The position numbers were made by a program, and so were the translations under genes. From an uncultured Dehalococcoidia bacterium (GTDB lineage: Bacteria > Chloroflexota > Dehalococcoidia > Lucifugimonadales > GCA-2712585): 64,000 bases of DNA. The DNA is taken from positions 1,051,141-1,115,140 of the forward strand of contig OX638324.1 of assembly GCA_951812825.1 (NCBI GenBank). The letters are read 5' to 3'. Positions 1-64,000 of this stretch are shown here, piece by piece (within the stretch, counting starts at the first letter, position 1; each line of letters begins with the position of its first letter). The notes under the pieces are model-generated. The model was given only the letters and a program-made list of their open reading frames with translations. It did no database searches and was not told where the DNA came from.

Positions 1-885
1 GTTGGGTCGGAGCACCCCTTGGCGGAGGCGGTGGTGCGTCGCGGCCGGGAAGAGGGCGTTGAATTCGCCGAGGTAACGGGGTTTGAGGCGCATCCGGGAC
101 TGGGAGTTGAGGCGCTGATGGAGGGCGAGAGGCTGCTGTTGGGCAACCAGGAGTTCCTTTCCACCAAGGGCCGTACGGTCAGCGAACTGGAGGCTCAGGC
201 AGCAGAACTGGCGTCGGAGGGAAAGACGGTAATGTACGTGGCCCGCGGGGACAGGGTGCTGGGGCTGCTAGCAGCATCGGACACGTTGAAGCCTGAGGCG
301 GAATCGGTGGTAGCGCACCTGAAGCAGCGGGGCCTGGAGGTAATTATACTGACCGGAGACAGGGAGGAGACGGCGCGGGCGGTTGCCGGATCCCTTGGCA
401 TCGAAGGAGTAACCGCGGGCGTACTGCCGGACCAGAAGGCGCTTCACGTGAAGGGGCTTCAGGAGAAGGGGAGGTGCGTGGCCATGGTGGGGGACGGAAT
501 CAACGATGCCCCGGCGCTGGCACAGGCAGACGTGAGCATTGCCATGGGAAGCGGGGCGGATACGGCGATGGAGACGTCGGGCGTGGTGCTGATGGGGAGC
601 GGCCTGGAAAGTCTGACGGCGGTGTTTGAACTCAGCAAGCGGACGCTGAGGGCAATTCGGCAGAACCTGTTCTGGGCCTTCTTCTACAATGCGGCGCTGG
701 TACCGGTGGCCATGGGGGTACTGTATCCTGTATTTCAACAGACGGGCGGAGTGCCCGAAGGATTGGAGTTCTTCTTTGGAGAGGTAGGGCTTCTCAACCC
801 GGTGCTGGCTGCACTGGCGATGGCCTTCAGTTCCGTCAGCGTGGTGAGCAATTCTCTGAGACTGAGAAGGTTGAGGTTATCCTGA
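1..885 (+). CDS. copA: Heavy-metal (Cu+-type) translocating P-type ATPase, C-terminal part (5' end lies outside the window)
   Basis: The ORF is open to the window edge. It has the P-type hinge motif GDGINDAPALAQADVSIAMGSGADTAMETSGVVLM, ILTGDREETA, and C-terminal TM helices. Confidence 0.85.
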   Translation, partial: VGSEHPLAEAVVRRGREEGVEFAEVTGFEAHPGLGVEALMEGERLLLGNQEFLSTKGRTVSELEAQAAELASEGKTVMYVARGDRVLGLLAASDTLKPEAESVVAHLKQRGLEVIILTGDREETARAVAGSLGIEGVTAGVLPDQKALHVKGLQEKGRCVAMVGDGINDAPALAQADVSIAMGSGADTAMETSGVVLMGSGLESLTAVFELSKRTLRAIRQNLFWAFFYNAALVPVAMGVLYPVFQQTGGVPEGLEFFFGEVGLLNPVLAALAMAFSSVSVVSNSLRLRRLRLS

Positions 886-886
886 C

Positions 887-1087
887 ATGATTGGAAAGCT
901 AAGGTCGATTTTCGGAAGGGGCGGGAACAGGGAAGAGGGAACGGCCGTGGACCCTGTCTGCAAGATGGTGGTTGAGAAGACGAACCCCTCTGGGGGTACG
1001 GCCGAATATCAGGAGGTGACGTACTACTTCTGCGCTCCGGGATGCCGAAAGACATTTCAGCAGAACCCGGAGAGGCATCTGGACTGA
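887..1087 (+). CDS. YHS/TRASH-type metal-binding domain protein
   Basis: DPVCKMVV...YYFCAPGCRKTFQQNP matches the YHS-domain pattern. It starts 2 nt after the copA stop. Confidence 0.7.
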   Translation: MIGKLRSIFGRGGNREEGTAVDPVCKMVVEKTNPSGGTAEYQEVTYYFCAPGCRKTFQQNPERHLD

Positions 1088-1119
1088 AGATAGAGACGAT
1101 TGCCCGGCCCAGATATCAA

Positions 1120-1148
1120 TTGAATGTTGGCGGTTGATTAGCTAGAAT
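1120..1148 (+). promoter_or_regulatory. Sigma70-type promoter candidate TTGAAT-17 nt-TAGAAT
   Basis: -35 TTGAAT at 1120-1125, exact 17-nt spacer, -10 TAGAAT at 1143-1148. It lies 35 nt upstream of the ATG at 1183. Confidence 0.45.
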
Positions 1149-1182
1149 AGGTATAGATTCTGAGCCGAGGGAGGCTGTGTCC

Positions 1183-1422
1183 ATGGCGGAGGTTGAAGCG
1201 CCCGAAATTGTAGTCTACACCCATCCGGACTGTGGATTTTCTACAGCAGTAAAGATTGACTATAACAACCGGGGCATTTCCTTCAGAGAGATAGATATCT
1301 CGGTGCACCCGGAGGCGATACCGGACTTGGAGAGGTTGACGGGTGGGGAACGGACGACGCCGGTGATTGTGCGGGGTGATGAGGTGACCATCGGCTTCAA
1401 CGGAATTGGTTGAAGTTTTTAA
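1183..1422 (+). CDS. Glutaredoxin-like protein (CGFS site) ending U-S-F-stop if TGA 1411-1413 is read as selenocysteine
   Basis: Thioredoxin-fold pattern VVYTHPDCGFS...TTPVIVRGDEVTIGFNG. SD GGGAGG lies 8 nt before the ATG at 1183. The ORF track ends at TGA 1411, but AGT TTT TAA follows in frame and a hairpin follows that. Confidence 0.6.
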
Positions 1423-1424
1423 GC

Positions 1425-1443
1425 GTCGGGCCGTTGGCTCGAC
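1425..1443 (+). promoter_or_regulatory. SECIS-like hairpin candidate downstream of TGA 1411
   Basis: GTCGGGC-CGTTG-GCTCGAC forms a 7-bp stem including one G-U pair. It starts 14 nt after the TGA and has a G/U-containing loop. Confidence 0.4.
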
Positions 1444-1546
1444 ACATCGGAAGTCACTTTTCGGCAGAGAAAAAGGCGGTTGGGTGGTTGAGGGAGTATT
1501 GACATCAAGCAGGGGCGCCCTTAGGATTTTGGTTGTAACTTTTCGC

Positions 1547-1624
1547 GGCCCGGTGGTGTAGTTGGCCTAACATACCGCCCTGTCAAGGCGGAGATCGGCG
1601 GTTCGAATCCGCTCCGGGTCGCCA
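1547..1624 (+). tRNA. tRNA-Asp (GTC)
   Basis: Cloverleaf folded by hand: acceptor GGCCCGG/CCGGGTC, anticodon stem CCGCC/GGCGG with loop CTGTCAA, T-loop TTCGAAT, discriminator G, encoded CCA. Confidence 0.9.
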
Positions 1625-1922
1625 CTTTCCGCGTTTGGCGCAAATTCAGTATACGTGCGCAATCCATGCCTGCGAATTCGCCCGAGGTCTTTTCCCTTTC
1701 GCTAGAATTCCGCAGTCACACATGATGGGTTGAGCATAGTAGCAGCCACAGGGTGGCGCACAACGGCGCTGGCGACTATGGATGAAGGCGCAACCATATG
1801 CTTCTAAGTGTTTTATATACGACAAAAGTTGTTGTATAATCCCGCTTGCGAGACTCTATATCTCAATTCGGCCCAGGGCTGAGGGGGAGATACGAGTAAA
1901 CTTGAGGAGGTAAATGTAAAGG

Positions 1923-3011
1923 ATGGTTTTCAAAAGAGCAGTCATAATTCTCGTTGTCTTGGCGGCCATGGTTGCCGTGTTTGCTGCTTGCGCATCTGAA
2001 GAGGATGAAGGGGATGGAGGGGAAACGGCGCAGGAGGCCACGGGCAGCCGCCTACAAGCGATTCAGGAGCGAGGAAGGGTTGTTTGCGCGAACAACGACA
2101 GCCTTGCGGGCTTCGGCTTCCTGGATGATGCCGGAAACACGACGGGCTTCGACGTTGATCTGTGCCGGGCCGTTGCTGCGGCGGTGCTAGGGAATGCAAA
2201 CGCGGTAGAGTTCCGAACTACTACTGCGGCGGAGCGCGGACCTTCCATGCAGTCGGGTGAAATTGACATGATGTCGAGGAACACCACGTGGACATCGTCC
2301 CGCGACGCGACGTGGGGCGACTTTGCGCCGACGATGTTCTACGACGGACAGGGCTTCATTGTTCGGAAGGCGGACAATATATCGAGCGCACTTGAGCTGG
2401 AAGGCGCGAGCGTCTGTGTTCTGAAGGGTACAACCACTGAGTTGAACCTGCAGGACTTCGACACGCAGAACAGCATGAACCTCACGATTGTGCCTTTCGA
2501 GGACAACACCAGCGCGAACGAGGCTTACCTGGCAGGCCAGTGTGATGCGCTCACCACAGACCAATCCGGTCTGGTGGCCAACGCGTCCGGTTTCCCGGAC
2601 CCGAGCGCCCATGTGATTCTGCCTGAGACGATTTCCGAGGAGCCGCTGGGCACTGTGGTACCCCACGGTGACGACCAGTGGTATGACATTGTGAAGTCCG
2701 TGATGGCGATGCTCATATACGCCGAGGCCTTCGGCATCCATTCTGGCAACGTGCCTTCGGCTGAGACGGGAGACACGGCGATCGACAGGCTATTCGGACT
2801 GTCCGGGAGCTACGGTCAGGACGCGATGGGACTGAAGGATACGGCGGCCCAGGACGTAATCCGGCAGGTAGGGAACTACGGCCAGATCTTCGACCTGCAT
2901 CTGACTCCTCTCGGGTTGGTGCGAGACGGCAGCAGGAACGCCCTGTGGAACGACGCTCCCTGCACAGCCTGCCCGAAGGGCGGACAGATATACGCCGCGC
3001 CGCTTAGATAG
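1923..3011 (+). CDS. aapJ: General amino-acid ABC transporter substrate-binding lipoprotein
   Basis: Lipobox VFAACASEE. Family-3 SBP pattern VVCANNDSLAGFGF...GFDVDLCRAVAAAVLG...GEIDMMSRNTTWT. Confidence 0.8.
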   Translation: MVFKRAVIILVVLAAMVAVFAACASEEDEGDGGETAQEATGSRLQAIQERGRVVCANNDSLAGFGFLDDAGNTTGFDVDLCRAVAAAVLGNANAVEFRTTTAAERGPSMQSGEIDMMSRNTTWTSSRDATWGDFAPTMFYDGQGFIVRKADNISSALELEGASVCVLKGTTTELNLQDFDTQNSMNLTIVPFEDNTSANEAYLAGQCDALTTDQSGLVANASGFPDPSAHVILPETISEEPLGTVVPHGDDQWYDIVKSVMAMLIYAEAFGIHSGNVPSAETGDTAIDRLFGLSGSYGQDAMGLKDTAAQDVIRQVGNYGQIFDLHLTPLGLVRDGSRNALWNDAPCTACPKGGQIYAAPLR

Positions 3012-3135
3012 GACGAACATGATGAGCGGTTGAGGCGCTCTACAAGGAAAACCTTCATGAGAAGAGCCGCCAACTGGCGGCTCTTCTGCATTGACTAGCC
3101 TTGTGTAAGGGCCTATATTCCCCGCCAGAGGCCCG

Positions 3136-4353
3136 ATGATTATGCCCGCTTTTTTGCGAAACCTGACATACGAAGGAGTGCCGGTCTGGAGGCACGCCCG
3201 GATTGTTCAGTGGGCGTTCCAGATAGTTTCCGGCGTTGCGGCGGTGTCCCTGGTCATCTGGTTCATCGCCAACATCGGTTTAGCCATCGACTCGCGGAAC
3301 ATTCCCTTCGGGTTCGGTTTCCTCGATACTGAATATCAAACGCCCATAGGGGAGCACGTCATTCCCTATGATCCGTCGAATACGTACCTCTACGCCCTTG
3401 TGGTGGCGGCGATGAATACGCTGGTGGTTGCCGTGTTCGGCATTATCCTGGCAACGATTCTGGGCATCCTAATCGGGGTGGCGCGGCTGTCGAGCAACTG
3501 GCTAGTGTCGAAGCTGGCCCTTGTCTACGTGGAGTTTTTCCGAAACGTGCCGCTGCTGGTGCAGCTGCTGTTCTGGTTCTTCATCATACTGGCGCTGCCG
3601 CCGGTGCGGGAAGGGATCGTCCTGCTTGACGCCCTGTACGTGAACAACAGCGGAATTTCGGTGCCGGGGCCATCGGGGTTCAGCAGCGGGGCGATGCTGG
3701 TGATATGGATGGCACTGGCGATAGCGGGGATAGCCCTGGGGGTGTTAGTCCACCGCAAACTGGCTGAGCGAGAACTGGCGGTGGGCGGCGTTGCCCATCC
3801 CGTGCTGGCCGGCTGGGCCGTGGCGATTGCAGTGATTGTTGGCTCGTGGCTTATACTGAGCGTTGTGACTGGCACGTCTCCGATAGAATGGTCTGCGCCC
3901 GCACCGGAAGGACGATTCGGGAGGATTGCCGGAGGAATTACGCTGAGGGCGGGGATGCTGGTAGTGCTGGCAGGCCTGGTTATGTATACGGCGGCGTTCA
4001 TTGCGGAGATAGTACGGGGAGGAATCCAGTCCGTCGGCAAGGGACAGGTGGAGGCGGGACGGGCGCTGGGGCTAACCCCGATGGGCGCCCTTCGCTCCGT
4101 CATCTTTCCACAGGCCCTGCGGGTGATTATTCCGCCGCTCATCAGCCAGTATCTGAATTTGACGAAGAACAGCAGCCTGGGCGGCGCAGTGGGATTCCCG
4201 GAGCTGACCGGGGTGGGTATCACGATGACGCAGAGGGAGCCGGCGATATCCATCTTCATCCTTATCATGCTGTCATACCTGGCAATGAGTTTGACGTGGT
4301 CACTGATGGGGAATCTGTACAACCGATATATCAGCTTTGAGAGAAGCCGTTGA
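3136..4353 (+). CDS. aapQ: Amino-acid ABC transporter permease (AapQ/BztB-like)
   Basis: Polytopic membrane protein with EAA-loop region GQVEAGRALGLTPMGALRSVIFPQALRVIIPPL. Confidence 0.8.
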   Translation: MIMPAFLRNLTYEGVPVWRHARIVQWAFQIVSGVAAVSLVIWFIANIGLAIDSRNIPFGFGFLDTEYQTPIGEHVIPYDPSNTYLYALVVAAMNTLVVAVFGIILATILGILIGVARLSSNWLVSKLALVYVEFFRNVPLLVQLLFWFFIILALPPVREGIVLLDALYVNNSGISVPGPSGFSSGAMLVIWMALAIAGIALGVLVHRKLAERELAVGGVAHPVLAGWAVAIAVIVGSWLILSVVTGTSPIEWSAPAPEGRFGRIAGGITLRAGMLVVLAGLVMYTAAFIAEIVRGGIQSVGKGQVEAGRALGLTPMGALRSVIFPQALRVIIPPLISQYLNLTKNSSLGGAVGFPELTGVGITMTQREPAISIFILIMLSYLAMSLTWSLMGNLYNRYISFERSR

Positions 4354-5600
4354 CGACGAACCCGACAAACGGAAGCAGCCCGGCACCCGCACTGCCGCCT
4401 CCAGTTCTGGAGAGGGGAGCAGTGGGGTGGGCGCGCGCCAACCTGCTCAACAGCCGGTTCAATACGGCTTTGACCGTAATCGTGGGGATCACGCTCGTCT
4501 TAGTGCTGTGGTTTGCGATTCGATGGATCTTCGAGGCGGATTGGGCGGTGGTGGCCAACGTGGGAGGGCGTTTCCTAATCGGGAATTACAACAGCGACCA
4601 GGCATGTCCCGGGAATGACTGCTTCTGGAGGCCGCAGGTCAGTCTGATGATGGTGACGTTCCTGATGGGGATGGGATGGGGCGTCGCCGGGTCGAAGCTG
4701 ATGCGCAACCTGGCGCTGATAACGGTGGGGGCGTGCGTAGTTCTGGCGTTTCTGCCCTACAGCGCCGAGAGGATGGGGATGGATGTGAGGATGCTGCTGG
4801 TGGCCAACGTGGCCAGCATGGCGGGAGGCTGGGCCTTTGCTCGATACACGAGGTTCGGAACCGTTAAGTGGGTGGTAATTCTCAGCGTGGTGGTGTTCAT
4901 CCTTTCGCTGGTTGTGCTGCAGGGGGCATCGTTCCTCGGCATCCAAGCGGTGGACAGCAGGCAGTGGTCGGGTCTACAGCTAAACCTGATCCTGGCGATA
5001 GTGGGGATTGTGCTCAGCTTGCCCATCGGGATTCTGCTGGCGTTAGGGCGCCGGAGCCACCTGCCGGTGGTGAAGTGGCTGTGCGTGACGTTCATTGAGG
5101 TGTTCCGCGGGGTGCCGCTGATTACGCTTCTGTTCATGTCGCAGCACCTGGTGCCGTTGGCGTTTCCAGCGACATTCCCGAGGAATGACCTGTTCAACGC
5201 CGGCGTGGTGATCATGCTGTTCAGCTCCGCTTACATGGCGGAGAACATACGAGGGGGGCTGCAGGCGCTGCATCCGGGACAGGCGGAGGCGGCACGGGCC
5301 TTGGGGCTGGCAAGCTGGCAGACGACGCTGTTCATTTCTCTGCCGCAGGCGATTCGGAACGTGATTCCCGCCATCGTGGGGCAGTTCATCAGCCTGTTCA
5401 AGGATACGAGCCTGGTTTACATTATCGGGATGTTGGACATAGTGAACATCGCGCGGAAGGCGGTGGAGGGCAGGGTGGAATTCCAGGGGGCGGCGCCTGA
5501 GATATTCCTGTTTGTTGGCATCGTGTTCTGGATATTCACCTACACGATGTCTTACGTGAGCCGGCGGATTGAGCGCAACCTGGGAGTGGGGGACCGGTAG
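4350..5600 (+). CDS. aapM: Amino-acid ABC transporter permease (AapM/BztC-like)
   Basis: EAA-loop GQAEAARALGLASWQTTLFISLPQAIRNVIPAI. There is a 4-nt overlap with the upstream permease. Confidence 0.8.
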   Translation: MTTNPTNGSSPAPALPPPVLERGAVGWARANLLNSRFNTALTVIVGITLVLVLWFAIRWIFEADWAVVANVGGRFLIGNYNSDQACPGNDCFWRPQVSLMMVTFLMGMGWGVAGSKLMRNLALITVGACVVLAFLPYSAERMGMDVRMLLVANVASMAGGWAFARYTRFGTVKWVVILSVVVFILSLVVLQGASFLGIQAVDSRQWSGLQLNLILAIVGIVLSLPIGILLALGRRSHLPVVKWLCVTFIEVFRGVPLITLLFMSQHLVPLAFPATFPRNDLFNAGVVIMLFSSAYMAENIRGGLQALHPGQAEAARALGLASWQTTLFISLPQAIRNVIPAIVGQFISLFKDTSLVYIIGMLDIVNIARKAVEGRVEFQGAAPEIFLFVGIVFWIFTYTMSYVSRRIERNLGVGDR

Positions 5601-5675
5601 GGACGGGCGACGGGGGGCTAGATGACGACCGATGTCTTCATTAGGTGAAAGGACTGGGAAAGAGGGGATTGGGGA

Positions 5676-5751
5676 TGGCTCCCGAGGCAGGACTCGAACC
5701 TGCGACCTAGCGGTTAACAGCCGCTTGCTCTACCAACTGAGCTACTCGGGA
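5676..5751 (-). tRNA. tRNA-Asn (GTT)
   Basis: The reverse complement folds as a 76-nt cloverleaf: acceptor TCCCGAG/CTCGGGA, anticodon loop CTGTTAA, T-loop TTCGAGT, encoded CCA. Confidence 0.9.
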
Positions 5752-5788
5752 ACGGTGGGGTCAGCCGGGGCTTCGTAAAGCCTTCAAA

Positions 5789-5818
5789 ATTGTACCACCA
5801 GTTGAACAGTGTCCTCAA
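5789..5818 (-). promoter_or_regulatory. Promoter candidate for tRNA-Asn (TTGAGG-18 nt-TGgTACAAT)
   Basis: On the minus strand: -35 TTGAGG (5813-5818), extended -10 TGGTACAAT (-10 hexamer at 5789-5794). It lies about 30 nt upstream of the tRNA 5' end. Confidence 0.35.
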
Positions 5819-5823
5819 GGCGA

Positions 5824-6956
5824 TGTACTCGTTCAGTACATGTGAGACAGATTAGAAGGGACCAAGGATGGGTGGCACTGGAGAAGATACTGCAAAGGGG
5901 TTAGTCCGTCCAGGGAGTGATGAGGTCGGAAGGTGTCGTAGATTTGCTCCCATTTGAGCAGAGCCCGGTTGAGGGTAGAGACATCCAGTTCGCCATCATA
6001 GAGCTCGTAGAACTCTTCGGTATGAGTACGCTGGGCCCGCTCCACATGGCCGTTGAGCTTGGGAGAGCGCGGCGGCAGTATGAAGAGTTTGATATCGAAC
6101 TTCTGGCAAGCGGTCTCGAAGTCCGCCATGAACTCGGAGCCTCCATCCACCTGAACTGCCTTGATGGGGAAGGGAAACCGTCGCCGCATGGACTCAAGGA
6201 ACCGGGCCGCCAGTGTGGACGTGGCCCTTGTGTGCACCTCCAGCACGTCCCACCTGGAGACCATGTCCCGAGCGGTGAAGTGTTTGAGCACCATGCCAGG
6301 CAGAGGGCGCACGTCCAAAGTGTCCACCTGCACGATGTCCCCCGGTTCTATGACCTGATACTCCCTCGGCTTCCGTACCCCATAGGGACGCGGACGCGTG
6401 CGCCTACGGGCCGATATACCGTCACGGGGCGGCTCTTTCAACACCCCACGGGCCTTCAAGCGAGTCAGAATGCGGCCCACCATGGATGTGGACACCTCCC
6501 AGCCCTTATCCCTGAGCAACGGCGCCAGCTTGTCCTTCCCCCATCTAGGATACTCTTCCCTCAGCTTTAGCACTGCCCTAGCTAACTCAACAGTCCACGT
6601 AGGCCGCCTCACCCTCTTGGGTCGTCGACTCTTGTCTACTAAGCCCGCCGGCCCTTCCTCCCTGAGGGCTTTGTCCCACCGGTACAGGCTACAGCGTGAC
6701 AGTCCCAGTGCCTCTGCTGCTTCCGTTGCCGTCACTCCCCGTTGCCTCAATCTATTCCAGCCACTCACCCACCTCATCCGATCTTGCGCTTTCAACGTCA
6801 GCTGTGCTGGTGTCCTCTTCGAAAGCTGATAGAATGATTTGGGTAGTCCTACTACCCTCATGAAAGGGACCTCCTTCGGTCTATCTCACCCAAAGGATGG
6901 TCCCTTTCTATTTCCCTTACAACTCCATACGTCTCATATCTATCTGAACGAGATCA
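5824..6956 (-). mobile_element. IS481-family-like insertion sequence (copy 1)
   Basis: Imperfect terminal inverted repeats: TGTACTCGTTCAG...GTGAGAC at 5824 onward and GTCTCA...CTGAACGAGATCA ending at 6956. They enclose a single DDE transposase gene. No clear target-site duplication was seen. Confidence 0.7.
5833..6861 (-). CDS. IS481-like DDE (rve/integrase-core) transposase
   Basis: N-terminal HTH (ATEAAEALGLSRCSLYRW). Catalytic blocks VQVDTLDV, QVDGGSEF and PKLNGHVERAQRT. Confidence 0.85.
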   Translation of the reverse strand: MRVVGLPKSFYQLSKRTPAQLTLKAQDRMRWVSGWNRLRQRGVTATEAAEALGLSRCSLYRWDKALREEGPAGLVDKSRRPKRVRRPTWTVELARAVLKLREEYPRWGKDKLAPLLRDKGWEVSTSMVGRILTRLKARGVLKEPPRDGISARRRTRPRPYGVRKPREYQVIEPGDIVQVDTLDVRPLPGMVLKHFTARDMVSRWDVLEVHTRATSTLAARFLESMRRRFPFPIKAVQVDGGSEFMADFETACQKFDIKLFILPPRSPKLNGHVERAQRTHTEEFYELYDGELDVSTLNRALLKWEQIYDTFRPHHSLDGLTPLQYLLQCHPSLVPSNLSHMY

Positions 6957-6966
6957 GTGGGGGGGT

Positions 6967-7100
6967 CATTGCATGACGGCAGGTTTGGGGAGTTGGGCTT
7001 GGGGGGCATTGCGTGACGGCAGGTTTGGGGAGTTGGGCTTGGGGGAGGTGTTTGGTGTAGGCGCGTGGGTGACTGCGTGACGGCAGTCATTGCATGACGG
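6967..7100 (+). repeat. Tandem ~40-nt repeat (2 full units plus a rearranged third) abutting the IS end
   Basis: CATTGC(A/G)TGACGGCAGGTTTGGGGAGTTGGGCTTGGGGGG occurs at 6967-7006 and 7007-7045. A partial copy at 7071-7100 contains the palindromes GACTGC-GTGACG-GCAGTC and GTCAT-TGC-ATGAC. Confidence 0.8.
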
Positions 7101-7127
7101 GAAAGGATGTTGAGAACGGGGGTGGGG

Positions 7128-7242
7128 GAGGGCGGTTCGCTAACCGCCCCTACGAAAGATGGGAGGGGGAGTTGGGGTGGATCAGCGGCGAGACCCTTCG
7201 GCTGCGCTCAGGGTGATCTTTCCCCCATCGAGGGGGAAGAGG
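7128..7242 (+). repeat. Intergenic repeat cluster: modules B, G-run, A (diverged), C (short)
   Basis: GAGGGCGGTTCGCTAACCGCCCCTACG (B), GCGAGACCCTTCGGCTGCGCTCAGGGTGATC (A variant), TTTCCCCCATCGAGGGGGAAGAGG (C core). Confidence 0.7.
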
Positions 7243-7312
7243 CTTGTTGGCGTCCTTGACAGGGTCATTCAAAGGTCTCCATCAGGGGGAAAGGGTGAAG
7301 GAGAGGAGGGGG

Positions 7313-7321
7313 TGGTATAAT
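7313..7321 (+). promoter_or_regulatory. Extended -10 promoter element TGgTATAAT upstream of selD
   Basis: Perfect TATAAT at 7316-7321, preceded by TG at 7313-7314. It lies 27 nt upstream of the selD ATG. No good -35 was seen. Confidence 0.4.
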
Positions 7322-7347
7322 CGCTGCATCTTGAGATTCGGGAGTGG

Positions 7348-8397
7348 ATGATGCAGGTAGAGAGCGTTCGATTAACTTCGCTTGCCAATTGCGCGGGTTG
7401 AGCTTCCAAGTTCAGTCATGAAGACCTGGTGCAGGTCTTGGAGAAGCTACCCACGTTCTCGGACCCCAACCTGCTGGTGGGGTTCGAGTCGGGGGACGAC
7501 GCGGCGGTATACAAGCTGAATGACCGGCAGGCGCTGATATTCACGGTGGATTTTTTCCCTCCTGTGGTGGACGACCCGTTCTCCTTCGGGGCGGTGGCGG
7601 CGGCAAACTCCTTCAGCGACGTGTACGCAATGGGTGGAACGCCTATCTGCGCGCTGAACATTGTGGGGTTTCCGGTGGACCTGCCCAAGGAGATACTGTC
7701 GGAGATTATGCTCGGGGGATATACGAAGGCACAGGAGGCGGGTTGCCTGATAGCAGGAGGGCACACGGTGGACGACCAGGAGCCGAAATACGGGCTGGCG
7801 GTGGTGGGGCTGGTTGAGCCAGACCTGCAGGTCACGAACGCAGGGGCTCAAGCAGGGGACGTGCTTGTGCTGACGAAGCCCCTGGGGACGGGGATCATCA
7901 CCACGGCGGGGAAGCAGGGAGTGGTGGATGCTCAGGTGCTGGAGGAGGGAGTGAGGATTATGTCCACGCTCAACGCGTCGGCGTCGAAGGCCATGATGAA
8001 GGTAGGAGTGAACTCGGCGACGGACGTGACGGGGTTCGGGCTGGTGGGGCACCTGCGTGGGATGATGGCGGCGAGCGGGACAACGGCAAGGGTTGAGTTC
8101 TCGCGGGTGCCGGTGATTGACGGAGCGTGGGAACTGCTGGAGTCAGGAGTTGCGCCGGGGGGTACCCATCGAAATCTGGAGGGAGTGGGGAGCCAGGTTG
8201 CGTGGGATGGGGAGATTACTGGGAATCAGAGGTTGCTGCTGTGCGACGCTCAGACGTCGGGAGGGCTGCTGATTTCGGCGCCTGAGGGGTGTAGGGACGA
8301 CCTGCTGAGGGAGCTGGAAGCCCAGGGGGTTGAGGGATCAGTAGTTATTGGGGAGGTCCAAGAGGCGGGGGACTATCCGATAGAGGTAACGCCCTAA
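7348..8397 (+). CDS. selD: Selenide, water dikinase (selenophosphate synthetase), with in-frame TGA (7399-7401) read as Sec
   Basis: The ORF track starts at GTG 7429. The frame is open back to ATG 7348 except for one TGA, giving MMQVESVRLTSLANCAGUASKFSHEDLVQVL. This aligns with E. coli SelD [21 protein letters not shown], with U at the Cys17 position and K at the Lys20 position. The rest is typical SelD (DDAAVY, VDFF, GGHTVDD). Confidence 0.85.
7421..7439 (+). promoter_or_regulatory. SECIS-like hairpin candidate downstream of the selD TGA
   Basis: AAGACC-TGGTGCA-GGTCTT forms a 6-bp stem with a 7-nt loop containing GGU. It starts 20 nt after the TGA. Confidence 0.45.
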
Positions 8398-8597
8398 CCA
8401 CCGCCTACGGGCCGGACTATCTCCACGACGTCGCCCTCGGAGAGGGTAATTTCTTGGAAGCTCTCTTTTTCGATAACCTCACCGTTGTAGCCAACAGCGA
8501 TGAACTGGGTGGAGATGTCGAGGCTCTCCAGGTAGTTGACCAGACCCGTAGGGGCGGAAAGTTCCTTGGGCTTGCCGTTTATGGTCAGGCGAATCAT
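8394..8597 (-). CDS. thiS: Sulfur-carrier protein ThiS
   Basis: MIRLTINGK...VEIVRPVGGG has the C-terminal GG. Its ATG overlaps the thiE stop (ATGA). The 76-aa track ORF is trimmed to Met10. Confidence 0.8.
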   Translation of the reverse strand: MIRLTINGKPKELSAPTGLVNYLESLDISTQFIAVGYNGEVIEKESFQEITLSEGDVVEIVRPVGGG

Positions 8598-9253
8598 GCC
8601 GCCGCTCCTTGTGTTTTTTTCCATGCACTGCGGATATCGTGCTTGAGCTTACACGCCGTCTCCCCGGGTTGGAGCGACGAAAGAATGGCGCTAATGACGG
8701 CTACTCCCGACGCGCCTGCGCGGACAACGTCTGCGGCGTTTCGGGCGTTGATGCCGCCGATGGCGAGATAGGGGATGGTGAGTATAGGCTCCAGGCTCTC
8801 AATGAAGGACAGGCCTTGGGGAGACCGGCCCGGATGGGAGCGGGTGGAGAAGACGGAGCCGGCGATGAGGTAGTCGGCTCCCTGGCGTTGGGCCTCCAGT
8901 GCGCCCTCGTTGTCGTGGACGGAGCGGCCTATGAGCATATTGTCGCCGACCAGGGAGCGGGCATCGGATGGGCTTAGGGCTTCTTCGCCGAGATGAACAC
9001 CGTCGGCGTTAGCAAGGAGGGCAACGTCTATCCTCTCGTTGATGATGAGCAGGGCTTTATCGTCTATGGCGCGTCTGATGTTCATGGCCAAGTCGAGCAA
9101 GAGGCGTCCCGGGAGGTCTTTTTCGCGAAGCTGCACGATGTCTACTCCGCCTTCGACGGCCAGGGCAATCTTTTGGGGGAGGGATGAGTCCTGGCATAGT
9201 CGACGGTCCGTGACTATGCAGAGGGCCGGACAGGGAAAGGGCAGCCGAGACAT
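8594..9253 (-). CDS. thiE: Thiamine-phosphate synthase
   Basis: LCIVTDRRLC...VDIVQLREKD...IGRSVH...DYLIAGSVFST...AIGGI pattern. It abuts the thiG stop. Confidence 0.85.
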   Translation of the reverse strand: MSRLPFPCPALCIVTDRRLCQDSSLPQKIALAVEGGVDIVQLREKDLPGRLLLDLAMNIRRAIDDKALLIINERIDVALLANADGVHLGEEALSPSDARSLVGDNMLIGRSVHDNEGALEAQRQGADYLIAGSVFSTRSHPGRSPQGLSFIESLEPILTIPYLAIGGINARNAADVVRAGASGVAVISAILSSLQPGETACKLKHDIRSAWKKTQGAAA

Positions 9254-10045
9254 TTAATCAGGAGGCGCGACGGGTTGGGGAACGTCCTGAGTGGGGCTGC
9301 TGGCGGAGGCGTAGAGTCTCCGGGAGATACGACCTGCCAGGAAGGCGTTTCGTCCAGCCTCGACACCCTGGCGGAAGGCGGTTGCCATGAGGACGGGGTC
9401 GTGGGCCTGGGCGATGGCGGTGTTGACGAGGACGGCATCGGCGCCCATCTCGAGGGCCTGGGAGGCTTCGGAGGGTACGCCGAGGCCGGCATCTACGACG
9501 ACTGGAACGCGGGCTTGCTCAATGATGATGCGTATCTCTTCGACGGTGTGGATGCCCTGGCCGGAGCCGATGGCGGAGCCGAGGGGCATGACGGTTGCGC
9601 AGCCGACTTCCTGGAGCTGATGGGCCAGGACCGGGTCGGCATGGATGTAGGGAAGGACTACGAAACCTTCACTCACAAGCTGTTCAGCGGCCTTTAGGGT
9701 TTGGGCCGGGTCCGGGAAGAGGTACTTGGGGTCCGGAATGACCTCCAGCTTGACCCAGTTGGAGCCAGTGACGGAGCGTCCCAGCTTGGCGATGAAGAGG
9801 GCCTCCTCCATGGTTTGGCATCCGGCGGTGTTGGGAAGAACGTCATAGACGTTCCAGTCGAGGTAGTCGAGGATGGTCTTTTCGTTGGGGTTGTCCAGGT
9901 CCAGGCGGCGGATGGCGACGGTAATCATCCCGGTGCCGGAGGCCTCCACGGCGTGGACCATGTCGTCCATAGTGCGATACTTGCCGGTGCCGAGAATCAG
10001 CCTGGACGGGAAAGTCTTGCCAGCGATGGTCAGTTGGTCTTCCAT
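9254..10045 (-). CDS. thiG: Thiazole synthase
   Basis: [23 protein letters not shown]...[12 protein letters not shown]. The start is trimmed to Met46 of the track ORF because the upstream 45 codons cover the riboswitch. Confidence 0.85.
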
Positions 10046-10107
10046 GATGCGCCTCAGAAACCCGCAAGATAAGAGCAAATGGTGAAGGGCTGAGGTTGAG
10101 TGAACCA

Positions 10108-10200
10108 TGATTCCTACGCCGGCATTATCCGGTTCAGGTTCAAACGGTCGCCCTCCGAGAGGGCCTCTCAGCCTGTCCAACCAGGCTCCCGTGGGGTGTA
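10108..10200 (-). promoter_or_regulatory. TPP (THI-box) riboswitch
   Basis: The minus strand reads CACGGGAGCCTGG...GGCTGAGAGGCC...GACCGTTTGAACCTGAACCGGATAATGCCGGCGTAGGAATC, which contains the conserved CTGAGA and ACCTGA.C.GGATAATGCCGGCGTAGGAA blocks. Downstream, CCTCAG can pair with the thiG SD region CTGAGG. Confidence 0.85.
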
Positions 10201-10213
10201 TTTCAATGGAGAT

Positions 10214-10242
10214 AGACTAGCACGGGGGTTGGATATCGTCAA
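10214..10242 (-). promoter_or_regulatory. Promoter candidate for the thi operon (TTGACG-17 nt-TAGTCT)
   Basis: On the minus strand: -35 at 10237-10242, 17-nt spacer, -10 at 10214-10219. This places the TSS just upstream of the riboswitch. Confidence 0.4.
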
Positions 10243-10305
10243 CGGCAGCGGTGGACAGAGCAATAGGGTCGAAGTATATTCGGGGCTAACTTTGGGTCTA
10301 CAGGA

Positions 10306-11496
10306 GTGGTAATGGCGGTATCTACGAGGACTTTGCGGGCAATGGAGGAGGGGGGCTGGATTCGGCGGATGTTTGAGGTTGGGGCGGAGCTTATGAAGGA
10401 GCATGGGGCGGAGAATGTTTTCGACCTGTCGCTGGGGAACCCGGTGATGGAGCCACCTGCGGAGTTGGTGGAGGAGATGCGGAGAATGGCGGGCTCAAAC
10501 GCGCCGGGGATGCACCGATACATGCCGAACGCGGGATACGTGGAGACGAGGGCGGCGATTGCAGAATCGCTGTCGGGGGAGACGGGGGTCCCGTTCACTG
10601 CCAATGAGATTGTGATGACGTGCGGAGCAGCAGGGGCGTTGAACGTTATCTTCGAGGCCATTCTGAACCCGGGGGATGAGGTGGTGATATTCGCGCCGTT
10701 CTTTGGGGAGTTCACCTTTTACATCGAGAACCACCAGGGCTGTCCGGTGGTGGCGCCAACGGATGAGGCGTTTATTCCAGACCTGGCTACGTTGGAGGGG
10801 CTGATAACGGAGAGGACGAGAGCGGTGCTGATAAACTCCCCCAACAACCCTTCGGGGGCGCTGTACCCGGAGGGGGTGGTGAGTCGGATAGGGGAGCTGC
10901 TCGGTCGGAAGGAGCGGGAGCTTGGCACGGAGATATTTCTGCTGAGCGACGAGCCGTACCGACGGATACTGTTCGACGGTCTGACGTACCCCCACATCTT
11001 TGGGCATCATCACGCAAGCGTGGCTGTACATTCGCACTCGAAGGACCTGGCGGTGCCGGGGGAGCGGATCGGGTATATCGCGGTGAACCCGGGTTACGCG
11101 GGGAAGGGGCTGCTGTTGGACGGGGTAATCTTCTGGAACCGGAGTCTGGGCTTTGTGAACGGGCCGGCGGTGATGCAGCATGCGCTGCGGGGGCTTCAGG
11201 GGGTGTCGGTGGATGCGTCGGTATACCAGAGGAAGCGGGACTATTTGTACAGGGAGCTAACGAGGATGGGATACGAGGTGGTGAAGCCACAGGGGGCATT
11301 CTATATGTTTCCGAAGTCGCCCATCGAGGATGACGTGGAGTTTGTGGGGGCGCTGCAGCGGAGGCGGGTGTTGACTGTGCCGGGGGTAGGGTTCGGGTCG
11401 CCAGGGCATTTCCGGCTGTCGTACTGCGTGGAGGACCGGGTGCTTGAGGGAGCGATGGAGGGGTTTGGGGAATGCGCGAGGGAGTTTGGGCTGTAG
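10306..11496 (+). CDS. Pyridoxal-phosphate-dependent aminotransferase, class I/II (aspartate/alanine aminotransferase-like)
   Basis: DLSLGNP...NSPNNPSGALY...HSHSKDLAVPGERIGY (PLP-lysine region)...FRLSYC. Confidence 0.8.
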   Translation: MVMAVSTRTLRAMEEGGWIRRMFEVGAELMKEHGAENVFDLSLGNPVMEPPAELVEEMRRMAGSNAPGMHRYMPNAGYVETRAAIAESLSGETGVPFTANEIVMTCGAAGALNVIFEAILNPGDEVVIFAPFFGEFTFYIENHQGCPVVAPTDEAFIPDLATLEGLITERTRAVLINSPNNPSGALYPEGVVSRIGELLGRKERELGTEIFLLSDEPYRRILFDGLTYPHIFGHHHASVAVHSHSKDLAVPGERIGYIAVNPGYAGKGLLLDGVIFWNRSLGFVNGPAVMQHALRGLQGVSVDASVYQRKRDYLYRELTRMGYEVVKPQGAFYMFPKSPIEDDVEFVGALQRRRVLTVPGVGFGSPGHFRLSYCVEDRVLEGAMEGFGECAREFGL

Positions 11497-11582
11497 GGAT
11501 TGGGGTGTGGTGTGGTGGAGGGGATGAGGGACAATCACCCCCATCCAAACCTTTCCCCTTCAGGGGGGAAGGGTGAAGGGGC
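11497..11582 (+). repeat. Intergenic repeat cluster: G-run plus module C
   Basis: GGATTGGGGTGTGGTGTGGTGGAGGGG, then ATCACCCCCATCCAAACCTTTCCCCTTCAGGGGGGAAGGGTGAAGGG. Confidence 0.7.
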
Positions 11583-11612
11583 GAGGGGTAGGGGATTTAA
11601 GGGAGGCGCGGG

Positions 11613-12137
11613 TTAAGTTTCGGTGAGGGATTCTCCGAGGCCGGCCTGGATGAAGCGCCGGGCGTTACGCTTATACATTGCGGCGCCGTTTTGGATGATC
11701 TTGAGGTGTTCGTCCTTAAGTGGGTGGACCTTGCCGGGGACTCCCACGACTACGGAGTTTGCGGGCACGTGGGTATCCGCAAGGACTACGGAGCCTGCGC
11801 CGATGATGCAGTTGTCGTCTATCTCGGCGTTCTCGAGCAGGACGGCGTTGACACCGACCATGACGTTGTTGCCGACGCGGTGGCAGTGGAGGACGGCGCC
11901 GTGGGTGACGACGACGTTGTCGCCGACTACGAGATAGTCGTCGGCGTGGAGGACGCAGTTGTCCTGGATGTTGGTGTTGCGTCCGACGCGGATGCTCCCG
12001 TAGTCGCCGCGAAGGACGGCGCCGGGCCAGATGCTGGAGTTTTCGCCGACATGTACGTTGCCCACCAAGTATGCGGCCTCGCTAACGAAGGCGGTGGGGT
12101 GGATGGTGGGGGTGAATCCGTTGAAGCTTCTAATCAT
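11613..12137 (-). CDS. Gamma-carbonic-anhydrase-like / hexapeptide-repeat (LbH) protein
   Basis: MIRSFNGFTPTIHPTAFVSEAAYLVGNVHVGENSSIWPGAVLRGDYGSIRVGRNTNIQDNCVLH. Start trimmed to Met19 of the track ORF. Confidence 0.75.
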   Translation of the reverse strand: MIRSFNGFTPTIHPTAFVSEAAYLVGNVHVGENSSIWPGAVLRGDYGSIRVGRNTNIQDNCVLHADDYLVVGDNVVVTHGAVLHCHRVGNNVMVGVNAVLLENAEIDDNCIIGAGSVVLADTHVPANSVVVGVPGKVHPLKDEHLKIIQNGAAMYKRNARRFIQAGLGESLTET

Positions 12138-12280
12138 GGCGATGGGTGGGCGGCATTGGGGTCCGCATACGCAAATGAATAAAGCAATCACCTCTGCAGA
12201 GGTGATTGCTTTGGTTCTTCATTTATTGGCGTAGCCCAAGAAGGGCGAGCCGGCCGCACTAGGCGGAAAGAGCAGGAAGC

Positions 12281-12703
12281 CTACTCCTCAAGCTTTTCGG
12301 CGATGATCGAAGCGGGTGCGACACTTTCGCCACTAGCGCCTTTGGCGTGGAGAGAAACAACGCCGCAGGAGGAAACGGGAGCGCTAACGGAGTCGTGGAA
12401 GGCCCCGGACTCACCTGGGAAGCCTGCGCCGACGAATAAGCGACCGGAGTCAGTTGCGATGGTAATGAGAACGACGTCGTCTACATCCCAGCCAGCGCCA
12501 TAGACGTCGAAGTTGGCCGTTCCTGCGCACTCTTCTACAATCGAGTGCAGGGGGCTAACCTGAACGGCGGGGCTGGCTGCATGACCGGAACCGCTGTTTG
12601 CGCCGGAACCAGCGCCCATTACGGCAGACACGCCAATAGCTACGACCAGGATTGAAACTAGCAGTCCTACTATGGTTAATCTGGACCCCAGGAAGCGACT
12701 CAT
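12281..12703 (-). CDS. Hypothetical secreted/membrane-anchored protein
   Basis: SD GGAGGAGG, N-terminal TM/signal segment LTIVGLLVSILVVAIGVSAV, then a Gly/Ser-rich linker. No family recognised. Confidence 0.5.
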   Translation of the reverse strand: MSRFLGSRLTIVGLLVSILVVAIGVSAVMGAGSGANSGSGHAASPAVQVSPLHSIVEECAGTANFDVYGAGWDVDDVVLITIATDSGRLFVGAGFPGESGAFHDSVSAPVSSCGVVSLHAKGASGESVAPASIIAEKLEE

Positions 12704-12872
12704 CTAACCTCCTCCAATTTTACTGTTTGATGTATGTCTTGGCTAAAGGCGCGGCAGCTGCAAGCAGGCCAGATGCCCGCGCAACTATCGTATGCGATAC
12801 GCCCCCGCGTCTTATGATTGGGAATGGTAGGCTCATCTCCGAAACTAGCGGTCTGTGCCTGTAAGCCGGTGC

Positions 12873-12902
12873 ATCGTAACACGTAAAAAAAGTCATTGTC
12901 AA
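12873..12902 (-). promoter_or_regulatory. Promoter candidate (TTGACA-18 nt-TACGAT) ahead of a ~160-nt leader
   Basis: On the minus strand: -35 TTGACA at 12897-12902 and -10 TACGAT at 12873-12878. The leader to ATG 12703 contains several GC-rich hairpins. Confidence 0.35.
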
Positions 12903-12973
12903 GAGAAATAGGGCACGTTAAAGGGGTGATAATGGCAATCGTGGGCAAGGGTGAGATTGGGGTCACGGGCGCG

Positions 12974-13981
12974 TCATTCCCCATCAACGGCTGCGGCTGC
13001 GGGCTGCTCGAGATAGAAGCCCTCTTGCCAAAGTTCGTCCAGCATGCGCAGTTCTTCATCAGAAAGGGGCGGTGTTTGGGCTGCTGCGGCGTATTCCTGA
13101 AGCTCATGGAGGTTGGTCAGGTTGGGAAGGACGGAGGCTATGGAGGGCTGGGCGAGGCAGAAGGCGATGGCACTCTGGGCGAAGGTGCGACCGGTGTCTT
13201 CGGCGAGGAAGCGCACGGTGTCGGCCTTGGCGAGGGCCTGCTTCAGCCATTCCTGCTTGCGGTGGGCGCGGTGGTCCGATGGGTCGAACTCCGGCGGGCC
13301 ATCGGCGTAGCGGTCGGTGAGGACTTCCGAGGCGTGGGGGACACGGGATATAAGCCCCACGTTGGTCTCTTCGGCGATGGGGAAGAAGCTGCGGGCGGGT
13401 TCCTGCTCAAGGATGCTGTAGATTATCTGCATGGCGCTGACATTGGGGTGGCGCAGTGCGGCTTCGCCCTCTTCGAACCAGCCGATGTCGGGGCCGATGG
13501 CGGCGGCGGCGTAGCGGACTTTTCCTTCCTTGACCAGCTCTTCGAGAGTTTCGAAGACTTCGTCCCTTTCGATGGCTTCCATCTTGGGATTGTGGAGCTG
13601 ATAGAGGTCGATGTAGTCGGTGCGGAGGCGGCGGAGGCTCTGTTCGCAGGCGTAGCGGATGAAGTCGGCTTCAAAGCGCTGAGGCCGTTCCTGGTGGCCG
13701 ATGCGTGGAACGTTGTTGTAGAAGTCGTAGCCGAACTTGGTGCCGATGACGACATCGTGGCGCTGTTTTGGGAGGGCCTTGGCGAGGATTTCTTCGCCGT
13801 AGCCCTTGCCGTAGGTGTCGGCGGTGTCGAAGAAGGTGACGCCGAGTTCAGCGGCCTCCTGGAGCAGGCGGATGCCATCGGGTTCGTCGATTTTGCCCCA
13901 CCAGCCGGTGGCGACGGTCCAAAGACCGAAGCCGACTTCCGAGAGGGTCAGGTCCGTTCCGGGGAGATCGCGATATTTCAC
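12974..13981 (-). CDS. Aldo/keto reductase family oxidoreductase
   Basis: LSEVGFGLWT...FFDTADTYGKGYGEEILAKAL...IDLYQLHNP. The stop lies at the repeat-free junction. Confidence 0.8.
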   Translation of the reverse strand: MKYRDLPGTDLTLSEVGFGLWTVATGWWGKIDEPDGIRLLQEAAELGVTFFDTADTYGKGYGEEILAKALPKQRHDVVIGTKFGYDFYNNVPRIGHQERPQRFEADFIRYACEQSLRRLRTDYIDLYQLHNPKMEAIERDEVFETLEELVKEGKVRYAAAAIGPDIGWFEEGEAALRHPNVSAMQIIYSILEQEPARSFFPIAEETNVGLISRVPHASEVLTDRYADGPPEFDPSDHRAHRKQEWLKQALAKADTVRFLAEDTGRTFAQSAIAFCLAQPSIASVLPNLTNLHELQEYAAAAQTPPLSDEELRMLDELWQEGFYLEQPAAAAVDGE

Positions 13982-14664
13982 GAGAGGGAGGCGGCCTGGG
14001 GTATTGTTGAAGCGTCCAAGGTCTTCTTTATTTGGGCGACGGCGTTGTTGAACTCGGTTTCGAGCATGACGGGGGTTAGACTGCCGAGAGAGAGGGGTTC
14101 CCGGAGGGTAATCCAGGACTTGCAGCCGCCGTAGGCCGGGAGGTTGGGGATTGTCCGGGGTTCATCGAGACTGTAGACGCGCAGGAGGAGGAGCCAGAGG
14201 GGCTGGCGGGGCTTCCAGCGGAGGCGCTTGTGGGCGTAGTCGTCGGACCAGATGTGGAAAGGGGAGATGCTTTTGAGGGCGTCGTCTTCGGATATTTCGA
14301 TGGCCTCGTGGAGTTTGGCCCAGTGGGTAAGGGTGACGGCTGAGGTTTTGGCGCCGTTGGCAGGAAGTTCGACGTTGGCCTGGAAGGGGGGCTTCAGGAG
14401 GTCCTTCTTCTGATGCTCATAGGTGGGAAAGAGGAGGAAGGAGGGATGGGCAGGGATGAACTTTTTACCTTCCTCGCGAATGCCGCCCTTACGGAGGAGG
14501 AGAAGCTGGCCGCCCTGCTGGAGGGCAGCGACGAAGGCGGCCCATTCTTTGAGGGCAATCTGGCAGGTTTCGGGCATAGACGTGGCGTCTTTCATCGTGC
14601 CATTAATGTTATCACTTGGGGATGTGGGCAACAACTTGGGGGTGGCCGGATGAGGGTTTTTCAA
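13978..14664 (-). CDS. DUF1802-like protein (start uncertain: TTG 14664, ATG 14595 or ATG 14577)
   Basis: IALKEWAAFVAALQQGGQLLLLRKGGIREE resembles the DUF1802 family from memory. There is a 4-nt overlap with the downstream AKR gene. Confidence 0.5.
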   Translation of the reverse strand: MKNPHPATPKLLPTSPSDNINGTMKDATSMPETCQIALKEWAAFVAALQQGGQLLLLRKGGIREEGKKFIPAHPSFLLFPTYEHQKKDLLKPPFQANVELPANGAKTSAVTLTHWAKLHEAIEISEDDALKSISPFHIWSDDYAHKRLRWKPRQPLWLLLLRVYSLDEPRTIPNLPAYGGCKSWITLREPLSLGSLTPVMLETEFNNAVAQIKKTLDASTIPQAASLS

Positions 14665-14752
14665 AGGCTGTGGATATGCAGGTGGACGTGCATGGGATGT
14701 GACAGGTAGTGGGGAGGGTTTAATTTCAATGAGATTGCATTTCCAATCCCAA

Positions 14753-14872
14753 GGGCAAAACGAAGGGTTCGTTTCCGAACTCCCAGGCGTGGAAGAGAGT
14801 CGTTAATGAAAACGAGTCTGGCGAAATTTGGTGAAATTCAGGCGTGAATACGGTGAATTTGGACTCGTTTTC
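14753..14872 (+). repeat. AT-rich structured element sharing a ~45-nt block with 38524-38573
   Basis: GGGCAAAACGAA-GGG-TTCGTTT hairpin, then CAGGCGTGG...GTCGTT.ATGAAAA. An 11-bp inverted repeat pairs GAAAACGAGTC (14808-14818) with GACTCGTTTTC (14862-14872). Confidence 0.55.
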
Positions 14873-15084
14873 CGTTTTCCGCGTTTTGAGGGTTTTTGGG
14901 AGATTTTCGATATTGCATATCATGCTATTGGGACGCATTGGAGTTGGGGAAACATCAGATGGATTGGAACAATTGCTCATGGTTAGAGATTAGCAGGGGC
15001 TCGGGGTTCATGGCAAGGGGAAGTTGGCAATTTTGAGGGGCTGGCGTTGTGGTGAGGGTGATGTGTGGGTAGAGGGAGGAAGAG

Positions 15085-15200
15085 TGTGCCCCCACATTCG
15101 CGTCGGTACGGGTAGGCTCTGGCGGGAATGACGGGAGAGTTAGATCCTTCGTCACTGTGCTGCGCCACGCTCAGGATGACGTGGGGGGTGTGGGGGGAGG
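15085..15200 (+). repeat. Intergenic repeat cluster: D' variant, D half, module A, G-run
   Basis: GTGCCCCCACATTCGCGTCGGTACGG, GGCTCTGGCGGGAATGACGGG, TAGATCCTTCGTCACTGTGCTGCGCCACGCTCAGGATGAC, GTGGGGGGTGTGGGGGGAGGG. Confidence 0.7.
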
Positions 15201-15204
15201 GCTG

Positions 15205-16401
15205 CTAGGAGGTGGGTGGGAGGTCGAGGGTTTGGAAGTGGATTTTGAACTGTGTGTAGCTGGAGAATCTGGCGATTTCCCGGATGAAGTCGCCGACGGT
15301 AGGGAGGGTTTCGCGGAATTGGACCAGCTCGTCGTAGATGGGGCTGACGGAGGCGGGGCTGTCGGCGTAGGTGCCGTGGAAAGCGAAGTAGGCCTGGTTG
15401 AGCTTTCGGATATAGTAGCCGTTTTCGAGGAATAGCTGACGCTGGCTTTCCATATAGGCTTCGGCTTCGTGAACGCGGCCTTCGGCCAGGAGTTCATCGA
15501 CGCGCAGTCGGGTATCGCGCATTGTCTCGCGAAAGCTGAAGGGCGGGTCGGCATCATCGGTGGCAGGTCGAGGGTTAGATGGAGCCGGAAGTTGAGGAGC
15601 AATGACATCCAGGACCCGGCGGGCGATTTCGTGGCCGGCGAGGTTAGCGGCGGACTCGTTGAGGGTGGTGGTGTCGGGGTCGCGGGCGTAGTTCTGTCCG
15701 AGGGGATGGAAGAACCAGTAGTGGTGGAGCCACTCGTGGGTGGCGATGTCGACGGCGCGGCGGAGTCCTCCGTCTATGACGACCATGGAGGGGTAGGTGG
15801 CGATGCCGCCGATGTTGACGACGAGGGCGGAGAGGTCCTGCTCTCGCAGGAGTTTTTCTTCCAGGGCCTGGCGGATGGGGACGTCCAGGTTGGGTTCGAG
15901 AATGTGGTCGCGCTGCCTTTCGATGGCGTGCCTGGGAGAAGTGATGAGGACGGACGGGGGATCCAGGAGGGCGAGATCGACGGGGGGCCAGATGAGGCCG
16001 AGGCGGGACTCGAAGCCTTCTTCGGCCAGGACGAGGCTTATCTGTTTTTCAAGCTGTTCTTCCGCCACGGGTTTTACGTCGTCGCGTTGGGATTCGAGGT
16101 CGCGGAGGGTTGCCGGTAGGTCGTCATTGAGATAGCCCGGGTCGGCTTCAAGCTGCTTTATCTTCTCGACGAGTTCGAAGAAGCGGTCGGCAGCCTGTTC
16201 GGAAGGAACGGGAGGGCTGTACCAGGGGATGGCCTGGACGGCCCGGTACCACCACTTGTCGAGGAAGTGGGAGGCTTCCCACTGGAGGATGCTGAGTCGG
16301 TGGGGCGCGGCGGCGAGATAGGTGGGCGTGTGGCTGTGTCCGCCCTGGCTAATCAGCAGCAGAAGGAAGGAGACGATGATGATGGCGAGGGTTCTTTTCA
16401 T
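15205..16401 (-). CDS. Uncharacterised membrane-anchored protein with HExxH motif (putative metallopeptidase)
   Basis: Signal/TM segment MKRTLAIIIVSFLLLLIS and motif ATHEWLHHYWF. Start trimmed to Met53 because upstream codons run through repeat modules. Confidence 0.55.
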   Translation of the reverse strand: MKRTLAIIIVSFLLLLISQGGHSHTPTYLAAAPHRLSILQWEASHFLDKWWYRAVQAIPWYSPPVPSEQAADRFFELVEKIKQLEADPGYLNDDLPATLRDLESQRDDVKPVAEEQLEKQISLVLAEEGFESRLGLIWPPVDLALLDPPSVLITSPRHAIERQRDHILEPNLDVPIRQALEEKLLREQDLSALVVNIGGIATYPSMVVIDGGLRRAVDIATHEWLHHYWFFHPLGQNYARDPDTTTLNESAANLAGHEIARRVLDVIAPQLPAPSNPRPATDDADPPFSFRETMRDTRLRVDELLAEGRVHEAEAYMESQRQLFLENGYYIRKLNQAYFAFHGTYADSPASVSPIYDELVQFRETLPTVGDFIREIARFSSYTQFKIHFQTLDLPPTS

Positions 16402-16708
16402 GGTTGCGGAGGGGTTTGGGGGAAAGGTTTTGAGGGGAAGGATATCAGGAAGGGGAGGGGGTTGGGAGTGGGGGTTGGGGATATTCACCCTCATCCCCCG
16501 CCTTGGCGGGGGCAGGCTCTGCGCGGGAATGGCGGTTATGACAACGTTTCCTTGCACGGGAACAAGAAGGGAGGGGCGGCGTTGCGGAGGCGATGGAGTG
16601 GGTTGGGAGTGGGGGAGCGGGCGGTTCGAGAACCGCCCCTGCGGGGGAGGGTTTGGGTGAAGGGGGATGGGTCCCCGCCTTCGCGAGGACAGGAGGAGGG
16701 GAGCGGCG
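16402..16708 (+). repeat. Large intergenic repeat cluster: G-runs, C variant, D half, D'' variant, B, D
   Basis: GGGGAGGGGGTTGGGAGTGGGGGTTGGGG; ATTCACCCTCATCCCCCGCCTTGGCGGGGGCAG; GCTCTGCGCGGGAATGGCGG; GTTTCCTTGCACGGGAACAAG; GAGCGGGCGGTTCGAGAACCGCCCCTGCGG; GGGTCCCCGCCTTCGCGAGGACAGG. Confidence 0.75.
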
Positions 16709-17670
16709 CTTATTCTCTCACAACATATAGTACAGGTTGTGTAGAATGATGGATGAGAAGAATAGCAATACGAACGATCATAGAGACATGGAAGGCAAAG
16801 GGAGAGAATCTATCGGCGACAGCTCGGGAACTGGGTATAGACCGGAGGACGGTAAAAAGGTGGGTGGACCGGGGACGACAACCCTGGGGATACGTTCGGT
16901 GGAAAGGGGTAGAGCGCCGGTCCACGGCGCCCAAGCGTCCCAGGCGGGCACTGGTGGGCGAAGCTGCCCTTTGGGTACGCAGATTAAGGGAAAGGACGGG
17001 CTTCTGCCGGGAGAAGCTGGCGGTCATAGCCCAAAGGGAGGGGGTAAAAGCATCGGCGTCTACCATTCACAGGTACCTGCTTCGGAAGGGTTTGATCCGG
17101 CCCAGCACCAAGAGACGCCGTCCCCGATACCAGAACGGTATGGTCATGAGGCCCAGTAACTGTCCAGGATTGGGCTATCTACAGATGGACGTGAAGTATG
17201 TTACGCCGGAGCTTTCCGGGTTGCCCTACACCTGCTACCTGTATGCGGCCCTGGACATCTCCACCCGCTACAAGGTGGGCCTCATTCTCCCCAAAGTGGA
17301 TGAGTCAAGTGCTCTCCTGGCTCTGTACCACGCTACCGGGAACCTGCCTTTCCCTGTGTGCTACGTGCAGACGGACAATGGCTTGGAGTTTCAGAGGCGG
17401 TTTCATGCCAAGTGCCAGGAGATCGGTGTGGAACACTTCTACATCCACAAGAGTTCTCCCAATGAGAACGCAGTGGTGGAGCGCAGCTTCCGCACCGACG
17501 AGGAGGAGTTCTTCTTCTGGCTGGAAAATCCTCCCCGTGACTATGGCCAACTGAACTCCTGGTACCAGAGCTTCCTCTACACCTACAATAACATCCGCCC
17601 TCACATGGGCATCAATATGCTTACTCCCAAGGAGGCTATCTCCCTGTACCTTAAGTCTTGAGAGAATAAG
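16709..17670 (+). mobile_element. IS481-family-like insertion sequence (copy 2) with 6-bp target-site duplication
   Basis: Inverted repeats of about 28 bp: CTTATTCTCTCA..AC.TA..GTACAGG at 16709 onward and its complement ending at 17670. They are flanked by direct GCGGCG (16703-16708 and 17671-17676). Confidence 0.8.
16753..17661 (+). CDS. IS481-like DDE (rve) transposase
   Basis: HTH ATARELGIDRRTVKRW. Catalytic blocks LQMDVKYV, VQTDNGLEF and PNENAVVERSFRT. The stop codon lies inside the right IR. Confidence 0.85.
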   Translation: MRRIAIRTIIETWKAKGENLSATARELGIDRRTVKRWVDRGRQPWGYVRWKGVERRSTAPKRPRRALVGEAALWVRRLRERTGFCREKLAVIAQREGVKASASTIHRYLLRKGLIRPSTKRRRPRYQNGMVMRPSNCPGLGYLQMDVKYVTPELSGLPYTCYLYAALDISTRYKVGLILPKVDESSALLALYHATGNLPFPVCYVQTDNGLEFQRRFHAKCQEIGVEHFYIHKSSPNENAVVERSFRTDEEEFFFWLENPPRDYGQLNSWYQSFLYTYNNIRPHMGINMLTPKEAISLYLKS

Positions 17671-17751
17671 GCGGCGTTGCGGGAGGGACGGGTTTTGAAT
17701 ACAATGGCCTTTTGGCGTTCCAAAATTCCGGTCGGTAGAGGTAATACGTAG

Positions 17752-19794
17752 ATGGCACCTGTAGAGATAGGCAAGATAAGAAATGCGGCCCTGCTTTCGC
17801 ACAGCGGAGCCGGCAAGACGAGTCTGGCGGAGGCGTTGCTGTTCAACACTAAGGCCATCAACAGGATGGGCCAGGTGGAGAGCGGGAACACGGTGTCGGA
17901 CTACGAAGCGGAGGAAGTGAAGCGGGCCTCAAGCGTGCAGGCTTCGATAATTCCGTGCATGGCGAAGGGGCACAAGATCAATTTCCTGGACACTCCCGGG
18001 TATGACGACTTTCGAGGAGAGGTGGTTTCGAGCCTGAGGGTTGTGGAAGGGGCGGTCATATTGGTGAGCGCGATTGCCGGCGTGGAGGTTGGGACGGAGA
18101 CGGCGTGGAGCATGTGTGAGGAGCGAAATCTGCCGCGGATTATCTTCATCAACAAGATGGACAGGGACAACGCGGAGTTTCAGCGGTCCCTGGACAGCAT
18201 CCAGTCGGCGTTTGGACGTGAGTGCGTGCCGTTGAACGTGCCCATTGGAGCGGCACAGGACTTCAAGGGGGTGGTGGACCTGCTGGACCCAAACGCAGCG
18301 GCGCCAGAGGGGTTGGAGGACTTTGTGGAGGCGGCGAGGGAACGCCTGGTGGAATCGGTGGCGGAGAGCGACGACGATCTGGCGACGAAGTACCTGGAAG
18401 GGGAAGAGCTGACGGCGGAGGAGATGACGGAGGGGTTGAAGCAGGCGGTGCTTTCGGGAGAGATTGTGCCCGTGCTGTGCGGTTCGGCGACGGAGAACAT
18501 GGGAATCGAAGAAGTGCAGCAGGCGGTGATTGACTACGTGCCTTCGCCGGACTCGGCGGAAGTCGCCGGGACGGAGCCGGAGTCGGAGGAGCCGATGGAG
18601 GTTGATCAGTCGGCGGACGCACCCCTGGTGGCGCTGGTGTTCAAGACTACGGCGGACCCCTTCGTTGGAAAGCTTTCGCTGTTCCGGGTGTACGGGGGCG
18701 TGATGAAGGGGAGCACGGAGGTGTGGGACGCGAACCAGGAGCAGTCGGAGCGGATTGGGCAGGTGTACACGATGTGCGGGAAGAACCAGGAGGCAACACC
18801 GGAGGTGGGGCCGGGAGACATTGGGGCGGTGGCGAAGCTGGCGGCGGCGACGACGAACGATACGCTTTGCCAGCGGGAAAATGCGGTGCTGCTGGAGCCG
18901 ATTGTCTATCCCGATGGACACTACACCATGGCGGTATCCCCGAAGTCGAAGGCGGACCTGGATAAGATGTCTTCATCGTTGACGCGGATTGTGGAAGAGG
19001 ACCAGAGCCTAAGGCTTGAGCGGGAAGCCTCGACGAACGAGATGTTGCTGACGGGGATCGGGGACGTGCACCTGGACACGACGGTGGACCGGATCAAGCG
19101 GAAGTTCGGAACGGAGCTGATGCTTCAGCTACCGAAGGTGCCGTATCGGGAGACGATAACGGTGGTTTCGCGGGCAGAGTACAAGCACAAGAAGCAGACG
19201 GGCGGACACGGACAGTACGGTCACGTGCTGCTGAGGCTGGAGCCCGGGGACAGGGATTCCGGGTTTGAGTTTGACAGCGAGATTTCCGGCGGGGCGGTGC
19301 CGAGGGAGTATATTTCGTCGGTGGAGAAGGGGGTAATGAAGGCGATGAGCGAGGGGGCGCTGGCGGGGTACCCGGTGGTGGACGTGAAGGCGGTGTTGTA
19401 CGACGGGAGCTATCACGACGTGGACTCTTCGGGCATCAGCTTTGAGATTGCGGGTTCGTATGCGTTCCGGCAGGGAATGACGGCGGGAAACCCGATGCTG
19501 CTGGAGCCGATAATGAAGCTGGCGATCCGGGTGCCGGATGCGTTCACAGGGGACGTTATCGGGGACCTGAATGGACGTCGAGGGCGAATTGTGGGGATGA
19601 TTCCTGAGACGGGAGCGACGGTCATCGAGGCGGAGGCTCCGAGGGCGGAGGTGCTCCGGTATTCGACGGACTTGCGGTCGTTGACGCAGGGACGGGCGAG
19701 CTACACGATGGAGTTCAGCCACTACGAGGGGGTGCCCCCGGTTGTCGGGCAGAAAGTGATTCAGGAGAGTCAGCGGGAGGAGGCCCGGGCTTAG
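17752..19794 (+). CDS. Elongation factor G family GTPase (EF-G paralogue)
   Basis: G1 SHSGAGKTSL, G3 DTPGYDDF, NKMD, and EF-G domain IV/V pattern HKKQTGGHGQYGHV...GYPVVDVKAVLYDGSYHDVDSS. It is not in a str-operon context. Confidence 0.8.
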   Translation: MAPVEIGKIRNAALLSHSGAGKTSLAEALLFNTKAINRMGQVESGNTVSDYEAEEVKRASSVQASIIPCMAKGHKINFLDTPGYDDFRGEVVSSLRVVEGAVILVSAIAGVEVGTETAWSMCEERNLPRIIFINKMDRDNAEFQRSLDSIQSAFGRECVPLNVPIGAAQDFKGVVDLLDPNAAAPEGLEDFVEAARERLVESVAESDDDLATKYLEGEELTAEEMTEGLKQAVLSGEIVPVLCGSATENMGIEEVQQAVIDYVPSPDSAEVAGTEPESEEPMEVDQSADAPLVALVFKTTADPFVGKLSLFRVYGGVMKGSTEVWDANQEQSERIGQVYTMCGKNQEATPEVGPGDIGAVAKLAAATTNDTLCQRENAVLLEPIVYPDGHYTMAVSPKSKADLDKMSSSLTRIVEEDQSLRLEREASTNEMLLTGIGDVHLDTTVDRIKRKFGTELMLQLPKVPYRETITVVSRAEYKHKKQTGGHGQYGHVLLRLEPGDRDSGFEFDSEISGGAVPREYISSVEKGVMKAMSEGALAGYPVVDVKAVLYDGSYHDVDSSGISFEIAGSYAFRQGMTAGNPMLLEPIMKLAIRVPDAFTGDVIGDLNGRRGRIVGMIPETGATVIEAEAPRAEVLRYSTDLRSLTQGRASYTMEFSHYEGVPPVVGQKVIQESQREEARA

Positions 19795-19799
19795 GGTGG

Positions 19800-19844
19800 A
19801 TCACCCTCATTCCTCGCCTTCTCCCAACGAAGGAGAAGCGAATC
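19800..19844 (+). repeat. Intergenic repeat, module C variant
   Basis: ATCACCCTCATTCCTCGCCTTCTCCCAACGAAGGAGAAGCGAATC (hairpin CTTCTCC/GGAGAAG). Confidence 0.6.
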
Positions 19845-19867
19845 TGGTCGGATAGGAGGCATTGGAA

Positions 19868-20293
19868 ATGGAGCAGGGTAAGGTGGTGTCTTTGTATTTG
19901 TGCGTGGGGCACCGGGAACCAATGGCGTCGCAGGAGCGGGTGACGGTGGCAGCGGGAGGACTGGAAGGCGATCGTCACAGGAACGTGAACAGCTTCCGGC
20001 AGATTTTGCTGATGGAGAAGGAGATTCTGGACGGGCTGTCGTTGAGTCCGGGGACTATCCGGGAGAATGTGACTATCGAGGGGCTGGCGATTCACGGGCT
20101 GCAGCCGGGGGAGTTCGTGCGGCTGGGGGAGGATGTGGTACTGGAGGTGACGGGGCTGTGCGAGCCGTGCAGCAGGATGGATGAGATTCGACCGGGGCTG
20201 CGAGTGACGTTGGATGAGCGTCGAGGGGTGCTGACGCGGGTGGTTGAGGGAGGCCAGATTGGGTTGGGGGATGGGGTGGTGGTTGGGGGGTAG
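19868..20293 (+). CDS. MOSC domain-containing protein
   Basis: GGLEGDRH...RENVTIEGL...GLCEPCSRMD. AGGAGG lies 9 nt upstream of the ATG at 19868. Confidence 0.7.
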   Translation: MEQGKVVSLYLCVGHREPMASQERVTVAAGGLEGDRHRNVNSFRQILLMEKEILDGLSLSPGTIRENVTIEGLAIHGLQPGEFVRLGEDVVLEVTGLCEPCSRMDEIRPGLRVTLDERRGVLTRVVEGGQIGLGDGVVVGG

Positions 20294-20305
20294 GGGACTG
20301 GGGGG

Positions 20306-21982
20306 TTACATGCGGGTGGGGGCGGTCATGCCCATTAGGGTGAGGCAGCGGTGGAGGGCGACGCGGGCGGCGGCGGTGAGTTTGAGGCGGGCGGCAGTGA
20401 GGTCCGCGTCTGACGGGTTGTTGGAGATGACGCGGCAGTTTTCGTAGAAGTTGTGGAAGGCGGTGGCGAGCTCCAGGGTGTAGTGGGGCAGGTGGTGGGG
20501 TTCGAGGGTCTGGGAGACTTTTTCGACTATCTCCGGCAGCAGGAGCATCTTGCGGATGAGGGTTAGCTCGTGGGGGTCTTCCAAGAGGGAGAGGTCGGCA
20601 TCGTCCCACGCTAAGTCCTGGTCCTGGGCGCGCTGGAGGATACTGCAGATGCGGGCGTAGGCGTACTGGACGTAGTAGACGGGGTTTTCCGAGGACTCTT
20701 TGGTGGCGAGTTCGAGGTCGAAGTCCATCTGGGTGCCGGGGGCGCGGGCTAGGAAAAAGTAGCGGCAGGCGTCGGGTCCCACTTCTTCTACAAGCTCCTT
20801 GAGGGAGATGAAGTCGCCGCTGCGTTTGGAGGCCTTGACGAGTTCGTTGCCGCGCTTGAGGGTGACCATCTGGGTGATGATTATCTGGAGGCGGTCGGGG
20901 TCGACGCCCATGGCGCCGACGGCGGTTTTGAGGCGGGTTATGTGTCCCTGGTGGTCGGCTCCCCAGACATTGATGACGGTGTCGAAGTCTCGTTGGAGGA
21001 ACTTGTTGTGGTGGTAGGCCATGTCGGAGGCGAAGTAGGTGGGTGCGCCGCTGGAGCGGACGACGACGTTGTCGCGCTCGTCGCCGAGGGCTTCGGAGGA
21101 GAACCAGAGGGCACCGTCGCGGGTAGCGAGATGACCTTCGCTTTCAAGTAGGTCGAGGGTCTGCTGGTATTCGCCGCTTTCGAAGAGGGTGTGCTCGCGG
21201 TACCAGACCTGGAAGGTTACGCCGAGGGATGCGAGGTCTTTCTCGATGTGGGAGACCATCTTGTCGCGGGCAATGTTGCCGATTTCTTTGACGGCTTCGT
21301 CTTGTTCGATGCCGGCGAATCGTTCGCCTTCGTCGTCGAGGATTTCTTTAGCGAGGTCGATGACGTAGTCGCCCTGGTAACCGTCGGCGGATAGCTGGGC
21401 GTCATCGCCGAGGATTTCGAGGTAGCGGGCGTAGACGGAGGAGTAGAAGAGTTCCATCTGAGTGCCGGCGTCGTTGACGTAGTACTCGCGGGTGACATCG
21501 TGGCCGGCGGCCTGGAGTACGGCGGAGAGGACGCTGCCGAGGACGGCGCCGCGGGTGTGGCCGACGTGGATGGGGCCTGTGGGGTTGACGCTGACGAATT
21601 CCACCATGACTTTGCGGGGGTCTGCAGGTTGGATGGAGCCGAAGTTTTCGGCGGCGTCGAGGATTTCGGCTACCTGTCGCTGGAGCCAGTGGGTGTTGAG
21701 GCTGAAGTTGAGAAAGCCGGGGGGCGCGGCCCAGACTTTCTCGACAAGGTCGTCGGTGGGTATGAGGCCGGTGAGGGTCTCGGCGATGTGGATGGGTGCG
21801 AGGCGGGTGGCGCGGGCGAGGCGTAGGGGAAGGCTGGTGGCGAAGTCGCCGTGGTCAGGGTTGGAGGGTCGCTCGACCTCGACAGAGGGGATGTCGTCCA
21901 GGGGGAGGAGGTTCTGGCTGCGCGCGGCCTCCAGGGCACGTTCGATTTTGTTGATTATGAGGTCTCTGGCGAGGGGGGGCAT
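20306..21982 (-). CDS. argS: Arginine--tRNA ligase
   Basis: SVNPTGPIHVGHTRG (HIGH region), ...GADHQGH..., class-I anticodon-binding tail ending ...GMTAPTRM. Start trimmed to Met55. Confidence 0.9.
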   Translation of the reverse strand: MPPLARDLIINKIERALEAARSQNLLPLDDIPSVEVERPSNPDHGDFATSLPLRLARATRLAPIHIAETLTGLIPTDDLVEKVWAAPPGFLNFSLNTHWLQRQVAEILDAAENFGSIQPADPRKVMVEFVSVNPTGPIHVGHTRGAVLGSVLSAVLQAAGHDVTREYYVNDAGTQMELFYSSVYARYLEILGDDAQLSADGYQGDYVIDLAKEILDDEGERFAGIEQDEAVKEIGNIARDKMVSHIEKDLASLGVTFQVWYREHTLFESGEYQQTLDLLESEGHLATRDGALWFSSEALGDERDNVVVRSSGAPTYFASDMAYHHNKFLQRDFDTVINVWGADHQGHITRLKTAVGAMGVDPDRLQIIITQMVTLKRGNELVKASKRSGDFISLKELVEEVGPDACRYFFLARAPGTQMDFDLELATKESSENPVYYVQYAYARICSILQRAQDQDLAWDDADLSLLEDPHELTLIRKMLLLPEIVEKVSQTLEPHHLPHYTLELATAFHNFYENCRVISNNPSDADLTAARLKLTAAARVALHRCLTLMGMTAPTRM

Positions 21983-22118
21983 TTGTCTTTTTCTGCGTGA
22001 AGGATAGGGAATAATGATAACAGAGTTGGGAGCGGGGGGGCTATGGGGAGAGGGATTAGAAATGAAAGGAAGGGGGAGATTGCTATCTATGAACACCATC
22101 CTTGGACTGTTTCCGAAC

Positions 22119-22790
22119 CTACATGCCAATGCTGGATATGTCAACGTCCTGGGTGGTTATGTCCGTCAGAAACTCTCTGGGTTGTCCATTAAACGCAGCC
22201 TTGATAATGGTGTTGCTTCCGTTTTCTGTTTCAATGGGTAACGTGCTGTAGGGAATGCCTAGATGCTCCGCAGCCTCCAACAGGTACTTTATATCGAATG
22301 TTATGGCGCACCTGTAAATAACCTCTAGCATCCCTTTGTCAAGAACGATCATTGGAGGGGCCTTATCGCAACCAAGCAGTTCGGCAATATATTGGCCTGA
22401 CTTTTTATCGGGAAAGTACATTGCTGGACCAGCACCCACATATATTTGGCAGTGAGCCAAAGCGTTGCGGGCAAATATGAACGCCTCAAAGTCATTATTT
22501 GGTTCCTTGTTCCAACAAGGGACTATCTTGCTGAACTTCTTGATGAGTGCTCTGTCTCCTAACCGAAATAATCGATCTATTTTAGAACCTTGATATTTGG
22601 TTTGTGGCTCTTGATTCAACAGAACTCGGACGTATTGTGACCTTGCCGATGAAGTCGATTGATGTAATGCCACCATGGTTGCCATTGCGGTTACGTGCCT
22701 TCGAAGATTCACATAGATGATTCCCAAATCCTGATAGTAAGTGTTGTCTTCAAACTGGAATACAACTGGTGTTGCCTTTTCTAGTTCCAC
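22119..22790 (-). CDS. Hypothetical 223-aa protein with Rx4H (HEPN-like) motif, low GC
   Basis: A GTG start overlaps the stop of the upstream methyltransferase (TAGTG). Motif FIFARNALAHCQIY spans R137-H142 of the track ORF (nt 22452-22469). GC is about 45% (27/60 at 22261-22320), against about 63% in argS. Confidence 0.55.
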   Translation of the reverse strand: MELEKATPVVFQFEDNTYYQDLGIIYVNLRRHVTAMATMVALHQSTSSARSQYVRVLLNQEPQTKYQGSKIDRLFRLGDRALIKKFSKIVPCWNKEPNNDFEAFIFARNALAHCQIYVGAGPAMYFPDKKSGQYIAELLGCDKAPPMIVLDKGMLEVIYRCAITFDIKYLLEAAEHLGIPYSTLPIETENGSNTIIKAAFNGQPREFLTDITTQDVDISSIGM

Positions 22791-24220
22791 TATCGCCCTC
22801 CCCGTTGCCAGGCGGTGAGTTTGACGGCTAGGTCGTCCATGGTGCCGGTGGCTTTGAGGCTGTTGCAGTGGCGGCATAGGAGTTGGGAGTTTTCCAGGGT
22901 GTCGGGGCCGCCCTTGCTGCGAGGCCAGACGTGGTCGATTTCCAGCATGTGGAAGGCAAAGTGCTCACCGCAGCCGTTGCAGTCGCCTTCCTGCTGACCG
23001 TAGAGGGTATGCTTGATTTGTCGGCGGGGCATTTTGGTACCGTCGGAGCGGACGGGGGCGCTGGTGTGGACAGAAAGGGTACGGCCACCGATATCCAGGT
23101 TAGTCTGGGCCATGCGATAGCGTATTTGATTGACAGCATTGGGGGAAATGTCGATGCCGGCCCAGCGACGGCCCAGCTTTTCGGCGGCTATACAGGTGGT
23201 GGCGCAACCGCAGAAGGGGTCAAGCACTACGTCTCCTTCGTTGCTGCTAGCCACAATAATGCGCTCCATTAAGGCCAAGGGCTTTTGTGTGGGATACCCG
23301 GTACGTTCTTTAGAATGCGAGGATATCATTCGAATGTCTGCCCAAAGATTTTGGACTGGCTTGCCTTTCAATTCGTCTAAGAACCGCTTACGTCGAATCC
23401 TACCCGTTGGATTTGATGGGAAATGCAATCTGCCTTCAGCATCCCACTGTTCCATCTTAGCTTTCGATATGGCCCATCCCTTTTGTGGGGGAGGATATCC
23501 CTTGTATTCATAGATCAGGTTTGGCCGTAGGGCGGGATTTGCCAAGTTGTCCGTTCCATAACGGCGTCCATTATCGTCGATATATTTGAATGTACGCTTA
23601 ATGTAGTCCTGATATTGCGGGTCGTCCATGGTGTATTGGGTTTCGAATGAAGCTTCGGAGCTCTTGGTATAGAAGAGGATGGTGTCTGTTACAACGCCAT
23701 AACGCCTTGACTTATGGACCGCGCTAGACGCACCTTGTCGACGTTTCCATACAATTTCATTCATGAAGTTACCAAGCCCAAAGACACCGTCCAGCACTAG
23801 TCTCAGGTAACTGTTAGCCGTGGGGTCGCAGTGGAGATAGAGGCTGCCGCTGGGTTTGAGGATGCGGTGGAGTTCCACGAGCCTATCTGCCATCATCACG
23901 AGGTAGCTCATCATTCCCTTGCCATGCACCTTCCCTGCCGCTTCGATTACAGCGTAGACACCGGGATGGGTGTCTGCCAGCCGCCCCATTGCGGCGACGT
24001 CAAGGTCGGAGAGCGTCCAAGTGTCTTTGAAGGCGGCGCCGGCGGCCTTGCTGCCGATAGGGGCGGCGTAGTCGCGGTTGGAGTTGAAGGGTGGGTCGAG
24101 GTATATGAGGTCGACGCACTCGGAGTCGATGCCGGGGAGGATTTCCATGTTGTCGGCGGTCCAGATTGTGCGGTTGGCAAAGTTCATGGTGGTTCCTGAC
24201 GAGGATCGGTTCGTATTCAT
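22790..24220 (-). CDS. Beta-class (Mod-like, N6A/N4C family) DNA methyltransferase fused to a C-terminal HNH nuclease domain
   Basis: Motif IV LIYLDPPFNSN (nt 24086-24097) precedes motif I VLDPFCGCATT (23195-23227), which is the beta-class order. The C-terminus CNGCGEHFAFHMLEIDHVWPRSKGGPDTLENSQLLCRHCNSLK (22853-22984) is an HNH signature. An alternative start is Met12 (24187), which has an AGGA SD. Confidence 0.8.
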   Translation of the reverse strand: MNTNRSSSGTTMNFANRTIWTADNMEILPGIDSECVDLIYLDPPFNSNRDYAAPIGSKAAGAAFKDTWTLSDLDVAAMGRLADTHPGVYAVIEAAGKVHGKGMMSYLVMMADRLVELHRILKPSGSLYLHCDPTANSYLRLVLDGVFGLGNFMNEIVWKRRQGASSAVHKSRRYGVVTDTILFYTKSSEASFETQYTMDDPQYQDYIKRTFKYIDDNGRRYGTDNLANPALRPNLIYEYKGYPPPQKGWAISKAKMEQWDAEGRLHFPSNPTGRIRRKRFLDELKGKPVQNLWADIRMISSHSKERTGYPTQKPLALMERIIVASSNEGDVVLDPFCGCATTCIAAEKLGRRWAGIDISPNAVNQIRYRMAQTNLDIGGRTLSVHTSAPVRSDGTKMPRRQIKHTLYGQQEGDCNGCGEHFAFHMLEIDHVWPRSKGGPDTLENSQLLCRHCNSLKATGTMDDLAVKLTAWQRGGR

Positions 24221-24240
24221 TATACGGGGTTTGGGAGCTC

Positions 24241-24296
24241 ATGTGGGGGCTGGGGATGGGTACGCGGGAGCGAGCGGCTCGCGAGCCGCCCCTACC
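24241..24296 (+). repeat. Intergenic repeat cluster: G-run plus module B
   Basis: ATGTGGGGGCTGGGGATGGG, then GAGCGAGCGGCTCGCGAGCCGCCCCTACC. Confidence 0.7.
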
Positions 24297-24313
24297 AGAG
24301 GAGGGGAAAGGGA

Positions 24314-26815
24314 TCAGGCGACTTCTGCGGTGGCGGGGGTCTGGTAGCGGGCGAGTTCCTGGACCAGGGGTTGGTGGTCGGGGTGGGTGAGGTGGGGATC
24401 GCGGTGGAGGATGCGGGCGGCTTCGTTGCGGGCGCTTATCAGGATGTCGCGGTCGGCGAGGCGGGCCATTTTTAGGGTGGGGAGGCCGCTCTGACGGGTA
24501 CCGAAGAGGTCACCGGGGCCGCGGAGCTGGAGGTCGATTTCGGCGAGCTTGAAGCCGTCGTTGTGCTCTTCGATGGCTTCGAGGCGCTGGCGGGCGTAGT
24601 CGGAGGGGTCTTCGGCCAGGAGGAGGCAGTAGCTCTTGTGGGGGCCGCGCCCGACGCGTCCGCGGAACTGGTGAAGCTGGGCGAGGCCGAATCGGTCGGC
24701 GGACTCGACCATCATGACAGAGGCGTTGGGGACGTCTATGCCGACTTCGACGACGGGGGTGGAGACGAGGATATCGAGTTCGCGGTTGTGGAAGGCGGTC
24801 ATGACGACGTCCTTCTGGCGGGAGGGGAGGCGACCGTGGAGGAGGCCGACGCGGAGATCGGGGAAGATGTGCTGGCTGAGTCGTTCGTATTCCTGGGCGG
24901 CGGCTTTCGCTTCGGTGAGTTCGGACTCCTCGATGAGGGGGAAGATTATGAAGGCCTGGCGTCCTTCGTTCACCTGGTTTCTCAGAAATCCGTAGGCCCG
25001 GTTTCTTGCCTCTGGAGGGACGTGATGGGTGGAGATGGGGGTGCGGCCGGGGGGCATTTCGTCGATGGTGGAGATGTCGAGGTCGCCGTATAGAGTGAGG
25101 GCGAGGGTGCGGGGGATGGGGGTGGCGGACATGATGAGGACGTGGGGGGTTGTCTGGCTCTTGCCACGGAGGGCGGCGCGCTGCATGACGCCGAAACGGT
25201 GCTGTTCGTCGACGACGGAGAGGGCGAGGTTGGGGATCTGCATAGTCTGCTGGATGAGGGTGTGGGTGCCGATGATGATGTCCAGGTCGCCGTCGGCGGC
25301 GCGCTGCTGGAGGTTATCGCGGAGTCGCTTACGGGTGCTGCCGGTGACGAGTCCGATGGAGACGGGGGGGCCGTCGGGATAGATGGATGCGGAGACGAGG
25401 TTTTCTTCCTGGACTGGGTTATGGAGGCGGGACATGAGATCGCAGGCCGTCTTGAAGTGCTGTTCGGCAAGGACTTCGGTGGGGACCATGATGGTGCCCT
25501 GGAGGCCCATGGCGGCGACGGCGAGAAGGGCGGCGACGGCGACGACGGTCTTGCCGCTGCCGACTTCACCCTGGAGGAGACGGTTCATGGAAGGGACGCC
25601 TTCGGCCATGTCTGCGAGGGTCTCGTTGAGGCAGCGCTGCTGGGCGCCGGTGAGGGTGAAGGGGAGGGAATCCAGGAAGGTTTGGACGGCGGAGCCGGAA
25701 GCGTCTATGGGGGCGCCGCGGGCTTCGTCTTTCCACTGTCGGCGTCGTTGGAGGACGGAGATCTGGAGGAGGAGGAGTTCGTCGAAGGCGAGTCGGCTAC
25801 GGGCTTCTTCCCACTGGATCACGGAATTGGGGAAGTGGGCGTTGGAGACGGCCTTGGGCAGGGGCATGAGTTTGAGCCGGGTGAGGGTGTCGTTTGGGAG
25901 GAATTCCTGAATGCTTGGGGACCAGCGCCGGAGGGCGTTCCAGATGATGCGCCGGAGGGTGCGAGCATGGAGGTCCCTGGTGAGGGGATGGACGGGAAGG
26001 ACGCGACCGGCATATATGAGGGGATGCCCGTTCTTGAGGAGTTCGTATTCCGGGGACTCCATAACGAGGGAGCCGCCGAAGGTATCGACTTTCCCGCTGA
26101 GGGCAATTTTGCTGTTCGGCTTGAGCTGGCGGGCGAGGAATGTGTTGTTGAACCAGACGACGGAGAGATTTCCGGTCTCGTCGCCTACGATGGCGCGGGT
26201 GGCGGGTCTGCGCTGTCTTCCCAGCCTGACCCGGGAGGCTTCCCAAACGGTGGCGAAGATAGTTGTTTCCTGGCCAACTTTCAGGTCGGCGATTTTGGTG
26301 CGGTGGGAGTAGTCCTTCGGGTAACGGGGGAAGTGGTAGAGGAGGTCGCGGATGGTGTGGACCTCCAGACGAGCCAGCTTTTCGGAGGTCTTGGTGTCGA
26401 CGCCCCTGAGGTGGGTGACGGGTTTGTAGAGGGCATCGGGGTCGGGAGGGGGTGGTTTGGGCGGGGAGGATTGTTTCGACGGAGAGGGTTTTCGAGAGGG
26501 CTGGATTCCCGCCTTCGCGGGAATGACGGAGGGGGGCGGGGTCGACGATTCTGCGGTGGGGGATGAGTTCAGCAGGGAGAGGCAGGTGTCTACCCATTCA
26601 GCGCGCTGGTTGGGGGACATGCGAGAGTAGGGACGGGCGAGGAGTTTGTCGGCGTCGGCGGTGTTGGATAGGTGGGTGCGGAGTTGGGCATTCCAGCGGG
26701 TGAGGAAATCGTCAAGGCCGGAGGTGACGGCTTTGTTGTCGAACTTCCTTTGTCGTTCCAGTCGGAGGATGTTGCGGAAGGAGTTGAGCGGGTGGTTATC
26801 TCGGCGGGAGGCCAT
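24314..26815 (-). CDS. recG: ATP-dependent DNA helicase RecG (long N-terminal extension)
   Basis: Walker A GEVGSGKTVVA, DEQHRFGV, helicase C-terminal motifs QLHQFRGRVGRG, and TRG-motif region. Confidence 0.9.
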   Translation of the reverse strand: MASRRDNHPLNSFRNILRLERQRKFDNKAVTSGLDDFLTRWNAQLRTHLSNTADADKLLARPYSRMSPNQRAEWVDTCLSLLNSSPTAESSTPPPSVIPAKAGIQPSRKPSPSKQSSPPKPPPPDPDALYKPVTHLRGVDTKTSEKLARLEVHTIRDLLYHFPRYPKDYSHRTKIADLKVGQETTIFATVWEASRVRLGRQRRPATRAIVGDETGNLSVVWFNNTFLARQLKPNSKIALSGKVDTFGGSLVMESPEYELLKNGHPLIYAGRVLPVHPLTRDLHARTLRRIIWNALRRWSPSIQEFLPNDTLTRLKLMPLPKAVSNAHFPNSVIQWEEARSRLAFDELLLLQISVLQRRRQWKDEARGAPIDASGSAVQTFLDSLPFTLTGAQQRCLNETLADMAEGVPSMNRLLQGEVGSGKTVVAVAALLAVAAMGLQGTIMVPTEVLAEQHFKTACDLMSRLHNPVQEENLVSASIYPDGPPVSIGLVTGSTRKRLRDNLQQRAADGDLDIIIGTHTLIQQTMQIPNLALSVVDEQHRFGVMQRAALRGKSQTTPHVLIMSATPIPRTLALTLYGDLDISTIDEMPPGRTPISTHHVPPEARNRAYGFLRNQVNEGRQAFIIFPLIEESELTEAKAAAQEYERLSQHIFPDLRVGLLHGRLPSRQKDVVMTAFHNRELDILVSTPVVEVGIDVPNASVMMVESADRFGLAQLHQFRGRVGRGPHKSYCLLLAEDPSDYARQRLEAIEEHNDGFKLAEIDLQLRGPGDLFGTRQSGLPTLKMARLADRDILISARNEAARILHRDPHLTHPDHQPLVQELARYQTPATAEVA
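26503..26529 (+). repeat. Repeat module D located in-frame inside recG
   Basis: GGATTCCCGCCTTCGCGGGAATGACGG. Its reverse complement is translated as SVIPAKAGIQP within a Pro/Ser-rich linker of RecG. Confidence 0.8.
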
Positions 26816-26840
26816 GACAGGGAAAGTTTACCACGAAGGG

Positions 26841-27068
26841 TCAGGGGGGATGGGGTTGGGGTGATGCGACAGCGAGATCCTTCGTCGCGGAGCCTCCTCA
26901 GGATGACATGGGGGTGGGGGGGATGGGGCGACCACAAGGGTCGCCCCTACGGGTGATTTTGTTGGCTAGAGGATAGAGAGTGGGTCCCTGCATCCGCGAG
27001 GGCGCGGGAGAGTATGGCGGCTACGGCAGTGAGATTCTTCGGCTCCGCTGCGCTACGCTCAGAATGAC
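26841..27068 (+). repeat. Intergenic repeat cluster: G-run, A, G-run, B, D', A
   Basis: GAGATCCTTCGTCGCGGAGCCTCCTCAGGATGAC (26874-26907); GGGGCGACCACAAGGGTCGCCCCTACGG (26926-26952); GATAGAGAGTGGGTCCCTGCATCCGCGAGGGCGCGGG (26972-27009); GAGATTCTTCGGCTCCGCTGCGCTACGCTCAGAATGAC (27031-27068). Confidence 0.8.
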
Positions 27069-27086
27069 AAGGAGGTTTTGTGGGAG

Positions 27087-27953
27087 TTAGCGGGAGGTGC
27101 GGACGATTATGCCGACCATGCCGGGGCCGGTGTGGACACCGATGCTGGGGCCGGGGCGGACTATCGGAATGTGCTCAGGGCTGTCGGTGGACAGAAGGCG
27201 CCGTATGTTGTTCGCGAGAGTCTCGGCGTCCTCGAAAGCCTCGTTATGGATGACGTAGGCTTCGGAGATCCCGCCCAGACCTTCGGCGATTCTGACGAGG
27301 CGCTGGAGTCCCCTGCGACGGCTACGCACCCGGTCGTATTTCTGAACCTTGCCATTCTGGAGGGCGAGGATGGGTTTGAGATTAAGCACGTTGCCAAGGA
27401 AAGCCTGGGTCTTGCTGATGCGGCCGCCTTTGACCAGGTATTCCAAAGTATCCAGCAGGAAGAAGCCTCGAACCTGGGAGACGGCGGCCTCTACCTCGTC
27501 CATGACCTGCTGGAATTCTGCGCCATCACTGAGGGTTCTGGAAGCGCCAAGAACGACGAGTCCGAGAGCCATGGAGGCGGTCTGCGAGTCTACGACTTCA
27601 ATCTGGGTGGGGTTATTGAAGCCTCTTCTGGCCTGCATGGCGGAGTTGTAAGTGCCGCTAAGCTCGGAGGAGCAATGGATGGAGATGACCATGTCCAGGG
27701 GGTCCTGGATGAGGGACTCGTAGACTTCCGAGAAGTCCTGAATAGTGGGCTGGGAGGTGGTGGGAAGGGACTGGGTGTTGGGGAGACGGTCGTAAAACTC
27801 GTCGGTACTGATGTCCAAGCCATCCTTAAGGGTCTCGACGGCGCCGTCGTCACTAGTGAAGTTGATGTAGGCGGGGACTACGGTAATGCCCCAGTGGCGG
27901 GCGAGGTCCGGGGAGATATCCGATGTGCTGTCGGTGACGATGCGAATGGTCAT
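27087..27953 (-). CDS. DegV family fatty-acid-binding protein (FakB-like)
   Basis: IRIVTDSTSDISPDL...TSQPT...IHCSSELSGTYNSA. It lies immediately downstream of the DAK2/FakA-like gene. Confidence 0.8.
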   Translation of the reverse strand: MTIRIVTDSTSDISPDLARHWGITVVPAYINFTSDDGAVETLKDGLDISTDEFYDRLPNTQSLPTTSQPTIQDFSEVYESLIQDPLDMVISIHCSSELSGTYNSAMQARRGFNNPTQIEVVDSQTASMALGLVVLGASRTLSDGAEFQQVMDEVEAAVSQVRGFFLLDTLEYLVKGGRISKTQAFLGNVLNLKPILALQNGKVQKYDRVRSRRRGLQRLVRIAEGLGGISEAYVIHNEAFEDAETLANNIRRLLSTDSPEHIPIVRPGPSIGVHTGPGMVGIIVRTSR

Positions 27954-27961
27954 GATACTTC

Positions 27962-29593
27962 CTATTCTATGGAGGCGATAAAGTGGTAGAAAGGTTGCCC
28001 GCCGAAGACGGTCTCGACTTCAACGCCTGGGAGGGCGTCTTCGAGTCGTCGAGCGGCGGTTTGTGCTTGGGATTCCTGGACGTCGCCGCCCCAATAGAGG
28101 GTGACGACATGGCCGGAGCCGGGGTTGGCGGAGATGATGGCGCGGTGGGCGACATCGTGGACGCGTTCGCCGATGGTGGTAAGGACGCCGTCGAGGAGAC
28201 CGATGACCTGTCCCCGGGCGACGGACTTGCCGTTCATGATGGTATCGCGATGGGCGGTGGTGACTTCGACGGTGTGGAGGTCTTCGATGGAGTCTTCCAT
28301 GGCTTCCAGAACCTGGTCCCGGGGGAGTTCTGGCACATAGGAGAGCAGGGCGGCAATGCCCTGGGTCTGGCTACGGGAGGGGATGACGTGGAGGGTTTCT
28401 TCTGCGATTTCCGAGGCTTGGCGGGCGGTGAGGATGACGTTGGAGTTGTTGGGGAGGATGACAACTTCTTCCGCGCCGGTGGCGCGGGCGGCTTCCAGAA
28501 GTTCCTGAGCGCTGGGGTTCATGGTGCGCTGGCAGGGGACGATGGCGTGGCAGCCGAGATCGTCGAAGAGGCTTATGAAACCTTCGCCCCAGGCCACGGC
28601 GACGACGGCGAGGGCCGGAGCGGCTTCCTGCTGCTGGCCGTGGAGGGAGAGGAAGCCCTGATGCTGCTTGCTGATATCGTCTACCTTGATGCCGATGGTG
28701 CTGCCGAGGGTGGCGCCGTGGGCGATGACTTCGTCGGGCTCCAAGGTGTGGAGGTGGACCTTGGTGAGGGAAGAATCGCCGATGACGATGATGGAGCCGC
28801 CCTTTTCCGAGAGATAGCTGCGAAGGGCGGCGAGGTCTATGTTCTCGCCTTCGATCATGAACTCGGTGCAGAAACCGTACTCCTCAGATTGAGTGGCGTC
28901 GAGGAATTCCTGGCTGACGGTTGGCATGCCGACGATGGCGCCGACAGGGGAGGAGAGTTCGATGTCGTAAACTTCCGGATCTTGCTCAAGGAAGGAGCAG
29001 AGGAAGCCTTCCATGATGACGACAACGCCCTGACCGCCGGAATCTATGACGCCGGCGTCGCGGAGGACGGGGAGCATTGTTGGGGTCTTGGCGAGGGCGT
29101 CTTTAGCTTCTTGGAGGGCGCTGTTCCAGAGATGGAGGACATCTTCCTCGTCGTCGGAGCGGTCGGACGCGCCTTCGGCGAAGCCGCGCAGTACGGTGAG
29201 CATGGTGCCTTCGACGGGTTGGGAGACGGCGGCGTAGCTGGCATGGGAGCCGGAGGCGAGGGCGCCGGCGAGGGTGTCAGGATCGGCGGCCTCGACGTTT
29301 TCGAGGCCCTGAGCGAATCCGGCGAGGAACTGGGAGAAGATGACGCCGCTATTGCCGCGGGCGCCAAAGAGGGCGCCACGGGCGGCTTCCCGGGCGACGG
29401 CGGAGAGGGAAGGGGTGTCGACGGACTGCAGCCGCTCATCCACGGATTGCATGGTAAGGAGCATGTTGGTGCCGGTGTCGCCGTCCGGGACAGGGAATAC
29501 ATTTAGCGCGTTGATGGCATGGCTATATCTCCGAAGGCAGCGGGTGGCTGCGCTCAGGGCGGCTTTGAGCCGGTGACCGTTAATTTGAGGCAG
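27962..29593 (-). CDS. DAK2-domain protein (YloV/FakA-like); start upstream of the first canonical start codon (CTG 29593 or ATT 29584 proposed)
   Basis: The track ORF starts at ATG 29464, but the frame is open to TAA 29618-29620. The extension encodes ...QINGHRLKAALSAATRCLRRYSHAINALNVFPVPDGDTGTNM, which is the conserved Dak2 N-terminus. No ATG, GTG or TTG occurs in that stretch. Confidence 0.7.
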   Translation of the reverse strand: MPQINGHRLKAALSAATRCLRRYSHAINALNVFPVPDGDTGTNMLLTMQSVDERLQSVDTPSLSAVAREAARGALFGARGNSGVIFSQFLAGFAQGLENVEAADPDTLAGALASGSHASYAAVSQPVEGTMLTVLRGFAEGASDRSDDEEDVLHLWNSALQEAKDALAKTPTMLPVLRDAGVIDSGGQGVVVIMEGFLCSFLEQDPEVYDIELSSPVGAIVGMPTVSQEFLDATQSEEYGFCTEFMIEGENIDLAALRSYLSEKGGSIIVIGDSSLTKVHLHTLEPDEVIAHGATLGSTIGIKVDDISKQHQGFLSLHGQQQEAAPALAVVAVAWGEGFISLFDDLGCHAIVPCQRTMNPSAQELLEAARATGAEEVVILPNNSNVILTARQASEIAEETLHVIPSRSQTQGIAALLSYVPELPRDQVLEAMEDSIEDLHTVEVTTAHRDTIMNGKSVARGQVIGLLDGVLTTIGERVHDVAHRAIISANPGSGHVVTLYWGGDVQESQAQTAARRLEDALPGVEVETVFGGQPFYHFIASIE

Positions 29594-29699
29594 GGATCTG
29601 TTGGGGACGCTCGTAGCTTATATCCTTGTAAAGGGAGATTTATGTATGCTAAGGTTTTAGGAAGATTCTAGCTATTCGCTAAAGCGAAAGTCAATTTAG

Positions 29700-29912
29700 G
29701 TGAGTGCCGTGAAATGTGAGCTTTGCAACAAAATTGGGGTGGCGGGGAACAACGTCAGCCACTCCAAGCGGCGTACGAAGACGCGGTTTTTGCCGAACAT
29801 CCAGAAGCTGACGCTGCCGATAAACGGGGTGCGGAAGCGGGTAAAGATTTGCACGCGGTGTCTGCGGACGCTGCATAAGACGCCAAAGGTGAGGGTGAAG
29901 TCCAGGGCGTAG
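29700..29912 (+). CDS. rpmB: 50S ribosomal protein L28
   Basis: KCELCNKIGVAGNNVSHSKRRTKTRFLPNIQ. The start is GTG 29700 or GTG 29709. Confidence 0.85.
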   Translation: MSAVKCELCNKIGVAGNNVSHSKRRTKTRFLPNIQKLTLPINGVRKRVKICTRCLRTLHKTPKVRVKSRA

Positions 29913-30000
29913 GGTTCGGGCGCTAGACGGGGTTCCAGCGCAGGGTTACGAGTTTCCACTTTTCGGCTTCCATGGGTGATCTGCGTCTCAGAATCGGGGT

Positions 30001-30129
30001 GGCTTGGGTGTGCGGGGGGATGCGTCATTGAGGGGACGGAGAGCGGGACCCGCATTCGCGAGGGAACGGGTGGGGTCAGGTGTGGCCTGGCGGCGAGATT
30101 CTTCGTCGCGAAGCTTCCTCAGAATACCA
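30001..30129 (+). repeat. Intergenic repeat cluster: G-run, D' variant, module A
   Basis: GGAGAGCGGGACCCGCATTCGCGAGGGAACGG (30038-30069); GAGATTCTTCGTCGCGAAGCTTCCTCAGAATACCA (30095-30129). Confidence 0.75.
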
Positions 30130-30161
30130 TGTGGGTGGAGGGGGAAGGGGTGCGTCTTTTG

Positions 30162-30833
30162 TCAGGGGAGGCTGCTGCGGAGTTTGGTGAGGGCGTCGGC
30201 GACGGATTCGTTGGGGTTGAAGACGGCGGAACCGGCGATGAGGGTGTGGGCGCCGGCGTTGACGACGGCGGCGGCGGTTTGGGCGTTTACGCCGCCATCG
30301 ACTTCAAGTTCAACGTCGTAGCCCCTTTCGTCGATGATTGCCCTGAGGCGGCTGACCTTATCGAGGACTTGGGGGATGAGGGTCTGGCCGCCAAAGCCGG
30401 GATTGACGGTGAGGATGAGGACTATGTCGAGGAAGGGCAAGGCTTCTTCAACGGCGGAGATGGGGGTGGCCGGGTTGAGGGCCACACCGGCGCGGCAGCC
30501 GCCGGCCTTGATTTGCTGGAGAACGCGGTGGAGGTGGGTGCATGCTTCGGCGTGAACGGTTACGTGGTCCACTCCCGCGTTGATGAAGTCAGGGATGCGG
30601 CGTTCGGGTTCGACGATCATCAGGTGGGCGTCCAGGGGAAGGTTGGTGTATGACTTGAGACCTTCGATGACTACGGGGCCGAAGGTGATATTGGGGACGA
30701 AACGGCCGTCCATGACGTCCAGGTGTATGTAATCTGCGCCCGCTTCGGTGGCCTCGGCGACCTGCTGGCCCAGCCTGGCGAAGTCTGCGGAAAGGATGGA
30801 CGGAGCGATTTTGACCTTGGAGCTAGGAGTCAT
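30162..30833 (-). CDS. rpe: Ribulose-phosphate 3-epimerase
   Basis: IAPSILSADFARLG...HLDVMDGRFVPNITFG...VNPGFGGQ. Start trimmed to Met42. It overlaps the argH 3' end by 11 nt. Confidence 0.9.
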   Translation of the reverse strand: MTPSSKVKIAPSILSADFARLGQQVAEATEAGADYIHLDVMDGRFVPNITFGPVVIEGLKSYTNLPLDAHLMIVEPERRIPDFINAGVDHVTVHAEACTHLHRVLQQIKAGGCRAGVALNPATPISAVEEALPFLDIVLILTVNPGFGGQTLIPQVLDKVSRLRAIIDERGYDVELEVDGGVNAQTAAAVVNAGAHTLIAGSAVFNPNESVADALTKLRSSLP

Positions 30834-32169
30834 CGGCAGTCTCCAGAATTTTTTGGGCTTCCCTGAGGGCGTCGCCGACGCGGTTTGGGGCTGAGCCACC
30901 GGGCAGGTCGCGGCTTTCGACAGAGCCTTCGAGGGTGATTTTGAGGACGTTTTCATCGAAGAGGGGGGAGAAGCGTCGGTATTCTTCCAAGGTCAGCTGG
31001 TGAACCTCTTTGGCGTTTTCGAGGGCGTAGCGGGAGGCACGACGGAGGACGCCGTGGGCTTCGCGGAAGGGCATGCCGCGGGCTACGAGATAGTCGGCGA
31101 GGTCGGTGGCGAGCATGTTGCCGGTCTGGGCGGCGTCATACATCCGGTCGGCGTTGACGGTCATTGTGCCGATCATGCCGGCGAAGACCTGGAGAGTGGA
31201 GAGGAGGGTATCTACGGTGTCGAAGAAGCCTTCCTTGTCCTCCTGGAGGTCGCGGTTGTAGGTGAGGGGCAGGCCTTTGAGGGTGGTGAGGAGGGCCAGC
31301 AGATGGCCGTAGACGCGGCCGGTCTTGCCGCGACCGATTTCGGCAAAGTCGGGGTTGCGCTTCTGGGGCATGATGCTGCTGCCGGTGGCGTACTGCTCAG
31401 CGAGGGTTATGAAGGCGAATTCCTGGGAGGACCACAACACGAGCTCTTCTCCGAGGCGGGAGAGGTGCATCATGCAGATGGCGGCGGCGGCGTGGAATTC
31501 GAGGAGAAAATCGCGGTCGGCGACGGCGTCCATGCTGTTGGGGCTGATGTCGTCGAAGCCGAGCTCGACAGCGACGGATTGGCGGTCGAGGGGGTAGGGA
31601 AGGCCGGCGAGGGCGCCACTGCCGAGGGGGAGGACAGCGGCGGCGCGGCGGCATTGTTGGAAGCGCTGCTTGTCCCGCTGGAGCATGTGGAAGTAGGCGA
31701 GGAGGTGATGGGCCAGGAGGACGGGCTGGGCGCGCTGGAGGTGGGTGTAGCCGGGCATGATGGTGCTTGCATGCTGCCGGGCCTGGTGCAGGAGGGCCAA
31801 CTGGAGTTCGGTGGTGTGCTTGATGGCTTCGTCGCAGGTCTTCATGGCGAAGAGACGCATGTCGGTGGCGACCTGGTCGTTGCGGGAGCGGGCGGTGTGG
31901 AGCTTGCCTGCAACGTCGCCGATTTTCTCTTTAAGGCGGGCCTCGACGTTCATGTGGATGTCTTCGAGTTCGGGACGCCAGGGGAAGGTTTCAGCCTCGA
32001 TTTCCTGCTGGATGTCGAGGAGGCCGCGGCGGATGGCATTGGCGTCATCGTCGGTGATGATGCCCTGCTTCGCCAGCATTTGGGCATGGGCGATTGAGCC
32101 GCGGATGTCCTCGCGGTAGAGACGGCGGTCGTAGTGGATGGAGACGGTGTATAAGTCGTGCGGCTGCAT
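30823..32169 (-). CDS. argH: Argininosuccinate lyase (short N-terminus)
   Basis: Fumarate-lyase signature TGSSIMPQKRNPD, plus DIRGSIAHAQML. It lacks the usual N-terminal LWGGRF segment. Confidence 0.85.
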   Translation of the reverse strand: MQPHDLYTVSIHYDRRLYREDIRGSIAHAQMLAKQGIITDDDANAIRRGLLDIQQEIEAETFPWRPELEDIHMNVEARLKEKIGDVAGKLHTARSRNDQVATDMRLFAMKTCDEAIKHTTELQLALLHQARQHASTIMPGYTHLQRAQPVLLAHHLLAYFHMLQRDKQRFQQCRRAAAVLPLGSGALAGLPYPLDRQSVAVELGFDDISPNSMDAVADRDFLLEFHAAAAICMMHLSRLGEELVLWSSQEFAFITLAEQYATGSSIMPQKRNPDFAEIGRGKTGRVYGHLLALLTTLKGLPLTYNRDLQEDKEGFFDTVDTLLSTLQVFAGMIGTMTVNADRMYDAAQTGNMLATDLADYLVARGMPFREAHGVLRRASRYALENAKEVHQLTLEEYRRFSPLFDENVLKITLEGSVESRDLPGGSAPNRVGDALREAQKILETADDS

Positions 32170-32366
32170 TTTGGGTGAGGGTTGGGTGGGGTTGGTTGTC
32201 GGGAGATACTATACACCAGATGGGGAGGGAAGGGGGATTTGGGGGTTGAGAATCATGCCGAGACAAATATGGAACCGGCATGCTATCATAGCAGTTTCAG
32301 ACACATTTGATTCGACAACGAGGACTCATTGGATATTCTAGCGTTGCAAGAAGTGCAAGCCTGCCG

Positions 32367-32735
32367 ATGCCGCTAGTAGGCAAGGGAAGAGAAGGCTGGT
32401 TTCTTCTCCTGTTTGTGATACAGTTTTGCGTGTACACGGCAATTCTCGCTTACTACGAGAATGTGGTGAACCGGAAGGATGGGCTTTCCACGTTCGTCGC
32501 TGTGTTGGGAGGAATGCCCGGGATTATCGCGCTTTCGACGGCCAGCAGCATAGTTTTACTGGAGGGATTGGCGATGTTGTCAGAGAGATATTTGAAGAGG
32601 CGGTATGAGGAGGGGCAGGAGGAGAGGCAAAAAGCCTGGGAGGATTGGAACCGGCGTCGGATGGCGGCTGAGGAGGCAGGGATGGAGTTTGACGAGCCGC
32701 CGCCTTCGCGTCGAAACGGAGAGAATGGGAAATAA
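32367..32735 (+). CDS. Hypothetical membrane protein with charged C-terminal tail (start uncertain, 32307 or 32367)
   Basis: Two or three hydrophobic helices (WFLLLFVIQFCVYTAILAYY, MPGIIALSTASSIVLL), then LSERYLKRRYEEGQEERQKAWEDWNRRRMAAEEAGMEFDEPPP. Confidence 0.45.
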   Translation: MPLVGKGREGWFLLLFVIQFCVYTAILAYYENVVNRKDGLSTFVAVLGGMPGIIALSTASSIVLLEGLAMLSERYLKRRYEEGQEERQKAWEDWNRRRMAAEEAGMEFDEPPPSRRNGENGK

Positions 32736-32763
32736 GGCGGAAGGGTGCGTTTGGGGTGTGGTG

Positions 32764-32883
32764 TGATGTTGTCAGAGGGGTTTCTAATGAGGCGGTATGA
32801 GGAGGGGAAGGAAGAAGCGTGGCGAGTGTGGGAGGAATGGATTCGGCGTCGGGCTGAGGCGGAGGGAGTTGGGGAGGAGTTTC
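32764..32883 (+). repeat. Diverged direct duplicate of the 3' end of the upstream gene (copy of 32573-32691); contains a 44-codon ORF at 32765-32899
   Basis: Both copies begin GATGTTGTCAGAG and share GAGGCGGTATGAGGAGGGG...TGGGAGGA.TGGA..CGGCGTCGG..GGC.GAGG. The duplicate translates as MLSEGFLMRRYEEGKEEAWRVWEEWIRRRAEAEGVGEEF. Confidence 0.7.
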
Positions 32884-33079
32884 GTTGCCTAGTGACTTGA
32901 TGCAACAGCAGTTATTCCTAGCTGTCTAACCTCCGCCTGAACAGAAAGACACAGACTTGAATGGGCAGGCGAAAGCTAGTCATCGTTTGGCGCTGCTTGC
33001 AGACTCGTTTTTGAAGCCAGTTTGTCCCATTCCTTCACTTCGGATTGTGACATGGGATGGCGGGCCTGGATTTCGGCAT

Positions 33080-33385
33080 TCAATCGGAGTCACCGTCATT
33101 TGGTTCTCGGAAGAAGTCTATGCGGCAACGCAGGACGCCTTTGACGGACACCCGGTGGGGCGATTGAGGATGGATGATGACCTGACCCGGAGCTGCCACA
33201 ACCCTCTCGTTAGCGTCACTTAAATCGACGAAGCGCAGGACGCCTTCGAGAACGTGCAAGACGCCCCATCGACCGGGGGCCAGGGCGTGCTCCCGCTGAA
33301 GAGCCTCCGGAATTGTTCTCTCTGTAAAGCTCAGGGAACCGCCGGTGGGGACGAGTCCGGGCGGGAGTCTCTTTTTGGCCATCAT
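33080..33385 (-). CDS. DUF1971 (YeaR/TehB-N-terminal-like) cupin-type protein
   Basis: SFTERTIPEALQREHALAPGRWGVLHVLEGVLRF...IIHPQSPHRV pattern, recalled from the DUF1971 family. Confidence 0.55.
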   Translation of the reverse strand: MMAKKRLPPGLVPTGGSLSFTERTIPEALQREHALAPGRWGVLHVLEGVLRFVDLSDANERVVAAPGQVIIHPQSPHRVSVKGVLRCRIDFFREPNDGDSD

Positions 33386-33414
33386 TGCACCTCTATGCTG
33401 TTGCGGATGCTTTT

Positions 33415-33523
33415 GAATTGGAGGGGGAGGGTGGTTCGCGAACGGCCTCTGTGCGGGGAATGTGAGCAGAGAAGGACTTCCACGGAGGCGAGATTCTTCG
33501 TCGCGGGGCCTCCTCAGAATGAC
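33415..33523 (+). repeat. Intergenic repeat cluster: B variant plus module A
   Basis: GAGGGTGGTTCGCGAACGGCCTCTGTGCGG (33427-33456); GAGATTCTTCGTCGCGGGGCCTCCTCAGAATGAC (33490-33523). Confidence 0.75.
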
Positions 33524-33590
33524 AAGTGAGATGAAGGGGAAGAGTGGGCCCCAGCGTCCTCGGGGGAACGGAAGAAGATGGGTTGGGGGG

Positions 33591-34787
33591 TTAGGCGTCT
33601 TCGGGGTGTTGGGCGGCCTGGGTGCGGACGGGGAGGCCGTAGATGGAGATGAAGCCTTCGGAGGCGCGGTGGTCGAAGACGTCGCCTCGGTCGTAGGTGG
33701 CGAGGCTGTGGCTGTAGAGGCCCTTGGGGGCCTTGCGTCCGACGACGGTGCAGTTGCCCTTGTGGAGCCGCAGGCGAACGTCGCCGGTGACGTGTCGCTG
33801 GGTGCTGGCGACGTAGGATGTCAGGTCGCGCCGGTGGGCGGTGAACCAGAGGCCGTTGTAGACCACGTCAGAGTATTCCTGGGCGACGATGGTCTTCATG
33901 CGGGCCTGGTCTTTGCTGAGGGTCAGGGTTTCCAGGGACTTGTGGGCGGCGTGGAGAACGACGCCAGCAGGTGACTCGTAGATTTCGCGGGACTTTATGC
34001 CAACCAGCCGGTTCTCGACGTGGTCGATGCGGCCGACGCCGTTACGTCCGGCGAGGTCGTTGAGGTGCTCGACGAGCTGGACGGCGCCCATTTCTTCGCC
34101 GTCGATGAGGGTCGGGATCCCGCCCTGGAAGGAGATTTCAACGTAGGTAGGGTCGTCGGGGGTCTCAGCGATGGCCTTGGTCCAGAGGTAGGCGTCTTCG
34201 GGGGGTTCGGCCCAAGGGTCTTCGAGCTCACCGGCCTCGATGCTGCGGCCCCATAGATTTTCGTCGGTGGAGTAGCTGCTGTTGGATGGGGGGACTTCGA
34301 TGCCGTGGGCGGCGGCGTATTCCAGTTCTTCCTCCCGGTTCCAGCCCCACTCACGGACGGGGGCGATGACCTTGACGTTGGGGTCCAGGGCCCCGGCGCT
34401 TACGTCCATTCTCACCTGGTCGTTGCCCTTGCCTGTGCAGCCGTGGGCGATGGCGACGGCGTTGACGCGGTGGGCGGCTTCCACCATGTACTTGGCGATG
34501 AGGGGACGGCCCAAGGCGGTGGCGAGTGGGTACTGCTCTTCGTAGACTGCGCCGGCCTGGAGGGCGGGGAAGACGTAGTTCTTGACGAACTCCTCACGTC
34601 CGTCCACGGTGAGGGCATCGGCGGCGCCGATATCGAGGGCGCGCTGACGGATGGGGGCCATGTCGACCATGCCGAGGTCGATGGTGAGGGTAACGACGTT
34701 GGCGTTGTGCTTCTCCTGGAGCCATTTGACGCAGACGGAGGTATCCAAGCCGCCGCTGTAGGCAAGCAGTATGGTGTCTTTCGGCAT
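33591..34787 (-). CDS. argG: Argininosuccinate synthase
   Basis: ILLAYSGGLDTSVCVKWL, AHGCTGKGNDQVR, typical length (398 aa). Confidence 0.92.
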   Translation of the reverse strand: MPKDTILLAYSGGLDTSVCVKWLQEKHNANVVTLTIDLGMVDMAPIRQRALDIGAADALTVDGREEFVKNYVFPALQAGAVYEEQYPLATALGRPLIAKYMVEAAHRVNAVAIAHGCTGKGNDQVRMDVSAGALDPNVKVIAPVREWGWNREEELEYAAAHGIEVPPSNSSYSTDENLWGRSIEAGELEDPWAEPPEDAYLWTKAIAETPDDPTYVEISFQGGIPTLIDGEEMGAVQLVEHLNDLAGRNGVGRIDHVENRLVGIKSREIYESPAGVVLHAAHKSLETLTLSKDQARMKTIVAQEYSDVVYNGLWFTAHRRDLTSYVASTQRHVTGDVRLRLHKGNCTVVGRKAPKGLYSHSLATYDRGDVFDHRASEGFISIYGLPVRTQAAQHPEDA

Positions 34788-34813
34788 TTTAACCTTCCTG
34801 TATGTTGGGCCGG

Positions 34814-35998
34814 TTAGAGGGCGTTTATGGCCTGTTCGACACGGGCAACGCCTTCGTCGATTTCCTCGGCGGTGATGTTTAGTGGGGGCATGAAGCGGAG
34901 GGTGTTGGGCTTGACCATGTTGAGGAGGACGCCGGATGCGTTGGCGTTGGTCAGGACATCGGCGGCGACATCATCATGAAACTCGAGGGCGATGAGGAGG
35001 CCTCTGCCACGGACTTCGCTGATGATGCCGCGCCGGGACTTGAGGGCCTCAAGGGCGGCAGTAAGGTGAGCGCCCATTACGCGGGCGTTGCCGGAGACGT
35101 CGTTGTCGATGATGAACTGGGTTGAGGCGTAGGCGGCGGCGGTGGTGAGGGCGTTGCCGCCGTAGGTGGAGCCGTGGTCGCCGGGTTCGAGGGCCATGCA
35201 GTGCTCCTTGGACATGAAAGCGCCGATGGGGACGCCACCGCCAAGACCCTTCGCCAACGTGATTACGTCGGGCTCGACGCCGTATTCCTGGTAGCCGAAG
35301 AGGCTGCCGAGACGACCGAGGCCGGTCTGGACTTCGTCGAGGATGAGGAGGAGGCCCTGTTCGTCGCACCACTTGCGGACGCGCTGGAGGTAGTCGTCGG
35401 CGGGGATGTTAACGCCGCCTTCGCCCTGGATGGGTTCCAGCATGACGGCGGCGGTCTTCTCGGTGGTGGCGGCCATGATGGCTTCAACGTCGTCGTAGTC
35501 CACGTGGACGTAACCCGGGGTCAGGGGCTGGAAGGCCTCCTGGTAATGGGGCTGGCCGGTGGCGGCGATGGTGGTGAGGGTGCGTCCGTGGAAGGAATTG
35601 AAGGCAGTTATGACCTCGTAGGCTCCGTCACGGTTCTTCTTGCCGTACTTGCGGGCAAGCTTGAGGGCGCCCTCGACGGCCTCCGCGCCGCTATTGCCAA
35701 AGAAGACCCTGTCGAGACAGCTATTTTCGATGAGGGCCTGGGCGAGCTTCAACTGGGGGATGGTGAAGAACTGGTTGGAGGTCTGGATCAGCGTTGCCGC
35801 CTGCTCCTGGATGGCCTGGACCATGGCGGGGTGGCAGTGGCCGAGGTTGGTGACGGCCCAGCCGGCGGTGAAGTCCAGGTATTCCTTTCCTTCGGCGTCC
35901 CAGACGCGGGTGCCCTCGCCTCGGACGAGGACTATGGGCTGACGACGGACGGTTTGGGCGTAGTATTTTTCTTCCAAGGATATCCACTGGGTAGTCAC
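34814..35998 (-). CDS. argD: Acetylornithine aminotransferase (class-III PLP enzyme)
   Basis: GHCHP...LILDEVQTGLGRLG...TLAKGLGGGVPIGA. It sits in arg-cluster context. Confidence 0.85.
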   Translation of the reverse strand: MTTQWISLEEKYYAQTVRRQPIVLVRGEGTRVWDAEGKEYLDFTAGWAVTNLGHCHPAMVQAIQEQAATLIQTSNQFFTIPQLKLAQALIENSCLDRVFFGNSGAEAVEGALKLARKYGKKNRDGAYEVITAFNSFHGRTLTTIAATGQPHYQEAFQPLTPGYVHVDYDDVEAIMAATTEKTAAVMLEPIQGEGGVNIPADDYLQRVRKWCDEQGLLLILDEVQTGLGRLGSLFGYQEYGVEPDVITLAKGLGGGVPIGAFMSKEHCMALEPGDHGSTYGGNALTTAAAYASTQFIIDNDVSGNARVMGAHLTAALEALKSRRGIISEVRGRGLLIALEFHDDVAADVLTNANASGVLLNMVKPNTLRFMPPLNITAEEIDEGVARVEQAINAL

Positions 35999-36088
35999 CG
36001 GATTGTTCCTCCATTTGTTGAGTTTGAGATTGGGAGTTGACTATAGATGGTGGTGGTTGCTTTGTCCATAAGGGGGTCTCGTTGGCAT

Positions 36089-36892
36089 CTAACCGGCCAG
36101 GATACGGGTGCCTGAAGTTTGGCCGGAAAGGCACTGCAAAAGAGCGCCGGGCTTGCGGCCATCGATGACGTGGGCGGAGGGAACGGGGGGCATGGCGAGG
36201 AGGCAGGCCTCGAGCTTGGGGATCATGCCGCCGCGGGCGATGTTGGACTGGATGAGCATGCGGGCCTGCCGGGAGTTCATGTGGGGCAGGCAGCGGCCGG
36301 AAGAGTCGAGGACGCCTTCCACGTCGGTGAGAAAGACGAGGTTGGAGGCGGAGAGGGCGTGGGCGACGCTACCGGTGACGGTATCGCCGTTGATGTTGAG
36401 AAGCTGGCCGTCGCCCTGGAGGAGGCCAACGGGGGAGATGAGGGGCATGAAGCCGGCGTCGAGGGCGCAGGTTACGGGATCGGGGTTGACCTGGGTGACT
36501 TCACCGACGAAGCCGAGCTCCGGGTCCGCGATGCGGCACTGGAGGAGGGCGCCATCGACGCCGCTGAGGCCGATGGCGCGGGCGCCGAGGGCGGTGAGGG
36601 AGGCGACCAGCTGCTTGTTAATGAGACCGGTGAGGACGGCGGTGACGATGTCTAGGCTGGGAGCGTCGGTCACTCTGAGGCCGCGAACGAAGCGGGGCAT
36701 GGCACCGTGGCGCTTCATCCACTCGGAGATAATCTTTCCGCCGCCGTGGACGACGACCACGCGGCGGCCTTCCTGCTGGAGGCGCACCAGGTCCTGGAGG
36801 GTGGTGTCGTGACTGCCGAGGGTGCTGCCGCCGATTTTGACGACGATGGGTCCTTCCGACACACCGTTGGGGTTGGGCGAGGGAACGTTCAT
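36089..36892 (-). CDS. argB: Acetylglutamate kinase
   Basis: IVVKIGGSTLG...VVVVHGGG...NINGDTV. Confidence 0.9.
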   Translation of the reverse strand: MNVPSPNPNGVSEGPIVVKIGGSTLGSHDTTLQDLVRLQQEGRRVVVVHGGGKIISEWMKRHGAMPRFVRGLRVTDAPSLDIVTAVLTGLINKQLVASLTALGARAIGLSGVDGALLQCRIADPELGFVGEVTQVNPDPVTCALDAGFMPLISPVGLLQGDGQLLNINGDTVTGSVAHALSASNLVFLTDVEGVLDSSGRCLPHMNSRQARMLIQSNIARGGMIPKLEACLLAMPPVPSAHVIDGRKPGALLQCLSGQTSGTRILAG

Positions 36893-36901
36893 TGCGGGCT
36901 A

Positions 36902-38119
36902 CTAGGTGGTGTAGGCGCTGTTGAAGGTGACGTACTCTTCGCTGAGGTTGCATCCCCAAGCGGTGGCGCTGTGCTCGCCGAGGTTGAGGTTGACCCTGAT
37001 GTCCACCTGACCCTGGGACATGAGGGCTATGACGGAGTCTCGGTGGAAGGGGGCGGGGAGGCCGTTCTCCATGATGAGGGCACCGTTGATGTGGAGGGCC
37101 AGCTTGCTTTCCTCCACGTCGGCCTCGCTGCGGCCAAGGGCGACGGTGATGCGGCCCCAGTTGGGGTCGTTGCCGTGGACGGCGGTCTTGACGAGGCTGG
37201 AGCCGCTGATGATGCGGGCGGCGCTGCGAGCCTGCCGGAGGGTTCTTGCGCCTTCCACGGTGACTTCGATGAGCTTTGTAGCGCCTTCACCCTCGCGGGC
37301 GATGCGCTTGGCAAGGTCGATGCAGACTTCTGCGAGGGCGTGGGAGAAGAGTTCGGCGCCCTCGGTTCCAGGCCGGATGGGGCCGGCGCCGGCGGCGCCG
37401 TTGGCCATGAGGAGGACGGTATCGTTGGTGCTGGTATCGCCGTCGATGGTCATCATGTTGAAGGAATCGTCGGCGGCGTCCTTGAGCATCTCCTTCAGAA
37501 GATCGGAGGAGATTTCCGCGTCGGTGGTAATGAAGGAGAGCATGGTTGCCATGTCTGGGTGGATCATGCCCGCGCCCTTGGCGATTCCGCCGATGGTGAT
37601 GGTCTTGCCGTTCAAGGGGAAGGAGACGCCAATTTCCTTGGGCCTGGGGTCGGTGGTGAGGATGGCGCGGGCCATGCGGTGGCCGCCGTCGGTGGCAAGC
37701 TGAATGCGGTCGATGCCACTTTCGATGAGGGACATGGGAAGCTCGACGCCGACGACGCCGGTGGAGCAGATCAGGACGTCCTCCGGCCTGATGCCGAGAA
37801 TATCCGCGGTCTTGCCGGTCATGCGCTTGGCGTCGCCGTAGCCGGGATCGCCGACGCAGGCGTTGGCGATGCCGCTGTTTACAACAACAGCGTGGGCCTT
37901 GCCATCGGCGACGTGCTCCTCGGTGAGGATGACGGAGGGGGACTTGAGCTTGTTCTGGGTGAATACACCGGCAGCGGTGGTGGTCCTTCGGGAGTAGAGG
38001 ATGGCGAGGTCGAGCTTGTCTTCAGCGTAGGTCTTGAGGCCGGCAAAGGTGGCGCCGGCCACGTAGCCTTGGGGCGAGGTGACGGTGCCGTCTTCGATTA
38101 TGGTGATGCCACCGGGCAT
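36902..38119 (-). CDS. argJ: Ornithine acetyltransferase / N-acetylglutamate synthase (canonical start; frame stays open 49 codons further to ATG 38266)
   Basis: Autoprocessing site PDMATMLSFITTDA. GAGGAGG SD lies 8 nt before the ATG at 38119. The upstream in-frame codons encode a CxxC...CxxC peptide (see findings). Confidence 0.88.
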   Translation of the reverse strand: MPGGITIIEDGTVTSPQGYVAGATFAGLKTYAEDKLDLAILYSRRTTTAAGVFTQNKLKSPSVILTEEHVADGKAHAVVVNSGIANACVGDPGYGDAKRMTGKTADILGIRPEDVLICSTGVVGVELPMSLIESGIDRIQLATDGGHRMARAILTTDPRPKEIGVSFPLNGKTITIGGIAKGAGMIHPDMATMLSFITTDAEISSDLLKEMLKDAADDSFNMMTIDGDTSTNDTVLLMANGAAGAGPIRPGTEGAELFSHALAEVCIDLAKRIAREGEGATKLIEVTVEGARTLRQARSAARIISGSSLVKTAVHGNDPNWGRITVALGRSEADVEESKLALHINGALIMENGLPAPFHRDSVIALMSQGQVDIRVNLNLGEHSATAWGCNLSEEYVTFNSAYTT

Positions 38120-38272
38120 AGTGGAAACCTCCTCAATTGGTTGGGGTTCGGAATCGGGCTGGCCGAGGGGCCAGGGCTTCTGGCACTTCCCGCACTTCTT
38201 GGGGAAGAGGACACGGGGGACAAACTGGTAGCCGCAGTGAGCGCATTGGCGCTGTTGTTGTACCATTGCGGG

Positions 38273-38301
38273 ATTTTACTACAACAAGAAGTGACGGTCA
38301 A
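38273..38301 (-). promoter_or_regulatory. Near-consensus sigma70 promoter TTGACC-17 nt-TAAAAT placed 6 nt before ATG 38266
   Basis: On the minus strand: TTGACC (38296-38301), 17-nt spacer GTCACTTCTTGTTGTAG, TAAAAT (38273-38278), then CCCGCA and ATG. Confidence 0.55.
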
Positions 38302-38326
38302 GAGGGATTGGAGTGGCGGCTAAGAG

Positions 38327-38424
38327 CTGGATTCCGGTTTTCACCGGAATAAGGGATGGGATTGAACGTAGCGGTGGGGGTGGCATGGGGATAGAGAGTG
38401 GGTTCCTGCCTTCGGAGGAACAAG
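38327..38424 (+). repeat. Intergenic repeat cluster: D variant plus D'' variant
   Basis: CTGGATTCCGGTTTTCACCGGAATAAGGG (38327-38355); GATAGAGAGTGGGTTCCTGCCTTCGGAGGAACAAG (38390-38424). Confidence 0.7.
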
Positions 38425-38510
38425 AATGAGGTGCTGATCAGGGCTGCATTCGTTTTTTGCGGTTGACGCCTGAGCGGGATTCGATTTGACAATCGACTCG
38501 GTATCAATTT

Positions 38511-38573
38511 GTGCCTGAAATTATTCGTTTCAGGCGTGGGGGGTCGTTTGAAAAAATTCAGGGCAAACGAAAC
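38511..38573 (+). repeat. AT-rich structured element related to 14753-14814
   Basis: Hairpin GCCTGAAA-TTATTCG-TTTCAGGC, then the shared block TTCGTTTCAGGCGTGGGGGGTCGTTTGAAAAAA followed by GGGCAAACGAAAC. Confidence 0.5.
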
Positions 38574-38790
38574 ATGGTCGGGGCCAATTCGGGATGCGGT
38601 ATGGGTGGCAGTTGGAGTTAATGGGCGGCAAATCATCGGTTCGTAAAGAAAGGATATCAAGAGAGGGGCAGTTCAGGCAATGGAAAGTTGTCACTTTTGG
38701 AGATGGGGGCAAGGGCGTTGATGGAGGAGGCCGGGGCGTATACACTCTTGAGGTTGGGATCGGGCCGGAAAGAACCAGACGGAGGTATTG

Positions 38791-39444
38791 ATGTTGTCAT
38801 TCCTGGGGGGCACGGGACCGGAGGGCAGGGGGTTGGCGCTGCGGTACGCGTTGGCGGGTCGCGAGGTGTTTATCGGGTCGCGAGATGCGGGGCGGGGTAG
38901 AGATTCTGCAGTCGAGTTGGGTGAGAAATGGCCGGGGATTTCCGTCAAAGGCGGGGGGAATGGTGAGGGGGCAAGATTGGGCGAAATGGTGTTCATCTGC
39001 GTGCCTTATGAGGCCCAGAAGGCGCTGCTGACGGGACTGGCGGAGTCGCTTGCGGGGAAGGTGGTGGTGAACGTGGTGGCGCCGCTTACGTTTGCGAAGG
39101 GGAGGGCGGCGGCGGTTACGGTGCCGGAGGGGTCTGCGGCGGAGGAATCGCAGCTGCTGCTGCCGAAGTCGGAGGTTGTGGCCGCGTTCCAGAATTTGAG
39201 CGCGAGGAAGCTGTTGGCGGCAGGACGTCCGATGGAGGGAGACGTGGTGGTGTGTTCTGACCATGATGGCGCAAAGAAAAAGGTGATGGGGCTGGTGGAG
39301 GTTATCGAGGGGTTGCGGGCAGTGGACGGGGGGCCGCTGGCGAACGCTCGCTACGTGGAGCAGTTGACGGCGCTGTTGTTGAACGTGAACCGGATATACA
39401 AGGCGCAGAGCAGCATCAAGCTGGTGGGGTTGCAGGATTGGTAG
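38791..39444 (+). CDS. npdG: NADPH-dependent F420 reductase-like (NpdG family) oxidoreductase
   Basis: LSFLGGTGPEGRGLALRYALAGREVFIGSRD Rossmann N-terminus. GGAGG lies 5 nt upstream of the ATG at 38791. Confidence 0.65.
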   Translation: MLSFLGGTGPEGRGLALRYALAGREVFIGSRDAGRGRDSAVELGEKWPGISVKGGGNGEGARLGEMVFICVPYEAQKALLTGLAESLAGKVVVNVVAPLTFAKGRAAAVTVPEGSAAEESQLLLPKSEVVAAFQNLSARKLLAAGRPMEGDVVVCSDHDGAKKKVMGLVEVIEGLRAVDGGPLANARYVEQLTALLLNVNRIYKAQSSIKLVGLQDW

Positions 39445-39483
39445 TAGCTGGATGAGGGCCACCGCCAGAATCGGGATTTGGAT

Positions 39484-40011
39484 ATGTATGGGCCGCGGAT
39501 AATCGTGATGGGTGTGACGGGTTCCGGGAAGACTGCGCTGGCGCGCCGTCTGTCGGAGCGGTTCGGGGTGCGTCACGTGGAGTTGGACGGGCTCAACTGG
39601 GAGGCGAACTGGGTGCAGGCCCCGACGGAGGTGTTTCGTGAGCGAGTGGCAGAAGCAACGGCGGAAGACGGTTGGGTGGTGGACGGAAACTACCAGAAGA
39701 CGCACGACATCACGTGGCCGAGGGCGACGATGATGGTGTGGCTGGACTATCCGCTGCCGCTGATTCTATGGCGGTTGGGCCTTCGCATACTGCGCCGGGC
39801 AGTTACTCGGGAGCGGTTGTGGAAGGGAAACCAGGAAAGTCTGTGGAAGCATCTCTGCACCAAGGATTCGCTGATTCTATGGGCGTTGCACACGTACAGG
39901 CGCAGGCAGCGTGAATACGGTGAGGCGATGGGACATTGGGAGTCCGAAGGGGTGAAGACGTTGAGATTCGGCCGGCCAAGGGAGACGGAACGGTGGCTTC
40001 GAGCACTCTAA
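39484..40011 (+). CDS. P-loop NTPase, adenylate-kinase/FlaR-like
   Basis: RIIVMGVTGSGKTALARRL Walker A, small size (about 175 aa). Confidence 0.6.
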   Translation: MYGPRIIVMGVTGSGKTALARRLSERFGVRHVELDGLNWEANWVQAPTEVFRERVAEATAEDGWVVDGNYQKTHDITWPRATMMVWLDYPLPLILWRLGLRILRRAVTRERLWKGNQESLWKHLCTKDSLILWALHTYRRRQREYGEAMGHWESEGVKTLRFGRPRETERWLRAL

Positions 40012-40757
40012 TTGCGTATCTAAGGGACGCGGGCGTGGGTTCGCGCCGGCACTGCTTTCGGCTCATTCAGGAGGGTCGCGTGACAGTCAACGGGCAGGTG
40101 GCGGGGGCTGCCTCGATGCCGGTGGACTCAGAGTCGGACACGGTGATGGTGGAGGGCCGTCCGGTGTCGGGTGAAGTTCACAAGGTATACTTGAAGGTGC
40201 ACAAGCCCAGGGGGGTAATCTCAACGACGCGAGACAACAGGGGAAGGCGGACTGTGATGTCGATGATGCCGCGGGCCATGCGAGGGATGAAGTTGTTTCC
40301 GGTGGGGCGGCTGGACGCGGAGTCGACGGGCCTGCTGTTGTTGACGAACGACGGGGAGCTGGCGAACTGGTTGATGCATCCACGGTACGGAGTGGAGAAG
40401 GAGTACCACGTGGAGCTGGAGCGGGGGTTATCGGAGGAGGAACGGGAGGCGTTGGAAAAAGGCGTGGTGATCAACGAAGAGAGAACTTCGCCGGCGGAGG
40501 TCCGGCGAATGGCGGACCGGGAGGGGGCCTGGTACAGCGTCGTGCTCAAGGAGGGTCGGAAGCGGCAGATCCGGTTGATGCTGACGGCGGTGGGGAGAAC
40601 AGCGCAGTCGATTCAGCGGGTGCGGATACACAACCTGCGATTAGGCAAGCTGCCGGAGGGGCAGGTGGGGGAGCTTTCCAGGAAAGAAGTGCGCCGGCTG
40701 AGGGAGGTCTTGGATAGCGGGCCGGGAGAAGAAGCAGCCAGCGATGGGAATGAATGA
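39993..40757 (+). CDS. Pseudouridine synthase, RsuA/RluB family (S4 domain plus catalytic domain)
   Basis: S4 region LIAYLRDAGVGSRRHCFRLIQEGRVTVNG and catalytic GRLDAESTGLLLLTNDGELANWLMHP. A GTG start at 39993 with an AAGGGAG SD is proposed. Confidence 0.8.
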   Translation: MASSTLIAYLRDAGVGSRRHCFRLIQEGRVTVNGQVAGAASMPVDSESDTVMVEGRPVSGEVHKVYLKVHKPRGVISTTRDNRGRRTVMSMMPRAMRGMKLFPVGRLDAESTGLLLLTNDGELANWLMHPRYGVEKEYHVELERGLSEEEREALEKGVVINEERTSPAEVRRMADREGAWYSVVLKEGRKRQIRLMLTAVGRTAQSIQRVRIHNLRLGKLPEGQVGELSRKEVRRLREVLDSGPGEEAASDGNE

Positions 40758-40799
40758 AGGGAACAAGGAGCGAAGGTTGAGAGGGCGCGCCAAGGCAGC

Positions 40800-40836
40800 G
40801 AGATTCTTCACTGCGCTTCGCTTCGTTCAGAATGAC
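40800..40836 (+). repeat. Intergenic repeat, module A
   Basis: GAGATTCTTCACTGCGCTTCGCTTCGTTCAGAATGAC. Confidence 0.75.
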
Positions 40837-40844
40837 ATGTTGGA

Positions 40845-41516
40845 ATGGGGGGAGGAATGAGTTTTACGTCGGAGCTGCAGAGGGGAGTTTCGCCTCTCTG
40901 GGAGAAGATGGTCACGCACAGGTTCGTGGAGGAGTTGGGGGACGGGACGCTGCCCTGGGAGAAGTTTCAGCGTTACTTCGAGCAGGACTACGTGTTCCTG
41001 AGGCAGGGTTGGATTCACATGATTTCGCTGGCGATAGCCAAGTCGTCGGACTTCGCGAGGGCGCGGGTGCTGACGGGGTTCCTGCACGACGTATTGGACG
41101 GCGAGGAGGGGCTGTTTCAGCGGGCGTTCCGGGAAATGGGGCTGTCGGAGGAGGATGTAAATCGTCTAGAGGCGTTGCCGACGACGGACGCCTTCAGCAG
41201 CTATCTGACGAACGTGGCGTACCAGGGCGGGTTTCGGGAGATAATCACGGCGTTTCTGTGCCTGGAGTGGACGTACCTGGACTGGGCGCAACGGCTGGAG
41301 GCGGCGGGGAAACGTCCGGGCAACGAGTACTACCAGGGGTGGATCGACGTTCATGCCGGTGCGGAGTTGGAGGGGCTGGTGCGGTGGATGCGTGAGACGT
41401 TGGACTCGGAGCCGCCGGAGGATGCGGATCGGCTACGAGGGATATTCCTGGACGTGCTGAGGTATGAGTATATGTTTTGGGAGTTGGCCTACGACGGGGA
41501 AGGGTGGCCGGCGTGA
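40845..41516 (+). CDS. tenA: TenA family thiaminase II / aminopyrimidine aminohydrolase
   Basis: LWEKMVTHRFVEELGDGTLPWEKFQRYFEQDYVFL...YEYMFWE. The start may be ATG 40857. Confidence 0.8.
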   Translation: MGGGMSFTSELQRGVSPLWEKMVTHRFVEELGDGTLPWEKFQRYFEQDYVFLRQGWIHMISLAIAKSSDFARARVLTGFLHDVLDGEEGLFQRAFREMGLSEEDVNRLEALPTTDAFSSYLTNVAYQGGFREIITAFLCLEWTYLDWAQRLEAAGKRPGNEYYQGWIDVHAGAELEGLVRWMRETLDSEPPEDADRLRGIFLDVLRYEYMFWELAYDGEGWPA

Positions 41517-42304
41517 TGAGGATCTACAAGGCGATGACAATTGCGGGGTCGGACTCCGGGGGCGGGGCCGGGATTCAGGCGGACCTGAAGACTTTCGCCG
41601 CCAACGGGGTGTACGGGACTACGGTGTTGACGGCGATAACGGCGCAGAACACCAAGGCGGTAACGGCGGTGCAGGAGGTTTCGCCGGAGGTGGTGCTGGC
41701 GCAGATGGAAGCGGTCTTCATCGACATTGGCGCGGACGCGGTGAAGACGGGGATGCTTTCGAGCTCGGAGATAATCGAGGCGGTAGTGGAGGGGCTGAAG
41801 CGGTTTTCGTCGGCGCCGCTGGTGGTGGACCCGGTGATGGTGGCGAAAAGCGGGGATCGGCTGCTGCGGGAGGACGCGGTGAAGTCGCTGCGGGAGAATC
41901 TGCTGCCGCTGGCGGCGGTGGTAACGCCGAACGTGCCGGAGGCGGAGGCGCTGGCGGAGATGCGGATCGAGTCGGCGGAGGACGCACGACGGGCGGCGGT
42001 GCGGATCCAGGAGCAGGGGCCGCGGGCGGTGGTGGTGAAGGGGGGGCATTTGCCGGGGGACGCGGTGGACCGGCTGTACGACGGTGAGGGATTCCGGGAG
42101 TTTACGTCGGCGCGGGTGGAGACGGAGAACACCCACGGAACGGGGTGCACTTTTGCGTCGGCGATCGCGGCGGGGTTGGCGAAGGGGATGGGGCTGGGGG
42201 ACGCGGTTGCATCGGCGAAGGAGTACGTGACGGAGGGGCTGCGGCATTCCTACGGGATCGGAGGGGGACACGGGCCGCTTAACCACTTTTGGGGGATGGG
42301 GTAG
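41516..42304 (+). CDS. thiD: Hydroxymethylpyrimidine/phosphomethylpyrimidine kinase
   Basis: AMTIAGSDSGGGAGIQADLKTF...TAQNT...HGTGCTFASAIAA. The ATG overlaps the tenA TGA by 1 nt. Confidence 0.9.
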   Translation: MRIYKAMTIAGSDSGGGAGIQADLKTFAANGVYGTTVLTAITAQNTKAVTAVQEVSPEVVLAQMEAVFIDIGADAVKTGMLSSSEIIEAVVEGLKRFSSAPLVVDPVMVAKSGDRLLREDAVKSLRENLLPLAAVVTPNVPEAEALAEMRIESAEDARRAAVRIQEQGPRAVVVKGGHLPGDAVDRLYDGEGFREFTSARVETENTHGTGCTFASAIAAGLAKGMGLGDAVASAKEYVTEGLRHSYGIGGGHGPLNHFWGMG

Positions 42305-42314
42305 GGGGAAAGTT

Positions 42315-42355
42315 GTCACCCCCATCCCAACCTTCCCCCATCCAGGGGTAAGGGG
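42315..42355 (+). repeat. Intergenic repeat, module C
   Basis: GTCACCCCCATCCCAACCTTCCCCCATCCAGGGGTAAGGGG. Confidence 0.75.
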
Positions 42356-42393
42356 TTAAATGGTATTTTTTGCTTCAATCAGCAATGGGAGTG

Positions 42394-43038
42394 CTATACG
42401 TTGGTAGCCACGTTTCCGGTGGCGGTTGTGGCGGCTATGCGAGGTCTGAGGTAGGAGACGAGGGCGTAGACGATGGGGGTGTCGAAGACGGCTACGCCTA
42501 CTTTTATGAGGTACTGGGTGTACATGAGCTTCCAGACTTCGCTGGCGGGGAAGGTCCCGGTGAAGGCTATGGATACGAACAGGGCGGTGTCGATGGCCTG
42601 AGAGACGGTGGTGGAGCCGATGTTTCGCAGCCATAGATGGCGCTTGTTTGTCAATCGTCGGAAGAGGTGGAAGAGGAGAACGTCGGTGTGCTGGCTGATC
42701 AGGTAGGCGATGAGGGAGGCAAGGACAATGCGGGGAACGGAACCCAGGATGGTATCGAAGGCAGCCTGATCGTCCCAGAAATCGGCGGCGGGGATAATCT
42801 TGGCCACGTATACCAGAAGGACCATGAGGGTGCTGAGGAACAGGCCCATCCATACGAGCCTGGTGGCGGTCCTGCGTCCGTAGAGTTCAGAGATGGTGTC
42901 GGTGACGAGGAAGGTGAAGGGGTAGGCGAGGATGCCGGCGGGGACGGCCCAGCCGTTAACGTCGAGGGGCTTAACGGCGATGACGTTGGCGACGACTACC
43001 AGGGTGGCGAATATCATGGACAGGGCAACCAGGGGCAT
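42394..43038 (-). CDS. yhhQ: YhhQ/VUT-family queuosine-precursor transporter
   Basis: VVANVIAVKP...AGILAYPFTFLVTDTISELYGRR. Start trimmed to Met52. Confidence 0.7.
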   Translation of the reverse strand: MPLVALSMIFATLVVVANVIAVKPLDVNGWAVPAGILAYPFTFLVTDTISELYGRRTATRLVWMGLFLSTLMVLLVYVAKIIPAADFWDDQAAFDTILGSVPRIVLASLIAYLISQHTDVLLFHLFRRLTNKRHLWLRNIGSTTVSQAIDTALFVSIAFTGTFPASEVWKLMYTQYLIKVGVAVFDTPIVYALVSYLRPRIAATTATGNVATNV

Positions 43039-43182
43039 TTTCCGTCCTGCGTGCGTGAGATTTGAGATTGCGGCTATTGTATGGGAGGAAATGGCGGATG
43101 GGTAGGGGGAGGGGGTAACGAGTGGGCCACCGCATCCGAAGGGGCCCGGACGCTTGTGAGGAATGGAGCGTAACAGGGCGAC

Positions 43183-43209
43183 GAGATTCATCGGCTTCGC
43201 ACAGAATGA
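43183..43209 (+). repeat. Intergenic repeat, module A (short variant)
   Basis: GAGATTCATCGGCTTCGCACAGAATGA. Confidence 0.6.
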
Positions 43210-43332
43210 AACGTGGGGGGTGGGCCTTGCTAGGGGGAGTTGCAGAGCCTATATTAGCGGCATGGTTTTTCTGACCCCATATACACGCATTTGCCGGCAG
43301 AGCAGCCCATGCGACGCCTTGACGGTTGCATC

Positions 43333-44214
43333 ATGATCAAAGCCGTGGGCATCGTCTACAACGCCCGGACTTCCAGGGCCAAGGATATGGCCGGGGAGAT
43401 TGCGGGTCTGGTTGGGAATGGGCGGGAGTTCTGGATGAAGTCGGCGGGGGAGCTTGGGGAGGGTGATGCGTCCCTGAAGGACACGGACCTGATTGTGACG
43501 GTGGGGGGCGACGGGACGATTCTACGGGCGGCAAAGGCGGCGGTGGCGTATGGGATTCCGCTTCTGGGGGTGAATATGGGGCGGTTGGGGTTTATGACGG
43601 AGCTGCGTCCTGCCGACGCGCTGGAGCGGATTCCGGGGTTTCTGGAGGGTGAGGGATGGATCGAGGAGCGGTCGATGTTGAAGGCGCAGGTTTTTGGGGA
43701 GTCGGAATCGGGGGGAGCGGGTTCTTCGGAGTCGGGATGGAATCACGCGTTGAACGACGTGGTGGTGACCCGGGGCGCGACGCCTCGGCTCATCTGGGTG
43801 AGGGCGCTGTTGGACGGGGCGGAGTTGACGTCTTACCGGGCGGACGCGGTGATAGTAAGCAGCGCGACGGGGAGCACGGGGTATAACCTCTCTTCGGGCG
43901 GGCCGATTCTGGACCCACAGGCGCAGGAGATGGTGTTGAAGCCGGTGGCCCCGCACGTGGGCCTGGCGACGGCGGTTGTGCTGCCGCCTATGGTTTCCAT
44001 AGAGCTGCGAGTTGAGTCCTACGATGGGGCTTTGCTGAGTGTGGACGGCTATCTGAACGAGCCGGTGGAGCAGGGGTCAGGGGTGCGGATTCAGCAGAGC
44101 GAGCGGAAGGCGAAGTTTCTGAGGGAGCGGAGCAGCCAGGAATTTTACGCCAGCCTGACGCGTCGATTGGGGTTCTGGGGAGGGATGGGCGCTGGCAGGG
44201 CGGTGTTCTACTAG
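43333..44214 (+). CDS. nadK: NAD+ kinase
   Basis: DLIVTVGGDGTILRAAK...GVNMGRLGFMTE...SSATGSTGYNLSSGGP. Confidence 0.9.
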   Translation: MIKAVGIVYNARTSRAKDMAGEIAGLVGNGREFWMKSAGELGEGDASLKDTDLIVTVGGDGTILRAAKAAVAYGIPLLGVNMGRLGFMTELRPADALERIPGFLEGEGWIEERSMLKAQVFGESESGGAGSSESGWNHALNDVVVTRGATPRLIWVRALLDGAELTSYRADAVIVSSATGSTGYNLSSGGPILDPQAQEMVLKPVAPHVGLATAVVLPPMVSIELRVESYDGALLSVDGYLNEPVEQGSGVRIQQSERKAKFLRERSSQEFYASLTRRLGFWGGMGAGRAVFY

Positions 44215-44217
44215 AGG

Positions 44218-44760
44218 ATGGAAATGACGATGGGTTCGGGGGAGCCTACGGAGGAGAGCCGTCTGGCTTTCGAGGGGAGGCTTTTCGACGTACGGGTGGA
44301 CAGGGTGAGGCTGCCGAACGGTCGTCGGACAACGCGGGAAATCGTCATTGCGCCGAACAGCGTTTGCGTGGTGCCGGTGGACGCGGAGGGGAACGTTTAC
44401 CTGGTCCGCCAGTATCGGAAGCCGCCGGAACGGCTGATACTGGAGGTGGTGGCGGGGGGCGTTGACAAGGGGGAGGCGGCAGAAGAGGCGGCGCGCCGGG
44501 AGCTTCAGGAGGAGGCTGGGTTGAAGGCGGAGTCGATGGAGCTATTGAGTTTCTTCTGGATGTCGCCGGGGTTCTGCACTGAGGGGATGCACGCGTATCT
44601 GGCGACGGGGTTGCGGATGGGGGAGAACGCCCCGGAGGAGGACGAGAGTATTGAGGTGGTGCGGGTTGGGCTGTCGGATGTGCCGGAGCTTATCGCTTCG
44701 GGGGAGATTCAGGACTGCAAGAGCATAGCGTCGCTGATGCTGGCGTTGGGGCGGGTGTAG
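44218..44760 (+). CDS. NUDIX hydrolase (ADP-ribose pyrophosphatase-like)
   Basis: Nudix box GGVDKGEAAEEAARRELQEEAGL. Confidence 0.8.
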   Translation: MEMTMGSGEPTEESRLAFEGRLFDVRVDRVRLPNGRRTTREIVIAPNSVCVVPVDAEGNVYLVRQYRKPPERLILEVVAGGVDKGEAAEEAARRELQEEAGLKAESMELLSFFWMSPGFCTEGMHAYLATGLRMGENAPEEDESIEVVRVGLSDVPELIASGEIQDCKSIASLMLALGRV

Positions 44761-44832
44761 GGGGTGGATGCGTTGTCAGTAATCGCCGCATCTGATAGTA
44801 TTTCATTTCACTAACGAGCGGATAGGCAGGGC

Positions 44833-44859
44833 GAGATTCTTCGCTGCCCTCAGAATGAC
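44833..44859 (+). repeat. Intergenic repeat, module A (short variant)
   Basis: GAGATTCTTCGCTGCCCTCAGAATGAC. Confidence 0.7.
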
Positions 44860-44881
44860 GTATAAGGGAAAGGGATAGCAG

Positions 44882-46558
44882 TTGCTAGAGCACGATGTTT
44901 TGGTAGTAGGGGCCGGTCTGGCTGGAATGCGAGCAGCCTTGGCGGCCCACCAGAGCGGAGCCAACGTAGCCATCATCAGCAAGGTTCATCCCGTACGAAG
45001 CCACTCCAACGCCGCGCAGGGGGGCATCAACGCCGCCCTGACGGACAGGGGTGACAACTGGGAGGACCACGCCTTCGACACCATCAAGGGGAGCGATTAC
45101 CTGGGAGACCAGGACGCCATCGAGTACATGTGCACGGAGGCGGGGCCGGAGCTCATCGACCTTGAGCACATGGGGGTCATTTTCAACCGGGACGACGAGG
45201 GGCGGCTGGGAACGAGGGCCTTCGGCGGTCAGCAGAGGGCGAGGACGTTCTTCGTGGCGGACTTCACGGGCCAGGCCATCCTTCACGTGCTGTACGAGCA
45301 GCTTATGAAGGCAGACGTGCGCGTTTACGAGGAGTGGTTCGTCCTTGAGTTGATAGTGGAAGAGGGGGAGTGTTGCGGGGTGATCGCCATGGAGATCGCC
45401 ACGGGCAGTGTGTTCGTCATCCGGGCCAAGTCGGTAATCCTGTGCACGGGCGGGCTGGGGCGGCTCTTCGAGCCGAGCACCAACGCCTTGATTGTGACAG
45501 GAGACGGCATCGCGCTGGCGTACCAGGTGGGCGCGCCGGTGATGGACATGGAGATGGTGCAGTACCATCCCACGACGTTGAAGGGCAGCGGGGTGCTGAT
45601 TACGGAGGGGGCGAGAGGCGAAGGGGCGCACTTGCTGAACAAGGACGGCGAGCGGTTCATGCAGCGGTACGCTCCGAACATGATGGAACTGGCCTCCAGA
45701 GACGTGGTTTCGCGGTCGGAGCAGACGGAGATTGACGAGGGGCGGGGCATTGACGGCTGCGTTCTCCTCGACTGTCGGCATCTGGGCGAAGACCTGATTG
45801 CAGAACGGCTTTCGCAGATATTAGAAATAGGCATGGACTTTGCGGGGGTGGATATTCGGAAGGAGCCTATCCCCATTCAGCCCGGGATGCACTACATCAT
45901 GGGCGGCATCAAGACGGACATGGACGGGCGGACGATTGTGCCGGGGCTGTACGCCGCCGGCGAGTGCGCCAACGTTAGCGTCCACGGTGGGAACCGGCTG
46001 GGAGCGAATTCGCTGCTGGACACGGTGGTGTTCGGACATCGTTCCGGGCGTCACGCCGCCGACTGGGCCAACGGGAAGGCGTACCGGGACCTGAACGTCG
46101 ATGATTATGTGGATGGGAAGGAGAAGGAATTCTCCGACTTATTCTCCAGGCAGACAGACGAACGGTGGTCGCAGATCCGGCTGGACCTGGGCAAGGCCAT
46201 GGACCGTTACATGGGCGTCTACCGGGACGAGGAGGGGATGCAGAGTCTGTTGGCCATGCTGCCCGGGTTCCGGGAGCGGTTTGCGCAGGCCTCGCTACAG
46301 GACAAGGGTCGGGTGTTCAACACGGACCTGATATTCACGCTGGAGCTTGGCTTCATGCTGGACTGCGCCGAATCGATCGTTCTGGGGGGCATCGAGAGGA
46401 AAGAGAGCCGGGGGGCGCATTCCCGGACTGACTACCCGAACCGAGACGACGAGAACTGGTTGAAGCACGTACTGGTCACGCGGACAGACGATGGACCTGA
46501 GGTGTCGCAACTGCCGGTGACCATCACAAAATGGCAGCCCGAGGAGAGGAAGTACTGA
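44882..46558 (+). CDS. sdhA: Succinate dehydrogenase/fumarate reductase flavoprotein subunit
   Basis: [31 protein letters not shown] (FAD-His region), HYIMGGI. TTG start. Confidence 0.9.
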
Positions 46559-47532
46559 TGCAGATAACAGTTTCGGTACGCCGATACAACCCGCAGGACA
46601 AAGAGACCCCTTCCTACTGGCAGGAGTACTCGCTGGAGGTGGAGGAAACTTCCAGCGTATTGGACTCGCTGATAAAGATTCGCGAGGAAGAGGACGGCAG
46701 TCTGGCGCTGAGGTGCAGCTGCCGGAGCGCCATCTGCGGCTCCTGCGCCATGCGAATCAACGGCCATGCCAAGCTGGCCTGCAACACGAAGGTATCCGAT
46801 GTGGCGGAGGACGGGGGGACGATTAAGGTCGAGCCCGCCGGGGTGATGCCGGTCATCAAGGACCTGGTGGTGGACCAGACCCTGTTCTGGGACAAGGTGA
46901 AACAGGTTTCGCCGTGGCTTCAACCGGAAGGCGAGGAGCCGGAGGCGGAATATCTGGCGCCGAACTCGGACATGACGCACCTGGCGGGGGTTATGGCGTG
47001 CATAATGTGTGGGGCCTGCGTTTCCGACTGCACGGTGCTGGAGATGGACCCGAACTTCATCGGGCCGGCGGCGCTGGCAAAGGCGTACCGGTTCGCGGCG
47101 GACCCGCGGGACGACCAGGACGCTTCGCGTCTGGCGGCGCTGAGCGAATACGGCGGCGTCTGGGACTGCACCCGCTGCTACGAGTGCGTGGAGGTGTGTC
47201 CGAAGGGAGTCGCGCCGATGGACAGGATTATGGCGCTGAGGGACAGGGCCATGGAGGCCGGTTACACAAACAACAACGGAGCGCGACACACGGACGCCTT
47301 CGAGGCGTCGGTGTCGCACAGCGGCCGGTTGAACGAGCTGACGCTGCCCATCAAGTCCTTCGGAGTCCTGAACCTGCCAGCGCAGATGAGCATGGCGCCG
47401 GTGGCCATACGGGCGCTGATGCGTCGGAAGATTCCGCCGATCATCCACAAGTCGGTGCCAGGGGTGAAGAATGTGCGGCGACTGGTTGAGAGCGTCAAAG
47501 AAGAGCAGCAGGACGAGCAGGCTGCTGGGTAA
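46558..47532 (+). CDS. sdhB: Succinate dehydrogenase/fumarate reductase iron-sulfur subunit
   Basis: CRSAICGSCAM, CIMCGACVSDC and CTRCYECVEVCP clusters. The ATG overlaps the sdhA TGA. Confidence 0.9.
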   Translation: MQITVSVRRYNPQDKETPSYWQEYSLEVEETSSVLDSLIKIREEEDGSLALRCSCRSAICGSCAMRINGHAKLACNTKVSDVAEDGGTIKVEPAGVMPVIKDLVVDQTLFWDKVKQVSPWLQPEGEEPEAEYLAPNSDMTHLAGVMACIMCGACVSDCTVLEMDPNFIGPAALAKAYRFAADPRDDQDASRLAALSEYGGVWDCTRCYECVEVCPKGVAPMDRIMALRDRAMEAGYTNNNGARHTDAFEASVSHSGRLNELTLPIKSFGVLNLPAQMSMAPVAIRALMRRKIPPIIHKSVPGVKNVRRLVESVKEEQQDEQAAG

Positions 47533-47553
47533 ATTTAAAGTAGGAGGGCCGGA

Positions 47554-48444
47554 GTGAAGTACGCCTTCTTTCCGGGATGTGTGTCAAGAGGAGGGTGCCC
47601 GGAGCTGTATCCGGCCACCATAAAGGTCTGCGAGCGGCTAGGTCTCGAGTTGGACGGCCTGGACAAGCGCGGGGCCACGTGCACGGGCGCGGGGGTGCTG
47701 CAGGAGAAGAACCTGTTCCTGGGGGACGTGTTCAACGCCAGGACTTTCGCTATGGCGGAGGAGCTGGACCTGCCCCTGCTGACGATTTGCAGCACGTGCC
47801 AGGGGGTGATGAGCCAGGCCAACAAGCGGCTGAAGGACGACGCGGATTATCTGGCGCGGGTGAACGCTCACCTGGCTTTAGAGGGGTTGAAGTATAAGGG
47901 AACGGCGCAGCCGCGGCACCTGCTTTGGACGCTGATCGAGGACGTGGGGATTGAGGAGCTGAAGAGCTTTGTGATTCGTCCATTGACGAACCTGCGGGTG
48001 GCGCCCTTCTACGGGTGCTACATGGTAAGGCCGTCGGACGCGCTGGAGTTCAAGCTGTACCCGGAGCGGGAGGACTCGCTGGAGCGGGTGATGTCGGCGC
48101 TGGGGGCGGACGTGGTGGACTTCCCGGGGAAGACGCGATGCTGCGGGTTCCCGATTCTGACCATCAACGAGCGGAATTCAGTGAAGATGGTGGCGCTGCA
48201 TACGTCGGACGCCAAGGACCTGGGGGCGGACGCGTTGGTAACGCCGTGTCCGTTGTGTCATCTGAACCTGGACGGGTATCAGCCGAAGGCGATGCAGCAG
48301 GCGCAGCGGGACATCGACATTCCGATTATTCATCTGCCGCAGCTTCTTGGGCTGGCGATGGGATTCGACGCCAAGGAGATGGGGCTTTCGCGGCACATCA
48401 TCTCGGCGAAGCGGGTGTTGAGCAAGATTAAGGTGCCCGCGTAG
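47554..48444 (+). CDS. HdrB-like CCG-domain subunit (type-E succinate:quinone oxidoreductase SdhE-like)
   Basis: Two CCG-type cysteine motifs (FFPGC...CTGAG...CSTCQ; FYGCY...CCGFP...CPLCHLN). AGGAGG SD before the GTG at 47554. Confidence 0.8.
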   Translation: MKYAFFPGCVSRGGCPELYPATIKVCERLGLELDGLDKRGATCTGAGVLQEKNLFLGDVFNARTFAMAEELDLPLLTICSTCQGVMSQANKRLKDDADYLARVNAHLALEGLKYKGTAQPRHLLWTLIEDVGIEELKSFVIRPLTNLRVAPFYGCYMVRPSDALEFKLYPEREDSLERVMSALGADVVDFPGKTRCCGFPILTINERNSVKMVALHTSDAKDLGADALVTPCPLCHLNLDGYQPKAMQQAQRDIDIPIIHLPQLLGLAMGFDAKEMGLSRHIISAKRVLSKIKVPA

Positions 48445-48460
48445 TTCTTTTTCCCTTAGC

Positions 48461-48478
48461 GGGAAGGGTTCCCTTTTT
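48461..48478 (+). terminator. Weak intrinsic terminator candidate after sdhE
   Basis: GGGAA-GGG-TTCCC followed by TTTTTCTGTTT. The stem is only 5 bp. Confidence 0.35.
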
Positions 48479-48782
48479 CTGTTTCCGGTCAACGCCCACA
48501 ACCATTTGTCGTGTCGTTGCTTTGCGCGGATGATTCCGCAGCTTGAAATGGCAGGTTCTTCGGAGATTCTTCTTTGCCCTCTCCAAACGAGTGGTGACAC
48601 TCCAGGTATCAGCGTAACCGGTTTTGCTGGGATACGCGTTTACTTCAGAGAGGTTGGCACAAGTCCTTGATTCTGAACTTATCTCTACAATGTGCTGGGT
48701 GTGAACACAGCATTCAAGGACAGAGCATAAATTGGGAGAATGAAGTTCCAAGCTCCCAGCTGATTGAGCAGGAGATATAGAT

Positions 48783-48968
48783 TTGCCAATCCGGCCCACG
48801 TGGTATGAAGCCCATCCTTCAGCTTGTACCTGTGTAGAGTGTCAGCGTTTGTTGGCAATGGGAGCGCTTGACCCCAAGCCAAGTAAACAGAATCAGAAGA
48901 AGCGCAAGAAGAATCGGAAGAAAAGAGGGAAGAAACAGCGTGGGCAAAACAGACGGAAGAAGAAGTAA
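48783..48968 (+). CDS. Doubtful small ORF: 61 aa, Cys-containing N-terminus and Lys/Arg-rich tail
   Basis: TTG start, no SD. ...HPSACTCVECQRLL...KKRKKNRKKRGKKQRGQNRRKKK. It lies in an AT-richer orphan region. Confidence 0.2.
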   Translation: MPIRPTWYEAHPSACTCVECQRLLAMGALDPKPSKQNQKKRKKNRKKRGKKQRGQNRRKKK

Positions 48969-49130
48969 GGCTTTGCCGGAAACTGCTGGGAATTCGCGAT
49001 AGTTTCTATTCGGAGTGGGGCTTGGGGCAGGTCGGACTCATCTGATGGGTGAGCCCAATTGCCGTATCCCAGAGTCGACTATCGGGCAACACGGGCGACC
49101 TTTGAAGCCCCCGCGTTGCCTGCATCGACG

Positions 49131-50183
49131 TCATTGGAGGGGGAGGGGGGACTGGAGCCACTTCGAGGTGTCGTTGACTTCGAGGGTTGTGACCCACTTG
49201 ACCCACTGGTAGCCGCGCCGGCCGGGGGCGACGAGGCGGAGGGGGAAGCCGTGGCGGTGGGAGAGGGTTTCGTCGCCGACGGTGGTGGCGAGGAGGAGTT
49301 CTTCGGTTTCGTCAATGGAGAATCGGCGGGTGTAGCCGGTGACGGATCGGACGGTGACGCTGGCGGCTTCGGGGTTGAGACCGGCGCGGTCGAGGAGTTC
49401 TCGAAGGGGGATGCCCGTCCAGTGCTGGGTAGAGTGCCAGCCGCCGGTGCAGTCGAGGGTGGCAGTCATTCGAGTGTCGTGGGCGGTAATTTCGTCGTAG
49501 GGGATGGAGAGTTGTCGCTGGACGTGGCCGGTTACTCGTAGAGTCCAGTCTGCGGGTTCGATGCGGTCGGGGTCGTCGTTGATCCAGGAGGTGGTGGGAA
49601 AGCTGTTGCCGGAGAAGCTGGCGGCGGCATAGGAGCCGGTGAATCGGCGCTGGCTGCCGGGGAGCTTGAGGCCGCTCGTGGTGAATTCCACTAGCTGCCA
49701 GAGGGCGAGGCCCGCGAGGGCGAGGCCGCCGGTTCGGAGGAAGTTCCGCCGTTGTGCCCAGAAGATGGGGCGGAGGGTCCAGCGCTTGGAGAGGGCGTGG
49801 CCGAGGAGAAGGGGGGCGAGGGGGACGGAGACGTAGATGTGCCAGCTGACGCCGCTGAAGCCCTGAAATTTGAAGGGGCCGGTGTGGCTCCAGGCGAGGG
49901 CGAGGCTGACGGAGAGGGCCAGGAGGAGGACGATGGCGAGGGAGGCGTAGGGGATGGGTGTGGGGGAGGTTTTTCTCGCGCGGAGACGTCGGATCCTGGA
50001 GAGGGAGCGGAAGATGTTGCGGCTCTTCCAGAGGAAGACGGCGAGGATTGAGAAGCCGAGGATGCGGTGGAGGTGGAGGTAGATGGCGCGGTCGGAGGAG
50101 CCGGAGACGAGGCCAAAGAGTCCGGTGGCCAGCTCGGCGGCGAGGAGGAAGAGGAGGATGACGTTGGCCCAGGGGTATGGCAT
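49131..50183 (-). CDS. Molybdopterin-dependent oxidoreductase (MsrP/YedY-like domain) with N-terminal polytopic membrane domain
   Basis: The N-terminal ~160 aa has about 5 hydrophobic helices with His residues. The C-terminal domain reads TATLDCTGGWHSTQHWTGIPLRELL...GFPLRLVAPGRRGYQWVKWV. Confidence 0.7.
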   Translation of the reverse strand: MPYPWANVILLFLLAAELATGLFGLVSGSSDRAIYLHLHRILGFSILAVFLWKSRNIFRSLSRIRRLRARKTSPTPIPYASLAIVLLLALSVSLALAWSHTGPFKFQGFSGVSWHIYVSVPLAPLLLGHALSKRWTLRPIFWAQRRNFLRTGGLALAGLALWQLVEFTTSGLKLPGSQRRFTGSYAAASFSGNSFPTTSWINDDPDRIEPADWTLRVTGHVQRQLSIPYDEITAHDTRMTATLDCTGGWHSTQHWTGIPLRELLDRAGLNPEAASVTVRSVTGYTRRFSIDETEELLLATTVGDETLSHRHGFPLRLVAPGRRGYQWVKWVTTLEVNDTSKWLQSPLPLQ

Positions 50184-50334
50184 TCTTCAAGACGCCTTTT
50201 GGTTGGTGGGGGTGATGTTAAGGGGATTTTAGCGCAGGGGGTACTGTTTGGCTACGAAGGGGGGAGGGGATTGGATTGAGTGTATAATGGAGGACGTTGG
50301 GGGAAGTCATCGAAAAGGCGGTTGAGCAAGCGGG

Positions 50335-50580
50335 ATGATTGTGAGAATACCCATAGTGTTGGAGCCTCAGCCTGAAGGGGGGTATACGGTTACCTCCCCG
50401 TTGCTGCCAGAGCTGATTACGGAGGGAGATACGGTGGGAGAGGCGCTGGCAAACGTTGAGGATGCGTTTGCGGCGGTGGCAGAGATTTACGAGGATAGGA
50501 GGCAGCCCTTGCCGCGTAGCATCTACGTGGACGAGGCCAATGGTCCACTATCCGTTGAGGCAATCGTCTCCCTGCCTTGA
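50335..50580 (+). CDS. hicB: HicB-family antitoxin
   Basis: IPIVLEPQPEGGYTVTSPLLPELITEGDTVGEALANVEDA (UPF0150/HicB fold pattern). It overlaps hicA. Confidence 0.7.
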   Translation: MIVRIPIVLEPQPEGGYTVTSPLLPELITEGDTVGEALANVEDAFAAVAEIYEDRRQPLPRSIYVDEANGPLSVEAIVSLP

Positions 50581-50789
50581 GATATAGAGATGCTGCCCGC
50601 AAGCTAACCCAGCTTGAGTGTTATGAGATTCCGAGGCGTGGCAGGGGGTCTCATAGAAAGTGGTTCAATCCTGGAACGCAAAGATATGCCGTATTGCCTG
50701 ACTGGGGAGGGCGGGATTTAAGAATGGGAACCTTGCGTTCAGCTATCAGGCAACTGGGCATAGGATGGGAAGAGTTTCAGCAATCTTGA
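50577..50789 (+). CDS. hicA: HicA-family mRNA interferase toxin
   Basis: ARKLTQLECYEIPRRGRGSHRKWFNP. The TTG start overlaps the hicB stop (TTGA). Confidence 0.7.
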   Translation: MRYRDAARKLTQLECYEIPRRGRGSHRKWFNPGTQRYAVLPDWGGRDLRMGTLRSAIRQLGIGWEEFQQS

Positions 50790-50847
50790 GAGAAGTGCAG
50801 GCTGGTGATGTAGTTTTGATACCTTAGAGAGGTATCGCTACTGCAAC

Positions 50848-50881
50848 GAGATTCTTCGTCGAGGGGCCTCCTCAGAATGAC
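50848..50881 (+). repeat. Intergenic repeat, module A
   Basis: GAGATTCTTCGTCGAGGGGCCTCCTCAGAATGAC. Confidence 0.8.
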
Positions 50882-50896
50882 ATGAGGGAGCAGGGG

Positions 50897-52189
50897 TTAG
50901 GGGTGGAGGGTGGGGATGACGGTTTGGAAGGCCTGGATGGTCTGGGATATGTCGTCGTCGGTGTGGGCGAGGGAGGGGTAGAACTTCTGGGGGCCCTGGA
51001 AGATGCCCTGCTCCTGGATGAGGTTGCGGAAGCGGGCCTTGATGGCGTTGTCGGCGGTGAGGGTGGAGCGGTAGTCTGAGATAGGATCGCTGGTGAAGAT
51101 GATGTCGAAGACGGGGTCTTCGCCGGTGGTCTGGGCGGGGATTTCGGCTTGGGCGCAGGCTGTTTCCAAGGCATCGCGGAGTTTTCGTCCAACAGCCCAG
51201 ATGCGTTCGTAGGCTCCTTCTTTGCGGAGTTCGGCGAGGGTGGCGAGGCCGGCGGCGCAGGCAACGGGGTTGCCGTTAAGGGTGCCGATCTGGCCGACGT
51301 GGTCTGCGGCGTCGGCTTTGGTTGAGTCGTACGGCGACATGATTTCCTCGCGGCCGCAGACGGCGGCGAGGGCGTAGCCACCACCCATAATCTTACCCAC
51401 GGCGGTCAGGTCGGGGGTGACGCCGTAGTGTTCCTGGGCACCGCCGTATGCGAGACGGAAGCCGGTGACCACTTCGTCGAAAATGAGGGGGATCTGGTAG
51501 TGGGCGGTGACTTCTCTGAGGGCCTGGAGGAACCCGGGCTGGGGGGCGAGGATGCGTTGCATGGGCTCGATGATGACGGCAGCGAGGTCGTCGTGGTTCT
51601 TTTCGATGATGGCAGCGGTGGTCTCGGCGTCGTTGAAGGGGGCGACGAGGACGGTGTCGGCGATGGCTTTGGGGATGCCGCCGCTGCTGGGGTCGGGCTG
51701 GGGGAAGGGGTTGAGGGTGCGGGGCGGGTTGCTCATGAGAGAATAATCGCTGGTGCCGTGGAAACCGCCCTCGAACTTGAGTATCTTGTCGCGGCGACGG
51801 AAGGCGCGGGCGATGCGGAGGGCCTGGAAGCAGGCGTCGGTGCCGCTGGTGGTGAAGCGGATTTTTTCGGCGCAGGGCACGGCCCGGACAAGCTCCTCCG
51901 CAAGCTCGACGGCGTACTGGTTGGTGGCGAAGAAGGTGCTGCCGCCCTGGACGGCTTCGATGACGGCCTCGACCACGCTGGGGTGGGCGTGGCCGAGGAC
52001 CATGGGGCCGGAACCCATGAGGTAGTCGATGTACTCGTTGCCGCTGACGTCCCAGATGCGGGAGCCGCTGCCCCTCTTGACGATAAAGGAATGGTCAACG
52101 TCAAGGGCAACATTGCCCAAGGACCCTTCCGGTAGAAACTTGCCGGCCTTCTGGAGGAGCAGGGCTTCTTCGTGTCCGCGGTTCAGCAT
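50897..52189 (-). CDS. Class-III aminotransferase (glutamate-1-semialdehyde aminomutase-like family)
   Basis: GSRIWDVSGNEYIDYLMGSGPMVLGHAHP...LIFDEVVTGFRL...DLTAVGKIMGGG. Confidence 0.75.
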   Translation of the reverse strand: MLNRGHEEALLLQKAGKFLPEGSLGNVALDVDHSFIVKRGSGSRIWDVSGNEYIDYLMGSGPMVLGHAHPSVVEAVIEAVQGGSTFFATNQYAVELAEELVRAVPCAEKIRFTTSGTDACFQALRIARAFRRRDKILKFEGGFHGTSDYSLMSNPPRTLNPFPQPDPSSGGIPKAIADTVLVAPFNDAETTAAIIEKNHDDLAAVIIEPMQRILAPQPGFLQALREVTAHYQIPLIFDEVVTGFRLAYGGAQEHYGVTPDLTAVGKIMGGGYALAAVCGREEIMSPYDSTKADAADHVGQIGTLNGNPVACAAGLATLAELRKEGAYERIWAVGRKLRDALETACAQAEIPAQTTGEDPVFDIIFTSDPISDYRSTLTADNAIKARFRNLIQEQGIFQGPQKFYPSLAHTDDDISQTIQAFQTVIPTLHP

Positions 52190-52216
52190 GGGGACTTCCG
52201 GGCTGTTGATTAGTGG

Positions 52217-53306
<1,090 letters not shown>

Positions 53307-53335
53307 TTTGAGGAAAGTGACGGGTCGGGCATGGG

Positions 53336-54538
53336 TCAGGCGTTGACGTAGGCTTCCCAGCGGGAGTCCAGGTCGGAGGACTCTACGGTGCTCATTATGT
53401 AGTCGCCGAACTCTTTGCCTGTGGCGCCGGTGTCTCGGCCGGTTATGGTGAGCTTCCTTTCGTACTGGGTGCAAACGTCCAAGGCCTTGTTGAGACGGTT
53501 GGAGAGGTCGGAGTAGCCAAGGTGGTCCAGCATCATGCTGCCGGCGCGGATCATGGAGGAGGGGTCGGCGAAGTGGGCGCGGCCTTCCTGGACCATGCGG
53601 GGCGCGCTGCCGTGGATGGCTTCGAACATGGAGTATTTCTTGCCAATGTTGGCGCTGCCGGCGGTGCCGACGCCACCCTGAATCTGGGCGGCTTCGTCCG
53701 TGATGATGTCGCCATAGAGGTTGGGGAGAGCGAAGACCTGGAACTCGCTGCGACGGGCCAGGTCGAGGAGCTTGGCGGTCATGATGTCGATGTACCAGGC
53801 GTCCCAGGTAATGGAGGGGTAGTTTTGCGAAATCTTCCGGGCGATGTCGAGGAACTTGCCGTCGGTGGTCTTGATGATGTTGGCCTTGGTGACGATGGTG
53901 ACGCGGTCTTTGCCGTTGCGCTGGGCGTGGGCAAAGGCGGCGTCGATGATCCGCTCAGAGCCCTGGGTGGTGATGACGCGGAAGTCGATGGCGAGATCGT
54001 CGGTAACGTTTATGCCCTGGCTGCCGACGGCGTAGAGGTCTTCCGTGTTCTCGCGGAAGAAGGTCCAGTCGATATTTTCCTCGGGGATTCGGACGGGACG
54101 GACGTTGGCGAAGAGGTCGAGGGCCTTGCGCATGGAGACGTTGGCGCTTTCCAGGTTGGGCCAGCCGTCACCCTTTTCGGGGGTGTGGGTGGGGCCTTTG
54201 AGGGTGACGTGGCACTGCTGGATTTCGGCAAGAACGTCGTCGGGGATGGACTGCATGTGCTGGGCGCGGTTTTCGATGGTGAGACCGTCGATGTACCGGA
54301 AGACGATCTTTCCGCTTTCGACCTGGTCGCGGAGGAGGTACTCAAGGACGCGGCGTGCTTCGGCAGAGATGGCCGGGCCGATACCGTCGCCGCCCAGGAT
54401 GCCGATGCGGATTGGGTTGACTTCAGCGAAGTTGGTCCATTCCTGGTCTTGCTTGAGGCGTTCGACGCGTTCGAGTTGCTGTTGAAGGATTGTTGCGAAG
54501 TGGGAGGTGGCGTTTGTGATGGTTTGGGTGTCTGCCAC
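53336..54538 (-). CDS. icd: Isocitrate/isopropylmalate dehydrogenase family protein (isocitrate dehydrogenase most likely)
   Basis: IGILGGDGIGPAI...SANVSMRKALDLFANVRP...NLYGDIITDEAAQIQGGVG. A GTG start at 54538 with an AGGAGG SD is proposed. The track ORF's extra 83 codons run through repeats. Confidence 0.75.
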   Translation of the reverse strand: MADTQTITNATSHFATILQQQLERVERLKQDQEWTNFAEVNPIRIGILGGDGIGPAISAEARRVLEYLLRDQVESGKIVFRYIDGLTIENRAQHMQSIPDDVLAEIQQCHVTLKGPTHTPEKGDGWPNLESANVSMRKALDLFANVRPVRIPEENIDWTFFRENTEDLYAVGSQGINVTDDLAIDFRVITTQGSERIIDAAFAHAQRNGKDRVTIVTKANIIKTTDGKFLDIARKISQNYPSITWDAWYIDIMTAKLLDLARRSEFQVFALPNLYGDIITDEAAQIQGGVGTAGSANIGKKYSMFEAIHGSAPRMVQEGRAHFADPSSMIRAGSMMLDHLGYSDLSNRLNKALDVCTQYERKLTITGRDTGATGKEFGDYIMSTVESSDLDSRWEAYVNA

Positions 54539-54641
54539 GGGGCCTCCTGGGTTTAGGATGGGGTAATTATATGAGGGGGTTGGGTTTGGCGCAAATGGGA
54601 TATGGGCTGCGACCTGGAATAGATGTGGCAGTGAACAAGAT

Positions 54642-54667
54642 GGATTCCCGCCTCCGCGGGAACACGG
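54642..54667 (+). repeat. Intergenic repeat, module D
   Basis: GGATTCCCGCCTCCGCGGGAACACGG. Confidence 0.7.
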
Positions 54668-54766
54668 AGGGGTGAGGGGGTGCTGCGCAAATGGAAAGGA
54701 GAGTTGTTGTAAGTTGGCGGGGAGATTTGCTATATTTGGTACATCATTTGCGAATAGGAGCGGCGT

Positions 54767-54955
54767 ATGACATTTGTTGTCCTCCATGAAGGAGAAGCGC
54801 CGGAGAGCCTGATTAACCGGTTCCGTTCCGGGGTACAGCGTTCCGGCATATTAAGGGAGATCAAGAGACGCCGGTATTTCCGGTCGAAGAGCCAGAAGGC
54901 GCGAGAGGCGGCGCAGCGAGCAGCGCGGCGAGCCCGGCGTCGTCGCCGATACTAA
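54767..54955 (+). CDS. rpsU: 30S ribosomal protein S21
   Basis: ESLINRFRSGVQRSGILREIKRRRYFRSKSQKAREA, basic C-terminus, 62 aa. Confidence 0.8.
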   Translation: MTFVVLHEGEAPESLINRFRSGVQRSGILREIKRRRYFRSKSQKAREAAQRAARRARRRRRY

Positions 54956-55016
54956 GAATGATTCCAGGCGGCGTGCCTTTATTGGTCTGGGGCGCCGCTG
55001 CTGAATTCACAGACCA

Positions 55017-55712
55017 GTGTTAGACCTTAGTTCTTTTCGGGTCCTGAGCTTCGACTGCTACGGGACTCTCATTGATTGGGAAGGCGGGATACTTGTGGCG
55101 TTGAAGCCTCTGCTTTCCAGCCATGGTATAACCGTGCCGGATGATGAGCTTCTGAGGCTGTATGGGGAATTGGAGAGGGAAGGGCAGGGACAACGTCCTT
55201 TTCTGAGTTACAGGCAGGTGCTGTCGCGGATTGTGGCGGGTTTTGGGAGGCGGTTGGGGTTTCGTCCCGATGCGGAAGAGTTGGGGATGTTGGCGGATTC
55301 GATGAAGCGGTGGCAGCCCTTCGACGATACAGTAGATGCCCTGAAGGCGTTGAAGGAACGGCACCGGCTGGCAATTGTATCCAACGTGGACAGGGACTTG
55401 TTTGAGGCGTCGGCAAAGCAGTTGGGGGTGGGGTTTGATTGGGTGGTAACGTCGCAGGGGGTGGGGGAGTACAAGCCCTCGCTGCGGAATTTTCGGGTGG
55501 CGTTGGAGTGTATGGGGGTGTCGAAGTCCAAGGTGCTGCACGTGGCGCAGAGCTTGTTCCACGACATGGAGCCAGCGCAGGCGTTGGGGCTGTCGACGGT
55601 TTGGGTTAACCGGGCAGGGGCGCGATCTACGCCGTTGAGAGACGTGAGACCGGATTTAGAGGTGAAGAGCCTGACGGAGCTGGTGGGGTTGATGAGGAAG
55701 AGGGAGGGTTAG
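55017..55712 (+). CDS. HAD-superfamily hydrolase, haloacid dehalogenase type II-like
   Basis: VLSFDCYGTLIDWE (DxYGTL motif I)...IVSNVD...YKPS. Confidence 0.75.
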   Translation: MLDLSSFRVLSFDCYGTLIDWEGGILVALKPLLSSHGITVPDDELLRLYGELEREGQGQRPFLSYRQVLSRIVAGFGRRLGFRPDAEELGMLADSMKRWQPFDDTVDALKALKERHRLAIVSNVDRDLFEASAKQLGVGFDWVVTSQGVGEYKPSLRNFRVALECMGVSKSKVLHVAQSLFHDMEPAQALGLSTVWVNRAGARSTPLRDVRPDLEVKSLTELVGLMRKREG

Positions 55713-56611
55713 AGGGGTTGCCAGTAGCGCCGGGTTTCGCCGGCGATGATGCGACCGAAGCCTGGGGCGGGGAAGTGGCCGGCGGCGACGATGATGCCCT
55801 GATCCGCAAGTTTCCTTAGAGTTTCCCGACGCGTTTTGATGCCAAGCTCAGGTAATACGTCTGCCTTGGTGTTCCAGTGGGGAACCTGGATCTGGAGGGG
55901 GAGGTGGGCGACGTCGCCGAGGACGAAGGCGCGATTTCCCTGGGAGGTGACGGCGAGGCTCTGATGGCCGGGGGTGTGGCCCGGGGTGGGGACGATGGCG
56001 ATTTCGTCAGTGACGTTGAGGTCTCCATCAACCAGGCGGATGTTGTCCAGCTTCTGCATGAGCCTGCCGACGGGTAGGGAATCTCGGAAGACTTCTACTG
56101 CCGGAGGGTAGGGGCTTTCACCCCCACCCTGCCCTTCTCCATTGACGTGGGAAGGGAGTTGGGGATCGAAGAGCAGGTCCCAGTCGGCCTGGGGGACGAT
56201 GTACTCCGCGTTGGGGAAGGTGGGGCAAACTGAGCCGTCGGGGAGGGGGTTGGGGAGCCAGCCGATGTGGTCGAAGTGGAGGTGGGTGATGACGACGGTG
56301 TCGATGGTATTCGGGTCTATGCCGCCCTGGCGCATTTCGCTGAGGAGGTTGCCGGCGGCACCGCCCGCCTGGGCAACGGGGGTGGGGCCAAGTCCGGCGT
56401 CGACGAGGATCCGCCTTCCCTGGGACTCGATGAGGAAGCAGGCGACGTTGATCCCGCCGTTTACCTGGCAGTCGTCGTCCACCTGCCCCTCGAACTGCTG
56501 AAAGGCTCCTACGGACTTATGCGGGAAAAAATCGCAGGCGTCGACGGCCATGAGGCAATCGGATATGGAGAGGATGTTTACGTTGCCGACGTTTATCTTC
56601 TGGATGTTCAT
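55709..56611 (-). CDS. MBL-fold metallo-hydrolase
   Basis: VVITHLHFDHIGW (HxHxDH)...TPGHTPGH. GGAGG SD. Start trimmed to Met22. Confidence 0.8.
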   Translation of the reverse strand: MNIQKINVGNVNILSISDCLMAVDACDFFPHKSVGAFQQFEGQVDDDCQVNGGINVACFLIESQGRRILVDAGLGPTPVAQAGGAAGNLLSEMRQGGIDPNTIDTVVITHLHFDHIGWLPNPLPDGSVCPTFPNAEYIVPQADWDLLFDPQLPSHVNGEGQGGGESPYPPAVEVFRDSLPVGRLMQKLDNIRLVDGDLNVTDEIAIVPTPGHTPGHQSLAVTSQGNRAFVLGDVAHLPLQIQVPHWNTKADVLPELGIKTRRETLRKLADQGIIVAAGHFPAPGFGRIIAGETRRYWQPL

Positions 56612-56765
56612 GGGCCTCCGGGCGGTGATGACAGGAGTTGGGGCGGGTTCGTGGATGGGGGAATTATAGCCCATCGGAGGAGGGGATAAGGGGGTGGATT
56701 TCTTTGACAGTGGGTGGGGTATGGTTTAAGTTAGCAGGGCCTGAATTCCGAGGGGGAGGCGGCCA

Positions 56766-57866
56766 ATGCGCGGACGAGTGGTTGTTTGCAAGGAGCATAA
56801 CCAGCCCTTTGTGATTGAGGAGTATGAGGTGCCGGAGCTGGAGCCCGGGGCGATTCTGCTGCGGATGGTGCAGTCCGGCATCTGCGGGTCGGACCTGCAC
56901 TACTGGCGGGGGGACCAGGCGCAGGCGCCGCTTCCACCAACGGGGCGGGTGATGGGGCACGAGGGGTACGGCGTGGTGCACAGCTTGGGCAGGGGAGCGG
57001 ACAGGGACTCGCTGGGGCGGCGGCTGAGAGAGGGCGACCGGGTGGTGTATACGGCGATATTCCCGTGCAATCGGTGTCACATGTGTTTGAAGTCGATGGG
57101 GAACCTGTGCGTAAACCGACCGTTTCCAGCGGCGGGGGACTATCCGTACTTCACGGGGACTTACGCCGATTATCTGTACTTGCCGCCGGGCCATCCGATA
57201 TTCCTGGCGCCGGACGGGATATCGGACGAGGTGCTGGCTCCGGTTAACTGCGCCATGGGAACGGTGACGCAGGGGTTGATTTCGGCGGGGGCGGAAGCCG
57301 GGGACTGGGTGGTGGTTCAGGGCGCGGGAGGATTGGGGCTGACGGCTACGGCGGTGGCGAAGGATATGGGCGCTCACGGGGTGATTGTGCTGGACCGATT
57401 GGAGAACCGGCTGGAGCTGGCGCGGGAGTTCGGGGCGGACTACGTTATCAACATCAACGAATACGATACGCCTGAAGCGCGGATCGAGCGGGTGTGGGAG
57501 CTGACGCGAGGCAGAGGTGCGGACGTGGTGATGGAGCTTGTGGGCCTGGCGGACCTGCTCGTGGAAGGGGTGGAGATGCTGGGGAACGGGGGGACCTTCG
57601 TGGAGATTGGGGACATTGTGCCGGGGCGGACGGTGGCGTTGGACCCTTCGACGCTGCTGAAGGGGAAGCGGATTGTCGGGTCTCTGATGTATCCCGCGCA
57701 TCTGATACCGAGGATTCTGGACTTTCTGGAGCGGAATTTGGAGACGCGTCCATTCCACAAGATAGTTTCGCACAAGTTCAAGCTGGAAGACGTGAACAAG
57801 GCGTTCCCGCAGGCGGAGTGGAATGCGAGGCAGACGGAGGTTACGCGGGCGGTACTGGCGCCGTAA
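56766..57866 (+). CDS. Zinc-dependent alcohol dehydrogenase family (MDR) oxidoreductase
   Basis: GICGSDLHYWRG...GHEGYG...CNRCHMC...VVQGAGGLG. Confidence 0.8.
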   Translation: MRGRVVVCKEHNQPFVIEEYEVPELEPGAILLRMVQSGICGSDLHYWRGDQAQAPLPPTGRVMGHEGYGVVHSLGRGADRDSLGRRLREGDRVVYTAIFPCNRCHMCLKSMGNLCVNRPFPAAGDYPYFTGTYADYLYLPPGHPIFLAPDGISDEVLAPVNCAMGTVTQGLISAGAEAGDWVVVQGAGGLGLTATAVAKDMGAHGVIVLDRLENRLELAREFGADYVININEYDTPEARIERVWELTRGRGADVVMELVGLADLLVEGVEMLGNGGTFVEIGDIVPGRTVALDPSTLLKGKRIVGSLMYPAHLIPRILDFLERNLETRPFHKIVSHKFKLEDVNKAFPQAEWNARQTEVTRAVLAP

Positions 57867-57903
57867 TTCGGAGCTTGGCCGAACCTGGACGGAGGAGGAG
57901 TAG

Positions 57904-59145
57904 ATGAAGTTCGACATATTTTGCCTGCCAACGGTGCCGGGGACCCTGGAGGACAGAGCAGCATTGCGTCCCATCGGCCGGAATAACGAACGGTACCAGC
58001 AGATGATAGACGAGCTGCGAAGCATTGCGGTGATGGCAGACGAGGTGGGGTTTGACGCCTTCTCCACGACGGAGCACCACATGCACTCGGAGGGGTTCGA
58101 GGCGTCGGTGGCGCCGCTGCTGCTGTACGCGGACCTGGCGGCGAGGACAAAGCGGATAAAGTTTGCGCCGTTGGGGCTGGTGCTGCCTTCGTGGGACCCG
58201 ATCCGGTGCGCGGAGGAGATAGCGATTCTGGACCATTTGACGAGAGGGAGGGTGATTGCGGGGTTCGCCCGCGGGTACCAGGACCGGTGGACGAACGTGT
58301 TGGGGCAGCAGTACCGGGTATCGGCGGCGACGATGGACGGGTCCGAGGTGGACTTGATGAATCGGGAGGTGTTCGAGGAGGTGTTCGACATCATCAAGCT
58401 GGCGTGGACCCAGGACGCCATCGAGTACAACGGGAAGTATTACCAGATTCCGGTGCCCTACAAGGAAGGGATCAGCCACTGGCCGCCGACGGAGTGGACG
58501 AATACTTATGGCGCGCCAGGAGAGTTGGACGAGGAGGGTATCATCCGCCGAGTGAGCGTGATTCCCAAGCCGTACCAGGACCCGCATCCACCGTTGTGGC
58601 AGCCCTTCGCGGTGAGCGAGACGACGATACGCCGGACGGCGCAGCGGGGGATTGTGCCGTGGATATTGACATCGCTGCCGGAGAGTTTTGCGAAGCTGTG
58701 CGTGGCGTACCAGGAGGAGGCGGCGCAGCACGGAAGGCAGTTGGGGGTGGGGGAGAGTGTGGGCGCCGTCCGCGCCATCTATTTTGGGGACAGCTATGAG
58801 GAGGCCTTTGAACTTGGGTACAAGAGCACGGGCATAGGCTTCCATCACTACTTCGGGGAGTTTGGGTTCGTGGAGCCGTTCCGGAACCCGGGGGAGGAGG
58901 GGCCATCGCCACTGAAGTTCAAGACGGAGCTGGAGACGTATCAGCGGATGGTGGACCACAGCTACGTGTTGTGCGGAACGGTGGACCAGGTGAAGGCAAA
59001 GATCGAGTCTCTGGCGACGTGTCACGGTGAGGGGGAGTTGGAGTGGTTCGGGTGGAGCATGGGCCAGGGATTTATGCCGCTGGACGAGGTGCGGCGTCAG
59101 ATTGAGCTTTTCGCCACGCACATCATGCCGGAGTTCAAGGCGTAG
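57904..59145 (+). CDS. LLM-class (luciferase-like) flavin/F420-dependent oxidoreductase
   Basis: MKFDIF...GFDAFSTTEHHMHSEG...PLLLYADLAARTKRIKF. GGAGGAGG SD. Confidence 0.7.
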   Translation: MKFDIFCLPTVPGTLEDRAALRPIGRNNERYQQMIDELRSIAVMADEVGFDAFSTTEHHMHSEGFEASVAPLLLYADLAARTKRIKFAPLGLVLPSWDPIRCAEEIAILDHLTRGRVIAGFARGYQDRWTNVLGQQYRVSAATMDGSEVDLMNREVFEEVFDIIKLAWTQDAIEYNGKYYQIPVPYKEGISHWPPTEWTNTYGAPGELDEEGIIRRVSVIPKPYQDPHPPLWQPFAVSETTIRRTAQRGIVPWILTSLPESFAKLCVAYQEEAAQHGRQLGVGESVGAVRAIYFGDSYEEAFELGYKSTGIGFHHYFGEFGFVEPFRNPGEEGPSPLKFKTELETYQRMVDHSYVLCGTVDQVKAKIESLATCHGEGELEWFGWSMGQGFMPLDEVRRQIELFATHIMPEFKA

Positions 59146-59200
59146 GAGAGGGGATTCAGCGCACATCGGGCGCATTTGGGGGAATCACGAAGTGGGAGGA

Positions 59201-59273
59201 GCACCCCCATCCTAACCTTCCCCCATCAAGGGGGAAGGGATAAGATGGATTCCGGCTTTCGCCGGAGTGACGG
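59201..59273 (+). repeat. Intergenic repeat cluster: module C plus module D variant
   Basis: GCACCCCCATCCTAACCTTCCCCCATCAAGGGGGAAGGG (59201-59239); GGATTCCGGCTTTCGCCGGAGTGACGG (59247-59273). Confidence 0.8.
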
Positions 59274-59387
59274 GATGGAGTCAGGGGTGTGGGAAGGCTG
59301 TCATCGGCCCAAGTCCTCCATGGAGGAGGCTGGCGTGGTGATTGTTAAGAGTTCGTTGCGTTGGCAGAATCGCGGGGAAGTTCCGGT

Positions 59388-59416
59388 ATGACGGGTGAGT
59401 GGGCGTGTGGTAGAAT
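59388..59416 (+). promoter_or_regulatory. Promoter candidate for gdhA (ATGACG-17 nt-TGgTAGAAT)
   Basis: Extended -10 TGGTAGAAT (hexamer at 59411-59416) and weak -35 at 59388-59393. It lies 52 nt upstream of the ATG. Confidence 0.4.
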
Positions 59417-59467
59417 TTGGGACGCCTTTCGGCAATATTCGGTGAAGACCCATTTTGGAGGAGATAG

Positions 59468-60742
59468 ATGAGTCAGCAGAACGGTCAGGGTCCAGGAGAA
59501 GACGCCGGCGTATTTCAGATGGCCCGGCAGCAATTCAACGCCGCCGCAGATAAGTTAGGGCTGGACGATGGAATGAGGGCTGTGCTGGGAAGCTGCAAGC
59601 GGGAGTTTGCCGTCAATTTCCCGGTTCGAATGGACACCGGGGACATTAACGTGTTCTCCGGCTATCGGGTACAACACAACGTTGTACGAGGCCCGGCCAA
59701 GGGAGGACTTCGATTTCATCCAGACGTAACGCTGGACGAGGTTAAGGCCCTGGCGATGTGGATGACGTGGAAGTGCGCCATCACCAACATACCCTACGGC
59801 GGCGGCAAGGGTGGAGTGACTTGCAACCCGAAAGAGTTGTCCATGGGAGAGTTGGAGAGGCTGACACGCCGTTTTGCGACGGAGATTTCCCCTTTGATAG
59901 GGACGGCTTCAGACATCCCTGCGCCGGACGTAAACACAGACGGACAGATAATGGCGTGGATCATGGATACCATCAGCATGCACGCGGGATATACGGACCA
60001 CGGCATCGTGACCGGCAAGCCGATCAGCGTCGGCGGCACTCTGGGCCGAACGGAGGCGACGGGTCGAGGGGTGATGATTACGGCCAGGGAGGCGGCCAAG
60101 CGGCTGGGGATAATGTTGGAGGGCGCCCGGGTGGTGGTGCAGGGCTACGGAAACGTGGGTTATTGGGGCGCGTATCTGCTGCAACAGATGGGATGCAAGA
60201 TTATCGGCGCGAGCGACAGCCGGGGAGCCATCTACGCCGAGCAGGGACTGGACACGTACAAGCTGCTGGAGCACAAGGCGGAGAGCGGTTCAGTGGTGGG
60301 GTATGAAGGGTCGGAGGGCATCAGCGACGCTGAGTTGCTCGCGCTGCCCTGCGAGGTGTTGATTCCGGCGGCGCTGGAACAGTCGATAACCAGGGATAAC
60401 GCAGAAAAGATTGACGCCAAGATCATCGTCGAGGGAGCGAACGGCCCGACGACACCGGAGGCGGACGCGATTCTGGAAGACCAGAACATCATGGTGATAC
60501 CGGATATTCTGGCCAACGCCGGCGGTGTGGTGGTGTCGTACTTTGAGTGGGTGCAGGACATTCAGCACCTGTTCTGGGAAAAGGACGACGTAGACAACCA
60601 GCTGGAGTCGATCATGACCCGCAGCTTCAACAGCGTGATTGACGCGTCGGAGGAGCACGACACGAGCCTCCGGACGGCGGCGCTGCTGGTGGCGGTGGAC
60701 CGGGTGGCCGAAGCGTTCCGGATGCGGGGTGTTTACCCGTAG
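59468..60742 (+). CDS. gdhA: Glutamate dehydrogenase (Glu/Leu/Phe/Val dehydrogenase family)
   Basis: RGPAKGGLRFHP...NIPYGGGKGGV...VQGYGNVG. Confidence 0.9.
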   Translation: MSQQNGQGPGEDAGVFQMARQQFNAAADKLGLDDGMRAVLGSCKREFAVNFPVRMDTGDINVFSGYRVQHNVVRGPAKGGLRFHPDVTLDEVKALAMWMTWKCAITNIPYGGGKGGVTCNPKELSMGELERLTRRFATEISPLIGTASDIPAPDVNTDGQIMAWIMDTISMHAGYTDHGIVTGKPISVGGTLGRTEATGRGVMITAREAAKRLGIMLEGARVVVQGYGNVGYWGAYLLQQMGCKIIGASDSRGAIYAEQGLDTYKLLEHKAESGSVVGYEGSEGISDAELLALPCEVLIPAALEQSITRDNAEKIDAKIIVEGANGPTTPEADAILEDQNIMVIPDILANAGGVVVSYFEWVQDIQHLFWEKDDVDNQLESIMTRSFNSVIDASEEHDTSLRTAALLVAVDRVAEAFRMRGVYP

Positions 60743-60837
60743 TTATAGACCGCAATGTAATCCAGTGGTCCAGCCTGGGCGACCGGAATGGTCGCCAGCA
60801 GGACTGGAATCAAGAGCCATATGTGACACAAGGAAAA

Positions 60838-60868
60838 GGCCCCGGCATGTAGCCGGGGCCTTGCTTTT
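60838..60868. terminator. Bidirectional intrinsic terminator between convergent gdhA and the lipoprotein gene
   Basis: GGCCCCGGC-ATGTA-GCCGGGGCC forms a 9-bp GC stem. It is flanked by AAAA upstream and TTGCTTTTGG downstream. Confidence 0.7.
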
Positions 60869-60887
60869 GGTGGGGTGTGTTATGGGG

Positions 60888-61490
60888 CTAGGGGTTGATG
60901 GTGTAGTCGACGGTTACCTCGAGGCCCTGGAGGAGGTAGGGGTTGGAGAAGACCAGCTGGTATGCGCCGTTGATATCCGCCTGGAATTCTACGGTGTTGC
61001 TGGGCGTCTGGGGCTCATCGAGCAACTGATCTCCAATGGGATTGAGGACGGTGAAGATGACATCACTAGCCGCCGAGCCAGCACCCTCATCACCTGCGAA
61101 CCTTCCTCCGGTGGTGATTCCTCCGGAACTACGTCCCAACGAGGAGTAGGTTACGCTCACAGTGTCGCTGGCAGCGAGGTTGAGTTCGAAGACCTCAAAA
61201 CCTCGAGAAATAACGAATATTGTCTCCGTGCCCGACCCGGTTGCAGGGGCAGCGTCGGCAGGCGCCGGAGGCTGGGTGGCAGCGGGGGCGCTGGGGGTCG
61301 CGGCGGTGGCTGCCGGAGGGGCGGTTCCACCGTTATCGCCACTATCGCCATTATCACCGCCACCGCAAGCGGCCAGGAGAGAGATAGCTAGAAGGGCGAG
61401 CGACACTGCGGCGATGGGGGCTAATCTTCGCAGGGACGCTGCGATGACTCTACAGCTGGCGAACACAGGGGAATGGAATTTGGGTTGCAT
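60888..61490 (-). CDS. Hypothetical lipoprotein
   Basis: Lipobox LLAACGGGDNG, an Ala/Pro/Thr-rich linker, then a beta-rich ~120-aa domain. No family recognised. Confidence 0.5.
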   Translation of the reverse strand: MQPKFHSPVFASCRVIAASLRRLAPIAAVSLALLAISLLAACGGGDNGDSGDNGGTAPPAATAATPSAPAATQPPAPADAAPATGSGTETIFVISRGFEVFELNLAASDTVSVTYSSLGRSSGGITTGGRFAGDEGAGSAASDVIFTVLNPIGDQLLDEPQTPSNTVEFQADINGAYQLVFSNPYLLQGLEVTVDYTINP

Positions 61491-61597
61491 TTCTTAGTGG
61501 TTCTCCTCAGAAGACGGGATAAAATCGCAAGAAAGAATGTTAGGCGTTAAGCCATTTGCTGTCAAGCAAGGGGAGGCGGGGAGAAGGGCAAGAAAAA

Positions 61598-61627
61598 CCG
61601 AGGCCCCCGGAATTCCGGGGGCCTCGG
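61598..61627 (-). terminator. Intrinsic terminator after the SBP gene
   Basis: Perfect 13-bp stem CCGAGGCCCCCGG-AATT-CCGGGGGCCTCGG. A T-run follows on the minus strand (plus-strand AAAAA at 61593-61597). Confidence 0.75.
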
Positions 61628-61661
61628 AGTCTTTAGCCGTTAGGTTGAAGTAGGGGTTAGC

Positions 61662-63644
61662 CTACTGCATCACGGGCTGGGTGTGCTCGTGGTATCGTAC
61701 CGGTCCCATGTGAAGCATGTTGACCTGGTACTCCTGCACGATGTTGGGGTTGACTGCAACCTCAGCGAAGACCCAAACGAGGGGTACGCTGTAGTGGCCT
61801 TCCAACCAAGCTTCTGCGAAGTCCTGGCCGGCCTTTGTGCGGTCTTCGTAGTTGGTGATCTCTGCGCACTTGAAGTAGAGCTCAGAGGCTGCGGGCCATT
61901 CGCGGTAGGCCTGACCGAGTTCCCATACCATGGAGTAGGTGATGGCGTTGCAGGGCGGGTCTAGGGACGGGGAAGCCGACCATAGCCAGTTGCCGCCATT
62001 GTGGGAGGGGTCTCGGGTCTTGGCACGGAAGTCGCCGAAGTCCGCGGACCAGTCCAGGCTGGCATTGACGCCAACGGTGGCCCAATAGCCGACGACCTGC
62101 TCACAGATGTCGGGCCATTCGGGGACTACCCTGTGGGAAAGGAGACAGTCAAGGGTAACGTCTACGCCACCGGAATAACCGGCCTCGGCGAGAAGGGCCC
62201 TTGCCCGGTCGGGGTCACCATCTCCCGGATATGGCCAGCCGCCGGCAGCGCCGGTCTCGCCGTTAGGTCCGGGGAAGGGAGCCCAGTCGTCCTTGAAGTC
62301 GTCGCGCCAGGGCGGGAAGTAGTCAACGAGGGGGAAGCCGAGGCCCTGGTAAAAGACGTTGTTGATCTCGTTCCGGTTGATAGCTATGTTCATTGCCTCG
62401 CGAACCCTGGGGTCCCGTATGGGGGCTTCCTGAGTCACGCTATCCCTGGGGCCGCACTCGTGGGTAAGGCCCGGAGGCGGCGAAGCGCCAGCAGCGGAAG
62501 AGAAGGGGCTGTAGGTGGATCCATCGTCAGAGCAGAAAGACTGGTCTCTGAAGTGGACGAAGCCGAAGCCCTGGTGAATGCTGGGCAGGGTGCTGACGTA
62601 GGTAGTGAAGCCTGCGCCTTCGATGACTTCACGCTGGGTGCGAACGAGGGGTATGATGTGCGCCTCATTGGCAAACAGCATGGCCTGTCGAGTGGAGGCC
62701 TCACGAACCTGAAGGATCTCGAGTTCGTGGAAAGCCGGCGTAATGCGCCAGTGGTCTTCCACACGCTCGTGAAGGAAGGTGCCGTCAATCTCGTGGAAGA
62801 CGTAGCTCCAGGGGCCGTTGCCGACGGGGTCAACCCTGTAGCCTTCCTCGCCGCCAACGTCATCCCAATGGTCGCGGCTCATGATGCCGGTGGACCACTC
62901 GTCCGAGAGCAGGAAGGCAGCGTCCAGGTTAACCTTGGGGAGATTGAGGGTAACGTCGTAGTCGCTGTTGGCGACCCAATTGTCGTTGGAGCCGAAGTAG
63001 GACCTGTAGCGGCCCGGACTGCGAGCGACCTTGGTGTTCAGTTCGTCGCCCTCGGCCTCACCGTTCTGGAGGTCGAGCATCATGAATACGTCTTTGGCAC
63101 TGAAGGTGTAGTCGTTCAGGGGCTGTGCATCCCTGTAGAAGGGGACGCCCTCTCTGAGCTGGAAGTGCCAAGTCTTGCCGTCAGTCTCAACCTCCCAGGA
63201 GGTGGCGAGCTGGGCCTCTTCCACGTTGGTCGTAATGTTCCGACCAATCATGTGGCTGTATTCAGGCATGAGCTTTTCCGAAACCTGGCTCTGTGCGTAA
63301 GGGATGGTGTTCTGCTCCCTGCCCGGAGGGAGAGAAACCTTAAGCCTGGTGGAAACGGCCTGCGGCTCCGGAGCAGCAGTTGGCGCCATTGTCGGCATAG
63401 CCGTAGGAGCTGGCGCAGCGGTCGGCGCCATCGTGGGCGCTGCTGTAGGCGCCATTGTGGGCGCTGCCGTAGGCGCAGGCGCCATCGTAGGAGCGGGTGT
63501 AGCTGGCATGGCTGTAGGCGCCGGGGCGGCGGTCTCTTCAGGTTCGTCGTCGCCGCAGGCCACAATAACCAGCGTCAAAGCCAGCACAAGGGCAAGTAGC
63601 CCGAACAACCCTCCTCCTCTGATAGTTTTCTTGATACCTGTCAT
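61662..63644 (-). CDS. ABC transporter substrate-binding lipoprotein, family 5 (peptide/nickel-type), with tandem PTMAPTAA linker
   Basis: Lipobox LVIVACGDD, linker APAPTAMPATPAPTMAPAPTAAPTMAPTAAPTMAPTAAP, then a large SBP_bac_5-like body. Start trimmed to Met18. Confidence 0.7.
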   Translation of the reverse strand: MTGIKKTIRGGGLFGLLALVLALTLVIVACGDDEPEETAAPAPTAMPATPAPTMAPAPTAAPTMAPTAAPTMAPTAAPAPTAMPTMAPTAAPEPQAVSTRLKVSLPPGREQNTIPYAQSQVSEKLMPEYSHMIGRNITTNVEEAQLATSWEVETDGKTWHFQLREGVPFYRDAQPLNDYTFSAKDVFMMLDLQNGEAEGDELNTKVARSPGRYRSYFGSNDNWVANSDYDVTLNLPKVNLDAAFLLSDEWSTGIMSRDHWDDVGGEEGYRVDPVGNGPWSYVFHEIDGTFLHERVEDHWRITPAFHELEILQVREASTRQAMLFANEAHIIPLVRTQREVIEGAGFTTYVSTLPSIHQGFGFVHFRDQSFCSDDGSTYSPFSSAAGASPPPGLTHECGPRDSVTQEAPIRDPRVREAMNIAINRNEINNVFYQGLGFPLVDYFPPWRDDFKDDWAPFPGPNGETGAAGGWPYPGDGDPDRARALLAEAGYSGGVDVTLDCLLSHRVVPEWPDICEQVVGYWATVGVNASLDWSADFGDFRAKTRDPSHNGGNWLWSASPSLDPPCNAITYSMVWELGQAYREWPAASELYFKCAEITNYEDRTKAGQDFAEAWLEGHYSVPLVWVFAEVAVNPNIVQEYQVNMLHMGPVRYHEHTQPVMQ

Positions 63645-63713
63645 AATTTGACCCCCAAACATATTTTGCGCCAAGACGCAACTCCTCGGACGCATCCCGG
63701 CGTGAGTGATGGG

Positions 63714-63742
63714 ATTCTAATGGAACGATTAGGCGATGTCAA
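63714..63742 (-). promoter_or_regulatory. Consensus-like sigma70 promoter TTGACA-17 nt-TAGAAT for the SBP gene
   Basis: On the minus strand: TTGACA (63737-63742), 17-nt spacer TCGCCTAATCGTTCCAT, TAGAAT (63714-63719). It lies about 70 nt upstream of the ATG at 63644. Confidence 0.55.
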
Positions 63743-63931
63743 TACCTAACTGAGCAAGGGATTCAGGGGCAATTGGAGTGAAATTTGCGCCTTCAGAATG
63801 GGGCGACGCCAACTTGAAAGGTAGGGGATGGAAGACGGGATCGAGGGGGGCTATTCTTCTATCACGCACCCCTTTTTCAACATGAAGGGCGCCGACAGCG
63901 GGCGCGTGGATATTAAGGGTCCCGCGCGGTG

Positions 63932-64000
63932 TTATGAGAAGCCGTAGAGTTGGGCGGCGTTCTGGTAGACGATCTTGCGCTTGATATCGTCGGGATGGCC
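63932..64000 (-). CDS. 3' end of a gene running in from beyond the window (amidohydrolase-like C-terminus)
   Basis: The minus strand reads ...GHPDDIKRKIVYQNAAQLYGFS-stop. The ...NAxxLYG tail is typical of amidohydrolase-2-type proteins. Only 22 codons are visible. Confidence 0.3.
   Translation of the reverse strand, partial: GHPDDIKRKIVYQNAAQLYGFS

Follow-up and report, generated by a model that had tools for sequence, protein, structure and literature searches.

The window (the whole stretch of DNA analysed here, 64,000 nucleotides) opens with a cluster of forward-strand genes, in the middle of which lies a small glutaredoxin-like gene, grx. The first of these, copA, is represented by its 3′ part (19–885), which encodes the C-terminal 288 residues of a Cu(I)-type P1B ATPase and closes with an ordinary TGA stop at 883–885. 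The full-length copA found on contigs of the same species encodes 840 residues with HMA, E1-E2_ATPase and Hydrolase domains, and scores 572.8 bits against TIGR01511 (cut-off 397), which identifies it as a Cu(I)-type P1B-1 enzyme. The motifs N(x)6YN(x)4P and P(x)6M(x)2SS, which we take to be the transmembrane signatures of that class, are legible in the translation of the window copA. Beginning 1 nt past the copA stop is a gene for a 66-residue YHS-domain protein (887–1087; PF04945, 34 bits against a cut-off of 30.3), which likewise ends in an ordinary TGA. As both genes terminate at this codon, a genome-wide reassignment of TGA is ruled out. Beyond grx and the hairpin that follows it, a promoter-like element (TTGACA-17-TAGGAT, 1499–1527, 10/12 matches in a consensus scan) precedes a gene for tRNA-Asp(GTC) at 1547–1624.

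The grx gene appears to be equipped with a promoter of its own. The element TTGAAT-17-TAGAAT proposed in the first-pass annotation of this DNA is placed at 1120–1148 by a consensus scan (9/12 matches), and in 10 relatives, where the spacer has otherwise diverged, both hexamers stand out as conserved blocks. As an open reading frame the gene spans 1177–1413 and encodes 78 residues from a GTG codon; this length, as originally given, holds for the GTG frame, but ATG 1183 is the likelier start, both by the spacing of a GGAGG ribosome-binding site (1170–1174, 8 nt before the ATG and invariant among 10 aligned relatives) and by the start codons of the homologues, which share the ATG 1183 column in the alignment. 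All public gene calls for the protein give 76 residues, stopping at TGA. The sequence confirms the earlier description of a thioredoxin-fold frame with a C-G-F-S site whose closing TGA is followed by Ser, Phe and a further stop: after the peptide GFNGIG the 3′ end reads TGA (1411–1413), AGT, TTT and TAA (1420–1422). With the in-frame UGA read as selenocysteine (Sec), the coding sequence would extend from 1183 to 1422 and specify 79 residues ending in GFNGIG-U-S-F, with the predicted Sec at position 77. The UGA-terminated protein has a single cysteine, Cys17 (codon 1231–1233), within the motif Y-T-H-P-D-C-G-F-S; its position is nearly invariant across homologues, and residue-level alignments to 2mzc and 1h75 place it at the first Cys of the CPYC and CVQC sites of glutaredoxin (Grx) and NrdH. 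His14 of the same motif is unlikely to be a metal ligand, given that Arg replaces it throughout one clade.

Results

Family membership and fold

The first-pass annotation had pointed to a family of 'Uxx-star' proteins, and this proved apt. The protein matches the curated model NF041211 at 114.4 bits without its tail and at 123.9 bits when the tail is supplied as C-S-F (cut-off 100), the tail adding 9.5 bits and the match then covering positions 1–71 of the 71 in the model. Every subclade of the relatives passes this cut-off too, and an 80%-identical protein carries the NCBI name 'UXX-star (seleno)protein family 2'. By this full-length match the gene, carried by a Dehalococcoidia (Chloroflexota) genome, belongs to UXX-star (seleno)protein family 2, a curated family that is listed as a selenoprotein family with the motif GxGU (PMC13188914); the same review credits NF041211, with its subfamily model NF041212, to Haft & Tolstoy 2025, mSystems. 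The assignment is a confirmation of an already curated, published family and no discovery.

The UXX-star family 2 protein also matches PF00462, at 39 bits. An AF2 model of the 76-residue core, in which the tail is absent, has a pLDDT of 80, and its closest solved folds by Foldseek are the NrdH entries 4hs1 and 1h75 (TM 0.74–0.76, within a range of 0.74–0.77 for NrdH and Grx entries overall), which are also among the best PDB sequence matches.

Conservation around the TGA codon

When the 3′ ends of the homologues are aligned, the Sec column contains TGA in 78 of the 80 loci from Dehalococcoidia/Chloroflexota, the others carrying Cys, and a separate Cys-type clade ends in G-I-G-C-N-[FY]-x with its Cys aligned with the TGA; a uniform, ordinary ending at GFNGIG was not seen among these homologues. 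The codons beyond the TGA are constrained unevenly. At +1 as many as 11 different codons are used, at +2 the codon specifies Phe in 76/78 loci (TTC in 68, TTT in 8), and at +3 a stop is present in 75/78 relatives, with all three stop codons in use and an expectation from composition of about 3%.

The C-terminal residue also tracks the active site. Each of the 78 Sec-type loci has C-x-[YF]-S, the second residue being variously G, A, S, T, N, P or E, whereas the Cys-type proteins combine an invariant C-G-Y-C with the C-terminal Cys (39/39). This strict split between a Sec-type CxxS and a Cys-type CxxC, as read from the alignments, is new here, and since the Cys-type proteins form one clade, it probably goes back to one transition in the evolution of the family.

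A predicted SECIS hairpin in the 3′ untranslated region

Just past TAA 1420, on the same strand, lies a hairpin (1425–1443) of the form GUCGGGCC-GUU-GGCUCGAC, with an 8-bp stem, a GUU apical loop at 1433–1435 and a folding energy of −11.9 kcal/mol for the hairpin itself. Its presence as a stable element 14 nt past the TGA, as first reported, is upheld: counted from the T of TGA 1411, its first base is 14 nt away (11 nt between), and its loop begins 19 nt after the UGA. The published consensus for bacterial SECIS elements (bSECIS; PMC13188914, Fig. 2) calls for an apical loop of 3–9 nt, an upper stem of 4–16 bp, a G within the first two loop positions, usually then followed by G or U, a distance of 16–37 nt from the UGA to the apical loop and a minimum free energy of −7.5 kcal/mol or lower. 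The window hairpin satisfies 4/4 constraints (3-nt loop and 8-bp stem, GUU, 19 nt, −11.9 kcal/mol), as do 65 of the 78 loci, compared with 50 of 729 (6.9%) ordinary TGA stops in the same DNA.

Taken singly, the energy of this hairpin is unremarkable (z = −1.5), and 19 of 200 shuffled sequences fold equally well. Comparison among relatives is more telling. RNAalifold recovers the same 7-bp helix in 64 sequences, with compensatory changes at 7/7 pairs; 88% of the cells of the alignment are paired, against 36–59% when it is slid, and the covariation score was reached by none of 500 shuffles. The loop G and U are each more than 90% conserved in the 64 sequences and are held at a fixed distance of 16–22 nt from the TGA. 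The hairpin is retained in a recA-linked clade that has no downstream tRNA, and a comparable hairpin is absent from both Cys-type loci tested (n = 2). No Rfam family matched 1425–1443 at gathering thresholds. A role as an intrinsic terminator is ruled out, the hairpin having no T-run and a terminator scan reporting none at the site. With the consensus constraints satisfied and the structure conserved with covariation, the hairpin fits a predicted bacterial SECIS.

Probable selenocysteine decoding in the host

Further along the forward strand the window contains selD (7348–8397), encoding selenide, water dikinase, and the earlier argument that selD shows the host to decode Sec is strengthened by this gene itself. 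Its own in-frame TGA (7399–7401) falls at the catalytic Cys position, in the context LANCAG-U-ASKF; the frame beginning at 7429 matches positions 23–307 of TIGR00476 at 356.9 bits, and extension through the TGA brings the match to positions 1–307 at 381.5 bits. A hairpin at 7421–7439 (+; 8-bp stem, GUG loop starting 27 nt after the UGA, −9.2 kcal/mol) has the same shape as that of grx. A selD product predicted to contain Sec would imply a working Sec system. Within the 64-kb window selA, selB and tRNA-Sec were not found (selA and selB having been sought among the large open reading frames). A literature search for experimental Sec work in SAR202/Dehalococcoidia, or on C-terminal-Sec glutaredoxin-like proteins, returned nothing relevant.

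Separately, a home-made scan for a TGA followed by a G-T-loop hairpin and preceded by an open frame gave five weak candidates for other selenoprotein genes, at 37408, 49847 and 57658 on the forward strand and at 61159 and 60491 on the reverse, with short frames or G-U-rich stems.

Gene neighbourhood

Immediately upstream of grx, in the same orientation, 20 of the 78 Sec-type loci have a Cu-type ATPase gene, these 20 being spread over several subclades, as do 6 of the 7 Cys-type contexts examined; in the five of the latter obtained by protein look-up, the copA–grx gap is 11–46 nt and the outer flanks differ. The ATPases adjacent to grx pass TIGR01511, and a YHS gene stands between the two in 17/81 loci. 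There is no copA within 2.5 kb in the remaining 58 of the 78 Sec-type loci. The most stable neighbours are housekeeping genes, namely tRNA-Asp, the most highly conserved downstream neighbour (same strand in 52/81 loci), recA (16/81) and, nearby, rpoB; the most abundant Cys-type cluster (P0078) adjoins rpoB, and copA is absent there. Both the pairing with copA, recurring in differing surroundings, and the position of tRNA-Asp after the gene are new here, as read from the genomic contexts. The hint originally taken from the copA and YHS neighbours is thereby supported as far as the recurrence of the copA-YHS-grx neighbourhood is concerned, the metal hand-off attached to it being a putative one.

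Discussion

Taken as a whole, the locus is very probably best explained as a UXX-star family 2 selenoprotein gene with Sec at UGA 1411, for whose product Cys-Sec chemistry and a partnership with CopA are proposed. Transcription would proceed from the conserved promoter at 1120–1148 and translation from ATG 1183. At UGA 1411 the ribosome would not stop, as the hairpin past TAA 1420 offers a G-U loop 19 nt away, where SelB expects a SECIS; Sec-tRNA(Sec) would be inserted, followed by Ser and Phe and then termination, a sequence of events that we predict from the DNA. The 79-residue product would have a minimal NrdH/glutaredoxin fold (β1-α1-β2-α2-β3-β4) without the C-terminal helix, and its Gly-rich tail, G-x-G-U-x-F, would carry the Sec. 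It is reasonable to postulate that Sec77 cooperates with Cys17 of the C-x-x-S site, standing in for the missing second Cys of CxxC, and the topology of the modelled fold suggests that the two residues may lie close together. The pair could work either as a redox couple, through a Cys-Sec selenenylsulfide, or as a Cu(I) site with two ligands, so that both selenenylsulfide chemistry and a metal hand-off may be envisaged.

Judged from its gene context, the protein may well act alongside CopA, either in Cys-Sec redox chemistry or in the handling of Cu(I). That its physiological partner is this upstream gene product, the Cu(I)-exporting P1B ATPase, here accompanied by the YHS protein, we put forward tentatively, again from gene context. 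In such a partnership the small protein would pass Cu(I) to CopA or keep the metal-binding cysteines of CopA reduced. One point against the link is that grx has its own promoter, so that co-regulation of the selenoprotein gene with copA is not required.

The alternative that survives best, and which we regard as possible if somewhat doubtful, is that of a general NrdH-like disulfide/selenenylsulfide oxidoreductase, recycled by thioredoxin reductase and delivering electrons to ribonucleotide reductase or other acceptors, for which the adjacency to copA would be inherited synteny of no functional consequence. The structural likeness to 4hs1 and 1h75 and the independent, conserved promoter are both in keeping with such a role, as are the identity of the stablest neighbours (tRNA-Asp, recA/recX, rpoB/rpoC), the retention of rpoB adjacency where copA is absent, and the many Sec-type loci with no copA in the vicinity. 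However, plain inherited synteny does not predict that the copA-grx pair should recur at short gaps in Cys-type genomes with outer flanks that are different in each. Furthermore, the protein scores only 33.9 bits against the NrdH-redoxin model TIGR02194 (cut-off 85.75), the NrdH hallmarks CVQC and WSGFRP are missing (C-G-F-S and T-I-G-F-N-G stand in their places), and no ribonucleotide reductase gene was seen adjoining any locus examined.

A more specialised version of the CopA partnership appears unlikely. Here the protein would be dedicated to CopA, as a selenium-based copper chaperone or as a thiol/selenol reductase in which Sec replaces the second Cys of CxxC, and in part of the lineage it would be co-transcribed with tRNA-Asp, cleavage by RNase P leaving an mRNA that ends in the SECIS hairpin. 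If this were true, it would be the first Sec-dependent copper-handling protein.

It is very improbable that TGA 1411 is a plain stop, the protein ending at GFNGIG and the hairpin serving as a transcript-end or stability element. The public gene calls are of this form, the folding energy of the single hairpin is not exceptional, and one clade has it no more than about 10 nt ahead of tRNA-Asp, at what could be an RNA processing site. Yet a plain stop leaves unaccounted for a Phe codon maintained at +2 through synonymous changes, the near-constant stop at +3, a whole clade with Cys aligned to the TGA, and the bits that NF041211 gains from the tail. Nor does the hairpin behave as such an element should, in that it lacks a T-run and goes unreported by the terminator scan, it follows the TGA and not the tRNA (the recA-linked clade has it, the Cys-type loci tested do not), and it keeps its loop G-U at a conserved distance from the TGA.

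A class II 'CGFS' monothiol glutaredoxin, binding an Fe-S cluster with a thiol cofactor, is scarcely credible. The C-G-F-S tetrapeptide first remarked upon is indeed present in the window protein, but it is no feature of the family, in which the Gly varies and the motif reads C-x-[YF]-S. The matches at E ≤ 0.01 include no monothiol Grx model, and the chain falls about 30 residues short of class II Grx and is without its C-terminal helix.

On the selenoprotein reading, the public calls for this exact protein, in ending at the TGA, leave off three residues that would include the reactive Sec, and proteomic or structural work built upon them would overlook the active tail. The finding itself is the re-discovery of a described family; what is added here is the covariation of the SECIS, the split between CxxS/Sec and CxxC/Cys types, and the counts of copA, tRNA-Asp and recA neighbours. 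The Sec/Cys split, the repeated occurrence beside a Cu(I) ATPase gene in differing genomic surroundings and the compact SECIS predicted in the 3′ UTR narrow the functional hypotheses, and together they yield a testable one, in which a Cys-Sec pair acts on or with a copper exporter.

Comparison with known systems

The window protein shares with UXX-star family 2 the full model match, the Grx-like fold, the G-x-G-U motif and a predicted Sec three residues from the C-terminus; no defining feature differs, and relatives in the same bacterial class are already so named. With NrdH and the small bacterial glutaredoxins (PF00462; 1h75, 4hs1, 2khp) it has in common the β-α-β-α-β-β core, the alignment of Cys17 with the first Cys of CVQC/CPYC, a cis-Pro loop (T-T-P-V) and a G-F after the last strand. 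It departs from them in that the second active-site Cys is replaced by Ser, the C-terminal helix is missing and a tail predicted to bear Sec is present, and NrdH and Grx models score far under their cut-offs.

Animal thioredoxin reductase has a C-terminal Gly-Cys-Sec-Gly redox centre, the Sec of which is considered to move back and forth between the substrates and a thiol centre inside the enzyme. There, as predicted here, the Sec is carried by a short, flexible C-terminal extension with flanking Gly, and the SECIS likewise lies past the stop codon. However, that enzyme has an unrelated flavoprotein fold and an adjacent Cys-Sec pair, as opposed to a Cys and a Sec distant in sequence, and its SECIS and decoding machinery are eukaryotic. 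Among bacterial elements, the E. coli fdhF-type bSECIS resembles the window hairpin in being a stem-loop directly after the UGA, with G then U opening a small apical loop, and in its loop spacing (16–37 nt) and range of minimum free energy. Unlike that type, which normally falls within coding sequence, the window element is wholly in the 3′ UTR, past the true stop, and is very compact (7–8 bp stem, 3-nt loop), its recognition by SelB being predicted; the family would offer a clean natural example of a putative bacterial SECIS entirely outside coding sequence.

Last, human glutaredoxin-1 (hGrx1) serves the P1B ATPase ATP7B as a Cu(I) chaperone (PMC7057996). It is a Grx-fold protein in which two exposed Cys bind Cu(I) and pass it to the HMA domains of the copper ATPase, in parallel with the gene pairing at the present locus. 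It is, however, a CxxC dithiol glutaredoxin without Sec, and the likeness to the UXX-star family is one of analogy only.

Probable read-through of the TGA codon

The small glutaredoxin-like gene of the window (grx) is a member of a selenoprotein family already curated and published, and both the observation and the interpretation of the first-pass annotation, which had proposed a C-terminal Sec, are right. By direct reading, the ORF lies on the plus strand and ends at TGA 1411-1413. It could start at GTG 1177, but ATG 1183 is the likelier start, because GGAGG (1170-1174) lies 8 nt upstream, because it shares an alignment column with the ATG, GTG or TTG starts of relatives, and because public gene calls also begin there, giving 76 aa. 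The TGA is followed by AGT (Ser), TTT (Phe) and TAA (1420-1422), and then by a hairpin with a perfect 8-bp stem and the loop GUU (1425-1443, +). The protein has a single Cys, within Y-T-H-P-D-C-G-F-S (codon 1231-1233). Two genes precede the ORF: one for a P-type ATPase, of which the 3' part lies in the window (19-885, +), and one of 66 aa with a YHS domain (887-1087, +; PF04945). As both stop normally at TGA, this codon is not reassigned in the genome. The earlier description of ORF, tail codons, hairpin and upstream genes agrees with our reading, as does the claim of a promoter of the gene's own: a motif scan finds TTGAAT-17-TAGAAT at 1120-1148 (+).

All 44 database homologues examined as protein records end in ...G-x-G, and DNA is therefore needed to judge the tail. 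A DNA scan in which each species was represented by one genome gave 80 loci, from Dehalococcoidia, SAR202 or other Chloroflexota only, and TGA stands in the same column in 78 of them (78/81 sequences with the window included); in locus L079 the contig ends directly after it. Codon +1 is any of 11 different codons among 78 genes (Ser, Ala, Asp, Glu, Asn or Thr), codon +2 is Phe in 76 (TTC 68, TTT 8), and codon +3 is a stop in 75 (TAG 52, TGA 15, TAA 8), the other three having Asp at +3 and then a stop. Base composition would place a stop exactly at +3 in only about 3% of cases. That Phe varies synonymously while the three stop codons interchange freely argues that the tail is translated. The remaining two loci (L057 and L069) carry Cys in the TGA column and end ...G-I-G-C-N-F-S-stop, and a protein search seeded with a sequence of this type brought out a whole Cys-type clade: 39 clusters were aligned, and each of them ends in G-I-G-C-N-[FY]-x. 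Since this clade has Cys where the others have TGA, the family shows the TGA/Cys pairing by which selenoprotein families are recognized, and homologues do not uniformly show an ordinary stop after G-x-G.

The SECIS-type hairpin

When the 48 nt from the TGA of 64 distinct sequences were aligned with MAFFT, with no structural guidance, the hairpins fell in register, and RNAalifold returned a single 7-bp helix with a 3-nt loop. Paired cells make up 88% on this helix versus 36-59% after a shift of one arm by 1-3 columns; compensatory (double) changes occur in all seven pairs (98 cells vs 35 ± 4 in shuffles), and the covariation score was reached by 0/500 shuffles. Loop bases 1 and 2 (G, U) are more than 90% conserved. 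The published bSECIS model has a loop of 3-9 nt, a stem of 4-16 bp, a G among the first two loop bases, a UGA-to-loop distance of 16-37 nt and an MFE of at most -7.5 kcal/mol (PMC13188914, Fig. 2 legend). The window hairpin, with its 3-nt GUU loop, 8-bp stem, 19-nt spacing and -11.9 kcal/mol, lies within these constraints, as do those of 65/78 relatives (uninterrupted stems counted), against 50 of 729 (6.9%) for the TGA codons that end long ORFs as ordinary stops in the same DNA. No such hairpin was found at the two Cys-type loci tested. The gap between UGA and stem base is 11 nt, the same as in the minimal E. coli fdhF SECIS.

A role as terminator finds no favor, as there is no T-run and a terminator scan reports nothing there. 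The hairpin also goes with the TGA rather than with a neighboring gene, since a recA-linked clade that has no downstream tRNA keeps it. Taken singly, the window hairpin is energetically ordinary (z = -1.5 against shuffles), and the case for a SECIS rests on comparative evidence.

Probable Sec decoding by the host

The first-pass annotation had cited selD as a sign of Sec decoding; the gene is present and is itself interrupted by an in-frame TGA (7399-7401, +). The listed ORF begins at GTG 7429 and matches the SelD model over positions 23-307 only (356.9 bits), whereas the in-frame upstream reading M-M-Q-V-E-S-V-R-L-T-S-L-A-N-C-A-G-TGA-A-S-K-F, with the TGA translated, extends the match to model position 1 and raises it to 381.5 bits (+25). 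The ORF finder thus places the start 27 codons late, and the gene (7348-8397, +) encodes a selenoprotein, ...LANCAG-U-ASKF, whose TGA is located in the Gly-rich N-terminal segment that holds the catalytic Cys or Sec of SelD. The TGA is followed by a hairpin (7421-7439, +) shaped like that of grx, with an 8-bp stem and a GUG loop beginning 27 nt beyond the TGA. Because SelD itself contains Sec, a working Sec system is implied; selA, selB and tRNA-Sec were not found within the 64-kb window.

A crude scan for further sites (TGA, open frame upstream, downstream hairpin with a loop starting G-U) gave candidates at 61159 (-), where a stop comes one codon after the TGA, 37408 (+), 49847 (+), 57658 (+) and 60491 (-); all five are weak, the frames being short or the stems rich in G-U pairs, and chance is their probable explanation. 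Between selD and an IS481-like transposase gene we also note a 40-nt direct repeat (6961-7104, +) in two tandem copies, which are 95% identical, plus a third, degenerate copy. The transposase-like ORF itself (5833-6861, -; 195.5 bits), between tRNA-Asn (5676-5751) and selD, and a second IS481-family one at 16753-17661 (+; 162.7 bits) both stay under the curated family cut-off of 224. A TPP riboswitch (RF00059, 65 bits; 10093-10202, -) precedes an unassigned ORF of 308 aa (9254-10180) and thiE (8594-9253).

Gene neighborhood

The window species has rpoC-rpoB (minus strand), copA (840 aa; HMA, E1-E2 ATPase), the YHS gene, grx, tRNA-Asp and an amino-acid ABC transporter; the YHS gene starts 1 nt after the copA stop, and grx follows 95 nt beyond with its own promoter. 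With the window counted, 22 of the 81 loci have copA upstream, in the same orientation and at most 2.5 kb away, namely both Cys-type loci and 20 Sec-type loci that span several subclades (protein identity down to ~49%). In 17/81 loci a YHS gene intervenes, in Sec-type loci only (17/78; 0/7 Cys-type contexts, a small sample). Five more Cys-type contexts have grx starting 11-46 nt after the end of a Cu-type ATPase, and no two of them have the same outer flanks (MFS/ABC-2/FGGY kinase; DUF8575/GHMP kinase; amidohydrolase; alcohol dehydrogenase). The ATPases tested all pass TIGR01511, the copper-translocating model. That the pair stays together while its surroundings change supports a functional link, and the suggested metal or redox hand-off role with copA is reasonably supported at the family level. 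However, most Sec-type loci are without copA, the most abundant Cys-type cluster adjoins rpoB without it, and the grx promoter is conserved.

The most conserved neighbor is tRNA-Asp(GTC), downstream on the same strand in 52/81 loci (in the window at 1547-1624, +, preceded by a TTGACA-17-TAGGAT of its own at 1499-1527, +). In the 'YTRPDC' clade (L024, L035, L041 and others) the tRNA begins just 30-37 nt beyond the true stop, too close for a promoter in between; a common transcript of mRNA and tRNA is therefore probable, which would put the SECIS hairpin close to the 3' end of the mRNA. A single clade of 16/81 loci, whose tails read G-[FY]-K-G-G-x-U-[DE]-F (L026-L028, L040, L043, L044, L052, L056, L058, L064, L070-L072, L074, L077, L080), has surroundings of another, housekeeping kind: recA is found downstream, at 120-300 nt in all 16, with recX next in most; plsY, recX and a PHP-domain gene recur nearby, neither copA nor tRNA-Asp is a neighbor, and the proteins pass the NF041211 cut-off and keep the SECIS hairpin.

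Family, active site and fold

The 'Uxx-star' family named in the first-pass annotation is real, and the grx protein belongs to it. Against NF041211 ('UXX-star (seleno)protein family 2', cut-off 100) the protein ending at the TGA scores 114.4 bits, and with the tail (Cys for Sec) 123.9 bits over model positions 1-71 of 71; the broader NF041212 ('Uxx-star family glutaredoxin-like (seleno)protein') is passed as well. The NrdH, Grx3 and mycoredoxin models score far under their cut-offs, and the profile matches at E <= 0.01 include no monothiol Grx model. An 80%-identical Dehalococcoidia protein carries the UXX-star name at NCBI, and annotation pipelines based on NCBIfam would name this one likewise. 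Possibly beyond the published literature are the quantitative SECIS covariation, a SECIS wholly behind the stop codon with fixed geometry, the neighbor statistics, including the strong tRNA-Asp linkage, and the active-site split described below.

The CGFS site reported earlier is present in the window protein; it is not a family trait, the motif being Y-T-[HR]-P-[DE]-C-x-[YF]-S. The second active-site position is Ser in 78/78 Sec-type genes, whereas C-G-Y-C is invariant in 39/39 Cys-type proteins. The biochemical function is one we infer: the simplest reading of this split, suggested by sequence comparison, is that the C-terminal Sec replaces the second active-site Cys in function, with Cys17 and Sec77 acting as a pair. 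As the Cys-type proteins form one clade, the split may reflect a single evolutionary event, and the evidence is suggestive, not statistical.

In alignment with solved Grx and NrdH structures, Cys17 and Ser20 fall on the first and second Cys of CPYC/CVQC, while the cis-Pro loop is matched by T-T-P-V and the W-S-G-F of NrdH by I-G-F. The core of 76 aa, modeled with AlphaFold2 (pLDDT 80), is predicted to be arranged b1-a1-b2-a2-b3-b4, with the C-terminal helix absent, and its nearest solved folds (TM 0.74-0.77) are NrdH-redoxins and small glutaredoxins.

Follow-up and report, generated by a model that had tools for sequence, protein, structure and literature searches.

Four families of short hairpin repeats, dispersed through the intergenic gaps of a 64,000-nt window of Dehalococcoidia DNA, all lie in one orientation. 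They follow the locally G-rich strand regardless of gene direction, despite gain and loss of modules between species. The strict orientation suggests a process that targets single-stranded DNA (ssDNA) at the replication fork. We favor orientation-dependent persistence of the repeats, to which we assign a probability of roughly 40%; strand-specific insertion is its chief competitor. The kinds of module are already known; their polarity is what is new. The window (the whole stretch analyzed, positions 1–64000, read on the + strand) has an extreme strand asymmetry by base counts (G 24062 versus C 14699, T>A), and the host is probably a sponge-associated member of the Chloroflexota, with a chromosome of 2.47 Mb whose extreme GC skew is of the replication type.

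Thirty-three module copies share one orientation

We searched both strands of the window with iterated nhmmer profiles seeded with the copies listed in a first-pass annotation. The searches gave 33 solid copies (A, 10; B, 6; C, 7; D, 10) and a few further weak ones. All 33 are in the + orientation (two-sided p ~2e-10; p ~8e-6 with the 18 occupied gaps as the sole independent units), and no credible reverse copy was found on either strand of the window up to E ≤10. The single orientation described by the first-pass annotation therefore holds, and reverse copies in comparable numbers do not occur in the window. Apart from weak fragments at E ≤10 (best E 0.064), almost all within coding sequence, the minus-strand matches are due to the palindromic cores of C and B copies already counted.

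The listed copies of A (10/10), B (6/6) and C (7/7) were regained by nhmmer, all on +, as were 8 of the 12 listed D copies; the other four (15088, 15114, 16516 and 16540) are weak. The pairs 15088 + 15114 and 16493 + 16516 each read as one element with a long loop insertion, and 16540 is a poor hairpin. Two D copies absent from the list, at 33543 and 43120, emerged from the profile search. Literal consensus strings recover only part of the set (three exact matches of A, four copies of C, one of D, and two of B at ≤3 mismatches), and the literal strings of A, B, C and D have zero matches in shuffled sequence.

The modules belong to known classes of REP-like hairpins

The four modules can be classed from their sequences as REP-class hairpin repeats of several tag families, which together form BIME/NIME-like mosaics in ~43% of the intergenic gaps. 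D is the CGTC/GTCAT-tagged REP/dRS3/NTS hairpin. In the copy at 26494–26530, the minus strand of 26501–26528 (CGTCATTCCCGCGAAGGCGGGAATCCAG) matches the published NTS consensus perfectly and in sense, and in the copy at 59243–59272 the published SRM pattern fits 59245–59272, likewise in minus-strand sense. Four of the six base pairs of the D hairpin are preserved via double changes. Read depth at 26494–26530 spikes in run X1 (~1447 versus ~11). The remaining solid copies are at 16662–16692, 38323–38356 (CCGGT/ACCGG stem) and 54638–54668 (degenerate head), with variants at 26972–27011 and 38390–38428 (both with a GATAGAGAGTGGGT leader), 30036–30072, 33543–33574 and 43120–43150. The last was identified by profile, sequence reading and fold, and all others by nhmmer, joined by pattern matches at 26494 and 59243. 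The element at 15086–15136, the one listed as 15088 and 15114, reads directly as D-type with a long loop insertion (ATTCGC..GCGGGAATGACGG) and a weak fold.

A is a related GTCAT-tagged element whose stem is split and whose loop insert varies. In that stem a tandem G.A mismatch is conserved on the GTCAT strand, with pyrimidine mismatches on the opposite strand, as read from the sequence. Copies are at 7185–7216 (ACCCT/AGGGT stem, tag on the minus strand; nhmmer E 1e-5), 15139–15182 (ATCCT/AGGAT stem; E 3e-8), 26870–26909 (lineage-specific interior TCGCGGAGCCTCC, kept in strains L001 and L003; E 5e-11), 27026–27069 (exact pattern match; E 2e-10), 30090–30130 (tail ATACC replacing ATGAC; E 6e-11), 33487–33524 (exact match, in a block missing from strains L001 and L002), 40795–40838 (E 2e-9), 43178–43211 (degenerate; E 2e-7), 44830–44862 (short loop, near the cross-phylum consensus; E 2e-8) and 50843–50883 (exact match). 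A was found in at least 120 stretches across most bacterial phyla, and at three loci of other phyla (L094, L108 and L072) it directly adjoins small GIY-YIG (Ssn-like) genes.

B is a GTAG-tagged REP. At 7125–7159 the minus strand reads CGTAGGGGCGGTT..AACCGCCC (DNA hairpin −10.1 kcal/mol), and the copy at 16614–16647 has the tag GCAG; both were detected by pattern and nhmmer. Those at 24267–24302, 26921–26956 (GGGGCGACC/GGTCGCCCC stem; −12.6 kcal/mol), 33424–33459 (decayed) and 53206–53239 were detected by nhmmer. C is a G/C hairpin with a CACCC foot. It occurs at 11533–11574 (CACCCCCATCC foot and CCTTYCCCC/GGGGRAAGG hairpin), 42315–42357 and, as the hairpin alone overlapping the end of A, 7206–7245 (all by pattern and nhmmer), at 19798–19843 (a variant) and 53264–53309 (nhmmer), and at 59198–59241 (exact match). 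At 16483–16536 a C-like foot and hairpin are joined to a D-type 3' half (GCGGGAATGGCGG), probably as a single long-loop element (E 7e-4, weak). A C-like stretch at 56117–56160, within a metallo-beta-lactamase (MBL)-fold gene, is doubtful; the stretch was in the seed set, which makes its score circular.

Both the CGTC and the GTAG tag families of REPs have been described, and the CGTC/GTCAT-tagged class (dRS3/NTS), reported without an associated transposase (PMC3733652), is tied to the ssDNA-specific GIY-YIG nuclease family Ssn rather than to RAYT (PMC11893778, PMC3733652). The REP/RAYT-like label of the first-pass annotation thus suits B only, A and D belonging with the Ssn-linked class. Like the published NTS/SRM elements (Chenal et al., 2025, PMC11893778; the same as dRS3 and CGTC-1 REP), of which 26501–26528 is a perfect NTS and 59245–59272 an SRM fit, A and D have a GTCAT head, a hairpin and a GAATC tail, and the window copies are intergenic and abundant. 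Most of them nevertheless fail the published SRM pattern, and A differs by a 2x2 mismatch and by loop inserts that reach 24 nt. Published NTS elements, whose role with Ssn is to limit natural transformation, are mostly head-to-head dimers or clusters in both orientations, whereas the window has single copies with one polarity to the skew (PMC11893778).

B shares with the GTAG REPs, REPINs and BIMEs of RAYT systems (PMC3733652, PMC2817692, PMC8266576) a GC-rich palindrome of 20–30 nt with a 5' GTAG foot on one strand, an intergenic location and mixing with other repeats in mosaics. BIMEs and REPINs, however, hold REPs in alternating or inverted arrangement, whereas B is always single and one way round; gap occupancy in the window has no bias to convergent or unidirectional gaps, and a RAYT gene was not found there. 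The "modular", shuffled character first described for the repeats matches NIME/BIME-type mosaics, in which several short repeat families occur in variable order per gap. Those mosaics center on inverted repeats, unlike the strictly co-oriented modules here, and the NIME/BIME literature examined does not describe repeats strictly co-oriented with the replication strand.

Orientation ignores genes and follows the G-rich strand

Of the 42 intergenic gaps that measure 40 nt or more, 18 (43%) hold modules, fewer than the "most gene gaps", at least 19, of the first-pass annotation. On a gene map checked with Pfam and gene calls in relatives, occupied gaps are distributed over all arrangements (tandem+ 4/12, tandem− 5/13, convergent 4/8, divergent 5/9), and module orientation is independent of both gene direction and gap type. 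The G-run tracts noted between modules are real: intergenic runs of four or more number 156 for G against 27 for C.

GC skew in the window is +0.24 overall, and at third codon positions +0.37 in + genes and +0.54 in − genes. Every copy tallied (60 of 60) falls on whichever strand is locally G-rich. The tally takes in the window, four unlinked loci from its lineage and the corresponding region of a 3.06-Mb relative, and it spans contigs and loci with positive and with negative skew. The 5'-tagged strand of A, B and D is always the C-rich one. Module–module junctions from elsewhere in the same sample, among those shown, are all joined on one strand, and A is on the G-rich strand in 17/17 cases at high-skew Acidobacteriota loci. 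Low-skew relatives, and other low-skew genomes, have inverted pairs of modules. A DDE-type IS481-like element, of a kind that transposes as double-stranded DNA, occurs in both orientations relative to the skew.

Copy positions are stable across strains 97–98% identical. In orthologous gaps of the sister species (the 3.06-Mb relative) the module sets differ yet the polarity is constant, which indicates that polarity is re-imposed at each gain and so fits a strand-specific, replication-linked process. That much of the process proposed by the first-pass annotation stands; its RAYT assignment fails for A and D. Mutational survival as the cause of the orientation was rejected, since by sequence counts the observed orientation puts more C on the C-losing strand.

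Alternative explanations

Base bias or misassembly could in principle mimic the pattern, and same-skew shuffles do yield slightly more weak + than − matches at E ≤10 (5:0 with the A profile, 3:0 with the D profile). We regard such an artifact as extremely improbable: genuine copies have E values from 1e-5 to 1e-12, shuffles are without pattern matches, the sister species has modules too, and identical motifs are published and found across phyla. Misassembly, a possibility raised at the outset, is refuted by copies at identical places in independent metagenome assemblies. The hairpins might instead act in transcripts as terminators, mRNA stabilizers or small RNAs. REPs of other bacteria are mostly downstream of genes and thought to work in RNA (PMC3733652), and several copies here lie right past stop codons (e.g. 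19798, 40795 and 42315). This reading is already disfavored and we hold it to be very unlikely, because identical orientation beside + and − genes means that half of the transcripts would bear the complement; divergent (promoter) gaps contain modules, G-runs rather than T-runs follow the hairpins, and no Rfam family was matched. The same features bear out the original view that these are not simple terminators. Coverage was zero in two RNA runs. A host-selected, fork-direction-dependent function of polar DNA elements (primosome or SSB loading, KOPS-like signals, protection of G-rich template) would account for strict polarity to skew in two unrelated phyla, for equally polar surrounding G-runs and G-quadruplex motifs (33 on +, 0 on −) and for positions kept among close strains. 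It would, however, require the recruitment of four unrelated sequence families, which are freely exchanged, lost or absent per gap between species (24/42 gaps are empty), occur as inverted pairs in low-skew genomes and on inspection, with no formal test, have no evident regularity of spacing; we consider it improbable.

A more serious contender, if still rather unlikely in our estimate, is single-strand transfer of non-autonomous hairpins into ssDNA at the fork, by which they would land one way relative to fork movement, as happens with IS200/IS605 and has been suggested for REP/RAYT. The gains made independently in two species share a single polarity, the replication-linked orientation bias of IS200/IS605 is caused by its need for ssDNA (PMC3971601, PMC6006769), and dedicated Y1 transposase classes exist in Acidobacteria and other phyla (PMC3733652, PMC6006769). 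Elements such as IS608 and ISDra2 resemble the modules in having hairpins read as ssDNA on one strand and an orientation coupled to the fork, but each is a complete element that has two different ends and encodes a transposase, and their bias, though strong, is statistical, against the absolute polarity (60/60) seen here (PMC3971601, PMC6006769). The sign is also opposite: the active hairpin strand of IS608 ends on the template of the lagging strand, the G-rich sequence, and the model would place the tags opposite to the C-rich strand on which A, B and D have them, if G-rich is leading. The slight gene excess on the C-rich strand would fit insertion if C-rich is in fact leading. Against insertion, too, no transposase was found, the A and D class is reported without one, and positions are stable among close strains.

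A proposed explanation: orientation-dependent persistence at the replication fork

Orientation-dependent persistence would proceed as follows. If the G- and T-rich strand is read as leading-strand sequence, its parental copy would be the lagging-strand template, single-stranded at every fork passage. A tagged strand on that template would fold and be cut or excised by a cognate ssDNA enzyme, and the copy would be lost; on the leading-strand template it would seldom be single-stranded, and the copy would persist. Repeated gain and orientation-dependent loss would yield a strictly polar population. In published work the tagged strand is the one read by the ssDNA-specific enzymes Ssn and RAYT. 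Unusually long-lived ssDNA on the lagging-strand template might underlie both the extreme skew, through cytosine deamination, and the strict polarity.

Leading strands generally have G>C and T>A, and our strand assignment derives solely from this rule. A conventional skew switch is present at the dnaA loci of two other Chloroflexota. About 56% of coding bases are on the C-rich strand (a tally over gene calls in sampled lineage DNA), and coding density thus gives no support to the G-rich strand as leading. Several findings count against persistence. Neither an Ssn nor a RAYT gene was found within the 64-kb window, sampled DNA of the lineage has no Ssn gene, and its sole GIY-YIG protein (253 residues, several domains) is no typical Ssn. 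Many D copies have lost the head (GTCAT), which may disqualify them as substrates, the asymmetric foot of C is on the strand opposite to the tags of A, B and D, and DNA hairpin energies do not differ between strands. Selection of this kind cannot be universal, given that both orientations are tolerated in Neisseria and in many genomes of low skew.

The attC arrays of sedentary chromosomal integrons follow the same logic as persistence (Loot et al., 2017, PMC5371416): these hairpin sites, with one strand alone reactive as ssDNA, are co-oriented with the reactive strand within the leading-strand template, and the array is stabilized. They form one contiguous array with integrase and cassettes, whereas the modules are dispersed genome-wide, in several families, without either.

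Effect on gene prediction

False N-terminal extensions of predicted ORFs had been attributed to the modules. They are real for icd, mdh and yhhQ, and also for recG and argJ; the extensions of thiG and rpe bypass modules. The probable source of such extensions is a scarcity of stop codons on the C-rich minus strand of the gaps.

Module copies in the window share one orientation

We searched the window for the four short intergenic hairpin modules (A, B, C and D) named in the first-pass annotation. Literal matching of its four consensus strings recovered only some of the copies, and shuffled sequence gave zero matches to any of the four. Profiles seeded with the copies listed in that annotation and iterated with nhmmer over both strands of the window matched 10 A, 6 B, 8 C and 9 D copies, all on the + strand; the few minus-strand matches all fall on palindromic cores of copies already counted on +. 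Two extra D copies (33543 and 43120) were spotted by eye. With weak or double-counted entries removed (15088/15114, 16493/16516, 16540 and the intragenic 56117), 33 solid copies were counted in the window; 15088/15114 and 16493/16516 each look like a single element with a long loop. The profile searches of both strands yielded no credible reverse-oriented copy up to E ≤ 10, bearing out the original observation that all detected copies are co-oriented on the + strand.

The window carries ordinary housekeeping genes on both strands (checked by Pfam and by gene calls in related contigs). Modules were held by 18 of the 42 gaps of at least 40 nt, so that their placement in 'most gaps' was overstated. 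Occupancy was 4/12 for tandem + gaps, 5/13 for tandem − gaps, 4/8 for convergent gaps and 5/9 for divergent gaps. Because all four gap types are occupied, module orientation and location are independent of transcription, and the claim that orientation is unrelated to the direction of the flanking genes holds over the 42 gaps.

Module orientation follows the G-rich strand

The window has a G+C content of 60.6%, with 24,062 G against 14,699 C on the + strand. The GC skew of this strand is +0.24 overall and positive in every 2-kb bin. It reaches +0.37 at third codon positions of + genes, +0.54 at those of − genes and +0.29 in intergenic DNA; T also exceeds A. This is an unusually large mutational asymmetry of the replication type, far above the ~2.5% that SkewDB gives as typical (PMC8941118), and the skew of the window lineage is among the strongest GC skews known to us. 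G-quadruplex-type motifs (four runs of three or more G) number 33 on the + strand, 12 of them intergenic, and zero on the − strand, and runs of at least five G outnumber runs of at least five C in the window by 235 to 20. By our own tally from gene calls, coding density tilts slightly to the C-rich strand.

The window sequence occurs in sequencing runs whose label is either sponge metagenome or a host name in code. Three metagenome contigs (L001–L003), 97–98% identical to the window, have the same modules in the same places, except that one B+A+D block is missing in two strains. This block (32975–33589), which comprises a DUF1971/TehB-like gene and modules B, A and D, is carried by the window and L003 and is missing in L001 and L002. 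The same region of a 3.06-Mb relative (L133; genes 79–87% identical) lies in the reverse direction, with a skew of −0.22, and all 17 of its modules are on the G-rich strand. So are the seven modules of three unlinked contigs of the lineage (L129–L131; skews −0.21, −0.18 and +0.24) and the five of a further unlinked locus (L137; skew −0.18). Pooling the window with the lineage loci gives 60 copies at E ≤ 0.01, every one of them on the G-rich strand. The same gaps are filled in L133 and in the window, but module sets and orders differ and some gaps are filled in one species only. Contigs of run X1, in which the window is almost complete, lend further support: they contain many module-module junctions that stem from other places in the sample, and in every junction shown the modules join on the same strand.

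Copies of an IS481-like DDE element, by contrast, occur on either strand: the C-rich one in the window and in L137, the G-rich one in another compared locus, L135. The polarity of the modules is independent of transcription, tied to the G-rich strand and maintained through turnover, and it is common to several repeat families and not to a dsDNA transposon. The window copy of this multi-copy IS (transposase at 5833–6861, − strand) belongs to a cluster of 17 members at 90% identity, three of them on the source contig, and its sequence flips the skew locally.

Searches with the IS proteins P0279 and P0283 added two loci to those known from the window lineage. A third IS query, P0048, led to five loci of a 2.5-Mb Chloroflexota, its dnaA among them; this genome is no proxy for the lineage because it has low skew and almost no modules. 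The dnaA loci of two other Chloroflexota show a conventional skew switch, and the compared genomes L138 and L139 are of low skew. A search with DnaA from L124, a low-skew Chloroflexota, placed no DnaA of the window lineage among its best 120 matches.

Modules A and D resemble targets of small GIY-YIG nucleases

Module D was compared with the published Neisseria Transformation Sequence (NTS), CGTCATTCCCGCGMAVGCGGGAATCYRG, and with the degenerate pattern of the Ssn-related motif (SRM). The minus strand of the D copy at 26501–26528 reads CGTCATTCCCGCGAAGGCGGGAATCCAG, a perfect NTS match, and the copy at 59245–59272 (minus strand) fits the SRM pattern; shuffled controls gave 0.19 and 0.43 matches per strand. 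The remaining D copies and all A copies in the window do not fit the published NTS/SRM pattern. The modules nonetheless have the organization of this class, a hairpin core with a non-palindromic 5' GTCAT flank that gives it an orientation, and the full GTCAT head is kept in about 4 of 12 D copies, the others being degenerate. Four of the six predicted pairs of the D stem are retained through changes on both sides (19 D copies), and the predicted hairpin is the conserved feature of the modules. The NTS, which includes the dRS3 repeat, and the CGTC-1 REP family are one and the same element (PMC3733652). The small GIY-YIG nuclease SsnA binds the NTS and cleaves just upstream, requiring ssDNA and acting on the tagged strand alone (PMC11893778); the description of Ssn nucleases, the readers of this class, dates only from 2025.

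Most D copies of L133 have the head GGGAAAAACGG (minus strand CGTTTTTCCC) and not GGGAATGACGG, and by this signature an altered-tag D subfamily was evidently amplified in the sister species. In run X1, contig depth rises to ~1447 at 26002–26668 and 143 at 33339–34005 over a background of ~11. The higher value falls at the canonical NTS, whose core is therefore present at roughly 100 or more genome equivalents, to which other taxa may contribute.

Module A reads GTCATYCTGAG..CGAAGRATC on the minus strand and has the GTCAT head and a GAATC tail in common with D; the + strand ends in ATGAC in 8 of the 10 window copies. A tandem G.A mismatch is conserved on the GTCAT strand of the stem, the loop tolerates inserts of 5 to 24 nt, and the stem varies among ATTCT/AGAAT, ATCCT/AGGAT and ACCCT/AGGGT. 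Next to the IS end in the window, a 40-nt unit is present in 2.1 tandem copies at 95% identity (6961–7045), and this array and the ~50 nt that follow (to 7100) contain four short CATTGC(A/G)TGACGG-type motifs resembling the GTCAT/ATGAC tags of A and D.

A scan of one genome per species gave at least 120 stretches with A. Those listed come from Chloroflexota, Acidobacteriota, Nitrospirota, Omnitrophota, candidate-phyla-radiation groups, Bacteroidota, Bacillota, Proteobacteria, Cyanobacteria and others. Small GIY-YIG proteins are encoded in 4 of the at least 120 listed stretches (8 kb each), and in three of the four (L094, L108 and L072) A directly adjoins the gene, which encodes 87–91 residues and has A 16–136 nt away. 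In L094, A stands on both sides at 16 to 31 nt; in L108 it is also on both sides, and in L072 it is 74 nt upstream. The ssn genes flanked by motifs of the SRM class are small single-domain GIY-YIG genes (cd10448). Because A flanks small GIY-YIG genes in these loci, it is in practice probably an Ssn-related motif, outside the published pattern.

The DNA sampled from the window lineage showed neither an Ssn nor a RAYT gene, and its sole GIY-YIG protein is an atypical one of 253 residues (L137:7498–8259). This protein combines a GIY-YIG domain (Pfam E 8e-11) with an N-terminal part rich in cysteine and a C-terminus that is hydrophobic. Its gene is set in a patch of higher AT content, and 310 nt downstream of it is a D copy, a hairpin with the CGTC tag. 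A metagenome scan with a lineage-specific A variant matched only four contigs.

Modules B and C and other element classes

On the minus strand, B begins with a GTAG foot in four copies and with GCAG or ACAG in two, followed by a GC-rich palindrome; hairpin energies range from −4 to −12.6 kcal/mol. A 5' GTAG foot with a GC-rich palindrome defines the GTAG-tagged REPs associated with RAYT transposases (PMC3733652), and B conforms to this class (GTAG or a close variant, imperfect palindrome, 20–40 nt). REPs are often paired in inverted orientation as REPINs or BIMEs, whereas B always stands without an inverted partner in the window and in L133. A Pfam scan of 38 window ORFs found no RAYT (Y1 HUH transposase) gene. 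In module C, the + strand shows a CACCCCCATCC foot and then a hairpin with the arms CCTTCCCCC and GGGGGAAGG; C was matched to no named family.

Elements of the IS200/IS605 family are bounded by distinct left and right hairpins, whereas the modules are single hairpins of 25–45 nt in variable combinations; the two distinct subterminal hairpins of such elements, or of MITEs derived from them, were not found. Intrinsic terminators were ruled out, since G-runs and not T-runs lie 3' of the hairpins, divergent gaps are occupied and orientation is gene-independent. At gathering score, Rfam 15 matched two tRNAs and a TPP riboswitch in the window and no module family, and relaxing the threshold to E ≤ 1 over 26400–27100 gave nothing relevant. 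Two RNA runs with the host label had zero coverage.

The polarity recurs in high-skew Acidobacteriota

Among the listed stretches with A, those of high skew are Acidobacteriota (Granulicella, Bryocella and relatives) of both skew signs, and there all 17 A copies are on the G-rich strand. In low-skew Acidobacteriota and in one low-skew Chloroflexota, A copies form inverted pairs whose GTCAT tags point outward; in the high-skew genomes only the pair half on the G-rich strand was found. In other phyla, A orientation follows no rule among the matches listed (63 one way and 50 the other). The inverted, REPIN-like pairs (L105, L017, L036, L062, L067 and L138) span ~55–160 nt from start to start; the two L138 copies are about 130 nt apart.

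Origin of the polarity

By general rule, the G- and T-rich strand has the leading-strand sequence. Its parental copy would be the lagging-strand template, exposed as ssDNA. The orientation bias relative to the G-rich strand is absolute, with the tagged strands of A, B and D on the C-rich strand; if the G-rich strand is leading, these tagged strands would lie on the leading-strand template. The attC sites of stable chromosomal integrons likewise have their reactive strand kept off the lagging-strand template (PMC5371416). Strand-specific insertion of the IS200/IS605 kind predicts the opposite, an active strand on the lagging-strand template (PMC3971601, PMC6006769). Because the arrangement would, on this reading, be that of attC and the reverse of the IS200/IS605 prediction, we favor orientation-dependent persistence, by which copies with the tagged strand on the lagging-strand template would be lost and those with it on the leading-strand template kept, and give it a probability of roughly 0.4. 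Strand-specific insertion ranks second, as a less likely but still serious cause, and recruitment of the repeats to a host function ranks third and is improbable.

Several other explanations were rejected. An RNA function is at odds with the lack of T-runs, the lack of an Rfam family and the gene-independent orientation. A strand difference in hairpin stability arising from G.T wobble pairs fails because in each of the four families the two strands have the same mean ΔG. Mutational survival fails because the observed orientation gives more C to the strand that is losing C, and an artefact because independent assemblies agree. Orientation-dependent persistence has its own weak points: the leading strand of the lineage is taken from the general rule, coding density is tilted slightly to the C-rich strand, the enzymes of the Ssn and RAYT kinds went unseen and many D heads are degenerate.

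More speculatively, lineages with long-lived ssDNA on the lagging-strand template may purge from it hairpins targeted by ssDNA enzymes, leaving strictly polar repeats of several families. The hairpins purged would be targets of Ssn- and RAYT-type enzymes, and only copies whose reactive strand lies on the leading-strand template would survive, genome-wide and in multiple families. The same long-lived ssDNA would show as extreme GC skew, such as is seen in a sponge-associated Chloroflexota (the window lineage) and, independently, in Granulicella-like Acidobacteriota. If so, Ssn- and RAYT-type enzymes would act at replication forks of the host chromosome, beyond incoming DNA, and repeat polarity together with skew magnitude would be a readout of how much ssDNA uncultured bacteria expose.

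Few non-coding repeats of bacteria are commoner than hairpins of the REP, dRS3 and NTS types, and the repeat families and their mosaic arrangement are already known. Two features appear to be undescribed, namely the A variant outside the published SRM pattern and a strict polarity to replication that several families share and that goes with extreme skew in two phyla. Full-text literature searches returned no report of REP or NTS polarity with replication, of the A variant or of extreme skew in sponge Chloroflexota, which is not proof of absence. A lineage with several strictly polar families and strong skew is a natural experiment that ties repeats to ssDNA at the fork. Genome-wide, orientation is predicted to flip at the origin and terminus, and polarity to scale with skew across genomes; repeat orientation can also aid in orienting contigs of such genomes relative to replication.

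Annotation and other features of the window

In annotation, ORFs are systematically over-extended at the N-terminus and spurious peptides arise, probably owing to the repeats and to the C-rich sequence on the minus strand of the gaps. The long thiG extension, first ascribed to a module, instead passes through a TPP riboswitch (10093–10202, − strand) upstream of thiG-thiE and contains no repeat module. Small genes absent from long-ORF lists include rpmB, rpsU and a hicB/hicA-like pair (29708–29902, 54768–54956 and 50330–50789, all +); one public gene call places a spurious 119-residue minus-strand ORF over rpmB.

A second IS (16709–17670) has 28-bp terminal inverted repeats (82% complementary) and a 302-residue rve-domain transposase whose closest named homologues are from Dehalococcoidia and Chloroflexi. 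A low-GC island at 22100–24200, where G+C is 51% and skew is weak, codes for an N6/N4 DNA methylase with a fused HNH nuclease and is probably acquired restriction-modification-like DNA; L001 and L003 have different genes in its place.

Follow-up and report, generated by a model that had tools for sequence, protein, structure and literature searches.

In the window (the whole stretch of 64,000 nucleotides analysed here), the list of open reading frames contains a selD entry at 7429..8397, which starts with GTG and codes for 322 amino acids. Reading of the plus strand over the region 7200-8600 revealed two adjacent ATG codons further upstream (7348-7350 and 7351-7353), and the sole in-frame stop between them and the listed frame is a single TGA. 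The list opens selD at GTG 7429 because it cannot pass this TGA. The first-pass annotation had described a frame running from ATG 7348 through one TGA into the listed ORF and had quoted the peptide obtained when the TGA is translated as U, MMQVESVRLTSLANCAGUASKFSHEDL; both the frame and the peptide were reproduced. Its remark that the TGA-containing gene was missed by the ORF track is true, although this track is only a mechanical stop-to-stop list. The features of the locus and the related genes are collected in Table 1.

Table 1. Features of the selD locus, its neighbours and other candidate selenocysteine (Sec) genes; positions are those of the window unless a genome coordinate is given.
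Feature	Position	Strand	Remark
Glutaredoxin-like gene	1183-1422	+	ends ...GIG-U-S-F-stop; TGA 1411-1413 three codons before TAA
Hairpin of the glutaredoxin-like gene	1425-1443		GUCGGGCC-GUU-GGCUCGAC; begins 14 nt from the U of UGA
tRNA-Asn	5676-5751	-	adjoins the transposase ORF
IS481/rve-family transposase ORF	5833-6861	-	HTH and integrase core; directly upstream of selD
Probable extended -10 element of selD, TGgTATAAT	7313..7321	+	TGnTATAAT in relatives
Shine-Dalgarno-like GGGAG	7340..7344	+	6 nt before ATG 7351; GGAG/AGGAG at the same spacing in relatives
selD CDS (predicted)	7351..8397	+	348 aa, Sec as residue 17, stop TAA 8395-8397
Cys14 codon TGC	7390..7392	+	makes C-A-G-U (CxxU) in the N-terminal loop
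UGA, predicted Sec17 codon	7399..7401	+	at the E. coli Cys17 position
Lys20 codon AAG	7408..7410	+	catalytic-loop lysine
Putative bacterial SECIS hairpin	7421..7439	+	stem AAGACCTG (7421-7428) with CAGGTCTT (7432-7439), loop GUG (GTG, 7429-7431) or GGUGC (7428-7432)
thiG-thiE-thiS	8394-10180	-	ThiG, TMP-TENI and ThiS domains
Possible intrinsic terminator GCCCTC-GGA-GAGGGT with T-rich tail	8433..8447	+	pattern scan only
TGA-bearing DUF3179 paralogues	genome C1:918144-919055, 2360008-2360931, 2364976-2365899		outside the window

Searched against SelD profiles, the read-through protein gave a full-length match to TIGR00476 with 381.5 bits (cut-off 125) and a match to NF002098 with 363 bits (cut-off 299). 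Profile position 1 of TIGR00476 falls on residue 8, i.e., the match begins 5' of the TGA. The top structure match was E. coli SelD, PDB 3u0o (residues 4-337, E = 1.6e-77). In this alignment, U stands on Cys17 and the lysine on Lys20, which bears out the placement of the TGA at the Cys17 position made in the first-pass annotation. The lysine had also been assigned to its proper place, but it follows Sec by three residues (U-A-S-K) and not by four. In the same pairwise alignment, E. coli residues D51, D68, N87 and D91 are identical in the selD product, and the motifs RDDAAVY, TxDFF, NxxSDxxAMGG and TDVTGFGL are kept. In the E. coli structure, these four residues and TDVTGFGL belong to the ATP/Mg-binding residues of the PurM-like fold, and mutagenesis of the E. 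coli enzyme has shown that the Cys17-Lys20 loop is needed for SelD activity. A collection of 15 billion proteins contained no exact match to either the truncated or the full-length SelD.

A six-frame search for selD was carried out in 40 relatives of the same genus, family and order. The gene is present in 38 of them, each time with exactly one in-frame TGA, and the matches reach query residues 1-7. The two remaining relatives (G013 and G034, 90% and 85% complete) gave paralogue-level hits only; lost selenium use or an assembly gap could explain this. One relative (G022) has two TGA-bearing matches, at C3:95653-96660 and, at a contig end, C31:2-832; the second is either a duplicate or contamination. 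The TGA occupies the same codon in all 39 selD genes of the order, in the context ...[C]-A-G-U-A-[S/A]-K-F. Lys20 is likewise invariant (39/39, as AAG or AAA), and a cysteine encoded by TGC or TGT stands three residues before Sec in 37 of the 39. A wider set of 80 loci, drawn from a collection of genomes at species level, spans Dehalococcoidia, Clostridia, Syntrophomonadaceae, Nitrospinota, Actinomycetota and others; 78 of these loci have TGA at the Sec17 codon and two have Cys.

Within the coding sequence, a hairpin that reads AAGACCUG-GUG-CAGGUCUU as RNA begins 19 nt downstream of the UGA. A hairpin 3' of the TGA had been noted before, and this part stands; its 6-bp stem does not, since the structure has 8 bp with a 3-nt loop or, alternatively, 7 bp with the loop GGUGC. 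The fold z-score of positions 7390-7470 taken as a single sequence is -0.87, which is not significant, so the single-sequence fold is not evidence by itself. Among random TGAs of the genome, 7% are followed by a hairpin of at least 8 bp at the same position, and 2.5% additionally carry GU in the loop. The significance of the selD hairpin rests on comparative data, the single sequence not being beyond chance. Scanned at E <= 10 with Rfam, whose models may not include this type of bacterial SECIS, positions 7000-8000 gave no SECIS family; the hits obtained (SAM-IV with 17.7 bits, a lncRNA) are attributable to chance.

In 24 relatives that share the register of the window, 97.3% of the stem positions are paired, against 14-50% when the partner strand is slid by one to three columns. 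One of the eight pairs covaries: A-U is replaced by G-C in five sequences, and both codon changes, GAA to GAG for Glu and TTG to CTG for Leu, are synonymous. Five pairs are invariant, and in another only one partner changes (A-U to G-U); one pair is unpaired in 4 of 23 sequences. The codons of the stem are nearly fixed, with GAC for Asp +8 in 38 and CTG for Leu +9 in 36 of the 39 selD genes of the order, whereas the Leu codons 5' of the TGA use five to six synonyms. Val +12 is GTC in 24 of 24 sequences of this register, while the Val codon of the loop is free to vary. Synonymous variation is therefore suppressed inside the hairpin stem. Most of the 39 genes have GUN or GGUNC as the loop, and three members of the window's own group (G014, G025 and G024) have GGN. 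A smaller hairpin that contains the UGA itself, UGAGCU-UCCA-AGUUCA, was examined as a possible lower stem of the SECIS but discarded, because the lysine codon AAA in 12 of the 39 genes breaks a C-G pair without compensation.

The register of the window (AAGACCUG-GUN-CAGGUCUU) is used by its own family and by five others. In a more distant group of 15 genomes from 13 families, the hairpin lies 6 nt further downstream and reads CUGGCGCAG-GUG-CUGCGCCAG (comparison of relatives G020-G040, with window positions 7421-7445 as the reference). This shifted hairpin is 94.8% paired and has five of its nine pairs changed on both sides, a value reached by none of 500 shuffles. Here it is the +10 codon that is part of the stem and covaries, while the variable loop is formed by the +12 Val codon; relative to the register of the window, the two Val codons have exchanged their loop and stem roles. 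Both registers lie within the otherwise conserved coding stretch E-D-L-x-Q-V-L; one genome (G026) can be folded in either register, and another (G030) is intermediate, with one mismatch. It is about as likely as not that, within this order of Dehalococcoidia, the selD SECIS has two alternative positions, 6 nt apart and excluding each other, and, provided that both are SelB sites, slides along the coding sequence.

The genome is metagenome-assembled and consists of a single contig of 2.47 Mb. A genome search recovered selA (550 bits) and a full-length selB (349.7 bits), and a tRNA-Sec scored 75.7 bits against Rfam RF01852, all above the cut-offs; ARAGORN reported it as tRNA-SeC(tca) of 97 nt with an 8-bp acceptor stem. 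The first-pass annotation had stated that selA, selB and selC lie outside the window, and this is where all three were found. Four further genes with an in-frame TGA accompany them. Three of the four DUF3179 (PF11376) paralogues have one such codon, in the context U-x-x-C (WUPLC, YUTLC), and the fourth has none; each of the three TGAs is followed at +16 by a hairpin with G-U in the loop. Taken with the glutaredoxin-like gene of the window, these genes have hairpins of 6-8 bp at +14 to +16 with the loops CGUGU, UGGUUUU and CGUUG, and thus share the design of the selD loop GGUGC. The proposal that the organism uses Sec is borne out by this set of selA, selB, tRNA-Sec(UCA) and TGA-containing DUF3179 and glutaredoxin-like genes. 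Conservation, covariation and the likeness to the other candidate hairpins of the genome support the assignment of the selD hairpin as a SECIS. A naive scan for TGA read-through yielded 169 candidates in the window, and a genome-wide scan with a codon-usage filter gave no discrimination, the 17-codon upstream block of selD scoring about zero.

TGA terminates 552 of the 1,698 frames of at least 300 codons in this genome and is therefore still a normal stop, with no genome-wide reassignment. This bears on the alternative that survives best, though it is quite improbable: the UGA could be read mainly without Sec-tRNA(Sec), by a near-cognate Trp or Cys tRNA or with Cys carried on tRNA(Sec), which would place Cys17 or Trp17 in the protein. 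The self-dependence of a Sec-containing SelD does need some bootstrap, and other systems are known to misincorporate amino acids at UGA when selenium is limiting. Such reading sits poorly with a full Sec machinery, a conserved SECIS and a TGA that otherwise terminates; if Cys17 were intended, TGC or TGT would be simpler, yet TGA is found in 39 of 39 genes.

Translation of the region 5' of the TGA was assessed from the same alignments. Three residues, Leu -9, Thr -8 and Leu -6, never change in the 39 selD genes, although six, four and five different codons, respectively, encode them; since the residues stay constant despite this synonymous turnover, the stretch is translated. The start at ATG 7348 in the first-pass annotation is a possible alternative, but the conserved start lies one codon downstream: ATG 7351 is invariant in the alignment of 20 relatives and is preceded by GGAG 6 nt upstream. 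With this start, Sec becomes residue 17 and the lysine residue 20, and the likely product is a protein of 348 aa with Sec17 and Lys20.

These data also weigh on the notion that the TGA is a true stop and that the gene starts at GTG 7429, the upstream match being a relic. The mechanical ORF list does yield a shortened SelD of 322 aa, but such a protein would lose the Sec/Cys17-Lys20 loop. The codon at 7429 is GTG, GTA, GTT, GTC, GGT, GGG or GCG in the relatives and is not kept as a start; reading of the sequence before it found no motif comparable to a Shine-Dalgarno sequence; and it forms the loop of the hairpin 7421-7439. The 16 codons before the TGA are, on the contrary, under protein-level purifying selection, with ATG 7351 and its Shine-Dalgarno sequence conserved. 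Homologues, close and distant, do not begin at the equivalent of 7429, as all 39 keep the N-terminal loop together with the TGA, and the added N-terminal peptide is preserved as protein while its codons change synonymously. The conservation of the TGA combined with selection on the upstream peptide rules out that the TGA arose by nonsense mutation or assembly error and that translation starts downstream, and the shortened gene deserves hardly any credence. That the TGA is a nonsense mutation or assembly error in a selD pseudogene, a suspicion that a metagenome-assembled genome and an IS481-type transposase directly upstream might raise, is just as hard to credit and is effectively refuted by the comparative data, the same TGA codon being shared by 38 independent relatives and by 78 of 80 loci of several phyla. 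The rest of the frame is intact, there is no other selD, and the genome retains selA, selB, selC and other TGA genes, all of which need SelD.

It is very probable, then, that selD of this genome encodes a Sec-containing SelD in which the UGA specifies Sec17. According to the E. coli paradigm, SelB·GTP·Sec-tRNA(Sec) would bind the hairpin with the UGA positioned in the A site, the 19-nt spacer would hold the stem outside the ribosome, and Sec would be inserted at the UGA in place of termination. In the resulting enzyme, Sec17 and Lys20 of the flexible glycine-rich loop would act with the Asp/Asn ATP-Mg site to convert selenide and ATP into selenophosphate. SelA would then use selenophosphate for the conversion of Ser-tRNA(Sec) into Sec-tRNA(Sec), and this cycle, already known for Sec-type SelD, would sustain itself. 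The genome search found neither a second SelD nor a selenouridine synthase (selU). As the sole selD of a genome without this synthase, the gene would serve selenoprotein synthesis; as the only SelD, it would depend on its own product.

The protein shares with E. coli SelD (3u0o) the family, the full-length architecture, the glycine-rich loop with Lys20 and the Asp/Asn ATP-Mg residues. The two differ in that E. coli has Cys17 (G-A-G-C-G-C-K) where Sec stands here (C-A-G-U-A-S-K), and the E. coli gene needs no SECIS. The second cysteine is at -3 here and at +2 in E. coli SelD, which has Gly at the -3 position. Among the other types, Sec-SelD of the Clostridia type is without a second cysteine, and the Actinomycetota and E. 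coli types have it at +2 (U/C-x-C-K). Speculatively, the lineage-typical CxxU context might provide a protective selenenylsulfide in the SelD loop. In the crystal structures of Aquifex aeolicus SelD (PDB 2zod/2yye), where Cys takes the place of Sec, the loop SSGCAAK aligns at the same place. Sec-containing SelD proteins of Aquifex, Clostridia, Syntrophomonadaceae and Nitrospinota have the UGA at the same codon and the loop ...G-U-A-[AS]-K, and their genes are typically shortened by gene callers. Only the CxxU context, typical of Dehalococcoidia, and the sequence and register of the hairpin set the present gene apart from them.

The selD hairpin is in keeping with bacterial SECIS elements as described in the literature, but a comparison with the SECIS of E. 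coli fdhF shows a different geometry. The G-U of the fdhF loop lies 23-24 nt from the U of its UGA; in selD, the corresponding distance is about 31-32 nt, and no bulged U is evident. More than one class of bacterial SECIS elements is recognized (PMC9312934), and a comparable stem-loop just 3' of the UGA inside the coding sequence is recorded for the Acetomicrobium SelD in BSepDB.

Sec-containing SelD of prokaryotes has been catalogued (PMC1794560, PMC4561486; BSepDB, PMC13326102), and its self-dependence has already been discussed (PMC1794560). No bacterial selenoproteins are more widespread than FdhA and SelD, and Sec-decoding organisms without a Sec-containing FdhA possess a Sec-containing SelD (PMC1794560). 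The genome fits this rule, since its Fdh-alpha-like gene (a sub-threshold match to TIGR01591) is without TGA. Misannotation of SelD is a known and routine problem, and published surveys count Dehalococcoidia among the selenoprotein-richest bacteria. The SelD described here is of an already known kind, and the result is an annotation correction and not a discovery; with Sec-type SelD and its self-dependence known for decades, no new question is opened, and the two SECIS registers and the CxxU context are only mildly new details. For the genome itself, a standard-code reading makes selD seem to be without its catalytic loop, so that the pathway could be scored as defective or the gene as a fragment. 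Once the Sec codon is recognized, the system of selA, selB, selC and selD is complete, and other TGA-interrupted genes, such as the DUF3179 paralogues and the glutaredoxin-like gene, are flagged as real.

As for the flanking signals, the sequence TGnTATAAT is located about 30 nt 5' of the ATG in 14 of 20 aligned relatives, including all genus members, and the corresponding element of the window is the probable -10 element of the selD promoter. A simple sigma-70 scan found no -35/-10 pair for the gene. In the sequence 5' of the -10 box, the window differs from most genus members, which have a CTCCTCAATAC motif there. At the other end, the terminator pattern scan gave two sites against 1.0 expected, and the one listed in Table 1, which lies inside the convergent thiS ORF, is a weak candidate for a selD terminator. 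The thiamine operon thiG-thiE-thiS is convergent with the 3' end of selD, and the stop of thiS overlaps the selD stop region.

Follow-up and report, generated by a model that had tools for sequence, protein, structure and literature searches.

The stretch of DNA analysed here (hereafter the window; 64,000 nucleotides) carries two overlapping open reading frames on its minus strand between recG and argS, where an earlier note on this DNA had placed them. [quoted passage not shown] Gene 2 (22119..22790, minus strand) overlaps the stop codon of gene 1 (TAGTG) and encodes, from a GTG start, a 223-aa orphan protein that is a candidate divergent HEPN-type effector.

Flanks, composition and age of the locus

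The pair occupies an insertion hot spot whose flanks were both taken as open reading frames. Upstream lies recG (24314..26815, minus strand), a housekeeping helicase in conserved synteny, with counterparts in the syntenic locus L001 that match Pfam RecG_wedge, DEAD and Helicase_C. Downstream lies argS (20306..21982, minus strand), which probably starts at MPPLARD (21982), because its homologues in L005 and L049 start MPPLARD or MPPFARD. The start of gene 1 is most likely the second ATG (24187; 465 aa) and not the in-frame ATG at 24220 (476 aa), since all homologues begin MNFANRT. No insertion marks above chance were detected at the locus (flanking direct or inverted repeats, tRNA genes, promoter or terminator signals), and the small upstream open reading frames had no significant Pfam match. 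The pair is not part of a defence island: there are no defence genes beside it, the flanks in the window are housekeeping genes, and PADLOC matched gene 1 to methyltransferase models alone and gene 2 to none. The same search agrees with the earlier note in matching the pair to no named system.

The pair had also been described as a low-GC, foreign island of two genes. Relative to the whole window (60.6% GC), low GC applies to gene 2 (44.6%) and to the central target-recognition segment of gene 1 (47%), but not to the methylase core and HNH domain (59-60%), which are near the host value. The foreign label did not survive; the island is instead old and vertically inherited. Measured against L001, synonymous divergence (dS) was 0.69 for gene 2, which resembles that of recG (0.61) and degV (0.76), and the island is therefore not recent.

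The methylase-HNH fusion and its exchanged target-recognition domain

Both domains of gene 1 were found in one open reading frame, as N6_N4_Mtase (PF01555; E 4e-43, residues 36-366, 148 bits, cut-off 26.7) and HNH (PF01844; E 3e-13, residues 414-456, 49.9 bits, cut-off 21.4). The nuclease domain was also matched by HNH_5 (Pfam) and, weakly, by the Cas9d and IscB HNH domains of NCBIfam. The CNGCG, DHVW, ENSQ and CRHCN strings are all present, in agreement with the fusion proposed earlier. So is the beta-class order of motifs, in which motif IV DPPF (aa 31-34 of the 465-aa protein; 24086..24097, minus strand; at least 90% conserved in the family) precedes motif I DPFCGCATT, the AdoMet-binding loop (aa 323-331; 23195..23221, minus strand; placed by sequence and family alignment). 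The HNH nuclease domain (approximately aa 395-450; 22838..23005, minus strand; Pfam) reads CNGC...DH(418-419)...N433...CRHCN..K and includes a Cys4 zinc site. The fusion is a member of a large uncharacterised family, and conservation across 121 of its members is at least 90% at the catalytic residues of each domain; no named or characterised methyltransferase-HNH fusion was found in the literature searched. The central block had been likened to Mod proteins, and this likeness was recovered: the best PADLOC model was MTase_II (E 8.5e-61), MTase_III models followed at ~1e-36, and the Helicobacter pylori Mod structure 6k0w_B aligned with residues 12-339. Outside the target-recognition domain (TRD), gene 1 has a dS of about 0.7 and a dN/dS of about 0.06, a tighter constraint than on recG (0.23).

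The TRD (~aa 120-310; 23260..23830, minus strand) is recombinant, as marked by its low GC and a drop in nucleotide identity. Gene 1 of the window is a mosaic, with a core and HNH domain 90-99% identical to those of close Dehalococcoidia relatives (the HNH domain is 90-99% identical among clade-A loci) and a TRD whose protein identity is 34% to L001, about 35% to close relatives and 60-75% to clade-B proteins. Nucleotide identity to the syntenic loci L001 and L005 is 0.8-0.9 outside the TRD and 0.3-0.6 within it, and the breakpoints of the swap coincide with the GC trough of gene 1. The central cassette was thus replaced by an allele from another clade, and this swap accounts for the low GC in the middle of gene 1.

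At least five TRD alleles, mutually 30-41% identical, occur on cores that are at least 87% identical and HNH domains that are at least 90% identical; re-targeting through a single cassette would explain several alleles on a near-identical scaffold. We infer that the alleles differ in target specificity. They have a common fold and several shared motifs (GRRY, DNLxNP and RPNLxYE), however, and may instead be identical in specificity.

The orphan partner and the downstream slot

Gene 2 begins at a GTG (22790-22788) that overlaps the TAG stop of gene 1 by one base, as the earlier note described, and its Shine-Dalgarno sequence GGAGG (22797..22801, minus strand) lies within the last gene 1 codons (R-G-G), 6 nt upstream of that GTG. 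Both the overlap and the embedded Shine-Dalgarno sequence recur in L001 and L058, hence in three of three loci with the pair, which upholds the proposed translational coupling. Gene 2 is coupled to gene 1 and is under purifying selection (dN/dS 0.16 against L001). The search for homologues covered 5.8 billion clusters by indexed words, 1.84 billion representatives by exhaustive phmmer, 58 loci by tblastn, and JGI metagenome contigs and IMG/VR by pattern scans. Over this scope (about 15 billion proteins overall), homologues were found only in L001 (80% identity) and L058 (93%), plus fragments of these, making three loci with that of the window. The pair recurs at these two loci; the other loci searched are without gene 2.

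Gene 2 matched no family in Pfam, NCBIfam, PADLOC or PHROGs at E up to 1 (including no ATPase or helicase in Pfam) and no PDB sequence at E up to 10. Its assignment to HEPN proteins had been based on an Rx4-6H signature, whose residues R137 and H142 were numbered on a 252-aa ATG open reading frame and correspond to R108 and H113 of the 223-aa protein. The generic signature is at chance level, occurring in 42% of gene 2 shuffles, and the call based on it is not supported. What remains is the stricter RNxxAH string (0.07% of shuffles; 0.8% for RNxxxH), present as RNALAH (R108-H113; 22452..22469, minus strand), which was picked out post hoc and is the sole HEPN-like feature of gene 2. RNALAH is identical in all three homologues, which at 80-93% identity are too close to inform. 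No profile or sequence match to a HEPN family was obtained in Pfam, NCBIfam, PADLOC, PHROGs or the PDB. A single-sequence AlphaFold2 model (pLDDT 34.7) was too low in confidence to use; it has a beta-hairpin straight after the RNALAH motif. Gene 2 cautions against naming a HEPN protein from a short Rx4-6H motif by itself.

In sister loci, the slot downstream of the methylase-HNH gene holds a 411-445-aa protein, unrelated to gene 2, with an N-terminal HEPN domain (PF05168 matched 12 of 19 members with E no higher than 0.1 and 1.7e-5 at best; top Foldseek match 4nqf_A, probability 0.98). Gene 2 as a remote homologue of this protein was rejected on an hhalign profile comparison (probability 0.4%). 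The HEPN reading of gene 2 is plausible but unproven; circumstantial support comes from the verified HEPN protein in the same slot of sister loci, from the stricter RNxxAH string and from published cases of HEPN genes within restriction-modification operons (PMC3710099). Pfam gave nothing significant for the other cargos (120 aa and 251 aa in L004; 151 aa and 161 aa in L005). The sole trace among these cargos and the small upstream open reading frames was a weak match to DUF4231 (E 0.087).

We consider it rather unlikely that gene 1 is a single-chain restriction-modification enzyme whose partner is a non-HEPN accessory, such as a regulator or controller, a specificity-independent DNA-binding activator, an anti-anti-restriction sensor or a non-HEPN toxin. 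Every sequence method failed to give HEPN homology for gene 2, the other cargos of the slot (L004, L005) are likewise without assignment, and the predicted hairpin after the motif, albeit in a low-confidence model, would be unlike the all-helical canonical HEPN fold; against this reading, the RNxxAH string is rare by chance and the commonest alternative cargo is HEPN-bearing.

The two genes do not form an obligate unit. The methylase-HNH gene stands alone, with no close same-strand gene behind it, in L003, L050 and L055, or is followed by other cargo; a distant family member (L056) adjoins an MTase-McrB-McrC (McrBC) cluster. The HEPN partner persists where the methylase-HNH gene has been deleted (L049, L053, L054), and cargo and enzyme may for this reason be independent neighbours. 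Related genomes carry the fusion at two hot spots, recG-argS and DsbH-UPF0425. It could accordingly be a solitary or selfish mobile methyltransferase, with an HNH domain serving mobility, gene conversion or non-defence nicking and with gene 2 as hitch-hiking cargo. The two sites, the often solitary state, the variable cargo that can outlive the methylase, and the frequency of HNH domains in homing endonucleases (PMC4081073) all fit that account, which we nonetheless judge unlikely. The methylase core has the same dS as the housekeeping genes on its flanks, so recent transfer between these genomes is not indicated, and the start/stop overlap and embedded Shine-Dalgarno sequence of gene 2 are conserved in three loci. 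Allelic TRD diversification is, moreover, typical of restriction-linked methylases, as with Type III mod and Type I hsdS genes, and would mark such enzymes rather than orphans.

Across loci, TRD allele and downstream gene vary independently of each other. Gene 2 was found with alleles a (L001), b (L058) and e (the window), and the HEPN partner with alleles a (L002), b (L052) and c (L051); allele a is also paired with a third cargo (L005). Pairing with three TRD alleles rules gene 2 out as a cognate, sequence-specific restriction enzyme, and its candidacy as a cognate Type II endonuclease was rejected on this assortment. Type II restriction endonucleases are typically without detectable homologues, and a classical two-gene Type II system with an accessory or vestigial HNH tail would suit an orphan without family match, tightly coupled to a methyltransferase and bearing a loose PD...DxK string (PD127-128 and D166-I-K168), but it is highly improbable given that gene 2 is under purifying selection yet paired with three alleles only 31-35% identical, that allele a has three unrelated cargos, that the 38-aa spacing of the string is atypical, and that the HNH domain, strongly constrained and with catalytic residues conserved to at least 90% among family members, is not vestigial.

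Proposed mechanism and comparison with known systems

Our preferred reading, held tentatively and at somewhat less than even confidence, is that gene 1 is a single-chain Mod-like restriction-modification enzyme and gene 2 a specificity-independent coupled accessory, possibly a HEPN-type effector. Gene 1 would then be self-contained on one chain: the beta-class methyltransferase (probably N6-adenine, from DPPF) would pick its DNA target via the central TRD, and the HNH nuclease, tethered by a flexible linker, would cleave target DNA that is unmethylated. With one exchangeable TRD, replacement of the cassette would re-target methylation and cleavage together. Gene 2 would occupy a variable cargo slot as a translationally coupled accessory independent of target specificity. 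It may be an effector, and in this scheme it would most likely act in the second line, perhaps as a divergent RNase of HEPN type, restrained by or acting with the restriction-modification enzyme in a PrrC-like manner. At least 16 HEPN clades have been linked to restriction-modification operons, and a PrrC-like backup model has been proposed for them (PMC3710099).

If the fusion marks DNA as well as cutting it, it would amount to a very compact form of restriction-modification, with a specificity that one cassette could change; it would be useful as a programmable enzyme scaffold and would illustrate how specificity diversifies in natural defence systems. The wider claim, that Mod-HNH proteins are an unrecognised single-polypeptide class of restriction-modification systems, joining TRD re-targeting to a plug-in effector slot (HEPN or orphans) and so restriction to abortive infection in about 2 kb, is in our view rather doubtful. 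Backup of restriction systems by HEPN-type effectors is an idea long proposed and rarely tested, and the variable slot, occupied in some genomes by HEPN proteins and here by an orphan of three genomes, offers a small, tractable setting for it.

Among known systems, Type III mod alleles resemble gene 1 in having conserved N- and C-terminal parts around a replaceable TRD. Type III Mod proteins (EcoP15I Mod, PDB 4zcf; H. pylori Mod, PDB 6k0w) also share with it the beta-class motif order and a TRD placed between motifs VIII and X. They differ in that gene 1 carries its nuclease within the methylase polypeptide, as an HNH domain, and its best PADLOC model is a Type II one (8.5e-61). Assignment to a Type III restriction-modification system was rejected for want of an adjacent Res: no Res helicase-nuclease subunit was found near gene 1, whose neighbours are recG, argS and gene 2 (open reading frames and Pfam).

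Type IIC/IIG enzymes (MmeI, BpuSI, Tth111II) combine methylation and a nuclease in one polypeptide with one recognition module, and Pfam places the methyltransferase and nuclease domains of gene 1 in a single chain likewise. In such enzymes a change of specificity alters both activities (PMC3817140, PMC3899748). They differ in carrying an N-terminal PD-(D/E)xK nuclease and a gamma-class methylase, whereas gene 1 is beta-class with a C-terminal HNH domain. HNH-type Type II endonucleases (KpnI, Hpy99I, PacI, MnlI) have the beta-beta-alpha-metal HNH fold and Cys4 zinc site in common with gene 1 (PMC4081073; Pfam), but they are separate proteins with their own recognition, whereas the HNH domain of gene 1 is a module of roughly 60 aa and the only evident recognition domain is the methylase TRD.

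Beta-class N6_N4 methyltransferases of phages and plasmids (e.g., Streptomyces phage Yasdnil gp48) are 42-49% identical to gene 1 over aa 8-362, including a clade-B-type TRD, but end before the HNH domain; records covering at least 80% of the gene 1 query numbered 2 of 686 from phages and 6 of 2,677 from plasmids. HEPN genes in restriction-modification operons (PrrC-EcoprrI; HEPN-T PF05168, Abi2, AbiU2) are small effector genes coupled to, and in the same orientation as, a restriction-modification gene, an arrangement that gene 2 shares, and the published model makes them second-line RNases (PMC3710099); gene 2 differs from them in having only the RNxxAH string, with neither a profile match nor kinship to the HEPN partner of the sister loci.

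Locus and methylase-HNH gene

The genes FakA-like, DegV, recG (24314-26815), gene 1 (the methylase-HNH fusion), gene 2 (22119-22790) and argS (20306-21982) follow one another in this order, all on the minus strand. The island formed by genes 1 and 2 between recG and argS lies in the 22-24 kb interval, the GC minimum of the window. Plus-strand GC skew is strongly positive regardless of coding strand (+0.1 to +0.39 per kb; one exceptional bin, 6-7 kb), and its collapse to 0.07-0.10, confined to the island (22000-24000), coincides with that minimum. Both tRNAs, tRNA-Asp(GTC) (1547-1624, plus strand) and tRNA-Asn(GTT) (5676-5751, minus strand), lie away from the island, so there was no tRNA-linked integration. 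A TPP riboswitch was detected at 10093-10202 (minus strand; 65 bits, gathering score 54.3). The recG coding region contains a REP-like palindrome, ATTCCCGC-GAAG-GCGGGAAT (26501-26524, minus strand), translated as IPAKAGIQ within a proline/serine-rich linker; a further copy, differing at 3 positions, was found at a distance of 28 kb (54640-54663, minus strand), and none is expected by chance.

In Pfam, gene 1, listed at 22790-24220 (minus strand), matched N6_N4_Mtase at 4e-43 and HNH at 3e-13 (E values), and in PADLOC it matched methyltransferase models of both Type II and Type III. Its motif order is beta class, with motif IV (DPPF, amino acid [aa] 31) before motif I (DPFCGCATT, aa 323), and its HNH signature is complete (CNGC...DH...N...CRHCN..K). 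Translation probably starts at the ATG at 24187 (465 aa), because homologues all begin MNFANRT. Protein searches returned thousands of related methyltransferases; almost all of the best 120 carried the HNH domain, and catalytic residues of both domains were at least 90% conserved over 121 family members. Relatives in phages and plasmids nearly all end before the HNH domain. The fusion with a coupled second gene, described in the earlier note, was confirmed, with corrections.

Target-recognition exchange on a conserved scaffold

Segment-wise comparison showed the gene 1 protein of the window to be recombinant. Against clade A, a small group in which every locus with a named record is from Dehalococcoidia, the N-terminal core, the C-terminal part of the methylase and the HNH domain were 86-99% identical, whereas the central target-recognition domain (TRD) was only ~34% identical. 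Clade B, a much larger group, was instead 60-75% identical to that TRD but only 45-72% identical elsewhere. Recombination breakpoints at ~aa 120-125 and aa 295-310 (window 23830 and 23300-23260) match the GC-poor middle of the gene (47% GC versus 59-60% in the flanking parts).

Across clade A, cores were at least 87% and HNH domains at least 90% identical, with at least five TRD alleles of 30-41% mutual identity: a (L001, L002 and L005, numbered as are all loci fetched from other genomes for comparison), b (L004, L052 and L058), c (L051), d (L050) and e (the window). Such TRD exchange on a conserved HNH-bearing scaffold makes the fusion more interesting than first stated. Outside the TRD, gene 1 had a dS of about 0.7, on a par with recG (0.61), and a dN/dS of about 0.06, tighter than recG (0.23) and argS (0.20). 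The methylase-HNH module is therefore of old standing, passed on vertically in these lineages under strong constraint. In related genomes, modules occupy two hot spots, recG-argS and DsbH-UPF0425.

Downstream cargo and the identity of gene 2

The gene directly downstream (cargo) varies independently of TRD allele. Gene 2 is found after alleles a (L001), b (L058) and e (window), a 411- to 445-aa protein after a (L002), b (L052) and c (L051), and other open reading frames (ORFs) without assigned identity after a (L005) and b (L004). One of these (161 aa; L005, 7965-8450) had a weak, nonsignificant match to DUF4231 (E, 0.087), which may hint at a membrane effector. No closely following gene was present in L050 (allele d; nearest ORF, 62 aa, 233 bp downstream) or in clade B members L003, L055 and L056. 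Like gene 2, the cargo genes of this slot are all low in GC, with 46-48% in genomes of ~60-63% (L002, 2650-3885; L051, 7375-8652; L052, 3490-4731; L049, 6114-7460), and they are so despite apparently long residence there. A distant family member (L056, 835-6383) comes immediately after an N6_N4 methyltransferase-McrB(AAA_5)-McrC cluster and an 81-aa ORF, and adjoins an IS1595 transposase fragment; its surroundings are a genuine defence-island context, while those of the window are not.

The 411- to 445-aa cargo, a family of about 21 proteins, is HEPN. Pfam HEPN (PF05168) matched 12 of 19 members at E values up to 0.1 (best, 1.7e-5), one exceeding the gathering cut-off, and for an AlphaFold2 model (pLDDT, 81) the leading Foldseek matches included two HEPN domain proteins, 4nqf_A (probability, 0.98) and 1wwp_A; the C-terminal domain is predicted to be beta-rich. 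This cargo persists in L049, from the genome most closely related to that of the window (recG dS, 0.36), where the methylase-HNH gene is internally deleted (aa 10-49 joined to aa 444-475; 6001-6195), in L053, where only its last 27 codons are left (4894-4974), and in L054, where it is absent. Loss of the methylase therefore does not make the cargo lethal, and there is no obligate link between the two. The L049 and L053 remnants sit at the same recG-argS site, each followed by an intact HEPN-domain gene. Comparative genomics has connected restriction-modification operons with at least 16 HEPN clades, PF05168-type HEPN-T among them, for which a PrrC-like backup role was proposed (PMC3710099).

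Gene 2 is a real gene. Its GTG start overlaps the gene 1 TAG stop by one base, with GGAGG 6 nt upstream within the final gene 1 codons; coupling and Shine-Dalgarno sequence are kept in L001 and L058. It is 80% identical to its L001 homologue (dS, 0.69; dN/dS, 0.16), comparable to neighbouring genes. Gene 2 is also an extreme orphan: in two collections of proteins, in JGI metagenome contigs and in IMG/VR, its homologues were limited to L001, L058 and their fragments. Conservation of the pair proposed in the earlier note extends to just three closely related genomes.

The same note had assigned gene 2 to HEPN from an Rx4-6H signature, which is present but also occurs in 42% of shuffled versions. 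Its RNALAH is the stricter RNxxAH form (chance rate, 0.07-0.8%), common in HEPN families (HepT, Abi2 and Cas13 motifs). Gene 2 had no family match, no PDB sequence match and no profile similarity to the alternative-cargo family (hhalign probability, 0.4%); AlphaFold2 was unsuccessful (pLDDT, 35), and a loose PD...DxK string of atypical spacing is also present. The interpretation given in the earlier note is thus supported in part: the fusion is real, as is its Mod-like nature, and a HEPN identity of gene 2 is plausible by analogy and by the rare motif but unproven, failing all homology tests tried.

Comparison with known systems

Gene 2 as a cognate Type II endonuclease was rejected: a separate sequence-specific endonuclease does not tolerate a change in methylase specificity, and functional gene 2 pairs with three TRD alleles. 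The exception, in which all alleles recognise one site, is possible on sequence alone because their fold and several of their motifs are common to them. Type III mod and other restriction-linked methylases typically show diverse TRD alleles on a conserved scaffold, and here this pattern would make most sense if a nuclease on the same polypeptide read the same TRD. Gene 1 would therefore be a Mod-like restriction-modification enzyme made as a single chain, in which HNH does the cutting. No characterised member of the methylase-HNH fusion family was found in the literature. The gene 1-gene 2 pair, a restriction-modification-like module with an accessory effector, is best regarded as a single combination drawn from a modular set. 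The logic of gene 1 is analogous to that of Type IIC/IIG enzymes, although both of their domains differ from those of gene 1.
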